A DNA stretch of 63,486 bases, filler included, from Octopus bimaculoides (taxonomy: Eukaryota): assembly GCF_001194135.2 (NCBI RefSeq). It is 7 parts of 7 records of this genome, joined end to end, with 100 filler letters (N's around TTAATTAATTAA, not from the genome) between each part and the next. Parts side by side here need not be neighbours in the genome. Positions count along the whole stretch, not along the records: positions 1 to 30,553 come from NC_068983.1; positions 30,654 to 38,344 come from NC_069000.1; positions 38,445 to 49,287 come from NC_068981.1; 4 more parts are not named here. One strand, 5' to 3'. This document shows, piece after piece, positions 1 to 63,486 of this stretch. Made by a program: the position numbers and the translations under genes. Below the pieces are notes generated by a model, which saw only the letters and a list, made by a program, of their open reading frames with translations, had not been told where the DNA came from and searched no databases. The stretch's first letter is position 1. Each line of letters starts with the position of its first letter.

Positions 1-330
1 TGTGTGTGTGTATGCGTGCGTTCTTGTTTTTGTGGATGTGCTTGTATGAAATTGTGTATGTATTCGTGTATGTCCATCTGTGTGTTTGTGTGTTTATGCA
101 TAATTTCCTTTCAGAAAAAAGTATGAATAATCTTATTTCAAGGTTTCATTTGTCACTAAATACTCAGAGATATGACATTTGTATATGTTTATTCGAAATA
201 CCTCATCCTTCACTTTCTTTATCTCTCTCCCTTCCCTCCCTCTCACTCTTTCTCTCTCTCACTGTCCGTCTCTCTGTCTCTGTCTGCCTGTTTCTCTCTC
301 TCTCTCTCACTCACTCATTCACTCACTATT
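1..330. repeat. Degenerate GT, CT and TCAC simple-repeat region
   Basis: Visible (GT)n-like then (CT)n/(TCAC)n tracts; the ORFs here are repeat translations. Confidence 0.8.
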
Positions 331-685
331 TTTGTCTATATCAATCTATATTTTATTAATTCAATCACAGACAAATGCTATTAGGCGAGTCGTTAAGATG
401 TCAACCAAAATAGCCTTTGATAACTGGATTTCTTCCATCACAAGACATGTGAAGTTTCAACGAGAAAAGTACTTCACATACAGGGGCTCAGTCTTTCTAT
501 CTTTTCGAACACTAACAGTTTAGAATTCCCGATGTTATGCATATTCTTCAATCTACGAGTACTTCTTACTTCTCCTTTAACTGAATCGTCCAAACTAAGC
601 AGTTCATTGACGGTTTGTTCTGTGTCAGAATCAAGCAGATAAAAAGTATAAACAGGAGAGATGTGTTTTAGCGCATGATGTAAAA

Positions 686-790
686 CAGTGGTTCTTAATC
701 TGGGAGGTCTTTACCCTTGGGTGGGGGGTTGTTTGGGGTTTCTCGGGGTTCACGGCGGTTTTGGGAGACAGTAATTCATTTCATGCATTT
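686..790. mobile_element. Possible hAT (Charlie-like) MITE left end
   Basis: CAGTGGTTCTTAATC resembles the CAGTGGTTCTCAACC terminus at 27374-27388; partner terminus not found. Confidence 0.35.
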
Positions 791-992
791 GAGGTATTGC
801 ATTGAAACGTTAGAGTGCATGATTCAACTTTACCAGAAAGGACTTCAGGACGGTGACACAACTTTCCTCCTTCAGATAACAACTATATTGAATACATTTC
901 TATATTTAAGAGATGAGGAATTATGTACATTATTTACGTTATTTACATTAATTACATTTGACGGATATTTGTCCTCATCTTCGTTGTTGTTA

Positions 993-1036
993 ACGCAACG
1001 TTTCGGCTGATATACCCTCCAGCCCTCATCAGGTGT
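993..1036 (-). ncRNA. Minimal type I hammerhead ribozyme motif (PLE-type)
   Basis: Minus strand ACAC-CUGAUGA-G-GGCUG(GAGGGUAUAU)CAGCC-GAAA-C-GU-U-GCGU: intact core, 5-bp stem II, palindromic ACGU stem III, stem I with one mismatch. Lies between 23-bp perfect inverted repeats (952-974, 1057-1079). Confidence 0.7.
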
Positions 1037-2490
1037 CTTGGGGAAATTTCGAACCTGGACAAATATCCGTCAAATGTAAATCATGTAAATAATGAACTAT
1101 ATTGGATTCTATACCAGAAGCTATTTTCAGTTTCCGTGAAGAGATCTCAGCTGAACTTCTGGCAATGACGTCATCGAAGGTTATCTGAAGTGACACAGCT
1201 TGCACTGATTGATGCAACACAAAATGCACAATATCGTATCCCTATGGGAGAGCTACAGGCTGGGTCGAAACGAAATACTAAATCCATCTCCCTTTTCCTT
1301 CATCAGTTATAAACTCAACAATCACTACGAATTTCCTAACGTAGATCCAGTGGAAATTATATCGTAACCCAAACGGTGAATGTGCTTTAATCGACATACT
1401 AATAGACATAGTAGCTATATATATATATATGCGAGTAAAAATAAATACAAAAAAATGGGGGTTTTGTATGATTGTGTATAGAGGAATATATTATTTTGTT
1501 TAAAAGAGTACCAACACTGTCTGATTTTTATGTTTTATTTATATTCCTGCAAAACCAATGTGGGATAGAATATGGAATATACAATATATAATATAATATA
1601 CAATATATAATATAAAATAAAAATGGATGGTACAATGAAGTAAAGTATTGAATGTCTTATTGAATATATGGAATATGTCTCATTGAATAGATGAAATATT
1701 GAGTGTTCAATATAAAGGATCACATATATAAAGGCGAATACGTATTTTCTATACCTTGTGGTATTNNNNNNNNNNNNNNNNNNNNNNNNNNNNNNNNNNN
1801 NNNNNNNNNNNNNNNNNNNNNNNNNNNNNNNNNNNNNNNNNNNNNNNNNNNNNNNNNNNNNNNNNNNNNNNNNNNNNNNNNNNNNNNNNNNNNNNNNNNN
1901 NNNNNNNNNNNNNNNNNNNNNNNNNNNNNNNNNNNNNNNNNNNNNNNNNNNNNNNNNNNNNNNNNNNNNNNNNNNNNNNNNNNNNNNNNNNNNNNNNNNN
2001 NNNNNNNNNNNNNNNNNNNNNNNNNNNNNNNNNNNNNNNNNNNNNNNNNNNNNNNNNNNNNNNNNNNNNNNNNNNNNNNNNNNNNNNNNNNNNNNNNNNN
2101 NNNNNNNNNNNNNNNNNNNNNNNNNNNNNNNNNNNNNNNNNNNNNNNNNNNNNNNNNNNNNNNNNNNNNNNNNNNNNNNNNNNNNNNNNNNNNNNNNNNN
2201 NNNNNNNNNNNNNNNNNNNNNNNNNNNNNNNNNNNNNNNNNNNNNNNNNNNNNNNNNNNNNNNNNNNNNNNNNNNNNNNNNNNNNNNNNNNNNNNNNNNN
2301 NNNNNNNNNNNNNNNNNNNNNNNNNNNNNNNNNNNNNNNNNNNNNNNNNNNNNNNNNNNNNNNNNNNNNNNNNNNNNNNNNNNNNNNNNNNNNNNNNNNN
2401 NNNNNNNNNNNNNNNNNNNNNNNNNNNNNNNNNNNNNNNNNNNNNNNNNNNNNNNNNNNNNNNNNNNNNNNNNNNNNNNNNNNNNNNNNN

Positions 2491-2504
2491 TTATTATTAT
2501 TATA

Positions 2505-2573
<69 letters not shown>
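2491..2573. repeat. (TTA)n microsatellite; a second array at about 2791-2893
   Basis: Direct reading. Confidence 0.95.
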
Positions 2574-2790
2574 GTTCAGTAGTTTTATTTTTATAACGTG
2601 CTTTCACTTCACTACCGAGCGCAGCTCTGTGTGCCTTGGGTATGTGCTGTGGTTTGCTGTGATGCTCTTATGTTTACCGTATTGAAAGTGTTTTGCGTAG
2701 GTATGTGTGCAGTGCCCAGTAGTGCAATTTTCTGTATGTTATATATATTTGTAAGTCCTGGTGTTTTTGTTATGTATTTGTCTGAATATT
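2574..2790 (-). mobile_element. R4/Dong-like RLE LINE, 3' end fragment
   Basis: Minus translation KTPGLTNIYNIQKIALLGTAHI matches the C-terminal IQK..LLGTAHI pattern of R4/Dong LINEs; followed by a 3' UTR and (TAA)n, with (TAA)n also at the 5' side. Confidence 0.7.
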
Positions 2791-2811
2791 TTATTATTAT
2801 TATTATTATTA

Positions 2812-2890
<79 letters not shown>

Positions 2891-3181
2891 TATGTATTTA
2901 TACTTACGTATATATATATGCATACATACATAGGCATACATATACGAACTTAGATTTATACACAAATAAATAATAACTAACTAAATGAATACATAAATGA
3001 AAAAAATATACCAGGATCCAAAGCCAGAAACTTTAGCAAGACATCTGTCAGAAACACACAGAATTGACCGAAATGATAATCGCCTTACTTAAAATAGGAT
3101 CAACAGAACGGAGATACGGAACGTTAAATTTACAGCATTATAGATAGATGATGTATATGTATATGTATATATATATATATG

Positions 3182-3218
<37 letters not shown>

Positions 3219-3236
3219 ACCGGTTACATTACAAAT

Positions 3237-3292
3237 CAGGCTGAAGAGAAATAGAGAGTCGGCAAGATTGTTAATTTTGAAACTGGTCCCTG
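3237..3292 (+). ncRNA. Minimal type I hammerhead ribozyme motif
   Basis: CAGG-CUGAAGA-GAAAU(21-nt loop)AUUUU-GAAA-CUGGU-C-CCUG: canonical core, 4-bp stem I, GUC cleavage triplet (cut after 3288). Confidence 0.7.
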
Positions 3293-5090
3293 TTTAATAA
3301 TGATTTTTTTCGGTGATTTTAAATGTCTTGCCCGCTTACGTTTTGGTATTCCGCTATATTTCATGTTGAGAACAATTTAGGTCTTAATAGACACAAGATG
3401 TGATCTATTTCTAGCACATTGAATGTCCACGTTAGTGGTCAACGTTATATATAAAAATGTACTTTAATCCCCTGAGATTGCAGATACTGTTTCTGAATCT
3501 CTTTGATTCTTTAAATGTGCTAGCTTCCTGGTAATTAATCGATATTAATTAATATATGATTTTTTACCCTATTTTTNNNNNNNNNNNNNNNNNNNNNNNN
3601 NNNNNNNNNNNNNNNNNNNNNNNNNNNNNNNNNNNNNNNNNNNNNNNNNNNNNNNNNNNNNNNNNNNNNNNNNNNNNNNNNNNNNNNNNNNNNNNNNNNN
3701 NNNNNNNNNNNNNNNNNNNNNNNNNNNNNNNNNNNNNTATATATATATATATTTATAAATATATATACACACACATATATACATGGTTATATAGATAGAT
3801 ACATATAAGTATAGAGTGTTTACGTAATAAGCTGCGATGGACGAGATTCAAGCAGCAAACAGCCGTGTTCCATGTCTAAAATATCAAAACAATGACATCT
3901 TTCTTACAGATTCGATGAGTTTGCGTCAATGTAAGATATTCCACCAAATTCTTCATTTTTACCCCCTGCCACGGGATATACATCAATGTTTCTGTCTGCA
4001 TGTGTGTTTGATTGTTTGTTTGTGTGTGTGTGTGTATGTGTGTGTATGTGTGTGTGTGTGTGTGTGTGTGCATGTGCGTATGTTTAACGTATGTGTAAGT
4101 TATAAATGGACACAAAATATTTGACCTGGTACAGGCTCAACAGAGAGAACATTGTCTAGTCACTTTCGTAGTAGACTGGTTCTGTCTCATAGCATATAGG
4201 CACACATACTAACACACACCCATTAACGCAATGAGTCGAGGTACACACATGTAATCATTATGAACATCACTTGTGCTTTCTGTCTCACTAAACATACACA
4301 CACACATTCATATGTATGACTCCGAGTGTGTACAAACACATATACATACATGTTTGCACATATACATACAAAAGGCGTGTTTTAGAACGTGTATATCTAA
4401 ATTAAGAAACTATCATTAGCTCTTATCTTCATATCGTGTACTTTTTTTTTTTTGTTGATCTTACCTATTTCTCTGTTATTTTGGTGCTTTGCGGTGGTTT
4501 AAGACCTTGGGTCTTATTTGTAGCAGGTTGATGCTTTTCTGCATCCTTATGCTTCGTGCTAATTTGTATATTTTAGCTTAATAATGCTATTTGCCTGCGA
4601 ACCACCTATGTTACTACTGTTGATACCATCAATTTTAAATTTTACCCGCTGATGATATTAACAGTAGTGACATCTTATTTCAAACCTTAGTGTTTGAATG
4701 TTTTGTCGATATGTGTGTGTGTGTGTGTGTGTATTTCCCCCTTTGTTTACAATTAACACGGAAAAAATAAATAAACAGTCACCAGGGTAGCAACAAATCA
4801 CACAAGTAAAAAGGGCGTAACACCTCCTTTACTCCTCCTCTTTCTATAGGCTACCTTTGACGTTATAGCCTCTAAGGCTTTTTTTTAAAAAACTTAATAG
4901 TATTCAGTTCATCACTATACATATCCATCATATTCTGTTAAAATGTTTTATTGACGAGTTTTATTTCTTCATTTCCCTGAACAGAAAATTACATTGTTGT
5001 ACACCATTTTATTCCTTTGGAATAATACCAATGATATCTTCGAAACATGTGTCGGAAGTAAAAGAATTTGAATAACACCTGCGTTTAACT

Positions 5091-5141
<51 letters not shown>

Positions 5142-5160
5142 NNNNNNNNNNNNNNATATA

Positions 5161-5680
5161 CACGGTGTCCCAAAAGTCACTGATGAGTTTCAATTTTCAA
5201 TAACTTCCTTAACTTTATAAATTTCGATACAATATAAAGGACATAATGGAAATTAATATGCACAAGTCAAATTTTGCAACACCACTACATCACATATGAA
5301 AGATGACCATCACTTAAGTGGCAGCCATTTTCGGCTTCGCACGCCCGTGCTCTTTCCAAAACTTGCATCATAACATCCTCAAGAGTTTCAGACCCCACTT
5401 CCCTGATTTCTCTATTGATGCTCTTCACTTGCACCAGTGTCTCCGGTTTGTTGACGTAAACTCTCTCTTTCATGTATCCCCACAAGAAAAAATCCGGGCT
5501 AGCCAAGTTTGGAGAACGTGAAGGCCAGTTGACATTGCCATTTCGGGAGATTAATCACTCTCTAAAGCACTGCTGTAGCAGCTGCCTTGTTTCTCTTGCG
5601 GTATGAGAAGTTGCTCAATCTTGCTGGAATCATGTATGAGGTCAACTTTGAATGGCCGGGAGCAAAAAGATCTCAATCAT
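5161..5680 (-). mobile_element. Tc1/mariner (IS630-Tc1) transposase 3' fragment with terminus
   Basis: Minus translation NWPSRSPNLASPDFFLWGYMKERVYVNKPETL matches the WP.RSPDL.P.DFFLWG motif; TA followed by CACGGTGTCCCAAAA TIR-like end at 5161. Confidence 0.85.
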
Positions 5681-5798
5681 GGATACCCGAAAAAAGGGTT
5701 TACGTCAACAAACCAGAGACCCTGGTACAACTGAAGGAGAACATCAATAAAGAAATCAGAGAAGTAGGTCTGAAACTCTTGAGGGTGTTATGATGCAA
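5680..5798 (+). mobile_element. Inverted duplicate of the Tc1/mariner C-terminal segment
   Basis: Reverse-complement match to 5363-5479 (KRVYVNKPETLVQLKENINKEIREVG). Confidence 0.8.
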
Positions 5799-6019
5799 TA
5801 TACATATGTAAATATCCAAATATTATTATATTATTATATTTTTATTTCATTATTTTTCTTTTGCTTGCCTACAATAAAGTATGTTATTCTCGGAGATTTT
5901 AAGGTAATAAAAAAGACTTGAGCGTCTATTTCTTACGGTGCGTGGTGAGGCATAAAGCCGACCTCTTGTGATGATTATGTATATAATAATAAAATACATA
6001 TGTAAATATGTATGTGTGG

Positions 6020-6070
<51 letters not shown>

Positions 6071-6135
6071 TATGCAAATAAATATATGTATATGTGTATA
6101 TATGTGTGTGTACGAATATATGTCACAATTTAGCT

Positions 6136-6240
6136 TGTTTCTAGATTTCTTTTGAATGGAGAAAGAATCGGTTTCTAACCTAGATTCAAGACTCCTTCAT
6201 TGAAATTTTAAACAAACTCAACAGTGTATTTGTGTATGCT
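6136..6240 (+). repeat. Short dispersed repeat, second copy at 32826-32921
   Basis: Shared AGAGAAAGAA(T/C)CGGTTTCTAACCTAGAT(T/C)CAAG core; both copies sit next to microsatellites. Confidence 0.7.
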
Positions 6241-6833
6241 TGTGTGTATTTGTACAATATTTGCAGTCAGTGCATGAGTAGATTTGTATGCTTTGTTTTT
6301 ATATGTATTCTCATGCATATAGTTGCATATTTAGACATTCGCATATGTACTTAAATGCTAAACCTTTGAAAAGTTCTACTTATTTTGACAGCCCCACTGA
6401 TGACTAGTATCTCTAACCTTCTAAATAGCGTTCTCTTTTCTGGTTCTGAAAACCCTAATTTCTGAAGATTGGTGCTGGGACAATTTGTTACATATTCTAG
6501 TACTCCAATAACTTCAAATAAACATCTGAACTAGTAATCCGGGTAGAGTTGCAGTAAATTTCTCGACAATTCAGCGTAGGTGTTTTCTTTTTCACTGATC
6601 TTTCTTTATCGCTTTTTCTCTCTATGTTGTCAACCTCTAGTCAACTGAATTCCACTAGTGTACATAATATCTCTTCTCTGTACCAAATTATTATGTGTAT
6701 TACGTTTGCATTTTACTGAGGTTTTCACTGAGACATTCCATCAGTACTCTTTCATATTATGAATGGTTATGGTCTCTACCACACTATGTGTTCTTATCTG
6801 TTTGGCCTCAGGATTATCCTTCCCACGGATCTC

Positions 6834-7495
6834 GGATCCTGTTCAAAACGGGGGCACCAGTTTTCATTTATGTTTTATGTAGTCTTTTTGGTACCGAAAG
6901 ACTTTCAAACTTCGTATACTTATCTATTTTGTGTTATAGAACAGAAAAAAAATTTTTGTATTCGGATTTATTTCATGTAAAAAATTGTCTTATTTCGATA
7001 ATTTCAACCAATCACTGACAAGTATTCAGCTGTTTACAGTTACTCTTAAGCGGTGTAAAGCGTATTTAATCTCCATTACTTCTGACATTTTGCAGAGGCA
7101 ACACACGTGTGTTCGTTTTCCCTAACCCTAACCCTAACCCTAACCCTAATTGACTAGCTCCTTCCCTCAAAAACCATGCCTTGTGCCTATAATAGAAAGG
7201 TTTATTAGCTACTGCCAATATGCTTCAGCCATTTTTTGACAAGGAAATAATAATTTTATCACCGCCGCGATTTGTTTATGTAGTCAGCACTTAATTTTTA
7301 CGGCTGAATGGACGTCAGTCATTGGTTGAAATTACATAAATACAACAACTTTAACATGAAATAACTTGCGATGTAGATTTTTTTGTTAAGAAGACTAAGA
7401 GAAAAAGATGTTTTATATGACACATTCTACCAGTGTCCCAAGTTTCAAAGTGTTTCGTTAAGAAAATACTGGTGCCTCCGTTTTGAACAAGATCC
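6834..7495. mobile_element. Non-autonomous TIR element, Merlin-like (GG termini, 8-bp TSD)
   Basis: 28-bp TIRs GGATC(C/T)TGTTCAAAACGG(G/A)GGCACCAGT (26/28 identical); exact TSD CGGATCTC at 6826-6833 and 7496-7503. Superfamily is inferred. Confidence 0.8.
7120..7149. repeat. Interstitial telomeric repeat (CCCTAA)5
   Basis: Five perfect CCCTAA units inside the TIR element. Confidence 0.95.
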
Positions 7496-8353
7496 CGGAT
7501 CTCATTGTACAGTGTCTTGGCTATTAGATCATGTGTCATCGGTTGATAATAGTGCGGTACTTTCGAACAGCTGCTTATGATGTGTGTGATATCTTCGGTG
7601 TTAACTCCACAACGTCTACATCGGTTACTATATTTTACTGTTTTACTTCCTGAGTCTCTATCCTTCTTGTGCATGAGGAATTTGATTGCTATTTCCTGTT
7701 CCTGAATTGTCAACGCATACCCTTCAAAGTAAAAGTTGGCGATCCGGTCGTTGGTCCATGATAGGCTGCTTTGCATGTATGTATGTATGTCTTATCTCAC
7801 ACATCTTGGAATTCTAACCTCACCTTTGGAACTATACTCGCAGATTCAACCTTACTTCTTAGAATTCTCCCGCACTACTATCGGATTACACTAGATATCA
7901 TTATTTTCGGTTTTCAACGCTCCACTTTCTTACAACCTTAACCACTTCTTTTCCATTTCTCCTGGACTTGTTCTTCATCTCCACCAACGTACTTATTCTC
8001 CAATTCCTCCTATCTTTTTTTTTTTTGCTTCATCTATATTTTTCTGTTTTTATCTGTCTAAATATTCGCACACTAGTTATAGTCTTACTGTTAACTAATG
8101 CATTACTCAATCAATAGATTATTAGTTTTACATTACTTTTTTTCCTCAAACTCCCGCAGCCTGTTCAATGATTTCCCACTCTGTAACTGATATTCTTTCC
8201 TTTTTATCTTTGCTATCTTGTAGATGCTAGCTGTTGGGAGTTATGTCATTGAAAAGGTAACACTGTATGATGAAAAACTTAAAGCTAACAATGAAACTGA
8301 AGTGAACTACAACTGGTGCATATGTCTACTGCAAAATGAACCTCCCAGAATAG

Positions 8354-8354
<1 letters not shown>

Positions 8355-8424
<70 letters not shown>
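8355..8424. repeat. (CA)n microsatellite
   Basis: Direct reading. Confidence 0.95.
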
Positions 8425-8429
<5 letters not shown>

Positions 8430-8689
8430 TATCTGGAAGAGTGAAAGAGAGAAAGCATATGCATGTGTCACGGAGAAAATGAGATTAAATATTCGCCCAT
8501 ATGAAAGTAGGAGGTGACGGTAGAGGAGGCTGCGCATGAAAATGTGTATTGAATTGTTGAATTGTTTGTTTTTCCCCTCTATATCCCTGCAATGATAACA
8601 GTTTTGTATACTTTGATTAAATGTTAACTCAAGTAGGTTAAAGTTGACAGATATTAGATATATATATAGCAACCCATTAATCAAACTAC

Positions 8690-8820
8690 CACTACAATTG
8701 CCGCTGCTGTTTCTGCCTCTACTACTACTACTACTACTACTACTATCATTACCATCACCAGCACCACAACCACCACCACCACCACCACCACCGCCACCGC
8801 TGCCGCTGCCTCTGCTGCTG

Positions 8821-8861
<41 letters not shown>

Positions 8862-8920
8862 GTTGTTGTTGTTGTTGTTGTTGTTGTTACTAATGTTGCT
8901 ACTGTCGCTGCTGCTGCAAC
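8690..8920. repeat. Compound trinucleotide array (CTA/CCA/CTG/TTG)
   Basis: Direct reading; source of the poly-L/poly-P pseudo-ORF. Confidence 0.9.
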
Positions 8921-9309
8921 GGTTCGTTGTTGAACTGCTCCAACAGATTAGAAAACTTTAAATTCACAAACAAAAGTATATATAGATAAATATTAAAATA
9001 AAATAGCAACTCAACAATGAACACTTGTTGTTAACAGCAATATTGATAAACATTTTATTTTTATCTCAGTCAATTCATAAAAATCAACGTTAAGTCTTGG
9101 TTACATCGTATTATAAAATATAAGCGATAATGTCTAACAGAGATAAGGACTCACATTTTGAGAGCAAAAAACAGTCTATTAAATTCACCACAGTACTTGA
9201 CTGCAACATATTTTATAAACCTTGGCAAGTTACAGTGCAAGGTTAAACAAAGCTTAACTAAATAGCGCGAAACATTGTCCAGCACTTTACAGTTCTAAAA
9301 ATGGTATTC

Positions 9310-9710
9310 GTACAAGGCTAGTAATTACAAAGAAGGCGGATGATTACATCGACCCAGTGCTCAACTGGCACTTATTTTGTCGACCCTTAAATAGATGTAA
9401 GGCAAAGTCGACCTCGGCGGAATTTGAACACAGAACGTAAAGACGGACGAAATGATGCTAAGCATTTTTCTCGGCGTACTAAAGTCCTATATATTGGTTT
9501 CAAATTTTGGCTCAAAGCCAGCAAGTTCGAGGGATGGTGCTAGTCGATTACATTGAACCTAGAACTTAACTGGTACTTGTTTTATGGACCCCGAAAGGAT
9601 GAAAGGCAAAGTCGACCCCACCGGCATTTGAACTATGAAAGTAAAGACTCACGAAATATCGTTAAACATTTTCCACAGTCTACTAACCTCTCTGCCAGTA
9701 CACCATCTTA
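9310..9710 (-). mobile_element. Two adjacent decayed copies of tRNA-derived SINE family C
   Basis: Reverse complements of the family-C central motif GTCGACTTTGCCTTTCATCCTTTCGGGGTC at about 9390-9420 and 9590-9620. Confidence 0.75.
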
Positions 9711-9879
9711 GTCCTGTAAATAATATTAAAAATGTCATAATAAAGCGATAGAAAGAAAAAAAATCTATATGGCGAATACTTGAAAAAAAGAATAAAGGAA
9801 AAGGGTAGAAAGAAACAGGAGCAAAGCCTTCCCTCTAGAAACCAGCATAGATCTGTAGCAAAGAATATATTAAGTAACT

Positions 9880-10600
9880 TCAGAATTTGTGGAGGCTGCG
9901 AAGAAATAATTAATTGTCTCTGTTTTTTTTTCAGGTTTAACTGAGAGAAACTATGTCTATAAGTATGACAGATTTTAAGAATTCATACACTGGAGGCTAC
10001 TCTGTGTTACAAGCTATAAACAGAAATAAGGTAGTTTAAACATATACTAGAGAATCTCTCAGAGGATGACACAAAGACTATACTCTACGAAGAAAATAAC
10101 GAGCAAGAGACCAACTTTCAGTGTAGCTAATACAATGAAACAACTGACCATATTGTTTCTGGTTGCTCAGTACTTGCAAAGTCCGAGAATATCCACAAAT
10201 ATGAGTCGACACGTGAATTGAAAATATGCTGGTATTTCTACCTGAACAGGGATAAAAAGTGGTATAATTATATACCTAACAGAATACATGACCACGACCT
10301 GATCAAGTATTCTGCAATATGCCTCTCCATACTGACAAGAGGATCAGTGACACACCACCCAGATATACTGATAGATATAATTATCAGTGAAAAGAACGAA
10401 ATTCTCTGTACATTTTCAGAACATTCTCAATCACTTCTGATCGCCTGAAATGTGGTGGAGAAAGAAACAAAGTACAAGAATTTTGTTACTGAATCAAGAA
10501 GAGTGAGAGGTATAAAAGTGACAACAGTACAAATAATAATTGAACCATTAAGTATGATAAAAAGATATGAACAAAAACTTATAAAACTCTTGTTTAAAGA
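9880..10600 (+). mobile_element. R4/Dong-like LINE CCHC-RLE remnant
   Basis: ETTDHIVSGCSVLAK, HHPDILID and EKETKYKNF...RRVRGIKVTTVQIII follow the order of R4/Dong knuckle and RLE motifs; many stops. Confidence 0.65.
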
Positions 10601-10719
10601 TTCACAATTTTATACACAATTTTATACAGTTTTATACACAATTTTAAAATAGCGCAGCTAGGCCCAGCTAGGCGCAGCTAACATACTGCGAAAGACATTT
10701 TCGGTCCAATAACAAATTA

Positions 10720-11070
10720 TATAGCACACTCTCTGCAGAACACACAATGCACGTTCTATACAATCACCATCCAATAAAATAGCACAACCTTCTCTACTCA
10801 CTTATTAAATATTTTACGCAATTATCCAATGAAACACTCAAGCATAATCAACGAATAATGTCACAGAATATCCCGCATATTACAAACAACTTTGACAACC
10901 CATATTTTAGACAAGTGTCACACAATACTATAACACCACTTGTGCAACACATACTCAATATAGTTACTAGCAGACACAGATACACAGCGAATCTCATTCA
11001 ACATGTACTAAACGCAATCACCAGCCAACAAAATAACACAGCTCACATTGCACAACATCCACAAAACGAA
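10720..11070 (+). repeat. Cryptic degenerate 54-bp (18-codon) tandem repeat
   Basis: CAACA(C/T) recurs at 10945, 10999 and 11053; ORF 10858-11085 has QH at residues 30, 48, 66 and N at 34, 52, 70. Confidence 0.65.
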
Positions 11071-11808
11071 GAGACGAAACACTAATATAACACTCGAAAC
11101 AACAAAACAAAACTTAAAACAAAGAACAACAAATGTAGCATCTAAATACAACTTCAAAGCCCTTCCAAAAAAAAAAAAAAGAGGAAATACTATACACTCC
11201 TTTGGAATAGGAAGGTGAAGGAGCATCCGGTAGTGCAGCAGAAATGAATCTGTTTAAAACAAGATATCAAGAATAATGTGTCAAAAACTATTTATTTCTT
11301 AATGATACTCATCCCATTAAAATGATATGAGTATTTATATCATTCAACCACGGTAGCGGTTGAATATATTCTTAAGTCCACCATTTCGTCAATCGCAGCA
11401 GCTTCCAAGCTTCACCACTAATTCAGTTCTCAACTAAATTGCAAACTGTTAATAGTTTTATAGAGGTCACCTCCTCAGCTACACTGTCATAAATAGTTTG
11501 AGATTTGGTTCAGTAGAAAAAATGTTACATTAAAATATGTCAGACCACAAGTGGGCAATAAGGCAGATATTCATCTTCAACTAACATAAATTTTTTAATT
11601 TTAAATTAAAACTATAATTTTCTTAAGCTTAAATGATAGAAAAATGCATGAGGAATTCAGAATCGTTAGTCATATTGAACAAAAATTAATAGAAAAACAG
11701 TTATGAGATAAACTGTTACGAAATTTAATGTTAGTAAGTGAGGAAGTAAAAAGTAACGCCTAAGCAATAAGAATAAAGAATGTATTTCTAAAATGAATGC
11801 TTTCTTTC

Positions 11809-11914
11809 TAAGGCGGCGAGCTGGCAGAATCGTTAACTCGCTGGGCGAAATGCTTGTTGGTATTTCTTCTGTCTTTACGCTTTTTGAGTTCAAATTTCAC
11901 CGAGGTCGACTTTG
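11809..11914 (+). mobile_element. SINE family C, 3'-truncated
   Basis: AAGGCGGCGAGCTGGCAGAATCGTTA head, B-box-like GAGTTCAAAT, ends at GTCGACTTTG. Confidence 0.85.
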
Positions 11915-12164
11915 ACGTATAGATTATTTAATTAATTTTTTTTTAAACTAAACACTTTCAAACTTCTGATACTGGGAGAATGCGTCACATAGAACAGAGT
12001 TTACGCTTAACGTTTTCGACAAAATTTTGTATTTTAGAAGTTACTTCGTTAGTAGTTACAGAGTGACAATGGATAAATTCGTGTTTGATAAGTGCCAATA
12101 CACAAAACTCTCAGCTTTTGACTTACTCTCTAACTTCTTCCGATAATATATATATACATATTAC

Positions 12165-12390
12165 ATATATGTGTAAAAAAAATCTCATCACGCAATCAAA
12201 CCAATGAAAGAGCCTCAACTTGGTTGCTCGATATGCTAAAAATAACAGCCAAAGTATCCCCTACCTAAATCACATTCCCATTGAATTTATTGTCCTAGAT
12301 TATCCCTAAAAAGACAGTTTTCTGAAGGCTGGAATGTCTTTGATGATAGTTTTGCAGTGTCAGAGTTGATTTGAGGCTAAATAACAACAT
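12165..12390 (+). mobile_element. Decayed dispersed repeat (SINE-like family D), related copy at about 26530-26760
   Basis: Shared TCGA..TGCTA.AAATA.CAGC.AA and GGCTGGAAT/GGTTGGAAT segments with an AACAAC tail. Confidence 0.5.
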
Positions 12391-12915
12391 TATGATAAAT
12401 TTCTATATTAACACCCGCATGATTTTCACTAAGAAAAAAAACCTAATTTTTTGCGTGGAATCAAGTACCCTGACCTCCTAATATGCTTCAAATCCCTTAT
12501 TTTGGTTCGGAAAAAAATGAGGTGGGGTCCCCCCCCCATTCCCGGAATCATTGGAATGCTTCTTTTTATTTTTGTGGAATGAATTCCTGTGACCTCCTAA
12601 TATTGCAAAATTAGGTTATTTAAGGTGAGCCTGGTTACTGATGGTTTTGGAGTCTTGTTGTTTGTAACTTTTGGTGAGCCATAGTGCAACCAACAACATG
12701 GTAAAAATCCCTGCCATTAATTTGGTGTGGATGGATAATATCAAATATTTCAATCACAACATATATTTAAATTAAACATGAAAAAAATTGAAATATTATC
12801 ATCACTTACATGGAAAAATTGAAATATTTTTCAATATTTTATAAGGTAAAATCTTAAATTATTAATTGACACATTATTGATTATTTTATAACAGCAATGC
12901 CTGGAAAAACCATGG

Positions 12916-13435
12916 ATTGCATGGAAAAATGTGAGCATGAAAAGTAATATTCTTAAGATTATAAACCTGGAAAAGTACAGGACAAGTTATTACACCTGGA
13001 AAAGTATAGGACAAGCTATTACTTCAAGTAAAGTAACGATTAAGAAACTTTTTACTTAAAATATTGCAGCTAAAATTAAAATTTGAAAATTAAAACTTAT
13101 TTTATTATAGTTTACAAATAACACTATACTTATTTAAGTAGAATTTGGCTAATTTACTACCTTAAATACAGAAAAAAAGTGACTAATTGGACAAACTTAC
13201 AAATTAGCTGAACAGTTTTGTACAATAAATTTAAAAGATGAGAACTGCAAAGGGATAAATTAGAAGAACTGGCATTCTTTACTGCAATATTTTAAGTAAA
13301 AAGTTTCTTATTCTTTACTTTACTTGAAGTAATAGCTTGTCCTATACTTATACAGGTGTAATAACTTGTCCTGTGCTTTTCCAGGTTTATAATCTTAAGA
13401 ATATTACTTTTCATGCTCGCATTTTTCAATGTAAT
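12916..13435. mobile_element. Fold-back element with about 154-bp inverted arms
   Basis: Arms 12916-13069 and 13282-13435 nearly identical; each has two tandem about 29-bp ACCTGGAAAAGTA(C/T)AGGACAAG subrepeats; 212-bp AT-rich spacer. Confidence 0.85.
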
Positions 13436-13867
13436 AAAAATAAGTATAAAAATTACAAGCTTTTTAAAGATAAGGACGATATCGATAAAAACGATGTCAT
13501 TTCTGTTTGTTTTATTATACTCAAAAGATTAAGCTAAACACTTACTTGTATGTAAGGGTATGTAAAAGTATCTTAAGAGTATGTTCATCCAACTTGAAAA
13601 GTTGTCAAGACACCTATCGAACGGCAGGATGTATTCAGTAGTTTATCAGATAAAATGATAACGATTTCTAGGTCATAAATTTTGTGCGGAAGAGGTGAAA
13701 TCAACTGAACTAACTCCAGCATATGACTGGCATTTATTTATTCGACTCTAGAGTAACAAAAAAAATAACCCCGGTAGGATTTGAAGTAATTAGACATAAC
13801 TAAATACTTGAAAACACTCAACCAATACTGCCACCTCCGCTTTATAGGAACAAAGCCTCAAATTTGG

Positions 13868-15681
13868 TTGCTATGTCTTTTCGTCCGGCGTAACTTCGTC
13901 TTTTTGCCCGATGATTTTTTTGTCCAACGACTTTTTGTCCAATTTTAAATAAACTCTTTAGAAAACAAGGTGAAATATCTCTAATGATATATTCACAAAA
14001 CTATAACGATCCTCGTTCTAGGATTGTTATTATCCTTCTTTTTCCTTCTCTGTTAACAGTTTTACCTCCTCTTTTTCCTTCTCTCTCTTAAGTACGGTGC
14101 TGTGTATAGAGAGTGCTGCACATTTAGTGTACACATTTTTAATGTACCCATCCCGAAATGACAAAGTTCATAGTGTCGGCCGAAAACAAAAGAAAAGTAG
14201 CTGATGAAATTACAATTACGACTTTCATTCAAGCAATACAAAACTAGGAAAAGAATCCTGGAGATGTGAGAAAAGAAGAGTATGTTCAGTGCTAATTCAC
14301 ACCATAACGGAAAACAATGAGCCGAAAATTATTTATTTTTCTAGTAAGCACCTTCATCCAGCAGATGTAGATTCGTTAAATGCTAGAAAAGCAGTTTCAG
14401 AAATAAAGCATGAAGCGGTGGAAAACAGAGCAACAAGTTCGCGTAGCATAATAACGGCTAAGTTTACGCAGCTAACAGAAAATACTTGCTCACAACTTCG
14501 TCGTTTACCTGTACTTTCCAGGATTATTCAAAGGTGCCGACAAAAAAAAATCTGGATTTCTCGCTAATCCAGGGGCTAGAACTGATTTTGAAATACCTGA
14601 TGAATATTATAAACTTGATAATGGCGAACAGTTTCTGAGATACGATTCGGGTATCGAGGATCAACAACGCCTACTAGTATTTGCATCAGAAAGTGCTCTT
14701 TAGAATATAGCATCATATCATCATTGGGTATGTGATGGAACGTTCAAAGTTGTGTCAGAACAGTAACACAGTTCATGTACAAGTTAAAGGCAGCAGTTTT
14801 CCCCGGGTCTTTGCATTACTGCCGAATAAAACAAAGCGGATATATGAATTATTTTTCGAGCAATTTAAAATTATGCAACCTAATGCATATCCGCTTGATC
14901 ACAAGGCAGATTTCGAAGTTGCAGTTCATAAAGCATTTAATTCATCATTCCCTAATTCATCTATTGTGTAATGTTTGTTTCATTTGAGCCAGTCAGTGTT
15001 TTGAAAGATTACAGATTTAGGCCTCAAAGTAAAATACAATAAAAACTCTGAATTCTGTCTTAAAATTCGATGTTTTTCAGCATTAGCCTTTCTACTCGTC
15101 GAAGATGTCGAAGAGGTCTATGAAGAACGAATAGACGACGAACAAATACCTGCTGAATTCATCGCTTACTTCGACTGACTTTGTAAGGCATTGTGAGAGG
15201 ACGTGATGCTAGACGAAGGAGAGAACCACCTACTTTCCCGAAAGCTGTATGGAATGTTAATCAGAACAAATAATGCTGCGGAGGGGTTTCATTTGGCGAT
15301 AAAGCGTTCGGCGGGTGTGGCACATTTGGATATTTCGAAATTAATCAAAACTCTGAAGGAAGAGGAAGGGTAAAATGACTCAAGTTCTTCGAGGAGATCC
15401 TGAATATGGGTCGACAAGAAAAAACTGAAGAGTAATAAATCATTAGTTATATGATTACTTTTTTAAAATGACTTTTTTAAAATACATTTTTACTTGAAGC
15501 CTATCAATAAAATTCTCAATGATCATTTGATTTTCATGTTCATCTTGTTTTCTAAGGAGTTTTTCTAAAATCGGACAAAATGTTGGACAAAAAAAAATCA
15601 TCGGACAAAAAGACATCGGACGAAAAGACGTGGACGAAGTGACGTTGGACAAAGTAACATCGGATGAAAAGTCGGGTCACG
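13868..15681 (+). mobile_element. Mutator-like (FLYWCH-MULE) transposon, pseudogenised, both TIRs present
   Basis: WRCEKR..C...HLHP (FLYWCH), WVCDGTFKV, FALLPNKT, DFEVAVHKAF...CLFH (MULE DDE); about 100-bp TIRs of TTTTCGTCCG-type subrepeats; AAATTTGG on both flanks (13860-13867, 15683-15690). Confidence 0.9.
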
Positions 15682-15792
15682 GAAATTTGGTAGGTGGGGG
15701 ACTAGTCGATTATATCGATTCCAGTACTCAGCTGGTACTTATTTTATCGACCCCGAAAAAAGGAAAAGCAAAGTCGACCTCAGTGGAATTTG
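15682..15792 (-). mobile_element. SINE family C, host of the MULE insertion (remainder at about 13845-13867)
   Basis: Reverse complement of the family-C 3' half continues across the MULE. Confidence 0.7.
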
Positions 15793-15859
15793 TATAGTAA
15801 TGATGATAATGAGGATGAACATATCTACGTGGAAATTACTTTAAATGTACTAAGAGTTA

Positions 15860-16350
15860 TTATTTCTGTTTTTAGAGAACATGATATAACAGGATATAAT
15901 CGAATGACCACCAGCGACGGATGGCGCTTTGAAAGAATTTTGGGAGTATCAGATGATTTAAAGTGATTTTGAGCCATAATAATTGTATGTCCGTTTTTAC
16001 TGACGTCTTTTTGAAAGAAAAAAAAAATGATGTGTGGAGTGGTGAACAGAATGGTTTCTCCACACCTGCAACCATTACTTTTCAGAGCAGAATTGGGCAA
16101 ACTCCGGAAGTCGAGGAAACAGGTGTTACTCTGTATGTTGGCAACAAATAAGTCAGCAGATGAGTTTGATAAATTCATTTGTTGTAAGGAGTGTATATAA
16201 TCTAACGCCCCAAGCCCCACCTTATATGAGGCTAAGGAAGGTAGAATATCATATCGTAGTTTGGAGCTGGGAGAAGGTAAGGGCAATGTTCGAAGTGTTA
16301 TATTGTACACTCCTCAAGTTGGAATTTTGTATGGGTTTCAAAGTAGATTG
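15860..16350 (+). mobile_element. Heavily decayed RLE LINE remnant (HERO/NeSL-like)
   Basis: SFVVRSVYNLTP resembles the FLLRSVYD.LP motif preceding the CCHC knuckle; otherwise weak. Confidence 0.35.
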
Positions 16351-16954
16351 ACTGAATTAGGTGTAGAACAGTTTTCTGTTTACTATCTTTTCATAGTATC
16401 TTGTTTTAATATATTTCAACTTTTATTTGTCGCTTTATGATTTCCTTCTGACAATCGTAGAAAGATGACTGTTAGTCAGAAAATAGTAGATTGAGACATG
16501 TTAGTTAGAAGATATAAACCCAGTTGTATAAGGACTCTGCTACTCGTGAATTATGAGCTGAATTAACAAACATTATTCTAATTCATATAAGACTCGCTTC
16601 AAAGTGGATCAGTGCACAGTGTTAAGACTGCAACCTTTCTGGATCTATTTACACAATAAATAATCCAATGTTTGATAAGGTCAACCCTGAAAAGCATACA
16701 CAAGGAAAAATATAAAACAAATGCAAATTGCAGCTTACTGAACGACGAAAATTACTTAACAGCCTGAGAACGCCGATATTTATATTGAAATAACAACATT
16801 CCATCATAAGTTTTTTTTATCTGTTTTCGTAAAATATGTTCCAAGCATCAGCTACATAATAGAAAATTTATTTTACTAAATCCATTGAAATGTTTTCAAA
16901 TTAAACTGAAACACATAGCCAAAATAGGTCGTGAAAGAGTGAAACTACTAAGAA

Positions 16955-18125
16955 TTAGAGAAATTTATATCTGCTGGAAGATGGCGTCCGTGATGACGAG
17001 CTGGTGCTCTCTGCAAAACTCCAACAGTAAACGCCCGTTGTCGTTACAGCTACCAATGCCATGTCTACCAAGTATTCCTTTCCCGGTTACAGAATCTCGG
17101 ATCACTCTCGCGTTGAAATCTCCAAGGATTATCACCATGTCGTTTGCAAGACTATCTTGTAAGATATTGCGCTGATTTGTGGAAGATTTGGCCTTTTATA
17201 CACGATCTGCTTGAAGAATTGGGAAGCATATACTGAAGAGCATAACATATTGCTCATTACTAAGTAGGAGGCGCACAGAGATGATGCAGTCAGAATGACC
17301 TCTCAGAAAGTTTTCAAGCTGGGAAACAACAGAGTTTCTGATCATGAAATCACGTCCGAAATACACCTCTCTGTTGCTGGTTTGTCTGACCAGTAGAGGG
17401 TGTATGCAGTGCCATATTCTTGAAAGCTGCCTTCCTGTGGATAGTAGACTTCACTGGGAGCAGCGATGTCAACATACAGTGTAGACGACTGCTGTCGGCT
17501 GTGTCTAGCATGGTTCTGATGTTCCAGCTTGCGATTTTCAGTCCTTTCACACCCTTGCAGGTGAGTGCGTATCTTTACCTCTTTTATGTTGAGAAGATGC
17601 CCGTTGTTTGCCAGCTGGAAGTGTAGAAGATGAGCTATGTTTAGGCCACCGTTTCTAAGCCATGTGGAGCAAACTGTCCTATCCCTGGAAAAAGCTGCTT
17701 GGTCATCCAGGGTATACTGAACGATGTCATTGTCCCCAGGTTAACATCTTGAACCGCCTGCATACAGGACTGGGACTGCGGCTTCCAGTATCATCTTCGA
17801 TCTGCCGTTTGAATCACTTTCCCATAGTTATAGGGCTTGGAATGATTGGTGGTTGGGGACCTGTCCTTCGAGCCTGAGCAGTAGAGTTGTTAGGTGAAAT
17901 TCAGTGGTCACTGAAATGGTCCCGACCTTTACACCCAGGGTTCATCTGTCATGGCCCAGAAAACTGGAACGACGGTGACAGCGAGAGTGTCGGGTTGTAG
18001 GTTTTATATCAGAGTTTCCTCCTCCTAGCCTCTGGTTAAAAAAAACCTTCCTTGGAGACACAGGGACAGCTACTCAGGCTGGAGTGTGGCTACTGGATGC
18101 TACAAGACATGTCCATGCACTCAGG
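16955..18125 (-). mobile_element. RTE-clade LINE 5' portion (5' UTR plus APE endonuclease)
   Basis: KIASWNIRTMLD, VIILGDFNARV and GRHGIGSCNDNGRLLLEFC are diagnostic RTE APE motifs; frameshifted. Confidence 0.9.
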
Positions 18126-19087
18126 ATTTTGGCATATCGAGTCTGTTCAATATGCTTTGCCACTAAAACTATTTAACCTATAGACGGGACCCTGACAGGT
18201 ACTACCACTCCGAGTCAGAGAGCACCTTGGAATAATGGCGACTAAAGGTTAACCCCATTCTCCCCCAGAATTCCATAACTCACGAGCCGGATGCAGTTTA
18301 GTGTCATTCCCAGGGCATAGATCAGTTATAATTAGAAATACCTATTCTAAAATTCTGGGGAGAAACAAGTAGTTAAAACGTCACATATTTTTTTGTATCA
18401 AGCATTTTGTGAACAATTGTTTTATTGGTTTTAACTTCCCAATAAATCAATCAGTGATACATTAAGCTAGAGGATGTTATTCAAGGACTCAACTACGAGT
18501 CTACTGCATCTTATAGCAAAAATTGGTGTAAGCTAATGACATTCAAAACATAACTTTTGTTTTTCCTGTGTCATCTCTTTTTCTTATTACCGCTCTATAC
18601 TCGTCAAACACTTTGTTCTGAAACATGCGCATATTGGATTCTATACCAGGTTATTAAGTCTCGCAATGCCTAAGCGAAATAGCGATATATATATATATAT
18701 ATATATANNNNNNNNNNNNNNNNNNNNNNNNNNNNNNNNNNNNNNNNNNNNNNNNNNNNNNNNNNNNNNNNNNNNNNNNNNNNNNNNNNNNNNNNNNNNN
18801 NNNNNNNNNNNNNNNNNNNNNNNNNNNNNNNNNNNNNNNNNNNNNNNNNNNNNNNNNNNNNNNNNNNNNNNNNNNNNNNNNNNNNNNNNNNNNNNNNNNN
18901 NNNNNNNNNNNNNNNNNNNNNNNNNNNNNNNNNNNNNNNNNNNNNNNNNNNNNNNNNNNNNNNNNNNNNNNNNNNNNNNNNNNNNNNNNNNNNNNNNNNN
19001 NNNNNNNNNNNNNNNNNNNNNNNNNNNNNNNNNNNNNNNNNNNNNNNNNNNNNNNNNNNNNNNNNNNNNNNNNNNNNNNNNNNNNNN

Positions 19088-19132
<45 letters not shown>

Positions 19133-19135
19133 GTA

Positions 19136-19293
19136 TGATAGGTCTTTCAGTTTTCTTCTACCATATCCACTCAGAAAGATTTGATCGGCCTGCGGCTATA
19201 GTAGAAGACACCCAAACTGCCACGCAGTGGGACTGAGCCTGGAACCAAGTGGTTGGGAAGCAAACTTCTTACAATACAGCCATACCTGAGCCT
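19136..19293 (-). mobile_element. SINE family B (CORE-like), 5' half
   Basis: Reverse complement of the family-B head seen intact at 53810. Confidence 0.8.
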
Positions 19294-20089
19294 ATTGTAC
19301 ACCCAGTATAAAGAACCCCGTATTTTCTGATATCTTCTATCTCATCAGCGCAATATTTTGTTAGATCTCATCCTATTAATGACATCCAACTAAAATCACA
19401 ATTACTACAGGGTATTTTAGGTAACTTATTTGGTTGTTGAACATAATTAGAGTATATATAATTCAGTTAAGAGATATAGTTTACGAAGTTAAACATACAC
19501 ACACGTACACACTTACACTCTTATATACATGTATGAATAATGTATATCTTTTCGACAAAACCTTGTGTTTCCTTCTTTAGCCCACAAAGTCAGAGATGTG
19601 CACTCAACACTAGCCAATCCTCATTCGTCATTAGACTTTCTCTATGACAAAATCAGCAGCTTCTCTAAATCTCACGTTGCATCATTAACTTCTGAAATGT
19701 ATGCTTTTGTAAAACTCCCCAAATACGATAAGGATCTGTGCCATGACTTTCATAATTCAAAACAATTGCCATAAGTGTATTCAGTTTCTCAAACCATGTC
19801 CAATCAAAATCAGCCTTTTTCAACGCTTATGCATATATGCATGCATGTGTATATGTGTCTTCATGTACACATGCGCGCGCGCATACACACACACATACAC
19901 ACATATATTTAAGCAAAATAGCTAGTTATAAAATATCAATAAGAGATAGAGTAGTAACGTACACTAAACAGTAACGCGAGTAGCCACATCAAAGTGGCAG
20001 ATGAATGTTACCACTAGTTTAACCCCAGGCGGATCCTCCGCCACCTGGTTTTCGGTGCAAGCTTTGCACCCTTTATATACAATATATCG

Positions 20090-20134
20090 CGCGGCTGATG
20101 TGAGCCAAATAGCTCGAAACTGGCCGGTCCCGCG
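20090..20134 (+). ncRNA. Type I hammerhead motif, copy 1 (A9U variant)
   Basis: CGCGG-CUGAUGU-GAGC(CAAAUA)GCUC-GAAA-CUGGCCGGU-C-CCGCG; predicted cut after 20129. Confidence 0.75.
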
Positions 20135-20326
20135 ATCCTGTCAGCTGCTAGGAGATGGTAGGGGTTCGCTCCTCCTGCTAGCGATATATTGTATATAAAC
20201 GGTGAAGAGCATTCACCGAAAACCAGCTGGTGGAGAAACTACCGGGGGTTAAACTGGTAGTAACATTCATCTGACACTTTGATGTGGCTAATCGCTTCAC
20301 TATTTAGTATACGTTACTACTCTATC

Positions 20327-20712
20327 GTGGAGACGCAATGGCCCAATGGTTAGAGCAGCGGACACGCGGTCATAAGATCGCAGTTTCGATTCCCAGACCG
20401 GGCGGTTTGAGTGTTTATTGAGCGAAAACACCTAAAGCTCCACGAAGTTCCGGCAGGGGATGGTGGCGAACCCTTCTGTACTCTTTCGCCACAACTTTCT
20501 CTCACTCCTACTTCCTGTTTCTGTTGTACCTGTAATTCAAAGGGTCAGCCTTGTCACACTTTGTCACACTGAATATCCTCCGAGAACTACGTTAAGGGTA
20601 CACATGTCTGTGGAGTGCTCAGCCACTTGCACGTTAATTTCACGAGCAGGCTGTTCCGTTGATCGGATCAACTGGAACCCTCTTCGTCGTAAGCGACGGA
20701 GTGCCAACAACA
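20327..20712 (+). mobile_element. Full-length tRNA-derived SINE family A
   Basis: A box TGGCCCAATGG, B box GTTTCGATTCC, (CAA)n tail, TSD ACTACTCTATC at 20316-20326 and 20713-20723. Confidence 0.95.
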
Positions 20713-20840
20713 ACTACTCTATCTCTTCTTGAGATTTTATAACTAGCTATTTTGCTTGTTGCAAATCAGTGACCGATGGTCACTTTACAATATACCGCTG
20801 GCAGAAGCGGATTTAGATATCGCTCCACTGCGCAGGTGTG

Positions 20841-20885
20841 CGCGGCTGATGTGAGCCAAATAGCTCGAAACTGGCCGGTCCCGCG
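20841..20885 (+). ncRNA. Type I hammerhead motif, copy 2 (A9U variant)
   Basis: Identical to copy 1; predicted cut after 20880; upstream CAGGUGUG retained. Confidence 0.75.
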
Positions 20886-21191
20886 ACCCAGACAGCTGTT
20901 GAGAGATAGTAGGGATTCGCTCCCCTGCTAGTGATATATTGTATATTAAGGGTGCAGAGCTTGCACCGAAAACCAGCAGATGGAGAATCCGCCTGGAGTT
21001 AAACTAATAGTAACATTCATCTGCCACTTTGATGTGGCTACTCGCTTTACTATATATATATATATATATAAATAAAAGATAAACAAGAGTGAAAAAACTA
21101 CAGAAGGCTTGTGTTACATGGTTAAAGTATATATTTAAATTATGTCAAAAAAATGTTATAAAATTTTTTTGGTATATAAACATTGTATTTG

Positions 21192-21230
21192 GAGAAATAA
21201 CCGGTTTCGTGTTGTCATTTCAAATTTCTC
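21192..21230 (-). ncRNA. Degenerate minimal hammerhead in the PLE 3' region
   Basis: Minus: stem I GAGAAAU/AUUUCUC (7 bp), GAAA, palindromic ACCGGU stem III; the CUGANGA box and stem II are damaged (UUGAAAUGACAACAC). Confidence 0.4.
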
Positions 21231-21450
21231 TACTTCATGGTAACATGTCTTCGCTCCCGTGTGTAAATAAAAGAGTTCTAGATAGGGGGAGGTAATTAGG
21301 GATTCCTTCCGGTATAAGGGAGATAATCGAAATGTAGAAGGTGATAGATTTTGATTAATTTATCATGGTTTGGTTTACAATGAATAGTATGTCAGCTTTT
21401 GTTCTATATTTTTTTCCTCTCAGTGAGGTGAATTTCCTTATTTAAGAGTG

Positions 21451-22018
21451 TTAGCAATGGTTAAGTTTGGGTTTATATTTTTGAATGAAGAAGGTTTCCT
21501 TATTTAATCTAATTTGTGTTGGTGTACTAATGGCACATTGATAGAATGGAAAGATTATAAATTGTGGTAGCATTTGTTTTGCGGATTTCTCAATATGCTC
21601 ACTAAAGGGTATCATTCGGTATTCTGGGCATGCAATCTGCCGTCGATGCAGAGTGCATCTGCGTCTGAGCGTTAATCCTGTGGACCCTATGTAATTTTTG
21701 TGGCAGCCCGAGCATCTTATCACATAAGTAAGGTTTTCTGAGGCACAAGTAAAGTCAGATTTAACTTTGAATTTTTGTCCCTCTTTGAAGAGGAATTCTG
21801 AACCTTCTAGAAGGTTTGGGCATGTTGCGCAATTTGGTCGACCACATTTTTTCACTTTTGCATCTGTTATTTTGGAAAATAATTTTGCCTTTGTGAGGAT
21901 CTTTTTCAGTGATTTTGGTTGTTTGTAGCTTTTAATGATTTTGTGTGTGTGTAAAATTTCCTTTAATTTGGGGTCCTTATGTAGTATTGGTATGTTTTGT
22001 CAGATTTTAAAAGAAATC
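21451..22018 (-). mobile_element. Penelope-like element, GIY-YIG endonuclease region (5'-truncated)
   Basis: CGRPNCATC...TCASENLTYVIRCSGCHKNYIGSTGLTLRRRCTLH...SEH...KETFFIQKYKPKLN: GIY-YIG with Cys/His zinc motif; 3' UTR extends to about 21070. Confidence 0.9.
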
Positions 22019-22019
22019 A

Positions 22020-22037
22020 TCATGATCATCATGATCA

Positions 22038-22092
<55 letters not shown>

Positions 22093-22155
22093 CATCATCA
22101 TCATTAGTAGCAGTAGTAATAGTAGTAGTGGTAGTAGTAGTAGTAGTAGTAGTAG
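22020..22155. repeat. Compound (ATC)/(TTA)/(TAG) microsatellite
   Basis: Direct reading. Confidence 0.95.
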
Positions 22156-22156
22156 G

Positions 22157-22310
22157 AAGGTGGCCAGTTGGCAGAATCGTTAGCACGCCGGCCAAAATGT
22201 TTACCAGCATTTCGTCCGTTTTTACGCTCTTAGTTCAAATTCCGCCGATATCGATTTTGCCTTCCAACATTTCGGGGTCGGTAAAATAAGTACCAGCTGT
22301 GTTCTCGGGT
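22157..22310 (+). mobile_element. SINE family C
   Basis: Head GGCAGAATCGTTAGCACGCCGG and central TTTCGGGGTCGGTAAAATAAGTACCAG. Confidence 0.85.
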
Positions 22311-22364
22311 TCTAAGTCATGAAAATAATACAGAAGCGGACAATACATAATACATATATCATTT

Positions 22365-22417
<53 letters not shown>

Positions 22418-23142
22418 ACGTAAGCATATTATTCGTTAATGGAAGTAAACTGAATAAAATGAAGCAGACATTTTTCAGGTTTGTACTAAATACGTAATAT
22501 ATAAAGCCAGACTTTCGATCGAAACAGCTTCCTTAAGATCTGGCCTTTATTAATGCGTTTTCTCACTGAGGCTTGGCTTAGTTTGTGTATTTCGTCACTG
22601 ATTCGAAATCGACAGGACAGTAATAAATTCACAAATACATTTTTAAAATAGATGAAGACCCTTTAATTGACAACCTATCATTGTATAATTATACTTATAT
22701 TTATTTACCTAATATGATAACTATGTGTTTTCCTGCTTATGATATTTTCAGCTTATCAGATAATCAGTTCAGTCAAACAGCTTAATATCTTAAATGAGCT
22801 TCCTCTTTTTTAGGTTGTGAGTTGTAATTTGTTTCAAGTGATATGATAGATATATACAATGACTGTCCAAAAAGTTATTGCAAGAACCTCTAGGTAGGTC
22901 GTGGGATGAGTCTGAAGATGAGCACTTATCTTTGGCGGGTGGAACAGTTCTGGCTTTTGTGTAGGCTTCTCTGATTGTGCCTGTATAGCTCACTCATACA
23001 CACGTTTACATATATTTTTTCATATCACTTTGTTTGCTTGTTTGTTTTTATCGTTGTTTTCCAAACAAAATCGACATAAAATAACTTCTTAGGCAATTTG
23101 CCCTTGTAATTCCTCCTATAATACATCAATCTTATCATACTA

Positions 23143-23385
23143 AATGAGGTGGTGGATTAGTAGAATCGATAGAGGGGTGGGAAAGATGTATCTTTTAATG
23201 TATATATGTATTTGTTCTGACTCATTACATTATGGGTTCAAATCCCGCCGAAGTCAACTTTGCCTTTTATATCTCAAGGAGTGTTGATAAAATGAAACAT
23301 GTCAAGTGCAAGGATCGACGACATTTACTAATCCCATCCAACAAATTCCAGGCTTTGTGCCTGCGACAGAAAGGATCATTATTAT
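23143..23385 (+). mobile_element. Decayed SINE family C
   Basis: GGTTCAAATCCCGCCGAAGTCAACTTTGCC and the TGTGCC...AGAAAGGATCATTATT tail. Confidence 0.65.
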
Positions 23386-23465
23386 TTTTGTTGTTGCTAC
23401 TGTTGTTGGTTATCGCCATAACTGAACGCGTTTTGGAAACCCCGTGTGTGTGCTTGGATGTGTGT

Positions 23466-23766
23466 GAAGGCGCGTAGCTTAGTGGTTGGGATATTCGACT
23501 CACGATCGTAAAGTCGTGAGTTCAATTCTCAGCAACGCGTTCTGTCCTTGAGCAAGACACTTTATTTCACGCTGCTCCAGTCTACTCAGCTGGCAAAAAT
23601 GAGTAGAACTTGTATTTCAAAGGGCCAGCCTTATCACACTCTGTATCACGCTCTATCTCCTTGAGAACTGTGTTAAGGGTACACGTGTCTGTGGAGTGCT
23701 CAACCACTTGTACGTTAATTTCACGAGCAGGATGTTCCGTTGATCGAATCAGTTGGGACCCTCGTC
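23466..23766 (+). mobile_element. Modular SINE: tRNA head, CORE-like segment, family-A 3' half
   Basis: TAGCTTAGTGG / GAGTTCAATTC boxes; CCTTGAGCAAGACACTT; then AAAGGG...GTTAAGGGTACAC...GTTGATCG shared with 20327-20712. Confidence 0.8.
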
Positions 23767-24636
23767 CCACCAGTGGTCCTGTTATTGTGTTATTGTTGTC
23801 ACTGTTGTTTTTGTTACTGTTTTTTGTGTAACTACTACGTCTATAGTCTTGTGTGGTGGAGGTGATTGAGAAAAAGTGTTTCACTTTAAGAATCTTTTCC
23901 GACCTTTTCTTTTTAGTTAACTGGCATAAACGAAGCTTTTTGAAATTTTTTTCTATGCTTCGAAAAGTTTTCGTTAAAAAAATATTGCTCTAGAGAGTAA
24001 GTAAATAGAAGCGGTTTATCATTCTATTGTGGTTCTTATGAACACAAAATATGGTAGAGCAATTCTCTAAACAAACTTCTAAACAGACAGGACAAATGCA
24101 CGGAGTTTCCAAGACACGCCTAAATTCGGTGATAAGCAAAATATCTTCTATAATAATAAACGCGAAATTCTGTCTGTCTGGGACCCCTGTATCTCAGTCT
24201 ACATTTGCTCTACATAGACATATTATATCTTTTTGGAATCAGGATGATCCCGGGATTGGAAATCTGCCATTCATTTGGTTCTTGAACATCCAGCATTTGG
24301 ATTTGATTTAAAATCATTCTATCAAGTAAAGCTCGACTGATTAACGTCATCTTGATTGACGTTCGTAAGATGACGTTAGAGATCAAGGGCGAAGTAAATG
24401 ACATTTACTTCGTTAATTTTGCGTCGAGATAAGAACTTTGCGACAGTTTGACCCACTGTTGAAATTCAACTTGGGAATGAAACAATAGAATGATTACATT
24501 GCAGAATTAATTCTCATCCGCCCTTAACCTCTGATCAAACACCACCGGAGCACATAGCCATTATAGACATATTATAGTAATGCTATTTAGCTCTGTTTAG
24601 TTTTAGACCGCAGGCCCAATTAGCCCTCCGCAGGAT

Positions 24637-24674
24637 CTAGCTTAAAAGTCCGCACAAGTGCGGCTTTAAGCTAG
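24637..24674. other. GC-cored hairpin ending in CTAG (possible Helitron 3' terminus)
   Basis: CCGCAC-AA-GTGCGG, 7 nt, then CTAG followed by T; no 5' TC end identified. Confidence 0.35.
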
Positions 24675-25093
24675 TTGATAATAATGGTTTCAAAATTTGG
24701 CACAAAGTTAGCAATGTTAGAGGAGTTTTAATAGATGACATAGACCAGTTGAGCACTACCTAACAGGCACTTATTTCATGGCGCCCGAAAGGAGGAAAAG
24801 CAAAACTGGCCTCGGCAAAATCACTTGACAGAAGAACAATACCTGCTCTGTCCGATTAAAAGTAGCTAGTGCGGTGATCTTCACGATGTTCTCGTCCAAT
24901 AACCGGATCCCTCAAACAAGCGACAACAGCTGTTCGACATAATTCCACAAATCAGCAGTTCTCAGATGCTGCACAAATGCATGCAAAATAATTCTATCGC
25001 TCTGTGCGTATCTCACACGATTCTTCCGTACCCGAAGAATGAATCTCAAAACCGATAGTTTCCCCATAGAATGTATCTCAAACCGGTATTATT

Positions 25094-25240
25094 AAGACGG
25101 CGAGCTGGCAGAATCATTAGCTCACCAAACAAAATGCTCGGTGTCGTAACTTACGTTCTGAGTTCTAGTCCGATCGAGGTTAACTTTGTCTTTCATCCGT
25201 TCGGGGTAAATAAAATAAAGTACCATTTAAGTACTGGGGC
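25094..25240 (+). mobile_element. SINE family C
   Basis: AAGACGGCGAGCTGGCAGAATC head and CTTTCATCCGTTCGGGG core. A decayed minus copy lies at about 24680-24820. Confidence 0.8.
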
Positions 25241-25392
25241 AAGAATTTCTGGAAATTATCTACAGCAGTTCCCTGTCCCAGGGTCCTCCTGAAAAGACCG
25301 ACCAGTTGCTCCTTCGTCGTTAAGCATCCCCGAGGACGTCATCGTTCTTACCTACCAATATATGTTCTACATATTGTTGAAGTGAAACTTAC

Positions 25393-25422
25393 ACCAACCG
25401 CATTGTCTAACTTGCAGAGCGC
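25393..25422 (-). CDS. Candidate 30-nt micro-exon (ALCKLDNAVG, phase 0/0)
   Basis: Minus: AATGTTTTCAG acceptor and GGT|GTAAGT donor; splice signals only, no homology evidence. Confidence 0.25.
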
Positions 25423-25456
25423 CTGAAAACATTCTAGATGCCCGGCATCTCTGGAA

Positions 25457-26125
25457 TGACGTCAAAAATAATAGTAATTTCTACATAAACACAAAGTTAC
25501 ATATTTATTTCGTTAGAGATATACTTATTTTATCGATTCCGGGCGGAACAAAGGCAAAATTAACACCAGCCTGACCTGACTATAATAATTTCTAAACTTG
25601 AAACATGGTCAGTAATATATGAAAAGAATACTATTGATTGAAATGGTGCCAATGCATGTCTAATAACCATTTTAGCAACACCAGATAAATTACATTTACA
25701 ATATAAAAGACGTTTTTAACCCATTTTTTTCGCTTATGTTGCAATCTTTTACCAAAGAAATTTTTAAAAAAGCTAAAAATGAAATGAAGCAAAAAAAAAA
25801 AAAGAAAAAATCCAGAATGTAGTAAATCCCATCATTAATTTTAAATATGACTGAACTGTTAGACGTATTGATTTCAAGAGATACAATATTTAAACATACT
25901 GAAACTTTTATAAGCTAAAATAAATATTTACTGTCGTTGAATATTCTTCGTTTACGTAAATATTTTTTCAAACGCTTCTTTCAATACTTAATATCCTATT
26001 TATAATCTGAAGACTATCAGGCTAAAATTTGAAGTATTTTGTAAATGACGTCATATAGTAATTTAGAAGACTTCTCTCCCTTTTCTGTCATTATATTTAT
26101 TCATTTATTTATTTATTTGACGTCA
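25457..26125. promoter_or_regulatory. Cluster of three perfect CRE palindromes (TGACGTCA)
   Basis: Sites at 25457-25464, 26046-26053 and 26118-26125 in non-repeat-looking DNA. Confidence 0.35.
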
Positions 26126-26849
26126 TCATATTACAACAGAGGCGGCCAGTGGATATAAAGTTAGTGTTATAATAACATCACAAACCAAAAATATAGACCG
26201 ATATGAATAAATTCCCGGAGATATGACGCAAGCACTTCTAACAGCTTGAAATCTAAAATAATCTAGCAAACAAAACAAAAATAAAAGCATCATCAATGAC
26301 GGGTCTCTTTGCAAATATTTACTCCATTTTTATCTCGACAAATGTATTAATAGATGAAATTTAATGAACGAGATTTTCAGGATAATTCTATTATTAAAGA
26401 TTAATGAGCCCGCTTTTTCTCTTTCTTTGATTTTATTTTAGTTGACTCTTTTCTTTATTTAAGTGTTTCTCGAAGTAATAAACTAAGGATGATTTCTTTT
26501 CATTTTAAGAAAACACTTTTAGAAGAAAACTCAACGAGAGAACCTATATACATTGGTTCGACCTGCTAGAAATAGCAGCTAAGCCTTCTTCAAATCACAC
26601 TGCATTGTTTCATAGCAGAAGGAGGTATTAGATAATGTGATGCAAAATGTGATGTTCCCAGAAATTAGAAATAAAAAGGCTAGAATGATTACGGTTGGAA
26701 TACTTTAATCACAGGTCTGCATGAGTGGGGCGAAACGAGTCAGATAGCAACAACCTTTATAAGGTGTTCCACAACAACAGTAAATTATAAAATTTTAACT
26801 GAAAAGAAAATCCAACACAGATGATAATGCACATGGCTATGATCTAAAG

Positions 26850-27135
26850 CAGGGGTTTTCAAACTTTTTGACTTGCGGACCCCTTTATACTTCAGGCTTT
26901 ACCTTATAAACGCTTATGAAATTTATACATAAATATTTGCTTAAAATAACATATAGTTTTGCATTTATTTATTTATTTAACAGTATTTAACAAAAAGGTT
27001 TATTGTCAATTAAAAGATTTCGATAAAAAACATATAAAATCAAATTGCCCATAAAAAGTATTTGCTGTCTACGGACCCCCTGTCTTGTCCTTGCGGACCC
27101 CCTGTGGTCCGCGGACCACAGTTTGAAAACCCCTG
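26850..27135. mobile_element. hAT MITE 1 (286 bp)
   Basis: Perfect 16-bp TIR CAGGGGTTTTCAAACT; TSD ATCTAAAG/ATCTAAAT; GCGGACCCC subterminal repeats. Confidence 0.92.
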
Positions 27136-27143
27136 ATCTAAAT

Positions 27144-27388
27144 CAATTGTTCTTAGCCGGGGTCCATACAGGTCTTAAGGATTCATATGAGATTTTGTTA
27201 AAATTTACCTGCAATTAATTGCTTATACTTCTACAATGCACGAAACATCTTAATTCTTTTAATACAATTCTTAATAATACTTGATTATAAAAATATAAGA
27301 TTTTTAACATCGAATGGTTAGGAGGGTCCATTCAAGCAAAATAAGAATCAAAGGGGTGCATAGGTGAAAGAATGGTTGAGAACCACTG
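27144..27388. mobile_element. hAT MITE 2 (245 bp, older)
   Basis: Termini CAATTGTTCTTAGCC and GGTTGAGAACCACTG (11/15); flanked by ATCTAAAT and ATCTAAAG. Confidence 0.8.
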
Positions 27389-28095
27389 ATCTAAAGAAAT
27401 ATGTCCCTGCCTGTTTATTGACAAACACGTGATTCTTTTTTCATTTTGATAGATGCCATATATGATGTCTTCGTCGTCGTCGTTGTTGTTGTTGTTGTTG
27501 TTGTTGTTGGTAGTGGTGGTGGTGGTGGTGGTGGTGGTGGTGGTGGTTGTCGTCGTCGTCGTCGTCGCCGACGTCGTGAGGATGATGTTGGTGTTTGACC
27601 TACAAACCATATATATGAACAAAGACTAAATGACCATTTTGACGCTATTCTTGAGACATAATGTAAAATTACATTATCCTNNNNNNNNNNNNNNNNNNNN
27701 NNNNNNNNNNNNNNNNNNNNNNNNNNNNNNNNNNNNNNNNNNNNNNNNNNNNNNNNNNNNNNNNNNNNNNNNNNNNNNNNNNNNNNNNNNNNNNNNNNNN
27801 NNNNNNNNNNNNNNNNNNNNNNNNNNNNNNNNNNNNNNNNNNNNNNNNNNNNNNNNNNNNNNNNNNNNNNNNNNNNNNNNNNNNNNNNNNNNNNNNNNNN
27901 NNNNNNNNNNNNNNNNNNNNNNNNNNNNNNNNNNNNNNNNNNNNNNNNNNNNNNNNNNNNNNNNNNNNNNNNNNNNNNNNNNNNNNNNNNNNNNNNNNNN
28001 NNNNNNNNNNNNNNNNNNNNNNNNNNNNNNNNNNNNNNNNNNNNNNNNNNNNNNNNNNNNNNNNNNNNNNNNNNNNNNNNNNNNNNNNNNNNNNN

Positions 28096-28371
28096 TGTAC
28101 CCTTAACGTAGTTCTCGGTGATAGTCAGCGTCACACAGTGTGACAAGGCTGACCCTTTGAATTACAGGCACAACAGAAACAGGAAGTAAGAGTGAAAGAA
28201 AGTAGTGGTGAAAGAGTACAGCAGGGTTCACCACCATCCCCTGTCGGAGCCTCGTGGAGCTTTTAGGTATTTTCGCTCAATAAACACTCACAACGCCCGG
28301 TCTGGGACTCGAAACCGCGATCCTATGACCGCGAGTCCACTGCCCTAATCACTGGGCCATTGCGCCTCCAC
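28096..28371 (-). mobile_element. SINE family A (3' end lost in gap)
   Basis: Reverse-complement match to 20327-20600. Confidence 0.92.
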
Positions 28372-29049
28372 TTTCTTTTCGCAAGAACAGTGGACAATTA
28401 AATTCGTCAAGTACCACATGGATTATATTGAAATATTTAGTCAAATTTCTTTACTCGTCATCTTTTTGTGCTTGATAAAATAAGTACCAGTCATATACTG
28501 GGTATTAATTTAAATTAATGCAACGCTCTCACAAAATATCTGATCGTCTGCCAAAGTTACAATTGATCACGACTTCTTACTAAATATTCACGGGGAAGGC
28601 TTAGGTAATATATCGGTATTATTATTTGCATTGTGTTTAGCGGATGACATCAGACTGAGTAGGATACCAGTTAGTTAGTACATAACAGGTAAATTTTCTA
28701 GTGTATATATGTATGTATGTATGTATGTATGTAGATAGATAGATAGATATGAAACACTCGCACTCCACAAATTATATCATAAATAAGTCTTTAAAAGGTA
28801 TTTTCTACTAAATGTACTCGCCAATTAGTCATAAATTATGAATTATTTGAATCTGCGATACACGACTATAGAGTAAAAGAATAAACGGTAGGTGGTGACC
28901 TCACGTACACAGTATAAAAATACGAATGGAAAAAGACAAAATCCCTCCGTGACCATGAATGATAATGGTTGAATATAGGACTTCATCCAAGTAACGAATG
29001 TGCTGAAAAAAGTCCCTATTATAACTAACCAGATAAAACACACACTCTT

Positions 29050-30450
29050 CTTCGGTGAATTGCTCACCTTGTAGTCATTGACAGAGGTAAATCTTAGTCC
29101 TGACAGAACTGGGAGATCTGCCTCTACTACATGACCGTAGGGTTTGGGGAGTTTTGGCAGCTCTCCTGCGCCATGTAATTACTGCGAGGTTTTATCACAT
29201 TGAACTGTTCTTGTCTCCTTCTTCTTATTTCTTCGGTCATGGTATATCTCACATGAAGACCTTTTTCTTATAGAAATATTTCTAAGCTTATTTCATACGT
29301 TAATATATAACGTAAACACTGCATTTCAAATACTTCTAGTATCCATGTAACTTGATTTTTTTTTAGGGTCTGAGTTTCTGAGGCGTGGCGTGCGATAGCG
29401 AGAATAAATCTAACTTTGACTTGATTCATAATTTTCCACCTGTTCCAGACCATGTTTTGTTGTCATCCGAAACCTGTAGATGCTAGTGTCATCCTTCTAC
29501 GTCTTCTAATCTATTTGGTACTATATGGTGCAGACGAAAATATAAACTCTGTGACATGCTCAAAACTATCCAGAGCGCTTATTTCTTTGCTTGGTGATAG
29601 GTCCTTGCTTTTCACACTATTTTCACGTACTATTTTTTTACATACCTTGTCTGTGTGGTGGATATTTTCACTTTGTAAAAACTCGTGAGTATTAAGATTT
29701 TGTTGTCAGCGTATTTAATGTCTATGGAAGGGTCATTAATGTGTACCAGACTTTCGTCCAGGATTTTAAGTTCTCTCATGGAAAAATCGGGAATGGTAAG
29801 AGCTATTCATATTTCAAAGCAACATATCAGACTATGACCACTGTAAACTCGGTATCGTTGTATTGCACCTCTGTTCCCCAAATTATCTTTGGATCTATAC
29901 CTTTCCTGTCATCATCTTCCTTAGTGCTTTCCTCCAGATCGTATTGAAAGCAAATTTAAAATCAAAGAAGTTGAAGAATAAGAGCACTCGAAGCTCTTTT
30001 GCTTTTTCAGTGACCTGTTTAATATCAACTGCATCATGGCACCAACTGTGTCTCTAATAGGCCTAAAACTGAACTGATTCTCTCCTGTCTCTTCCTTGAT
30101 TTTGCTTTTGATTCTGTCAAGGAAAGTTCTATAATTTCCTCAGTATTTATAAGAGATATATTGCCTTGTAGTTTACAGAGTCTTGATTGTCACTTTTTTT
30201 ATGTATTGAAGTTACTAACATAGTACTACCTATTTCTTTTGGTGTGTTTCAGCTAGTAGCATAGCGATCCTATTTTTGGAGTCTTTTGTTTTTCATACTA
30301 CGTTAAATATTACATGTAAGATATTGTGCTCACTTCAATATTTTAGCGCTTCAGCATTGATGGCCTCTTTAAAAGGGTGGAGTTACAGCTTTTCATTATG
30401 TATTGACTTTTCTACTTATTCTTTTGTTATTTCTCGTACGTATGTGCATC
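29050..30450 (-). mobile_element. Decayed RTE-like reverse-transcriptase region
   Basis: ENQFSFRPIRDTVG (Q.GFR motif) and KVRFILA...ETQTLKK...LEVFEMQCLRYIL (ETW.L...FEM.C.R.IL motif); many stops. Confidence 0.7.
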
Positions 30451-30597
30451 AGATGGAGAATCCAGGACTTCTGTTATTTCCGAGTCGTTTACAAATCCGG
30501 TCAAAATGTTCTTTCTAACATTCAAGTATCTTATTTTCTCACCTATATATATANNNNNNNNNNNNNNNNNNNNNNNNNNNNNNNNNNNNNNNNNNNN

Positions 30598-30609
30598 TTA
30601 ATTAATTAA
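30598..30609. other. Artificial scaffold spacer TTAATTAATTAA (also 38389-38400, 49332-49343, 57070-57081, 59689-59700, 62296-62307)
   Basis: Identical 12-mer centred in 44 N + 12 + 44 N = 100-nt blocks; carries stops in all six frames. Confidence 0.95.
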
Positions 30610-30820
30610 NNNNNNNNNNNNNNNNNNNNNNNNNNNNNNNNNNNNNNNNNNNNTATATATACATACATATATTTCTGTAATACAAACACGTACACATAAA
30701 AATGTACATACTCGATACAAACAGCACAGCACGTAAGTCTAGTCAACAAGTAGCTACATAATATTGTCCGAATAGTTATTTTTCTAAACTTTCTTTAATA
30801 TATAACAAAAAATAACTTAC

Positions 30821-30910
30821 CATCAGCATTCGTGTCGTAGACATAACGTACCTTTTGTCTCCATGTTTTCCTAAGCGTTCTCGAACTGATATGTCGTCTG
30901 CTCTTTCCAT
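30821..30910 (-). CDS. Candidate first coding exon (MERADDISVRERLGKHGDKRYVMSTTRMLM)
   Basis: ATG at 30910, 30 open codons ending exactly at ATG|GTAAGT; in-frame TAA just upstream; purine-rich leader 30960-31200; product unrecognised. Confidence 0.35.
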
Positions 30911-31330
30911 TTGGTCACGTGGTAGCGTGTCGTCTGCTTAAAAACCGCTTTACGTAGTCTATCTTTGTCTTCCTACCCTCCCCAACCTACCACTGTTTAT
31001 CTTGGCTTCTCCCTTCCTCCCTCTCTATTGTTCTCTCCCTTCTCCTCCCTTCCTCCTTGTCTCTCTCCCTGGCTCTTTTTCACTTAGACTGTTTCTCAGT
31101 ATCTCTTTCTCTGTGTCTTTCTCTATGTTTGTCTGTCTGCTTCCCCCTCTCTCTCTGTATCTTTCTTTAACTGTTTACTAGTTTCTTTCAACTCTTCCTG
31201 GTTGCGATTATTTTGCATTATCTATCATCCCAAAACAATTGACACACATCGATTTTCCATATGTAGTAGATACATACATACATACATACATATATATGCA
31301 TATATATACATATGTATGCATATATATATA

Positions 31331-31364
<34 letters not shown>

Positions 31365-32597
31365 NNNNNNNNNNNNNNNNNNNNNNNNNNNNNNNNNNNN
31401 NNNNNNNNNNNNNNNNNNNNNNNNNNNNNNNNNNNNNNNNNNNNNNNNNNNNNNNNNNNNNNNNNNNNNNNNNNNNNNNNNNNNNNNNNNNNNNNNNNNN
31501 NNNNNNNNNNNNNNNNNNNNNNNNNNNNNNNNNNNNNNNNNNNNNNNNNNNNNNNNNNNNNNNNNNNNNNNNNNNNNNNNNNNNNNNNNNNNNNNNNNNN
31601 NNNNNNNNNNNNNNNNNNNNNNNNNNNNNNNNNNNNNNNNNNNNNNNNNNNNNNNNNNNNNNNNNNNNNNNNNNNNNNNNNNNNNNNNNNNNNNNNNNNN
31701 NNNNNNNNNNNNNNNNNNNNNNNNNNNNNNNNNNNNNNNNNNNNNNNNNNNNNNNNNNNNNNNNNNNNNNNNNNNNNNNNNNNNNNNNNNNNNNNNNNNN
31801 NNNNNNNNNNNNNNNNNNNNNNNNNNNNNNNNNNNNNNNNNNNNNNNNNNNNNNNNNNNNNNNNNNNNNNNNNNNNNNNNNNNNNNNNNNNNNNNNNNNN
31901 NNNNNNNNNNNNNNNNNNNNTTTATATATATATCAATATATATATATATATATATATACTGTGGGACAGTATCAACTTCACCCCACCGCACGCATGTACA
32001 TGCGCACACGCATAGAAATGTTTCACTGATACATATATATATATATATACTAAGACATATTTATGCGCGAACAGACTTCTGTATTTCAACACACACAGGC
32101 ACACACACACATACACACATATATACACACATATGCATTGACACATACTAAAAAAAAAACACGTATACATATACTACAATGCACGCACTCACACATTACA
32201 CGCAATCGCTTGCGTGTGTTTTGCACATACACAAATCAGGAGTGATAAACCCATTTGTACATACTCCCAGATACCCACAGACATTCACAAAAGAATAAAA
32301 GTGAGAGCGGATGTCTGACAGTTAAAAGAGAACGAAAGCGTCGTGCGCAGATCATCGCAATCACGGATGCCTGCAGATGTTTGTGACAAAACAAACACTA
32401 TAGACTATATTGGACAATGGAATTCGCCTGTGTTTATCGCTTTGCATCAACGAAGCAGAACGCTTGATTATTTTTATTCATTTACCCATCAATCTATTTG
32501 TCTGTATACCCATCCACAACGTATCCCTTTCTCTATAAATACGAGATTATGTAGGTATATATATGTCATTGTTCGGTTTTCTATGTATGCATGTATG

Positions 32598-32631
<34 letters not shown>

Positions 32632-32932
32632 TGTATGTGTGTGTTTGTATTTGTCCCCCACCAGCGCGCAACAACTGGTGCTANNNNNNNNNNNNNNNNN
32701 NNNNNNNNNNNNNNNNNNNNNNNNNNNNNNNNNNNNNNNNNNNNNNNNNNNNNNNNNNNNNNNNNNNNNNNNNNNNNNNNNNNNNNNNNNNNNTGTGTGT
32801 GTGTGTATGTATGTCATTATTCAGTATTTCAAGATTTCTCGCCAATAGAGAAAGAACCGGTTTCTAACCTAGATCCAAGGTTCTTCCATTGGAACTTCAA
32901 CATTACCAACAGGGTATTTTGTACGTACGTAC

Positions 32933-32963
<31 letters not shown>

Positions 32964-33084
32964 TGTATGTATGTATGTATGTATATGTATGTTTTATGCC
33001 TGTATTCTAGGATGCATATAGTAACATATCTAGACATGCTCATATATATTTAAATGATAAACTTCCGGTAAGTTTTACAGATTT

Positions 33085-33235
33085 TTACAGTTCCAGTGTT
33101 GGACTAGATCTGTAGTCTTCGAATCAGCTTTCTCCTTTCTGGTTTTGAGAAGCCTAATTTCCCAAGATTGGTATTTAGGCAGCGTCTTATGTATCCCAGG
33201 GACCCAATAATTACATGTATAGACAGGTATATAAT
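33085..33235 (-). mobile_element. RLE LINE C-terminal remnant, same family as 6420-6530
   Basis: VIIGSLGYIRRCLNTNLGKLGFSKPERRKLI; DNA match TTTCTGGTT.TGA.AA.CCTAATTTC..AAGATTGG. Confidence 0.65.
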
Positions 33236-33288
33236 TACAGGCATGTGCACGCACGCGTCTATATATATAGGCCATTTGATAAATATAC

Positions 33289-33480
33289 AAAAACCGTTAG
33301 ATCCACTTAAACATTTAAATTTAATTGTTCTCAAAGCGACGAAAATGTTATGGCAAGTTAAATTTAAATGTTGAAGTGAATCTAATGGTTTTTATGTGTT
33401 TTTTATACGGCTTATAAACATCTAGCTGCAATTGTTTTCGTTCCAGCACACAATCTCAGATCAGGTCACTCGCTATGCAA

Positions 33481-33484
<4 letters not shown>
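33289..33484. mobile_element. Dispersed repeat with terminal 36-bp inverted duplication
   Basis: Arms 33289-33324 and 33358-33393; AATTTAAATGTTGAAGTGAATCTAA recurs at about 63454-63478. Confidence 0.6.
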
Positions 33485-33514
<30 letters not shown>

Positions 33515-33532
33515 NNNNNNNNNNATATATAT

Positions 33533-33686
33533 ATACGACGGGTTTCTTTCAGTTTCCGTCTACCAAATCCACTTGCTATGGTTGGCCCGAACCTAGAGCA
33601 GAAGACACTTGCCCAAGGTGCCACACAGTGGGACTGAACCCGTAACCGTGTGGTTGGTAAGAAAGCTAGTTACCACACACCCATAC
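33533..33686 (-). mobile_element. SINE family B, 5' half
   Basis: GACACTTGCCCAAGGTGCCAC and GGGACTGAACCC. Confidence 0.85.
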
Positions 33687-34515
33687 ATATATATATATAT
33701 ATACATATATATATCCGTATATATATGAAACTTCGAAGTCTCATATTGTCGTTCAATCCTCAAAATGAGGAGTAGATGGACATCCGACAACTGATGAAGG
33801 GTCGTTCTTTATGTTACTTGTCCTGTTTTCCATTTGTATCTCTTGTTGTTTGCGTACTCAACTCGTTTGTTTTCGTATTTCATATGTATGTATACATATA
33901 TGCACACACACAGACACACACACACACACACACACAAATATATATATACACATGTAACACGTGCATTCATATATACATAAATATATATATATATTTATAT
34001 GCATGCATAACTATATCTATATACATAAGTATATATATATATGTATATATACATTAATATATATACATATACATACATGCATATATGCATATATATATAT
34101 ACACATAAATATCTCTCTCTATGTATATACATCTATGTATATACACGTGTGTATGTGTTTGTATGCATGTATATATGTGAGAGAATAGTTTCAGTGTTAA
34201 TAGTGAAAGTATTAAACTGAAAGTATTATCTCACATTACAATAGAGATGTTATTGTTTCCCTTTTGACACGTAATAATGAAATAATGTAAGAGATAAGAG
34301 ATTGCTCCGGGTTCGTATTAGGCAAGAAGCTGAAACTTTTTGGGCCCATGACACTGCATGGACCCTAAGTAATGCATGTGTAAAATTTAAATGGAATCAG
34401 TTTGGTAGTTCTCGAGTTTTAGTGATGCACACATACAGAAACACAGAGAGACAGAAACAGATTTTCTGTTATATATATATCAAGGTGAGACACACATAAG
34501 AAAGAAGGAAACAAA

Positions 34516-34560
34516 GGACCACTGATGAGGTCACAGAAGTGTGACGAAAGAACTCTGGCC
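34516..34560 (+). ncRNA. Minimal type I hammerhead with fully canonical core
   Basis: GG(A)CCA-CUGAUGA-G-GUCAC(AGAAGU)GUGAC-GAAA-G(AA)CU-C-UGGCC; predicted cut after 34555. Confidence 0.7.
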
Positions 34561-35026
34561 GAAATAAGATTAAGATTAATGTAATATAAAGCTGAAGCAA
34601 ATTAACACCAAATATACAGTGCGTGTGTTTTTATTGGCTAAACTGGCAATATGACCATCCCCAAGTACANNNNNNNNNNNNNNNNNNNNNNNNNNNNNNN
34701 NNNNNNNNNNNNNNNNNNNNNNNNNNNNNNNNNNNNNNNNNNNNNNNNNNNNNNNNNNNNNNNNNNNNNNNNNNNNNNNNNNNNNNNATATATATATATA
34801 TATACACATACACTTCGTGTTGTATCTGGTTTGCGAAATTTCTTATGAGAATCTGTATTGAAACAAATCTTGTGTCTGGAGAGAGCTATAATGCCTTAAT
34901 ATAACATACTTACCTGTTCAATTTCTACTCATTTATTAACTCGTTGGAAATTGAACCGGTGAATGTGTTATACTAGGGCACTAAGCCCACCCCTCCCCAG
35001 GTAACAATATTATACATACATACATA

Positions 35027-35713
35027 CAATTTCGCGTGCGAGACGCGAATTTTTTTCCCCACGAGAGTTCCGGACTCCAGTTATGAACTCGTTTGCATAC
35101 AGCCAATCAGAGCTCAACTATCAAACTAATGTCCACCAATTCACGAAAATACTCTGGTTGAGTTCAGTGGAAAATGTGTGTTATAGCAAAATGTAACTGT
35201 TCTAAATGGGTTAATAACAGTGACAAATGTGTAATTTAGTGTATAAAGTGAATGCGTAAATTACTAGAAAATATAAATGAGTGTAGTTTCTTAATTTTTT
35301 GACAGATTTTGTACATTCCTAATTTAAAATGTTGGTTTTGATCTGGAAACATCGTAATCAATGTGGCGTTGTGTCGTCTTGCGCCCTCCTTCCATATATC
35401 AATGGGTGCATGCATCATCGCTGATCTTAGTCTGAGCATAGGTACTTAATGATAGTTCCATGGAGATGGTGATCAATTGATCTATGAGGATGGTGTTGGG
35501 GAGGAGAATGTGGTGCTTACGTGAGACCTGCTATGCAGTACTCACAGAGTGGCATACACCATTTTATACCTGACTGGGCTGTACTGTAGTAGTCCACAGT
35601 ATATGGATTTTCAAGGTGAGCTCTGATTGGCTATATGCAAATGTGTTCATTACTGGGACCCGGAACTCTCGTGGGAAAAAAAAAATTCGCGTCCGGGACA
35701 AGGTGAGAAATTG
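35027..35713. mobile_element. Non-autonomous TIR element with about 75-bp arms
   Basis: 35042-35116 and 35617-35693 are inverted copies (GACGCGAATTTT...CCCACGAGAGTTCCGG...GCCAATCAGAGCTCA); superfamily and TSD unresolved. Confidence 0.8.
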
Positions 35714-35953
35714 ACACAAAAGGAATCACGTCATAATTAATCGGTTGATCATCAACAGACAAAAGACTGTTGATCATCCGATCAATTAAGATGTGAAGCA
35801 TTTCACCCGGTGTGTTAATGATTCTGCCAGCTCGCCGCTTCCCTATTATTAAATAATAAACATCAATACTATTAAGTAATACTGAAACCCTGCGTATTTC
35901 ATTAATATATAGGTTTAAACTGGGGAAGCTTGGATGTTAACATCACTTTTAAG

Positions 35954-36677
35954 AGGTAGCTTGCTTACCAACCACATGGTTCCGGGTTCAGTCTCTCTGC
36001 GTGGCACCTTGGGCAAGTGTCTTCTACTATAGCCTCGGGCCAACCAAAGCCTTGTGAGTGGATTTGGTAGACGGAAACTGAAAGAAGCCCATCGTATATA
36101 TGTATATATATATANNNNNNNNNNNNNNNNNNNNNNNNNNNNNNNNNNNNNNNNNNNNNNNNNNNNNNNNNNNNNNNNNNNNNNNNNNNNNNNNNNNNNN
36201 NNNNNNNNNNNNNNNNNNNNNNNNNNNNNNNNNNNNNNNNNNNNNNNNNNNNNNNNNNNNNNNNNNNNNNNNNNNNNNNNNNNNNNNNNNNNNNNNNNNN
36301 NNNNNNNNNNNNNNNNNNNNNNNNNNNNNNNNNNNNNNNNNNNNNNNNNNNNNNNNNNNNNNNNNNNNNNNNNNNNNNNNNNNNNNNNNNNNNNNNNNNN
36401 NNNNNNNNNNNNNNNNNNNNNNNNNNNNNNNNNNNNNNNNNNNNNNNNNNNNNNNNNNNNNNNNNNNNNNNNNNNNNNNNNNNNNNNNNNNNNNNNNNNN
36501 NNNNNNNNNNNNNNNNNNNNNNNNNNNNNNNNNNNNNNNNNNNNNNNNNNNNNNNNNNNNNATATATATATATATATGACATACTTCTTTCAGATCTTCA
36601 CATTTACATATATATATATATATGCGTACATATGTGCATATTCTTGTATGAATGTGTGTGTGTCTGTGTGTTTGTGT

Positions 36678-36708
<31 letters not shown>

Positions 36709-36758
36709 CATGGTATCCTGAGCCTTGTGAGTGGATTTGGCATACGGAGCTCCTCGTT

Positions 36759-36801
<43 letters not shown>

Positions 36802-37020
36802 CTTTGAGTCCATGTTTGTGCCCCCACCATCAGTTGACAATTGATGTTGGTTTGTTTATGTCACGTAACTTAGCGGTTCGCCCAAAGAACCCCGATAGTA
36901 TAAGTACTAGGTTTAAAGAGAATAAATCCTGGGGTCGGTTTCTTTGACTAAAGACCCTTTAATTTGGTGCTCCAGGATGGTCGCAGTTAAATAACTGAAA
37001 CAAGTAAAACAATAAAAGAA
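35954..37020 (+). mobile_element. SINE family B pieces (5' half 35954-36100; separate 3' half 36719-37020) around a gap
   Basis: CACCTTGGGCAAGTGTCTTCTACTATAGC; GTAACTTAGCGGTTCG...AAGTACTAGG...CCTGGGGTCG. Confidence 0.85.
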
Positions 37021-37052
37021 TACATACGTACATACATGCATACATACATACA

Positions 37053-37086
<34 letters not shown>

Positions 37087-37110
37087 CATACATACATACT
37101 TATACATCTA

Positions 37111-37244
37111 GATGGAGGCGTGGTTGTGTGGTAAGGTTGTGGGCAAATGTCTTCGGCTATATATTCTGGCCTTGTGTGTGGATTTGGTAGATGGAAACTG
37201 AAAGAAGCTCGTCACGCGCGCCCGTGTTTGTGTGTTTGTATGTG

Positions 37245-37323
<79 letters not shown>

Positions 37324-37490
37324 CCCCGTCACTGCTTGACAAACGGTGTGGGCGTGTTTTTAGTCCATGTAACGTAGCAGTACAGCAAAAAAGAAACCAA
37401 TACATAACAGGTTTTAAAAAAGTACTGGGCAAGATTCAGTCAAACTAATAAAGTTTTCAAGGCTGCTGTCTGGTGGCTGAAACAAATAAA
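37111..37490 (+). mobile_element. Decayed SINE family B with internal (GT)n
   Basis: GGATTTGGTAGATGGAAACTGAAAGAAGC, then (GT)n, then a diverged 3' half. Confidence 0.75.
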
Positions 37491-37689
37491 GTATATACAT
37501 ACATACACACACATACCAAGAAAGAGATTGTTTAGAACTTTAGGGTACGTTATGTCGATAGCGACCATTAGGTATTTTCTTCTGTTATTTCTTAAAGTAT
37601 TCAATCAAAAAAAGGTTTAGGAAAGTAAGTTAGTAATTTGAAGTAATACTACATATACATGTCCGTCTACACATGTCTGTCTATACATG

Positions 37690-37753
<64 letters not shown>

Positions 37754-37775
37754 CCTACCTACCTACCTATCTATC

Positions 37776-37838
<63 letters not shown>
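37690..37838. repeat. (CTAT)n/(CTAC)n tetranucleotide array; a similar array at about 57835-57920
   Basis: Direct reading. Confidence 0.95.
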
Positions 37839-37843
<5 letters not shown>

Positions 37844-38123
37844 CACACACGCCAGCTTGATTTAATTCGTCCTTAGTCGAAAGACATCTGTTATGTCCTG
37901 TTATTATTTTTATTTCTATTGTATTTGTGTAACATTGTTAGTTTTTCTTCCGTCCCTTTTTTTCTGTATACATTCGCTGTTTTCTTCCAAGGAATCTAAT
38001 GCTCATAGCTTAGTTTTTTTTTTTCCTTGGGGCTGGCCAGATTGAAGCAATATCGAGAATAACCAGCCGAAATTGCAAAGATCTCGACTGAGGAAAGAAA
38101 ACTCCGAATGACCCGTCTTTGTT

Positions 38124-38296
38124 TTCTTTGTATCGTCTGTCTGGATGTTTTGTTGTCCCTTTCTTGTATCACCTGTCTGGATGTTTTGTTGTCCCTTTCT
38201 TGTATCACCTGTCTGGATGTTTTGTTGTCGCTTTCTTGTATCGTCTGTCTGGATGTTTTGTTGTCCCTTTCTTGTATCACCTGTCTGGATGTTTTG
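38124..38296. repeat. 36-bp minisatellite, about 4.8 copies
   Basis: Unit TTCTTGTATC(AC/GT)CTGTCTGGATGTTTTGTTGTCCCT starting at 38161, 38197, 38233 and 38269. Confidence 0.95.
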
Positions 38297-38444
38297 CCTT
38301 CTTGTCCCAATCTGGTATTATATATATATATATATATATATATANNNNNNNNNNNNNNNNNNNNNNNNNNNNNNNNNNNNNNNNNNNNTTAATTAATTAA
38401 NNNNNNNNNNNNNNNNNNNNNNNNNNNNNNNNNNNNNNNNNNNN

Positions 38445-38502
<58 letters not shown>

Positions 38503-38507
<5 letters not shown>

Positions 38508-38638
38508 GACAGACTTCAATACAATTCTCGTCTACCAAATTCATTCAGAAGACATATGTTGGTCTGGAGTTATAATAGAAAAAATCACACCCAACGCAAA
38601 ACCCACGTAATCGCGAAGCAAACTTCGTAACCACACAG
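38503..38638 (-). mobile_element. Decayed SINE family B 5' half
   Basis: CGTCTACCAAATTC...GAAGCAAACTTCGTAACCACACAG. Confidence 0.6.
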
Positions 38639-39078
38639 AGAATGTGCAATCAACAATTGGAAACAAGCAGCAATTACTACTAAACGAGATTAAGTTTTCA
38701 ATAAAAATGACGATTTGAGAAGGAGTGATAGTCAGGAACGCCTGCTACATAAACAACAGGTAGTAAAGTGGGTGCTAAGATTAAGATACTTAATGTGATG
38801 AGTCAATGAATCATAATTAACTAACTCATACACCTGTAGAGAAGAAAAAATAGACCAGTAAATAAATCTAGTGAAAGAAAGCAGGTTCGGAATTTAAATT
38901 ATTGTACTTGCTGGCGTATAAGATAAATCACACCCCTATTTTATAAGGACAGTTTGTAGAAAAAACAAATTTAGTATGCTGCATCATACACTTATTGAAA
39001 GGTATTTTAAAATGGTTTTGTTGGGGTAGGAATGTATGATTGTGTGGAAGTAAATTCAATATTATGACAGTACACTGG

Positions 39079-39466
39079 TGTGTGTGTTGGCACTCCGTCG
39101 CTTATGACGTCGAGGGTTCCAGTTGATCCGATCAACGGAACAGCCTGCTCGTAATATTAACGTGCAAGTGGCTGAGCACTCCACAGACATGTGTACCCTT
39201 AACGTAGTTCTCGGGGATATTCAGCATGACACAGTTTGACAAGGCTGACCCTTTGAATTACAGGTACAACAGAAACAGGAAGTAAGACTGAGAGAAAGTT
39301 GTGGTGAAAGAGTACAGCAGGGTTCGCCACCATTCCCTGCCGGAGCTTCGTGGAGCTTTAGGTGTTTTCGCTCAATAAACACTCACAACGCCCTGTCTGG
39401 GAATCGAAACCGTGATCCTATGACCGCGAGTCCACTGCCCTAACCACTGGGCCATTGCGCCTCCAC
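39079..39466 (-). mobile_element. Full-length SINE family A
   Basis: 12-bp TSD ACAGTACACTGG at 39067-39078 and 39468-39479; (AC)n tail. Confidence 0.95.
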
Positions 39467-41491
39467 AACAGTACACTGGAATAAAGTATGAAACAAGAAA
39501 TTTTTCAGAAATAAATTATTTTATGGCAGTACGGTAGTATCTCAACTTTATCTTTCAGTTCAACTGAATAATTGTTTATATTTCGGTCAAGTGGATTACT
39601 ATACATTATGTAAAACTCGTCAACTCATATTTCTGGTTCCTATGTTTTATGTAACCGCAATCAGCCACCAGAATGGAACATCACTGCTATGGTTTTGTTG
39701 TCATCTACTCACTGCAAATGGCTGACAAGTGGATGAAAGTTTGTTAATATTCTTTTCCTTTCTCTAAGTGAATTCTTTGTTTAGACACGATTCATTAAAG
39801 TGCATAAGACACATATTAGGTGTAGGTATTTTTAGTAATAATTACTGTACTTAAAGGACTAATGCAGGTCCCTAGCTTACAACATTCGGTCTCCCGTCCG
39901 TCATACAACCGTATAACACGCAGGCTAAGATTTTGATATATTAAAAGATAAAATACGGTAATGAAAAATACAATGCAGTAGCCAGTGAGTTTAATTTTTT
40001 TTTATAAGCCATTCAGCGTTCATTGACATATTTATATTTTTTCCGTCATTCGACTATGCATCGCTAGTGAGATCCAATAAAACTGAAATATACCTCGGGA
40101 GTTGTCATTTTATTAACCAAATTACTAAAGATAAGACTCCTTCCCTACTCTATTCTATATTTATCTAACTCCAGTGTTATCGCATCTACTTTCCTTAATC
40201 TGAATTAATCAGCTTGTCTTAATTATGCGTTCTCCTTACCGTGAGTATAATTTTAAATTTAATTTTAATTAGTTAAAATTTCTTACTCTCCATTTCGGTC
40301 TCCGTCGATCAGTACTGACCATGATTCTATACATGCATATGCATATGTAAAATTTTTTGGGAAGCAGACTGAAAGTTGTTCATGGATGCATGTCTCGCAG
40401 TTCCATGCCACGTGAATAGGCTGCCAACTTGGACTGATACAGCTTAGTACCAGTGTCATCACAGGCGTTGTAGCGGGAACAGAAACCGATACAGTAAGGC
40501 ATCTCGCCTGATCCTTTAATAATCTCGCCAATCCACTGTCCTCATTTGATATTTTTTCATTGTCCAAAAGGATGAAAAACAGATAATCTTGACGGGATTT
40601 GAACTCAGATCATAGAGAGTCGGAACCAATTCCTCGAGTAATTTTATCCAACATTCTAACGACTCAGTCAATTCCCTATCTAATTAAGAATCTACATTAA
40701 TAATTTTAGCGCTTGTTTTCTTATGAGTTTTCAGTAAACCGATCATATGACTCGCCTTTGATCTCGGAACTATTTCATCTCATTTATCTTGATGATAATC
40801 ATTGAAAAGCTTTTGACATCACCATGCGCATCACATTCTCTTTAGAAGAATATACTAAGCTTCGATAGGATATATTTTAAATGCTTCTTTATTCGATTTG
40901 ACTGACTAAACATTTAAAGTATACCTGTTACCAAAGGCATTATGAAATCGTAACAAGTGCATACGCTGATAGATTGATATATGGCATAATTATCATCATA
41001 CGAAGTTCCCACTGACATTCCCACTACAGGAAAGATTCATCTGCATAAAGAAAAGTCGAAGTATTATAGTGAACAAGGAATAAGTATGAGAAGTGGCAGA
41101 GTGATTTTACTGGCATGATGATGTGAAATAATAATCAGCTTAGTGAGATGATGCATCTCGGTATATTTTACCGTTGGATGAAATATTGCTCAACCGGGTT
41201 AATATCAACATAAATTAAGGTATATCTATCATCTGGTGGTGAAGAAATGAATCTGAAGCTTGCACGAAATATATTGATTTCTTTTCACACTAGACACTGC
41301 CAATTTATGCAGAGAATGAACATGGAAGTGTATAGGTGATTGAATCCAGCCTTGTGGTATTTATATTATCAAACGTGTCGTGCTGAAAGGCAAAGTTAAC
41401 CCCGGTGGGATATAAACTCATATGGAAGAAACATGCAATTTCACTCTACCAAATCTGTCACATCATTCTCATTACTGTAATAAATAAATGA

Positions 41492-41712
41492 AAGGCGGCG
41501 AGCTGGCAGAAACGTTAGCAACCGGGCGAAATGCTCAACGACATTTCGTCTGTCCTTACGTTCTGAGTTCAAATTCCGCCGCAGTCGACTTTGCCTTTCA
41601 CCTTTTCGGAGTCGATAAAATAAGTACCAATTACGCACTGGGGTCGATGTAATCGATTAATCCCCTCCACCGAAATTTCTGGCCTTTTGCTTATATTAGA
41701 AAGGATTATTAT
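41492..41712 (+). mobile_element. Near full-length SINE family C
   Basis: Head, GAGTTCAAATTCC, central GTCGACTTTGCCTTTCA segment and TAGAAAGGATTATTATT tail. Confidence 0.92.
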
Positions 41713-42007
41713 TACTGGAGTTTGTAAGGCTTGTTCGTCTAACGACATGTGTCTACGTCATTCTCGTAAGTTTTTGACTTTATTTCGTTTGTTTTCTGTT
41801 AATTTTTTGGCACATTGTGTGTTCGCTCTTGAGCAGTCTAGAGGGATCTAACCAAAGACAATTTTTATCTGTCCTAAGGGGCGAATTTTCGAAAACACAC
41901 ACATGTATCTTTTATAATTTCTTCCACTGGTTTGAAGCCTTGTCATTTGGTAGACGGAAACTGAAAGAATCTCGTCGTATATAAATAATGTGCACGTGAA
42001 TGAGTGA

Positions 42008-42056
<49 letters not shown>

Positions 42057-42725
42057 NNNNNNNNNNNNNNNNNNNNNNNNNNNNNNNNNNNNNNNNNNNN
42101 NNNNNNNNNNNNNNNNNNNNNNNNNNNNNNNNNNNNNNNNNNNNNNNNNNNNNNNNNNNNNNNNNNNNNNNNNNNNNNNNNNNNNNNNNNNNNNNNNNNN
42201 NNNNNNNNNNNNNNNNNNNNNNNNNNNNNNNNNNNNNNNNNNNNNNNNNNNNNNNNNNNNNNNNNNNNNNNNNNNNNNNNNNNNNNNNNNNNNNNNNNNN
42301 NNNNNNNNNNNNNNNNNNNNNNNNNNNNNNNNNNNNNNNNNNNNNNNNNNNNNNNNNNNNNNNNNNNNNNNNNNNNNNNNNNNNNNNNNNNNNNNNNNNN
42401 NNNNNNNNNNNNNNNNNNNNNNNNNNNNNNNNNNNNNNNNNNNNNNNNNNNNNNNNNNNNNNNNNNNNNNNNNNNNNNNNNNNNNNNNNNNNNNNNNNNN
42501 NNNNNNNNNNNNNNNNNNNNNNNNNTATATATATATATATATATATATATATGCATGTATGTATGTATATATCATTATATTATATCATATATATATATAT
42601 TAATAATATCGAAGGGTAATAGAAATATTAGAAATTTCTACCACCAGTGACCCAGTGTGTAAAAATTTAGTCCATTGACTATGTATTATTCATATAAATA
42701 CAGCGTACATTTAAACACATAAGAC

Positions 42726-42833
42726 GTATCCATCAGAGGATTCCCTCACGCTACAAAGAACAACTAAGTTCCAAACCACAGTGGTTTAGAACTTAGCTGT
42801 TCTTCTAGCGTGAGGGAATCCTATGATGGATAC
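42726..42833. other. Isolated 108-nt near-perfect hairpin
   Basis: 54/53-nt arms, 1-nt loop (42780), three mismatches plus one bulge region. Confidence 0.85.
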
Positions 42834-43120
42834 TTCTTATGTGTTTAAATGTACACTGTATTTATATATGTATGTATGTATGTATGTATCATATATCATG
42901 TTCTGTATATATAAAGCTTACAGTACCCCGTCTTCTCTATCACTATTTAAAATGTAACGTGCACCAAGGAATTCTTTACGTAGATCCTGCGATGAAGTGC
43001 AGTACTACAGATGACGCTTGGTACCTGCAAGTGGTAGCCGTAAGGCGCACTACTAGGGACTAAGGTTTGGATACTACATTTTAAAGTCTCTTATCTAAAA
43101 CTTTAATTTTAAACATAACC

Positions 43121-43162
<42 letters not shown>

Positions 43163-43932
43163 NNNNNNNNNNNNNNNNNNNNNNNNNNNNNNNNNNNNNN
43201 NNNNNNNNNNNNNNNNNNNNNNNNNNNNNNNNNNNNNNNNNNNNNNNNNNNNNNNNNNNNNNNNNNNNNNNNNNNNNNNNNNNNNNNNNNNNNNNNNNNN
43301 NNNNNNNNNNNNNNNNNNNNNNNNNNNNNNNNNNNNNNNNNNNNNNNNNNNNNNNNNNNNNNNNNNNNNNNNNNNNNNNNNNNNNNNNNNNNNNNNNNNN
43401 NNNNNNNNNNNNNNNNNNNNNNNNNNNNNNNNNNNNNNNNNNNNNNNNNNNNNNNNNNNNNNNNNNNNNNNNNNNNNNNNNNNNNNNNNNNNNNNNNNNN
43501 NNNNNNNNNNNNNNNNNNNNNNNNNNNNNNNNNNNNNNNNNNNNNNNNNNNNNNNNNNNNNNNNNNNNNNNNNNNNNNNNNNNNNNNNNNNNNNNNNNNN
43601 NNNNNNNNNNNNNNNNNNNNNNNNNNNNNNNNNNNNNNNNNNNNNNNNNNNNNNNNNNNNNNNNNNNNNNNNNNNNNNNNNNNNNNNNNNNNNNNNNNNN
43701 NNNNNNNNNNNNNNNNNNNNNNNNNNNNNNNNNNNNNNNNNNNNNNNNNNNNNNNNNNNNNNNNNNNNNNNNNNNNNNNNNNNNNNNNNNNNNNNNNNNN
43801 NNNNNNNNNNNNNNNNNNNNNNNNNNNNNNNNNNNNNNNNNNNNNNNNNNNNNNNNNNNNNNNNNNNNNNNNNNNNNNNNNNNNNNNNNNNNNNNNNNNN
43901 NNNNNNNNNNNNNNNNNNNNNNNNNNNNNNNN

Positions 43933-43971
<39 letters not shown>

Positions 43972-44019
43972 TCATTTGGGTAAGCCTAATTAGATAGAAT
44001 TATTGTTTTACATATCTTC

Positions 44020-45250
44020 CACACATTCTGTTGTTTTGGTATTCTGTTTCATTTTATATTTTTGATACTTTGATTGGTAGGATTTGATCTTGTATAATTT
44101 GACTTCAGATCTGAGTTCTGCATTTTGCAACTAGTAACGTGTTTCCCTTCTTTATTCACTTCTGATGTGTTCAGTCTTTTTAGATATTGGCCATGTTAAA
44201 TCTGTTACTGTTGCTTTAGAATCGCATTCAGTAATGCTATTTCTAGTTAAAGCTTCAGTTATTATTGTTTGCTATTTAATAATTTCTGTTGTTCCTTTTT
44301 ATCAGTTTTCCTCACAACTGTCTGTTAACTGAGGCATAAGCTTTAGACTGGTTAGCTTCCTTGAAACAAACAAAAAAAAACCCCAACTAACTAAGAATAA
44401 AATGTTTTTTCTGTTTTGATCATTTTGTAGTTATTTACATTAATAACGCATTAATCTCTACTACATAATTTTGTAGTGTTACAGCATATATCTTATAATT
44501 ATTCCTCAATTGTGAAATATCCCATACCTCCCTATGAATAAAGCAAATATCTTTCTGTGTCAGATTTTGGGTAGTTTACTCTAAATGCAGTCATTACATT
44601 TATTGATTTCCTGTCTAGCTTCGTTATTTCAATTGCCATTCAATTGAGAATATTATAAATTCAGCTTTTAACTTGGACAGCTAAAATATTTAGACTTATT
44701 ACCTTATTTTGAATAATTTTTAAATATTAATGCTATACGTCAACAATATTTCTTGTTAACCTTTCTTTGGTTTGTGCCTATTCTATTCATTCTATTAATT
44801 CACAAGTATTTGTAAATATGCCTTTATTTTTATTCATGTATTTCGCTTTCTTCATTTAACCCGGCATTTTCTTAAATAATATTCTTAAATAATATTCTTC
44901 TCTTTATGATTTCCTCGACTCAGACCATTTCTATTCCACTTAGAATATCTAGTTATCGTTTTGTTGATCAATAACTGATCTTTATAATTATATTTACTCT
45001 TCGTGACAGCCCTTCTGTCTTTCAGGAAATGCATATTTTTCCTAGGTGAGCACTTACATATATTGTCGGAGTTTGTATAATGAGAGCATGCAGGTTAAGG
45101 GCGTTTAATGTTTATATTAATGACCTGTAGGGACACGGTATTTCTTTGTGCAACCATAATATACTACAAAGTATATTAAATCACTTGTTAAGGTTATCTC
45201 CACAGATTTTCAATACAAATTCTAGCCAGCACTGATTTTGTAGTATATTA
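44020..45250 (-). mobile_element. R4/Dong-like LINE reverse-transcriptase remnant
   Basis: PERQKGC, KDQLLINK, LDRKSINVMTAFRVNYPKSDTERY...GGMG and HGQYLKRL follow the R4/Dong RT motif order. Confidence 0.75.
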
Positions 45251-45305
45251 TGGTTGTGTAACGGAATACGGTGTCCCTACAAGTCATGGATATTTATGTA
45301 CCAGC

Positions 45306-45490
45306 AACGCGGTGAGCTGGTAGAAACGTTAGCGCGCCGGGCGAAATGCTTTGCGGTATTTCGTCTGTCTTTACGTTCTGAGTTAAATTCCGACGAGGTC
45401 GACTTTGCATTTCATCCTGGGGTCGATCTAATCGACTGACTCCTTCCCCAAACATTTCGGGCCTTGTGCCTAGAGTAGAAAAGAATATTT
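45306..45490 (+). mobile_element. SINE family C with internal deletion
   Basis: The two GGGGTCGAT motifs of the family are collapsed into one. Confidence 0.88.
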
Positions 45491-45669
45491 ACGTACCAGC
45501 TTCCAAAAATGAGTTTAATATGTAAAATACAATAACAAACACTGCTATAAGTAGTGTATATATATATATATATATATATGGGAGAATATACAAATAATAA
45601 CAACAGACGAGGACAGGTGGTGTAAATAACAAAAGTATATATTAGTATGACGCTCGGGAATACGGAAAG

Positions 45670-45706
45670 TCTTTGACGTTTCGAGCTTCGCTCTTCAACA
45701 GAAAGA
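45670..45706 (-). ncRNA. Minimal type I hammerhead motif (A6U variant)
   Basis: Minus: UCUUU-CUGUUGA-A-GAGC(GAA)GCUC-GAAA-CGU-C-AAAGA; 5-bp stem I, palindromic stem III, GUC triplet. Confidence 0.65.
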
Positions 45707-46617
45707 ATACGGAGACAAGGAGAAAAACACGGAGAAAAAAAATTGAATAGTGTTCAGTCAACGGTCAATCATAATAATGGCCGATCATAACAATGGCTGA
45801 CCGGAAGTTAGAAATTCTTATTTCAGGAGAGCTAAGAAAGGGGNNNNNNNNNNNNNNNNNNNNNNNNNNNNNNNNNNNNNNNNNNNNNNNNNNNNNNNNN
45901 NNNNNNNNNNNNNNNNNNNNNNNNNNNNNNNNNNNNNNNNNNNNNNNNNNNNNNNNNNNNNNNNNNNNNNNNNNNNNNNNNNNNNNNNNNNNNNNNNNNN
46001 NNNNNNNNNNNNNNNNNNNNNNNNNNNNNNNNNNNNNNNNNNNNNNNNNNNNNNNNNNNNNNNNNNNNNNNNNNNNNNNNNNNNNNNNNNNNNNNNNNNN
46101 NNNNNNNNNNNNNNNNNNNNNNNNNNNNNNNNNNNNNNNNNNNNNNNNNNNNNNNNNNNNNNNNNNNNNNNNNNNNNNNNNNNNNNNNNNNNNNNNNNNN
46201 NNNNNNNNNNNNNNNNNNNNNNNNNNNNNNNNNNNNNNNNNNNNNNNNNNNNNNNNNNNNNNNNNNNNNNNNNNNNNNNNNNNNNNNNNNNNNNNNNNNN
46301 NNNNNNNNNNNNNNNNNNNNNNNNNNNNNNNNNNNNNNNNNNNNNNNNNNNNNNNNNNNNNNNNNNNNNNNNNNNNNNNNNNNNNNNNNNNNGGAAGGTA
46401 GAGTAGGAGTGTGTTGGGGTGTGGTGGGATGAGCTTATGAGGGGGTGTTGACGAGGAGGGAGAAGGGGAAGGTGGATGTAAGAGAGGGGGAAGATGGGTA
46501 TGGGAGGGGAGAGGAAGAGAGGAGAGAGGGTGGGTATAAGAGAGGGAAGGTGGATTGAGAGAGTCACGTATGTAGTGACTGTTTATACCATGATTTTGTG
46601 GATGATTAATGGGTTGG

Positions 46618-46669
46618 ATGGGTACTGATGAAGGAGCAAAAACTCCCGAAATATGGCATATACACCCAT
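46618..46669 (+). ncRNA. Type I hammerhead motif
   Basis: AUGGGUA-CUGAUGA-A-GGAG(CAAAAA)CUCC-C-GAAA-UAUGGCAUAU-A-CACCCAU; canonical core, near-palindromic stem III, AUGGGU/ACCCAU stem I. Confidence 0.6.
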
Positions 46670-60583: not shown

Positions 60584-61179
60584 AACTCACCCCACGTTAG
60601 CGACGTCACTGATATAAAATTACTGCTAACACTGTCCAAAGTCCATCGCAAATGGATTATTTATACTGCTGCGAATGAGACAAGTAATACCACAAATTTT
60701 CTCAGAGTATCCTCCGTTCTATCGCAAACTCACTTCACTCAACAGCTCTTATTCATAAGTATGGAACCCCGTAAGTATATATTACTGACTTTTCTCTGTT
60801 CTTCATTATATATTCACTCCCTACTTTTATGATTCTATAACTTTTTTTTTATCAAATGTACACAACCACAACTCGACACATACGATACCTCCAGAGTACC
60901 GGATTTTAGTCCTGTCTGTTCATGAAATATATTTAAAGAATAATATAAACAAGCTTGTAATTAAATTTACCTATCGAATACCTATTGCTAGAGATTATGT
61001 ACAACTTTTTATTATATAGTTAAATTAAATGCCCTTTGTCAAGTCTTGCCAAACCGTCTTTTTTTAAATTTCTGCTTTAATCTCTACCCTGCTTTAATCT
61101 ATAGATAAGGCCAGAAAGATATGACACAGAGGAAAAGAGCAAGTAGGCATTAAATAGGTCAGAGTGTGACGAACGTATT

Positions 61180-61340
61180 TGGCAAATGTACAATTAATAA
61201 TGATAATAAAGCTAGGGTGGTGATCAAATAAATTGTGTATATATTTATTGGCAAAAGACCCGTCCCCATATATAGCAGTACCCGTTTCGACACACGATTT
61301 CACATCACGAATCTTGCTAAACAGATAGATGAACGTAATG
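61180..61340 (-). mobile_element. Possible mariner N-terminal remnant
   Basis: IYLFSK...AIYGDG...HNLF loosely fits the EA...I...YG...WF HTH pattern. Confidence 0.25.
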
Positions 61341-61651
61341 TGAGCCTCAGCAAGCAAGGCTAGCTAGACGCTGAAGGACATTGCATTTTGTTGTTTAAGA
61401 AAAACTAAAACAACACGATAACTTCCCTTTATAAAGCCAATATACATCAACAAAATTACCGACATTGCGGAAAGGCTGAAACTCACCAGATAGTTGGCTG
61501 AAAGACTGAACCGAACGTTGATGGTAAGCATAAAAGGGAAAATCTATATAGAGTTAAGCACACAAGAAAAACACAAGTGCATATTAATACGAGAAATAGA
61601 ATGCATTACTCCACTAACAGAATGCATTTACATAAGACGTAAATACGACTG

Positions 61652-61893
61652 GTGAGGCACAATGGCCCAGTGGTTAGGGCAGCGAACTCGCGGTCATAGG
61701 ATTGCGGTTTCGATTCCCAGACCGGGCGTTGTGAGTGTTTATTGAGCGAATACACCTAAAGCTCCTCGAGGCTCCGGCAGGGGATGGTGTTGAACCCTGC
61801 TGTACTCTTCCACCACAACTTTCTCTTACTTCCTGTTTCTGTTACTCCTATGAGTCAAAGGGTCAACCTTGTCACGCTGAATATCTCCGAGAA
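61652..61893 (+). mobile_element. SINE family A, 3'-truncated
   Basis: Matches 20327-20587 and then stops. Confidence 0.9.
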
Positions 61894-62171
61894 ACGACCT
61901 CAGGACTTATTCTGTGTAAGCCTAGTACTTATCCTTTTTTGCCGAACCGCTAAGTTACGGGTACGTAAACGCAACAACATCTGTTACCAAGCGATGTTAG
62001 GGGTGACAAACACAGATACACAAACACACACACACACACACACACACATACACACACACACACACACACACATACAAACACACAAAAACACATATATATA
62101 TATATATATGTGTGTGTTTGGTATAGTATGTGGTTGGTAAGCAACCGACTTACCACACAGCCACTCCTGCG

Positions 62172-62174
<3 letters not shown>
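61888..62174 (-). mobile_element. SINE family B, internally deleted and 3'-truncated
   Basis: Reverse complement of the head (CCACTCCTGCGCCT) and of the 3' half (GCCGAACCGCTAAGTTAC). Confidence 0.85.
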
Positions 62175-62251
<77 letters not shown>

Positions 62252-62351
62252 NNNNNNNNNNNNNNNNNNNNNNNNNNNNNNNNNNNNNNNNNNNNTTAAT
62301 TAATTAANNNNNNNNNNNNNNNNNNNNNNNNNNNNNNNNNNNNNNNNNNNN

Positions 62352-63435
62352 GGTATGTATGTACTTACGTCCGTAGGTATGTATGTACGTACGTACTTTG
62401 GAATATGTGTACGTACGTACGTACGTTGGCATGTATGTACGCACGTACGTACGTTGGTATGTATGCACGTGCGTACGTTGGTATGTAGGTACGTACCTAG
62501 TTACAAACCTACCTACTTTGATATGTACGTAGGTATCTATGTACGTACATAGATAGTTATGTACGTACATAGATAGTTATGTACGTACGTAGGTACGTAC
62601 GTACGTACTTACGTATGTAAGTCGATATCTATGTACGTACGTTCGTATGTATGTACCTACNNNNNNNNNNCCTACGTAAATAGGAAGGTATGTTCGCTCG
62701 TACGTACGTACGTATGTACGTACTTACATATGTACTTATGTATGTCTGTACGTACGTACGTAGGTATATTCGTGCGTATGTACGTACGTAGGTACGTACA
62801 TACGTATGTATGTACGTGCGTATGTACGTAAATATGTACATACGTACGTACGTACGTATGTACGTATGTACGTATGTACCTAAGTACTTATGTACGAACT
62901 ACGTACGTACGTTGATATATATGTACATGCGTACGCAGGTATGTATGTACGTCCGTAAGTAGGTATGTATGTACGTACGTACGTTTTTATGTTTGTACGT
63001 ACTTACGTAGAAATGTATGTATGTACTACCTACGTACGTACGTATGTATATACATATGTACATACGTACGTTCGTAGGTATGTACGTACGTACGTACGTA
63101 CGTACGTAGGTTTGTATGAACGTAAGTACGTTCGTATGTAGTTATGTATGTACGTACGTACGTTGGTACGTACGTACGTACGTATGTATGTATGTAAGTA
63201 CGTACGTATGTATATACGTACGTTCGTAGGTACGTTGGTATGTACGCACGTACCTACGTAGGTATGTACGTACGTGGGTATGTACGTACGTAAGTAGGTA
63301 TGTACGTACGTATGTACGTAACTAGGTATGTACGTACGTAGGTATGTACATTCGTAAGTACGTATGTATGTACGTACGTACCTACATAGGTATGTATGCT
63401 CGTACGTACGTACATGCGTACTTATGTATGTAGGA
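62352..63435. repeat. Degenerate (TACG/TATG/TAGG)n tetranucleotide satellite, about 1.1 kb
   Basis: Runs such as GTACGTACGTACGTAC interspersed with GTAT and GTAG variants. Confidence 0.95.
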
Positions 63436-63486
63436 AAATATTTTGACAAATTGAATTTAAATGTTGAAGTGAATCTAACGCCTTTT

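What the first reader, a model, noticed from the sequence alone, without database searches (positions are those of the whole stretch)
993..46669. Window-wide census: eight hammerhead-like motifs from about six unrelated families
Seen: motifs at 993-1036(-), 3237-3292(+), 20090-20134(+), 20841-20885(+), 21192-21230(-, degenerate), 34516-34560(+), 45670-45706(-) and 46618-46669(+). They share the core boxes, complementary stem I arms and mostly short or palindromic stem III, but differ in stems and flanks; several abut microsatellites. Established: minimal hammerheads with palindromic stem III mark PLE termini and can cleave as dimers. Inference: about one motif per 8 kb; if representative, the genome holds a very large, diverse hammerhead repertoire that could cut intronic pre-mRNA.
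Basis: partly seen in the sequence, partly recalled or inferred. Interest (0 to 1): 0.75.

Follow-up and report, generated by a model that had tools for sequence, protein, structure and literature searches.

The report
Penelope retroelement hammerhead tails, seven families
The eight self-cutting-RNA (hammerhead) motifs are real and sit in the tail ends of seven common jumping-gene families of the Penelope type, a known arrangement; this window holds several times more of them than the genome average, and they likely rarely cut host transcripts.

Summary
All eight motifs are at the stated places and far exceed shuffled controls (7 versus a mean of 0.3 at score 18 or more). They belong to seven dispersed repeat families with about 600-10,000 first-look candidates each. 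Three families are 3' ends of GIY-YIG Penelope-like elements (PLEs). Three are non-coding 360-545-nt retrozyme-like units. One is a SINE with a tRNA-like promoter head, a hammerhead, and PLE-type inversions and tail.

The window is not representative. In 675 kb of random genome the rate is one scoring motif per about 40-60 kb (one per 25 kb counting decayed family copies), roughly 30,000-80,000 in all, not about 250,000.

Intronic cutting is unsupported: five of the eight carry core or junction defects, most are solitary and dimer-dependent, and three RNA-seq runs show no read ends piling at the cut sites tested. PLE hammerheads are well described, and this scan found such families before on other pieces of this genome and a similar SINE in another genome. 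The parts worth keeping are the PLE-type tRNA-headed SINE and a young family spreading with an A6U core.

The parts
891..1094 (-). F1 insertion: 5'-truncated copy of a tRNA-headed hammerhead SINE, with an inverted 5' piece (1057-1094), the ~35-nt tail and a 10-bp target duplication (881-890, 1095-1104). The head is missing in this copy.
993..1036 (-). Hammerhead 1 (F1): canonical core, extra base after A9, 4-nt palindromic stem III, mismatch at the second pair of stem I (most family copies pair there)
3222..3576 (+). F2 copy next to (TA)31, running into an assembly gap; family 92-98% identical, unit period 543-547 nt in 2 of 15 loci
3237..3292 (+). Hammerhead 2 (F2): canonical core, long stem II domain, G-U at 10.1-11.1, wobble-palindromic stem III (exact palindrome in most family copies)
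19905..21050 (+). F3 insertion: inverted 5' arm (about 19905-20090) plus about 1.6 tandem units of ~362 nt, ending in (TA)10
20090..20134 (+). Hammerhead 3 (F3): U at core position 9 (family trait), 10-nt near-palindromic stem III
20327..20714 (+). Unrelated abundant tRNA-type SINE inserted into the F3 unit with an 11-bp target duplication; stretches the hammerhead spacing from ~362 to 751 nt
20841..20885 (+). Hammerhead 4 (F3): identical to hammerhead 3; the only tandem pair in the window
21072..21999 (-). F4: 5'-truncated 3' end of an EN+ PLE; GIY-YIG frame at 21451-21999 with a CX4CX2C linker; tail-to-tail with F3 in the same (TA)n
21192..21230 (-). Hammerhead 5 (F4): U3-A8 core covariation (family trait), 1-bp stem II, palindromic stem III, private A9U change
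34478..34669 (+). F5: 3' end of a young (96-99%) EN+ PLE, starting at (AT)n and running into a gap
34516..34560 (+). Hammerhead 6 (F5): canonical core, extra G after A9, bulged stem I, short non-palindromic stem III
45579..46563 (-). F6: 3' end of a young (99%) EN+ PLE with a long C/T-rich 3' UTR, spanning the gap 45844-46392 and ending in (TA)11; nested inside F7
45670..45706 (-). Hammerhead 7 (F6): U at core position 6 (family trait), extra A after A9, 4-nt palindromic stem III
45114..45293 (.). Likely the upstream part of the F7 insertion (inverted piece plus unit start), separated from the rest by a SINE and by F6
   Evidence: the joining of the two parts is inferred
46569..46791 (+). F7: old (82-88%) non-coding family, unit period 392-414 nt in 4 of 15 loci
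46618..46669 (+). Hammerhead 8 (F7): canonical core boxes, but mismatches at the first pair of stem I and the base of stem II

Best explanation
The eight motifs are hammerhead sequences carried in the 3' terminal repeats of seven repeat families, three of them ending GIY-YIG endonuclease frames of Penelope-like elements, and all seven were likely spread by Penelope enzymes. Shown: family membership, endonuclease frames upstream in F4, F5 and F6, head-to-tail or inverted partial copies in all families but F6, the optional tail in F1 and F5, and (TA)n contacts. Inferred from published PLE biochemistry: the protein nicks AT-rich DNA, starts reverse transcription near the RNA 3' end and usually stops early or folds back. 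The 3' 200-1000 nt holding the hammerhead is therefore the part most often left behind. F2, F3 and F7 are likely non-autonomous retrozyme-type derivatives, and F1 is likely a Pol III SINE using the same machinery. The ribozymes are predicted to need a second copy or the PLE protein to cut. Single decayed copies in host transcripts would mostly stay uncut, so the census reflects retroelement debris rather than a host RNA-cutting system.
For: F4: GIY-YIG frame 220 nt upstream of the motif (Pfam E 7e-4, below cut-off), 10,717 candidates, motif region in 12 of 25 EN-selected loci. F5: 9 of 25 EN-selected loci carry the hammerhead downstream; 15 of the other 16 hit a gap or contig end; GIY-YIG E 0.019. 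F6: one locus reads (TA)n, EN frame, gap, C/T-rich UTR, gap, F6 3' end, (TA)n. Inverted pieces in 12 of 15 F1 and 6 of 15 F2 loci; periods of 543-547 (F2), 269-384 (F3) and 392-414 nt (F7). Tail in 32 of 62 F1 3' ends. These traits match PMC8557442. U3-A8 and the extra base after A9 are described PLE traits (PMC4209133). No end pile-ups at the cut sites laid. 5' truncation points do not cluster at the cut site in 18 F6, 4 F5 and 16 F1 non-selected hits. The anole PLE hammerhead needs protein, and uncut RNA is the insertion substrate (PMC11167929).
Against: No full-length RT-EN frame was recovered for any family. The three EN matches are below Pfam's cut-off, and the F6 link crosses two gaps in a single locus. 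No autonomous partner was found for F1, F2, F3 or F7. The RNA test is weak: three unstranded runs of one study, 6% of each read, only F3, F4, F5 and a diverged F6 copy laid. F5 depth falls from about 560 to 376 across the bins holding the cut site; a diverging subfamily may explain it, and the direction is opposite to what poly(A) selection of cut RNA would give, but I could not resolve it. Some animal type I hammerheads cut well as monomers (coral, PMC7229834 passages).
Confidence: 0.88

Rival explanations
1. One reading: the motifs form a genome-wide set of active ribozymes that cut intronic pre-mRNA and shape host gene expression.
For: Tens of thousands of motifs exist. F2 and F5 copies mostly keep a canonical core (14 of 16 and 6 of 6 distinct aligned copies). 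F4 and F5 sequences occur in RNA-seq reads. Xenopus retrozymes are depleted in genes, which hints at a cost (bioRxiv 10.64898/2026.07.22.740005).
Against: Five of eight window copies have a core change or junction mismatch (3, 4, 5, 7, 8). Six are solitary. No end pile-up at cut sites. All 177 reads over position 21217 carry the family base, not the window's. Min-HHR monomers were inactive and dimers weak (PMC4209133); 8 of 9 Xenopus dimers did not cut. Intronic location was not shown.
Confidence: 0.06
2. F2, F3 and F7 are currently expressed retrozymes: tandem transcripts self-cleave and are ligated into 360-545-nt circles that serve as templates. This can hold alongside the best explanation.
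For: Head-to-tail continuity and unit sizes as in known non-LTR retrozymes (PMC7229834). Units fold more stably as circles than crude doublet shuffles (z -1.6 to -5.6 in 7 units). F2 is young with an intact core.
Against: F3 depth is only 0-11 per strand, zero over hammerhead 4, and no unit-length go-back joint is among the 15 of 38 joints shown. F3 has U9 and F3/F7 copies are 80-88% alike, so old.
Confidence: 0.3
3. The tRNA-like head of F1 belongs to the terminal repeat of a protein-coding PLE, so F1 copies are stumps of that element and not a separate SINE.
For: Earlier scan notes report this layout in other genomes (unchecked). Short-read gaps hide full-length PLEs here.
Against: Among 62 F1 3' ends no pair shares sequence beyond the tail. 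Among 33 with a head, shared upstream sequence is inverted F1 except for one pair with 177 shared bases. Copies start at the head within a few bases.
Confidence: 0.2
4. The motifs are chance matches to a short consensus in AT-rich, repeat-rich DNA.
For: Loose descriptors are at chance level; Rfam cut-offs are not reached; about a third of random-sample hits at score >=16 are expected by chance.
Against: 7 versus 0.275 in shuffles; each motif is kept across its family at a fixed place near the 3' end.
Confidence: 0.01

Closest known systems
Minimal type I hammerheads in pLTRs of metazoan EN+ Penelope-like elements (Cervera and de la Pena 2014, PMC4209133; parts 1-2 of 4 read)
   Same: Palindromic or absent stem III, extra base between 9 and 10.1, U3-A8 variant, many consensus families per genome, mostly single motifs from truncated PLEs, inverted pairs.
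   Different: Reported counts are 2,000-9,000 per genome (Schistosoma, coelacanth, Xenopus) with a different descriptor; the estimate here is 30,000-80,000. Family-wide U6 (F6) and U9 (F3) cores are not in the parts I read.
EN+ PLE insertion anatomy: Neptune/Nematis-type linker, partial tandems, inverted 5' copy, 30-40-bp tail, (TA)n targets (Craig et al. 2021, PMC8557442; passages, section 11, one supplement search)
   Same: CX2-5CxxC linker before GIY-YIG in F4 and F5; inverted copies, tail and (TA)n ends.
   Different: Clade not assigned by a tree; no RT linked to these copies was recovered.
Metazoan non-LTR retrozymes (PMC7229834 passages; bioRxiv 10.64898/2026.07.22.740005 parts 1-3 of 5)
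   Same: Non-coding 360-545-nt hammerhead units in head-to-tail arrangement (F2, F3, F7), regarded as non-autonomous PLE derivatives.
   Different: Mostly monomers or 1.2-1.6-mers with inversions here, not long arrays; abundant circles not shown.
Schistosoma Sm-alpha / Sj-alpha SINE-like elements (seen only through review PMC6765202 passages)
   Same: Pol III promoter plus hammerhead in a short non-coding retroposon (F1).
   Different: Those propagate from tandem repeats, with the promoter ending up at the 3' end of the cut unit. F1 copies are dispersed monomers that keep the head upstream of the uncut hammerhead and carry PLE-type inversions and tail.
PAc (Poseidon of Anolis), PMC11167929 (main text section read whole)
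   Same: Supplies the mechanism: AT-rich nicking, two RT start sites that give the tail, uncut RNA as substrate, no reads ending at the cut site.
   Different: A different clade and host; nothing was assayed for these families.

Membership tests
Type I minimal hammerhead (PLE min-HHR) | Core boxes CUGANGA and GAAA with an NUH site and stems I and II in type I order | tested here: met
   All 8 have the layout; canonical boxes in 4 (1, 2, 6, 8), U3-A8 plus private U9 in 5, U9 in 3 and 4, U6 in 7
Type I minimal hammerhead (PLE min-HHR) | Short self-complementary stem III allowing a dimer | tested here: met
   7 of 8 self-pair (duplex -1.7 to -16.3 kcal/mol); motif 6 does not (+1.4)
Type I minimal hammerhead (PLE min-HHR) | Self-cleavage at position 17 | not testable with these tools
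   RNA-seq shows no end pile-up, which is a weak test
Rfam hammerhead families | Score at or above the gathering cut-off | tested here: not met
   Best HH9 31.3 and 29.2 bits versus 52, among 150 of 275 rows listed
EN+ Penelope-like element (F4, F5, F6) | C-terminal GIY-YIG endonuclease upstream of the hammerhead-bearing 3' repeat | tested here: met
   Pfam PF01541 E 7e-4, 0.019 and 0.0013, all below cut-off; linkage (F6 across gaps in one locus)
EN+ Penelope-like element (F4, F5, F6) | Telomerase-like RT in the same frame | tested here: inconclusive
   Five longer regions fetched ended in gaps or truncations
EN+ Penelope-like element (F4, F5, F6) | 5' truncation, inverted or tandem partial copies, optional tail, (TA)n targets | tested here: met
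   Truncation and (TA)n ends in all three; inverted copies in F4 and F5 (1 of 15); optional extension in F5; no inverted copy among 15 F6 loci
Non-LTR retrozyme (F2, F3, F7) | Non-coding unit of a few hundred nt with one type I hammerhead, head to tail | tested here: met
   Periods in 2 of 15, 6 of 20 and 4 of 15 loci; longest frame 45-46 codons in two F2 units; coding capacity of F3 and F7 units not tested the same way
Non-LTR retrozyme (F2, F3, F7) | Abundant linear and circular unit-length RNA | tested here: inconclusive
tRNA-derived SINE (F1) | 5' head with Pol III A and B boxes at tRNA spacing, fixed 5' end | tested here: met
   Both boxes visible in head-selected loci, about 43 nt apart, consensus recalled; 20 of 30 such loci carry the hammerhead downstream
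tRNA-derived SINE (F1) | Head homologous to a tRNA | tested here: inconclusive
   No ARAGORN call in 15 loci, no Rfam tRNA match; not compared with the genome's own tRNAs
tRNA-derived SINE (F1) | 3' end shared with an autonomous partner; Pol III transcription | not tested
   No partner found among fetched loci; no dedicated search was made

The most novel reading that the evidence does not exclude
F1 is a true SINE of about 300 nt (tRNA-like Pol III head, (AAT)n spacer, hammerhead, PLE tail) mobilised by Penelope enzymes rather than a LINE, in thousands of copies. Together with F6, which is spreading at 99% identity with U in place of the near-invariant A6, it gives natural evidence that PLE hammerheads can be kept as a protein-bound fold while cutting is dispensable.
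Probability: 0.55. Interest if true: 0.55.

Novelty: new member of a known kind. Interest (0 to 1): 0.32.

Why it matters
The census mainly shows that this genome, probably an octopus, is rich in Penelope debris: an estimated 30,000-80,000 hammerhead-type motifs, none described for octopus in the papers I could search (the giant squid paper lists 235 Rfam hammerhead hits). What PLE hammerheads do is an open question (PMC8557442, PMC11167929). Young families with canonical (F2, F5), U3-A8 (F4) and U6 (F6) cores in one genome allow a direct comparison of cutting rate with transposition success. F1 would extend the LINE-SINE partnership to Penelope elements. A pervasive host RNA-cutting role would be important, but nothing here supports it.

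Tried and rejected
Rfam scan: swamped by microRNA matches to microsatellites; no hammerhead at cut-off among listed rows. Loose two-change descriptor: chance level. Run search with F2: no RNA holder listed; three raw RNA runs came by species label. Relaxed ARAGORN gave 113 noise calls. Protein search with the 78-aa F5 C-terminus found nothing, pairwise comparison with the F6 EN was not significant, and the Atlas gave no answer; the frame was identified only from longer genomic copies. Clustering of 5' truncations at the cut site: not seen. One end pile-up (X23, L080:241, 6 molecules) is about 50 nt from the nearest cut site and in one run only; rejected. RNA go-back joints at the F5 ends involve (AT)n and were taken as artefacts. 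Lunse et al. (about dimeric PLE hammerhead variants) is not held and may already list U6 or U9 cores or cephalopod examples. Perreault 2011 passages give A6C (kobs below 0.1/min) and no A6U or A9U. Searches for a Penelope-mobilised SINE in print: searches returned 2, 1, 0 and 3 papers; from the listings and the passages read (PMC6765202, PMC6962438) only the schistosome precedent emerged. bioRxiv supplements were not seen.
Full report
Setting. The window is a pack of seven stretches with 6,503 N. The three that hold motifs map to contigs C3, C20 and C1 of a 2.34-Gb genome. Microsatellite load, SINE types and genome size suggest an octopus; this is my inference, shared by earlier scan notes.

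Observation. All eight motifs are present. An untuned descriptor recovers 1 of them at strict settings and 4 with one core change, against shuffle means of 0.03 and 0.83; with two changes it is at chance level. A scored descriptor that allows the extra base after A9, a stem I bulge and U3-A8, tuned on these motifs, gives 7 hits at score >=18 against 0.275 in 40 shuffles. Rfam reaches no cut-off among the 150 of 275 rows listed. Only motifs 3 and 4 resemble each other in the window, so there are seven families and seven insertions.

Families. Own-genome searches gave these first-look candidates, of which 40 were scored (150 for the protein): F1 2,674, F2 2,072, F3 631, F4 endonuclease 10,717, F5 1,336, F6 1,231, F7 1,781. 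These are lower-bound indicators, not copy numbers. Alignments of 13-22 copies per family show the motif kept in each.

Three families are PLE 3' ends. F4: a GIY-YIG frame ends 220 nt upstream of motif 5. Ten of the 12 other aligned copies have the U3-A8 core with A9 intact, so the 'degenerate' motif is a described variant (PMC4209133) plus one private change. F5: walking upstream reaches an endonuclease C-terminus without a gap. Nine of 25 EN-selected loci carry the hammerhead downstream, and 15 of the other 16 meet a gap or contig end; Pfam GIY-YIG E 0.019. F6: a long C/T-rich UTR runs through the window's gap to 46563, and locus L252 shows EN frame, gap, UTR, gap and F6 3' end between (TA)n tracts. 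That link rests on one gapped locus. No full RT-EN frame was recovered for any family.

Three families are non-coding units. Same-strand periods are 543-547 nt (F2, 2 of 15 loci), 269-384 nt (F3, 6 of 20) and 392-414 nt (F7, 4 of 15), with frequent inverted 5' pieces. The window's F3 insertion is an inverted arm plus about 1.6 units; a SINE with an 11-bp target duplication stretches the hammerhead spacing from ~362 to 751 nt. This matches non-LTR retrozymes, described as non-autonomous PLE derivatives.

F1 is a SINE-like chimera. Of 30 loci chosen by the head alone (one is the query), 20 carry the hammerhead downstream of an (AAT)n spacer, 6 match a strict core pattern and 16 have an inverted piece upstream. 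The head shows A and B boxes at tRNA spacing (consensus recalled) but is not called by ARAGORN or Rfam. Twelve of 15 tail-selected loci have inverted pieces, and 32 of 62 3' ends carry a ~35-nt tail beyond which no pair shares sequence. Inversion plus optional tail is the PLE signature (PMC8557442, PMC11167929). Earlier notes describe a similar element in another genome and warn that such heads can belong to coding PLEs; my test found no coding context but could miss it in gaps.

Density. Eighty random 10-kb stretches hold 674,906 called bases. Descriptor hits were 27, 15 and 13 at scores >=16, 18 and 20, against shuffle means of 8.7, 4 and 3 (three shuffles). That is one per 37-67 kb above chance, or 29,000-54,000 per genome (intervals spanning 11,000-90,000). 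Family profiles found 27 copies covering the motif, many decayed and 17 of them F6-type: one per 25 kb, about 79,000 (52,000-115,000). Resampling puts the window in the upper tail (P <=0.0024 for the descriptor, 0.026 for profiles). Tuning on the window and choosing this window for its motifs both favour such a result, and families absent from the window are undercounted. The sample also shows further families (L175, L193, L161, L137, L129), so 'diverse' holds.

Activity. Motifs 2 and 6 look intact and motif 1 nearly so; motifs 3, 4, 5 and 7 have core changes and motif 8 has two junction mismatches. U6 is a family trait of F6 (21 of 24 distinct matches); A6C is reported as slow (PMC3088659). 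U9 is in 15 of 15 fixed-length F3 matches, while two longer copies outside that pattern keep A9. Seven of eight stem III strands self-pair. In three unstranded RNA-seq runs of one study (6% of each read), no molecule ends piled up on 19905-22030. F3 was nearly silent, and 177 of 177 reads at 21217 had the family base rather than the window's. F5 was covered 270-570 deep with no pile-up at its cut site. These runs cannot exclude low-level cutting. Published data point the same way: inactive monomers and weak dimers, a protein-assisted ribozyme with uncut RNA as substrate, and 8 of 9 frog dimers inactive. Whether the stretches are intronic was not determined.

Verdict. The genome-wide rate is overstated about 3- to 8-fold, and the pre-mRNA-cutting idea has no support. 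The class is known. The F1 SINE and the A6U family are the parts worth a bench test.

Noticed in passing
   Followed up: partly
window 45114-46791: Nested insertions: an old F7 copy appears split by a SINE (about 45306-45490) and by the young F6 element.
   Followed up: partly
window 21051-21071: F3 (+) and F4 (-) end tail to tail in the same (TA)10 tract.
   Followed up: yes
window 12916-16514: Inverted repeats (12916-13074 with 13278-13435; 13898-13974 with 15539-15614), 29-nt subrepeats and a FLYWCH zinc-finger frame at 14208-14567 (E 5e-5): probably a Mutator-type DNA transposon remnant.
   Followed up: no
window 20327-20714, 28096-28371, 39085-39466, 61654-61893: Abundant tRNA-type SINE, 2,000-4,000-fold depth per strand in RNA-seq.
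   Followed up: no
L161:3300-3800 (-), L193:3531-3636: F3-related tandem family with a different hammerhead (about 380-nt spacing); cores read CUGA or CCGA, 3' halves resemble F3.
   Followed up: partly
L175 near 9880 (-): High-scoring U3-A8 hammerhead with an 8-nt near-palindromic stem III, from a family not in the window.
   Followed up: no
L271:4253-4792 (-): Frame resembling the RT C-terminal part of a PLE about 5 kb upstream of stretch 1 (by eye; no Pfam match).
   Followed up: no
L195:5640-5930 and 7260-7550: Two identical F6 3' ends 1.6 kb apart on either side of a gap; may be an assembly duplication.
   Followed up: no
L282 and L300: Two F1 loci share 177 nt upstream of the head that is not inverted F1; unexplained.
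   Followed up: no
window 7351-7791 (-), 10131-10448 (+), 17342-17740 (-): Short frames resembling LINE remnants; zf-RVT E 0.004 for the first, no Pfam match for the others.
   Followed up: no

What the first reader, a model, noticed from the sequence alone, without database searches (positions are those of the whole stretch)
19911..21050. Candidate cephalopod retrozyme: tandem type I hammerheads with a 354-nt structured monomer
Seen: two identical 45-nt hammerhead motifs (20090-20134, 20841-20885) head direct repeats. Removing the nested SINE and one TSD (397 bp) from the 751-bp cut-to-cut distance gives a 354-nt monomer rich in short hairpins, e.g. AGTGACC-GAT-GGTCACT and GCCAC-TTTGAT-GTGGC. 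Established (recalled): tandem type I hammerhead repeats (Schistosoma Sm-alpha, newt satellite 2, metazoan non-LTR retrozymes) self-cleave into monomers of a few hundred nt that can circularise, and CAAAUA is the Sm-alpha loop II. Inference: this is a non-coding, non-autonomous retrozyme-like family; I recognise no description of it in octopus.
Basis: partly seen in the sequence, partly recalled or inferred. Interest (0 to 1): 0.9.

Follow-up and report, generated by a model that had tools for sequence, protein, structure and literature searches.

The report
Old hammerhead retrozyme insertion, Penelope-style
This is an old, decayed copy of a small non-coding mobile element that carries a hammerhead self-cutting RNA motif and was pasted in the way Penelope-like retrotransposons paste, which makes it a new example of a known kind and not a new kind of element.

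Summary
Two identical type I hammerhead-like motifs (20090-20134, 20841-20885) head direct repeats. Removing the nested SINE and one 11-bp target duplication (397 bp) leaves a 354-nt unit.

- 19911-20090 is an inverted, 5'-truncated copy of the same unit.
- The insert sits between (CA/TA)n and (TA)n microsatellites, and one end carries a 54-nt extra "tail".
- A 5'-truncated Penelope-like element (its GIY-YIG endonuclease end) lies across the same (TA)n.

The inverted copy, partial tandem, tail and microsatellite target are together the published signature of Penelope-like (PLE) integration. [quoted passage not shown]

Cautions:
- Both motifs carry U instead of the conserved A9 and score 29-31 bits against an Rfam threshold of 52.
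- There are only about 1.6 direct units.
- The three copies differ by 11-15%, and the SINE now splits the unit.
- No other copy could be found with these tools.
- Cleavage, circular RNA, copy number and the cephalopod origin are all untested.

Verdict: a new member of a known kind, probably dead at this locus. The one curiosity is that the hammerhead is 47/47 identical between copies whose flanks differ by 17%.

The parts
19826..19910 (.). Left flank: a compound (TG/CA)n-(TA)n microsatellite, the probable target of the insertion
   Evidence: Sequence. It is picked up only as spurious mir-297/mir-466 matches. PLEs show an insertion bias for (TA)n and (CA)n repeats (PMC8557442).
19911..20090 (-). 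Inverted, 5'-truncated copy of the unit (unit positions about 272 down to 93, counted from 20089). It lacks the hammerhead. Its outer 54 nt (19911-19964) are the 'tail' that is missing from the right end.
   Evidence: Inverted repeats I1, I2 and I3. BLAST 87% identity over 181 nt, E 9e-60. Three-way alignments.
20090..20134 (+). Hammerhead motif 1 (type I). U9 at 20101, predicted cut after C17 at 20129|20130
   Evidence: Rfam Hammerhead_HH9, 31.3 bits, E 1.5e-5 in a 1.4-kb search, below the gathering score of 52. Folds.
20089..20839 (+). One full 354-nt unit (20089-20326 plus 20724-20839), interrupted by the SINE
   Evidence: Circular fold -122.8 kcal/mol against -94.0 +/- 5.6 for shuffles.
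20327..20712 (+). Later insertion of a SINE with tRNA-like A and B boxes, flanked by the 11-bp target duplication ACTACTCTATC (20316-20326 and 20713-20723)
   Evidence: Sequence. Other copies of the SINE at 28096-28370(-) and 23608-23766(+). ARAGORN finds no intact tRNA. The box assignment is my reading of the sequence.
20785..20838 (+). Segment upstream of hammerhead 2 that can pair with the segment just downstream of either hammerhead, closing the hammerhead domain with a long imperfect helix
   Evidence: Inverted repeats I5 and I7. Duplex energies -50.0 and -47.7 kcal/mol. It is part of the circular minimum-energy fold.
20841..20885 (+). Hammerhead motif 2, identical to motif 1. U9 at 20852, predicted cut at 20880|20881
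   Evidence: Rfam Hammerhead_HH9, 29.2 bits, E 7.1e-5. Identity.
20840..21056 (+). Partial direct copy (unit positions 1 to about 218), ending in the (TA)n repeat without the 54-nt tail
   Evidence: BLAST 87% identity over 223 nt, E 2e-73. Alignments.
21052..21069 (.). (TA)n microsatellite shared by the 3' end of the retrozyme insert and the 3' side of the neighbouring PLE fragment
   Evidence: Sequence.
21454..21999 (-). Open frame for the C-terminal 182 aa of a canonical Penelope-like element (CX4CxxC linker plus a GIY-YIG endonuclease with two internal cysteines). It is 5'-truncated, with no reverse transcriptase part in the window. Its untranslated 3' end runs from 21453 down towards the (TA)n.
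   Evidence: Pfam GIY-YIG E 4e-4. 3153 homologues, the full-length ones about 740 aa with the match at their C-terminus. RVT_1 plus GIY-YIG in P0011. tblastn finds only residues about 553-739.

Best explanation
The locus is one old insertion of a small (354-nt), non-coding, hammerhead-bearing retroelement, that is, a non-LTR retrozyme or non-autonomous passenger of Penelope-like elements. It was integrated by PLE-type target-primed reverse transcription into a (CA)n/(TA)n microsatellite.

Inferred mechanism: a PLE enzyme nicked both strands of the TA-rich target. From the right-hand nick it copied a longer-than-unit RNA, either an uncut multimer or a circle, giving 1.6 direct units with two hammerheads. 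From the left-hand nick it started 54 nt further 3' on the template (the 'tail') and copied about half a unit, giving the inverted copy. The two cDNAs joined at a GCG microhomology at 20089-20091.

In its original state, a transcript through both hammerheads could have folded them into a double hammerhead through the palindromic helix III, cut after each GUC, and released a highly base-paired 354-nt RNA able to circularise.

What is shown: the anatomy, the hammerhead architecture, the predicted dimer fold, the excess structure, and the PLE neighbour.

What is inferred: PLE mobilisation, cleavage and circularisation.

The copy is now most likely dead. The copies have drifted 11-15% apart, a SINE splits the unit, and both hammerheads carry U at the conserved A9.
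For: 1. Architecture: an inverted 5'-truncated copy, a full copy and a partial direct copy. This matches the description of PLE insertions: partial tandems, an inverted 5'-truncated copy at the 5' end, a tail at one end only, and a microsatellite bias (PMC8557442). In vitro, a PLE enzyme extends both strands and uses two internal start sites for reverse transcription that define the tail (PMC11167929).
2. Hammerhead: all core positions except A9 are present. Helices I, II and III are present. Rfam E is 3.3e-4 and 1.5e-3 for the whole window. Two strands co-fold into a double hammerhead with a 10-bp intermolecular helix III, at -41.9 kcal/mol against 2 x -16.4. This is the arrangement described for metazoan type I hammerheads (PMC4209133).
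3. Unit properties fit published retrozymes (150-450 nt, non-coding, highly self-paired; PMC7229834). The unit is 354 nt. The only ORF of 40 aa or more that touches unit sequence lies mostly in the SINE or in flanking DNA. Circular fold z = -5.2, with the plus strand 20 kcal/mol more stable than the minus strand.
4. The three copies show a star-like pattern of unique changes (12, 7 and 7, with no site where all three differ), as expected for one event.
5. A 5'-truncated canonical PLE lies 3'-end to 3'-end across the same (TA)n. So PLE machinery existed in this genome and used this target.
6. The hammerhead is 47/47 identical while the other 177 aligned columns carry 30 differences (P = 4.8e-4 for that block). 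This suggests constraint on the motif somewhere in its history.
Against: - Both hammerheads have U9. Natural hammerheads match the core consensus almost without exception, and core mutations usually cause a drastic loss of activity (PMC3088659).
- In my own scan of metagenome contigs for motifs with this loop, every hit with a fully paired helix II had A9. With at least 3 of 4 pairs the counts were A 35, T 4, C 1.
- The scores are below Rfam's gathering threshold.
- There are only 1.6 direct units, not an array.
- No second locus of the family was found in the window or in metagenome or viral contigs, so family status is unproven.
- The neighbouring PLE shares no sequence with the unit, and two related PLE contigs show no hammerhead, so no partner is identified.
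- The tail is 54 nt, against the 30-40 nt described.
- If all copies arose in one event and then drifted neutrally, the perfectly conserved hammerhead is not explained.
- A test of whether the substitutions preserve structure better than random ones was inconclusive.
Confidence: 0.72

Rival explanations
1. The family, or even this locus, is a live retrozyme whose U9 hammerhead is a functional natural core variant. It cleaves as a dimer and yields circular RNA. On this reading the three copies differ because they were copied from a heterogeneous RNA population in which only the hammerhead is held constant.
For: The hammerhead is 47/47 identical, including six CpGs, while the flanks differ by 17% (P = 4.8e-4). 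One clean compensatory change is seen in a hairpin, GGTGCA/TGCACC to GGTGAA/TTCACC, and two changes turn a G.U into a Watson-Crick pair. Published retrozyme RNAs are heterogeneous (PMC7229834), and rare core variants can be tolerated (PMC3088659). U9 could wobble-pair with G12.
Against: No A9 variant is among the active natural variants described. U9 is rare, and in my scan it appears only in motifs with an imperfect helix II. A U9.G12 wobble would engage the general base. The SINE now makes the cut-to-cut RNA 751 nt. The structure-preservation test was inconclusive. A star-like tree fits a single event followed by drift equally well.
Confidence: 0.15
2. It is not a dedicated retrozyme family. 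It is a one-off internally deleted or heavily truncated copy of an autonomous PLE, namely its terminal repeats (pLTRs) with the ORF lost.
For: Hammerheads sit in PLE pLTRs (PMC4209133). Retrozymes and pLTRs are sequence-related in Xenopus (bioRxiv 10.64898/2026.07.22.740005). The architecture is exactly that of a PLE. Only one locus was seen.
Against: The canonical 4-bp helix II, 6-nt loop and real helix III resemble retrozyme-type hammerheads, not the minimal PLE hammerheads. The unit folds as a compact, closed, structured RNA. It has no similarity to the adjacent PLE's 3' region or to two related PLE contigs.
Confidence: 0.15
3. It is a DNA-level foldback or MITE-like element, or a local duplication-inversion, and the hammerhead-like motif is a chance or fossil resemblance with no role in RNA.
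For: There is a 180-nt inverted repeat around a 90-nt centre. The hammerhead score is sub-threshold and would recur by chance in a genome of gigabase size. Another inverted-repeat element lies in the window at 12916-13435.
Against: There is no target duplication at the ends of the inverted repeat. The direct partial copy and the one-sided tail are not explained. The strand asymmetry of folding favours the hammerhead strand. Ten of eleven core positions, three helices and a palindromic helix III loop all fall exactly at the head of the repeat.
Confidence: 0.05

Closest known systems
Metazoan non-LTR retrozymes (Cervera and de la Pena 2020, PMC7229834): coral, mussel and axolotl repeats with type I hammerheads. 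Historically, newt satellite 2 and Schistosoma Sm-alpha.
   Same: A type I hammerhead at the head of each direct repeat. A unit of a few hundred nt (354). No coding capacity. A strongly self-paired unit. A short helix III with a palindromic loop that implies cleavage as a dimer. PLEs in the same genome.
   Different: Only 1.6 direct units plus an inverted half-unit, not an array. U9 in the catalytic core. GC of 46% against the quoted under 45%. Expression, circularity and copy number unknown. A host group not named in the papers I could search.
Penelope-like elements (canonical C-terminal GIY-YIG clades such as Neptune and Poseidon) and their insertion structure (PMC8557442, PMC11167929, PMC4209133)
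   Same: A partial tandem forming pseudo-LTRs, an inverted 5'-truncated copy at the 5' side, an extension present at one end only, insertion into TA/CA microsatellites, and a hammerhead in the repeated part.
   Different: No ORF. The unit is 354 nt instead of 3-4 kb. The tail is 54 nt, not 30-40 nt. The hammerhead has a real helix III and a canonical helix II, unlike the minimal PLE hammerheads. No sequence similarity to the PLE fragment next door.
Rfam Hammerhead_HH9 (RF02275) / Hammerhead clan CL00010
   Same: Best-scoring model. The helix I, II and III layout and the core align position by position, and loop II CAAAUA compares with the consensus CAAAAA.
   Different: 31 and 29 bits against a gathering score of 52. 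A9 replaced by U. HH9 itself is a conserved single-copy intronic ribozyme of amniotes, not a repeat.

Membership tests
Hammerhead ribozyme, type I | Conserved core C3 U4 G5 A6 N7 G8 A9 ... G12 A13 A14 A15.1-U16.1 and H17 | tested here: not met
   All positions match except A9, which is U in both copies (20101, 20852).
Hammerhead ribozyme, type I | Three helices around the core, with helix I open and helices II and III closed by loops | tested here: met
   Helix I 5 bp (CGCGG/CCGCG). Helix II 4 bp with a 6-nt loop. Helix III 3 bp with a GGCC loop. The canonical structure evaluates to -11.1 kcal/mol, and the dimer form with a 10-bp helix III is favoured.
Hammerhead ribozyme, type I | Score at or above Rfam's gathering threshold | tested here: not met
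   31.3 and 29.2 bits against 52.
Hammerhead ribozyme, type I | Covariation in the helices across copies | tested here: inconclusive
   The two copies are identical over 47 nt, so nothing varies. No other family members could be retrieved.
Hammerhead ribozyme, type I | Site-specific self-cleavage after H17 | not testable with these tools
   Needs in vitro transcription of monomer and dimer templates.
Metazoan non-LTR retrozyme | Type I hammerheads in direct repeats of 150-450 bp, from dimers upward | tested here: met
   Two hammerheads 751 bp apart, which is 354 bp without the later SINE. The second unit is partial.
Metazoan non-LTR retrozyme | Non-coding unit with a highly self-paired predicted RNA | tested here: met
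   No ORF of 40 aa or more lies within the unit: the only two that touch it run mainly through the SINE or through flanking DNA. Circular fold z = -5.2. A long helix closes the hammerhead domain.
Metazoan non-LTR retrozyme | Multi-copy family dispersed in the genome | not testable with these tools
   No host genome is on hand. There is one locus in the window and none in metagenome or viral contigs.
Metazoan non-LTR retrozyme | Expression as linear and circular monomer RNAs | not testable with these tools
   Needs RNA-seq, northern blot or RNase R data.
PLE-type insertion (mobilised by a Penelope-like element) | Partial tandem plus an adjacent inverted 5'-truncated copy | tested here: met
   against the description in PMC8557442.
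PLE-type insertion (mobilised by a Penelope-like element) | A short extension (tail) at one end only | tested here: inconclusive
   A 54-nt extension is present at the left end (19911-19964) and internally, and is absent at the right end. It is longer than the 30-40 bp described. One locus cannot show that the two ends recur.
PLE-type insertion (mobilised by a Penelope-like element) | Microsatellite target | tested here: met
   (CA/TA)n on the left and (TA)n on the right.
PLE-type insertion (mobilised by a Penelope-like element) | An autonomous PLE in the same genome with matching terminal sequence | tested here: inconclusive
   A PLE fragment is present next door, but it shares no sequence with the unit.

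The most novel reading that the evidence does not exclude
The U9 hammerhead is not decay. It is a conserved, catalytically competent core variant of a cephalopod retrozyme family, kept identical in copies whose remaining sequence has diverged by 17%. This locus would then record PLE reverse transcription of a heterogeneous, possibly RNA-replicating, circular RNA population.
Probability: 0.12. Interest if true: 0.6.

Novelty: new member of a known kind. Interest (0 to 1): 0.33.

Why it matters
If the window is cephalopod, it adds that group to the animals known to carry hammerhead retrozymes. I found no paper on hammerheads or retrozymes in cephalopods in the searchable library.

This single locus also shows, on a retrozyme, the full structural signature of Penelope-like integration: an inverted truncated partner, a one-sided tail and a microsatellite target, with a PLE fragment in the same microsatellite. 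That is direct anatomical support for the hypothesis that PLEs mobilise animal retrozymes. In the papers I read, that hypothesis rests on co-occurrence and on similarity to pLTRs.

It does not change what is known about how these elements work.

Tried and rejected
- **Rfam at gathering threshold on the whole window:** no hits. At E-value threshold, the mir-297, mir-466 and similar hits at 19826-19911 are microsatellite artefacts.
- **ARAGORN:** no tRNA, so the SINE head is too degenerate to be called.
- **Exact scans for the family's hammerhead** (CTGATGWGAGCCAAATAGCTCGAAAC) in metagenome and viral contigs: none.
- **Word-indexed protein search with the GIY-YIG ORF:** nothing. The exhaustive HMMER search was needed.
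- **Search for a hammerhead in contigs of related PLEs (L001, L002):** none by Rfam or by pattern, and no similarity to the unit.
- **Test of whether the substitutions in the three copies preserve structure better than random substitutions:** inconclusive. The copies fold at -35.3, -31.3 and -40.0 kcal/mol, against -33.3 +/- 3.9 and -32.0 +/- 4.1 for random substitutions.
- **Literature search for the effect of A9U:** nothing usable. The statement that A9 matters rests on PMC3088659 in general terms, on my recollection of the Ruffner 1990 mutagenesis and the Martick and Scott 2006 structure, and on the tally.
- **Alternative register** with a three-base insertion at N7 (CUGA-UGU-GA): rejected because helix II would then not pair.
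- **Reading the PLE fragment and the retrozyme as one composite insertion:** rejected. They meet 3' end to 3' end and the hammerhead is antisense to the PLE ORF, so they are two separate events in one microsatellite.
- **Host organism:** could not be identified with these tools.

Full report
**What is in the sequence**

Reading 19700-21300 confirms two identical hammerhead-like motifs at 20090-20134 and 20841-20885. Identity actually runs 47 nt, 20089-20135 = 20840-20886.

The motif reads CGCGG-CUGAUGU-GAGC-CAAAUA-GCUC-GAAA-CUGGCCGGUC-CCGCG. This gives:
- helix I of 5 bp;
- helix II of 4 bp with a 6-nt loop;
- helix III of A-U, C-G and U.G around a GGCC loop;
- C17, with predicted cuts after 20129 and 20880.

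The SINE occupies 20327-20712. It is flanked by the 11-bp duplication ACTACTCTATC at 20316-20326 and 20713-20723, and it has two more copies in the window.

**Is it more than chance?**

The repeats are far beyond chance, with BLAST E 2e-73 for the direct copy and 9e-60 for the inverted copy.

The hammerhead does not reach Rfam's gathering score. At an E-value threshold it is the only ribozyme-like hit in the window. It matches Hammerhead_HH9 at 31.3 and 29.2 bits (threshold 52), with E 3.3e-4 and 1.5e-3 for 30.5 kb. The alignment shows a single core mismatch, U for A9. At that score a gigabase-sized genome would hold chance hits, so the case rests on context as well as on score.

- 19911-20090 is an inverted copy of unit positions about 272 to 93 (87% identity). 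It abuts the start of hammerhead 1 at a GCG microhomology.
- Next come one full unit (20089-20839, with the SINE) and a partial direct unit (20840 to about 21056, positions 1 to about 218).
- The left end carries 54 nt (19911-19964) that the right end lacks.
- The left flank is (CA/TG/TA)n. The right flank is (TA)n at 21052-21069.
- In the region shared by all three copies, the unique changes are 12, 7 and 7 and no site differs three ways. This star-like pattern is what one insertion event followed by drift would give.

**The neighbour**

On the minus strand, 21454-21999 is an open frame with a CX4CxxC motif and a GIY-YIG domain that has two internal cysteines (Pfam E 4e-4).

An exhaustive HMMER search found 3153 relatives. 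The full-length ones are about 740 aa and match at their C-terminus. One of these, P0011, scores for RVT_1 as well as GIY-YIG, and a second, P0020, has a sub-threshold RVT_1 match. tblastn finds only their last 180 or so residues in the window.

This is a 5'-truncated canonical Penelope-like element. Its 3' side faces the 3' end of the retrozyme insert across the (TA)n. The two share no sequence and lie in opposite orientation, so they are two separate insertions into one microsatellite.

**How it most likely works**

Craig et al. (PMC8557442) describe PLE insertions as partial tandems, often with an inverted 5'-truncated copy at the 5' side, a short tail at one end, and a bias for (TA)n and (CA)n repeats. 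The in vitro work on an Anolis PLE (PMC11167929) shows three things:
- both DNA strands are cleaved and extended;
- reverse transcription begins at two internal sites that delimit the tail;
- uncut RNA is the main substrate.

Every structural feature of this locus fits that scheme. I therefore infer PLE-type target-primed reverse transcription of a longer-than-unit RNA, either an uncut multimer or a circle.

The RNA side also fits published retrozymes (PMC7229834; PMC4209133):
- The unit is 354 nt and non-coding.
- Its circular fold is -122.8 kcal/mol against -94.0 +/- 5.6 for shuffles (z = -5.2). The hammerhead strand is 20 kcal/mol more stable than its complement.
- A long imperfect helix closes the hammerhead domain, at -50.0 and -47.7 kcal/mol for the two copies.
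- Two hammerhead strands co-fold into a double hammerhead through the self-complementary ACUGGCCGGU, at -41.9 kcal/mol against 2 x -16.4.

Cleavage and circularisation are inferred, not shown.

**Reasons for caution**

- A9 is part of the conserved core. Natural hammerheads match the core almost without exception, and most core mutations cause a drastic loss of activity (PMC3088659). None of the active natural variants described there is at A9.
- I scanned metagenome contigs for CTGATG-N-G-NNN-CAAATA-NNN-CGAAA and obtained 59 loci. Every hit with a fully paired helix II has A9. With at least 3 of 4 pairs the counts are A 35, T 4, C 1. U9 is therefore unusual, and more likely a defect than a designed variant.
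- The copies are 11-15% apart, and the SINE now makes the cut-to-cut distance 751 nt.
- No other member of the family could be retrieved.
- The host organism could not be verified.

**An unexplained point**

The hammerhead is 47/47 identical, including six CpGs, while the other 177 aligned columns between the two direct copies hold 30 differences. The probability is 4.8e-4 for that block and 0.015 for any run of that length. The identical run ends six bases after the cut site.

One event followed by neutral drift does not predict this. Three explanations remain possible:
- the copies came from a heterogeneous RNA population with a constrained hammerhead;
- gene conversion;
- selection at the locus.

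There is one clean compensatory change in a hairpin, and two changes convert a G.U into a Watson-Crick pair. A randomisation test of structure preservation was inconclusive.

**Comparison and verdict**

The locus works like, and most likely is, a metazoan non-LTR retrozyme integrated by PLE machinery. The hammerhead fails two membership tests (A9 and the Rfam threshold), so I call it a hammerhead-derived motif of uncertain activity.

I found no paper on hammerheads or retrozymes in cephalopods. However, such repeats are reported across many invertebrate phyla, including molluscs, and their PLE origin is already argued (bioRxiv 10.64898/2026.07.22.740005).

This is a new member of a known kind and of modest interest. 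Its main value is as a clear structural example linking a retrozyme to PLE-type integration.

Noticed in passing
window 21454-21999 (-), with untranslated sequence down to about 21070: A 5'-truncated canonical Penelope-like element. Only the C-terminal linker (CX4CxxC) and the GIY-YIG endonuclease remain. The closest relative is 72% identical, on an ENA metagenome scaffold (L001).
   Followed up: yes
window 20327-20712 (+), 28096-28370 (-), 23608-23766 (+): Three copies (85-89% identical) of a SINE of about 390 nt with tRNA-like A and B boxes. ARAGORN does not call a tRNA in any of them.
   Followed up: partly
window 12916-13069 and 13282-13435: 154-nt inverted repeats, 95% complementary and 212 nt apart, each containing 29-nt tandem sub-repeats. 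This looks like a MITE or foldback-type DNA element of about 520 bp.
   Followed up: partly
window 7120-7149 and 7351-7776 (-): Five perfect CCCTAA telomere-type repeats at an internal position, about 200 bp from an ORF with a weak zf-RVT match (E 0.004), presumably a LINE fragment.
   Followed up: no
window about 1770-2480, 18710-19090, 27650-28090: Runs of N (assembly gaps) appear as X-filled ORFs. The assembly is scaffold-level, and one gap truncates the SINE copy at 28096.
   Followed up: no
L012 225-249 and L027 4603-4627; the Ga0157362-64 contigs in general: One metagenome project holds a large family of hammerhead-like motifs (CUGAUGA-GCUU-CAAAUA-AAGC-GAAA) with no obvious helix III, like the minimal PLE hammerheads. 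Two members carry U9 together with a second change in helix II.
   Followed up: no
L002 3167-3197: In a metagenome contig that carries a full-length related PLE ORF (738 aa), a (TA)n run lies about 220 bp after the stop codon. This echoes the microsatellite association seen in the window.
   Followed up: no
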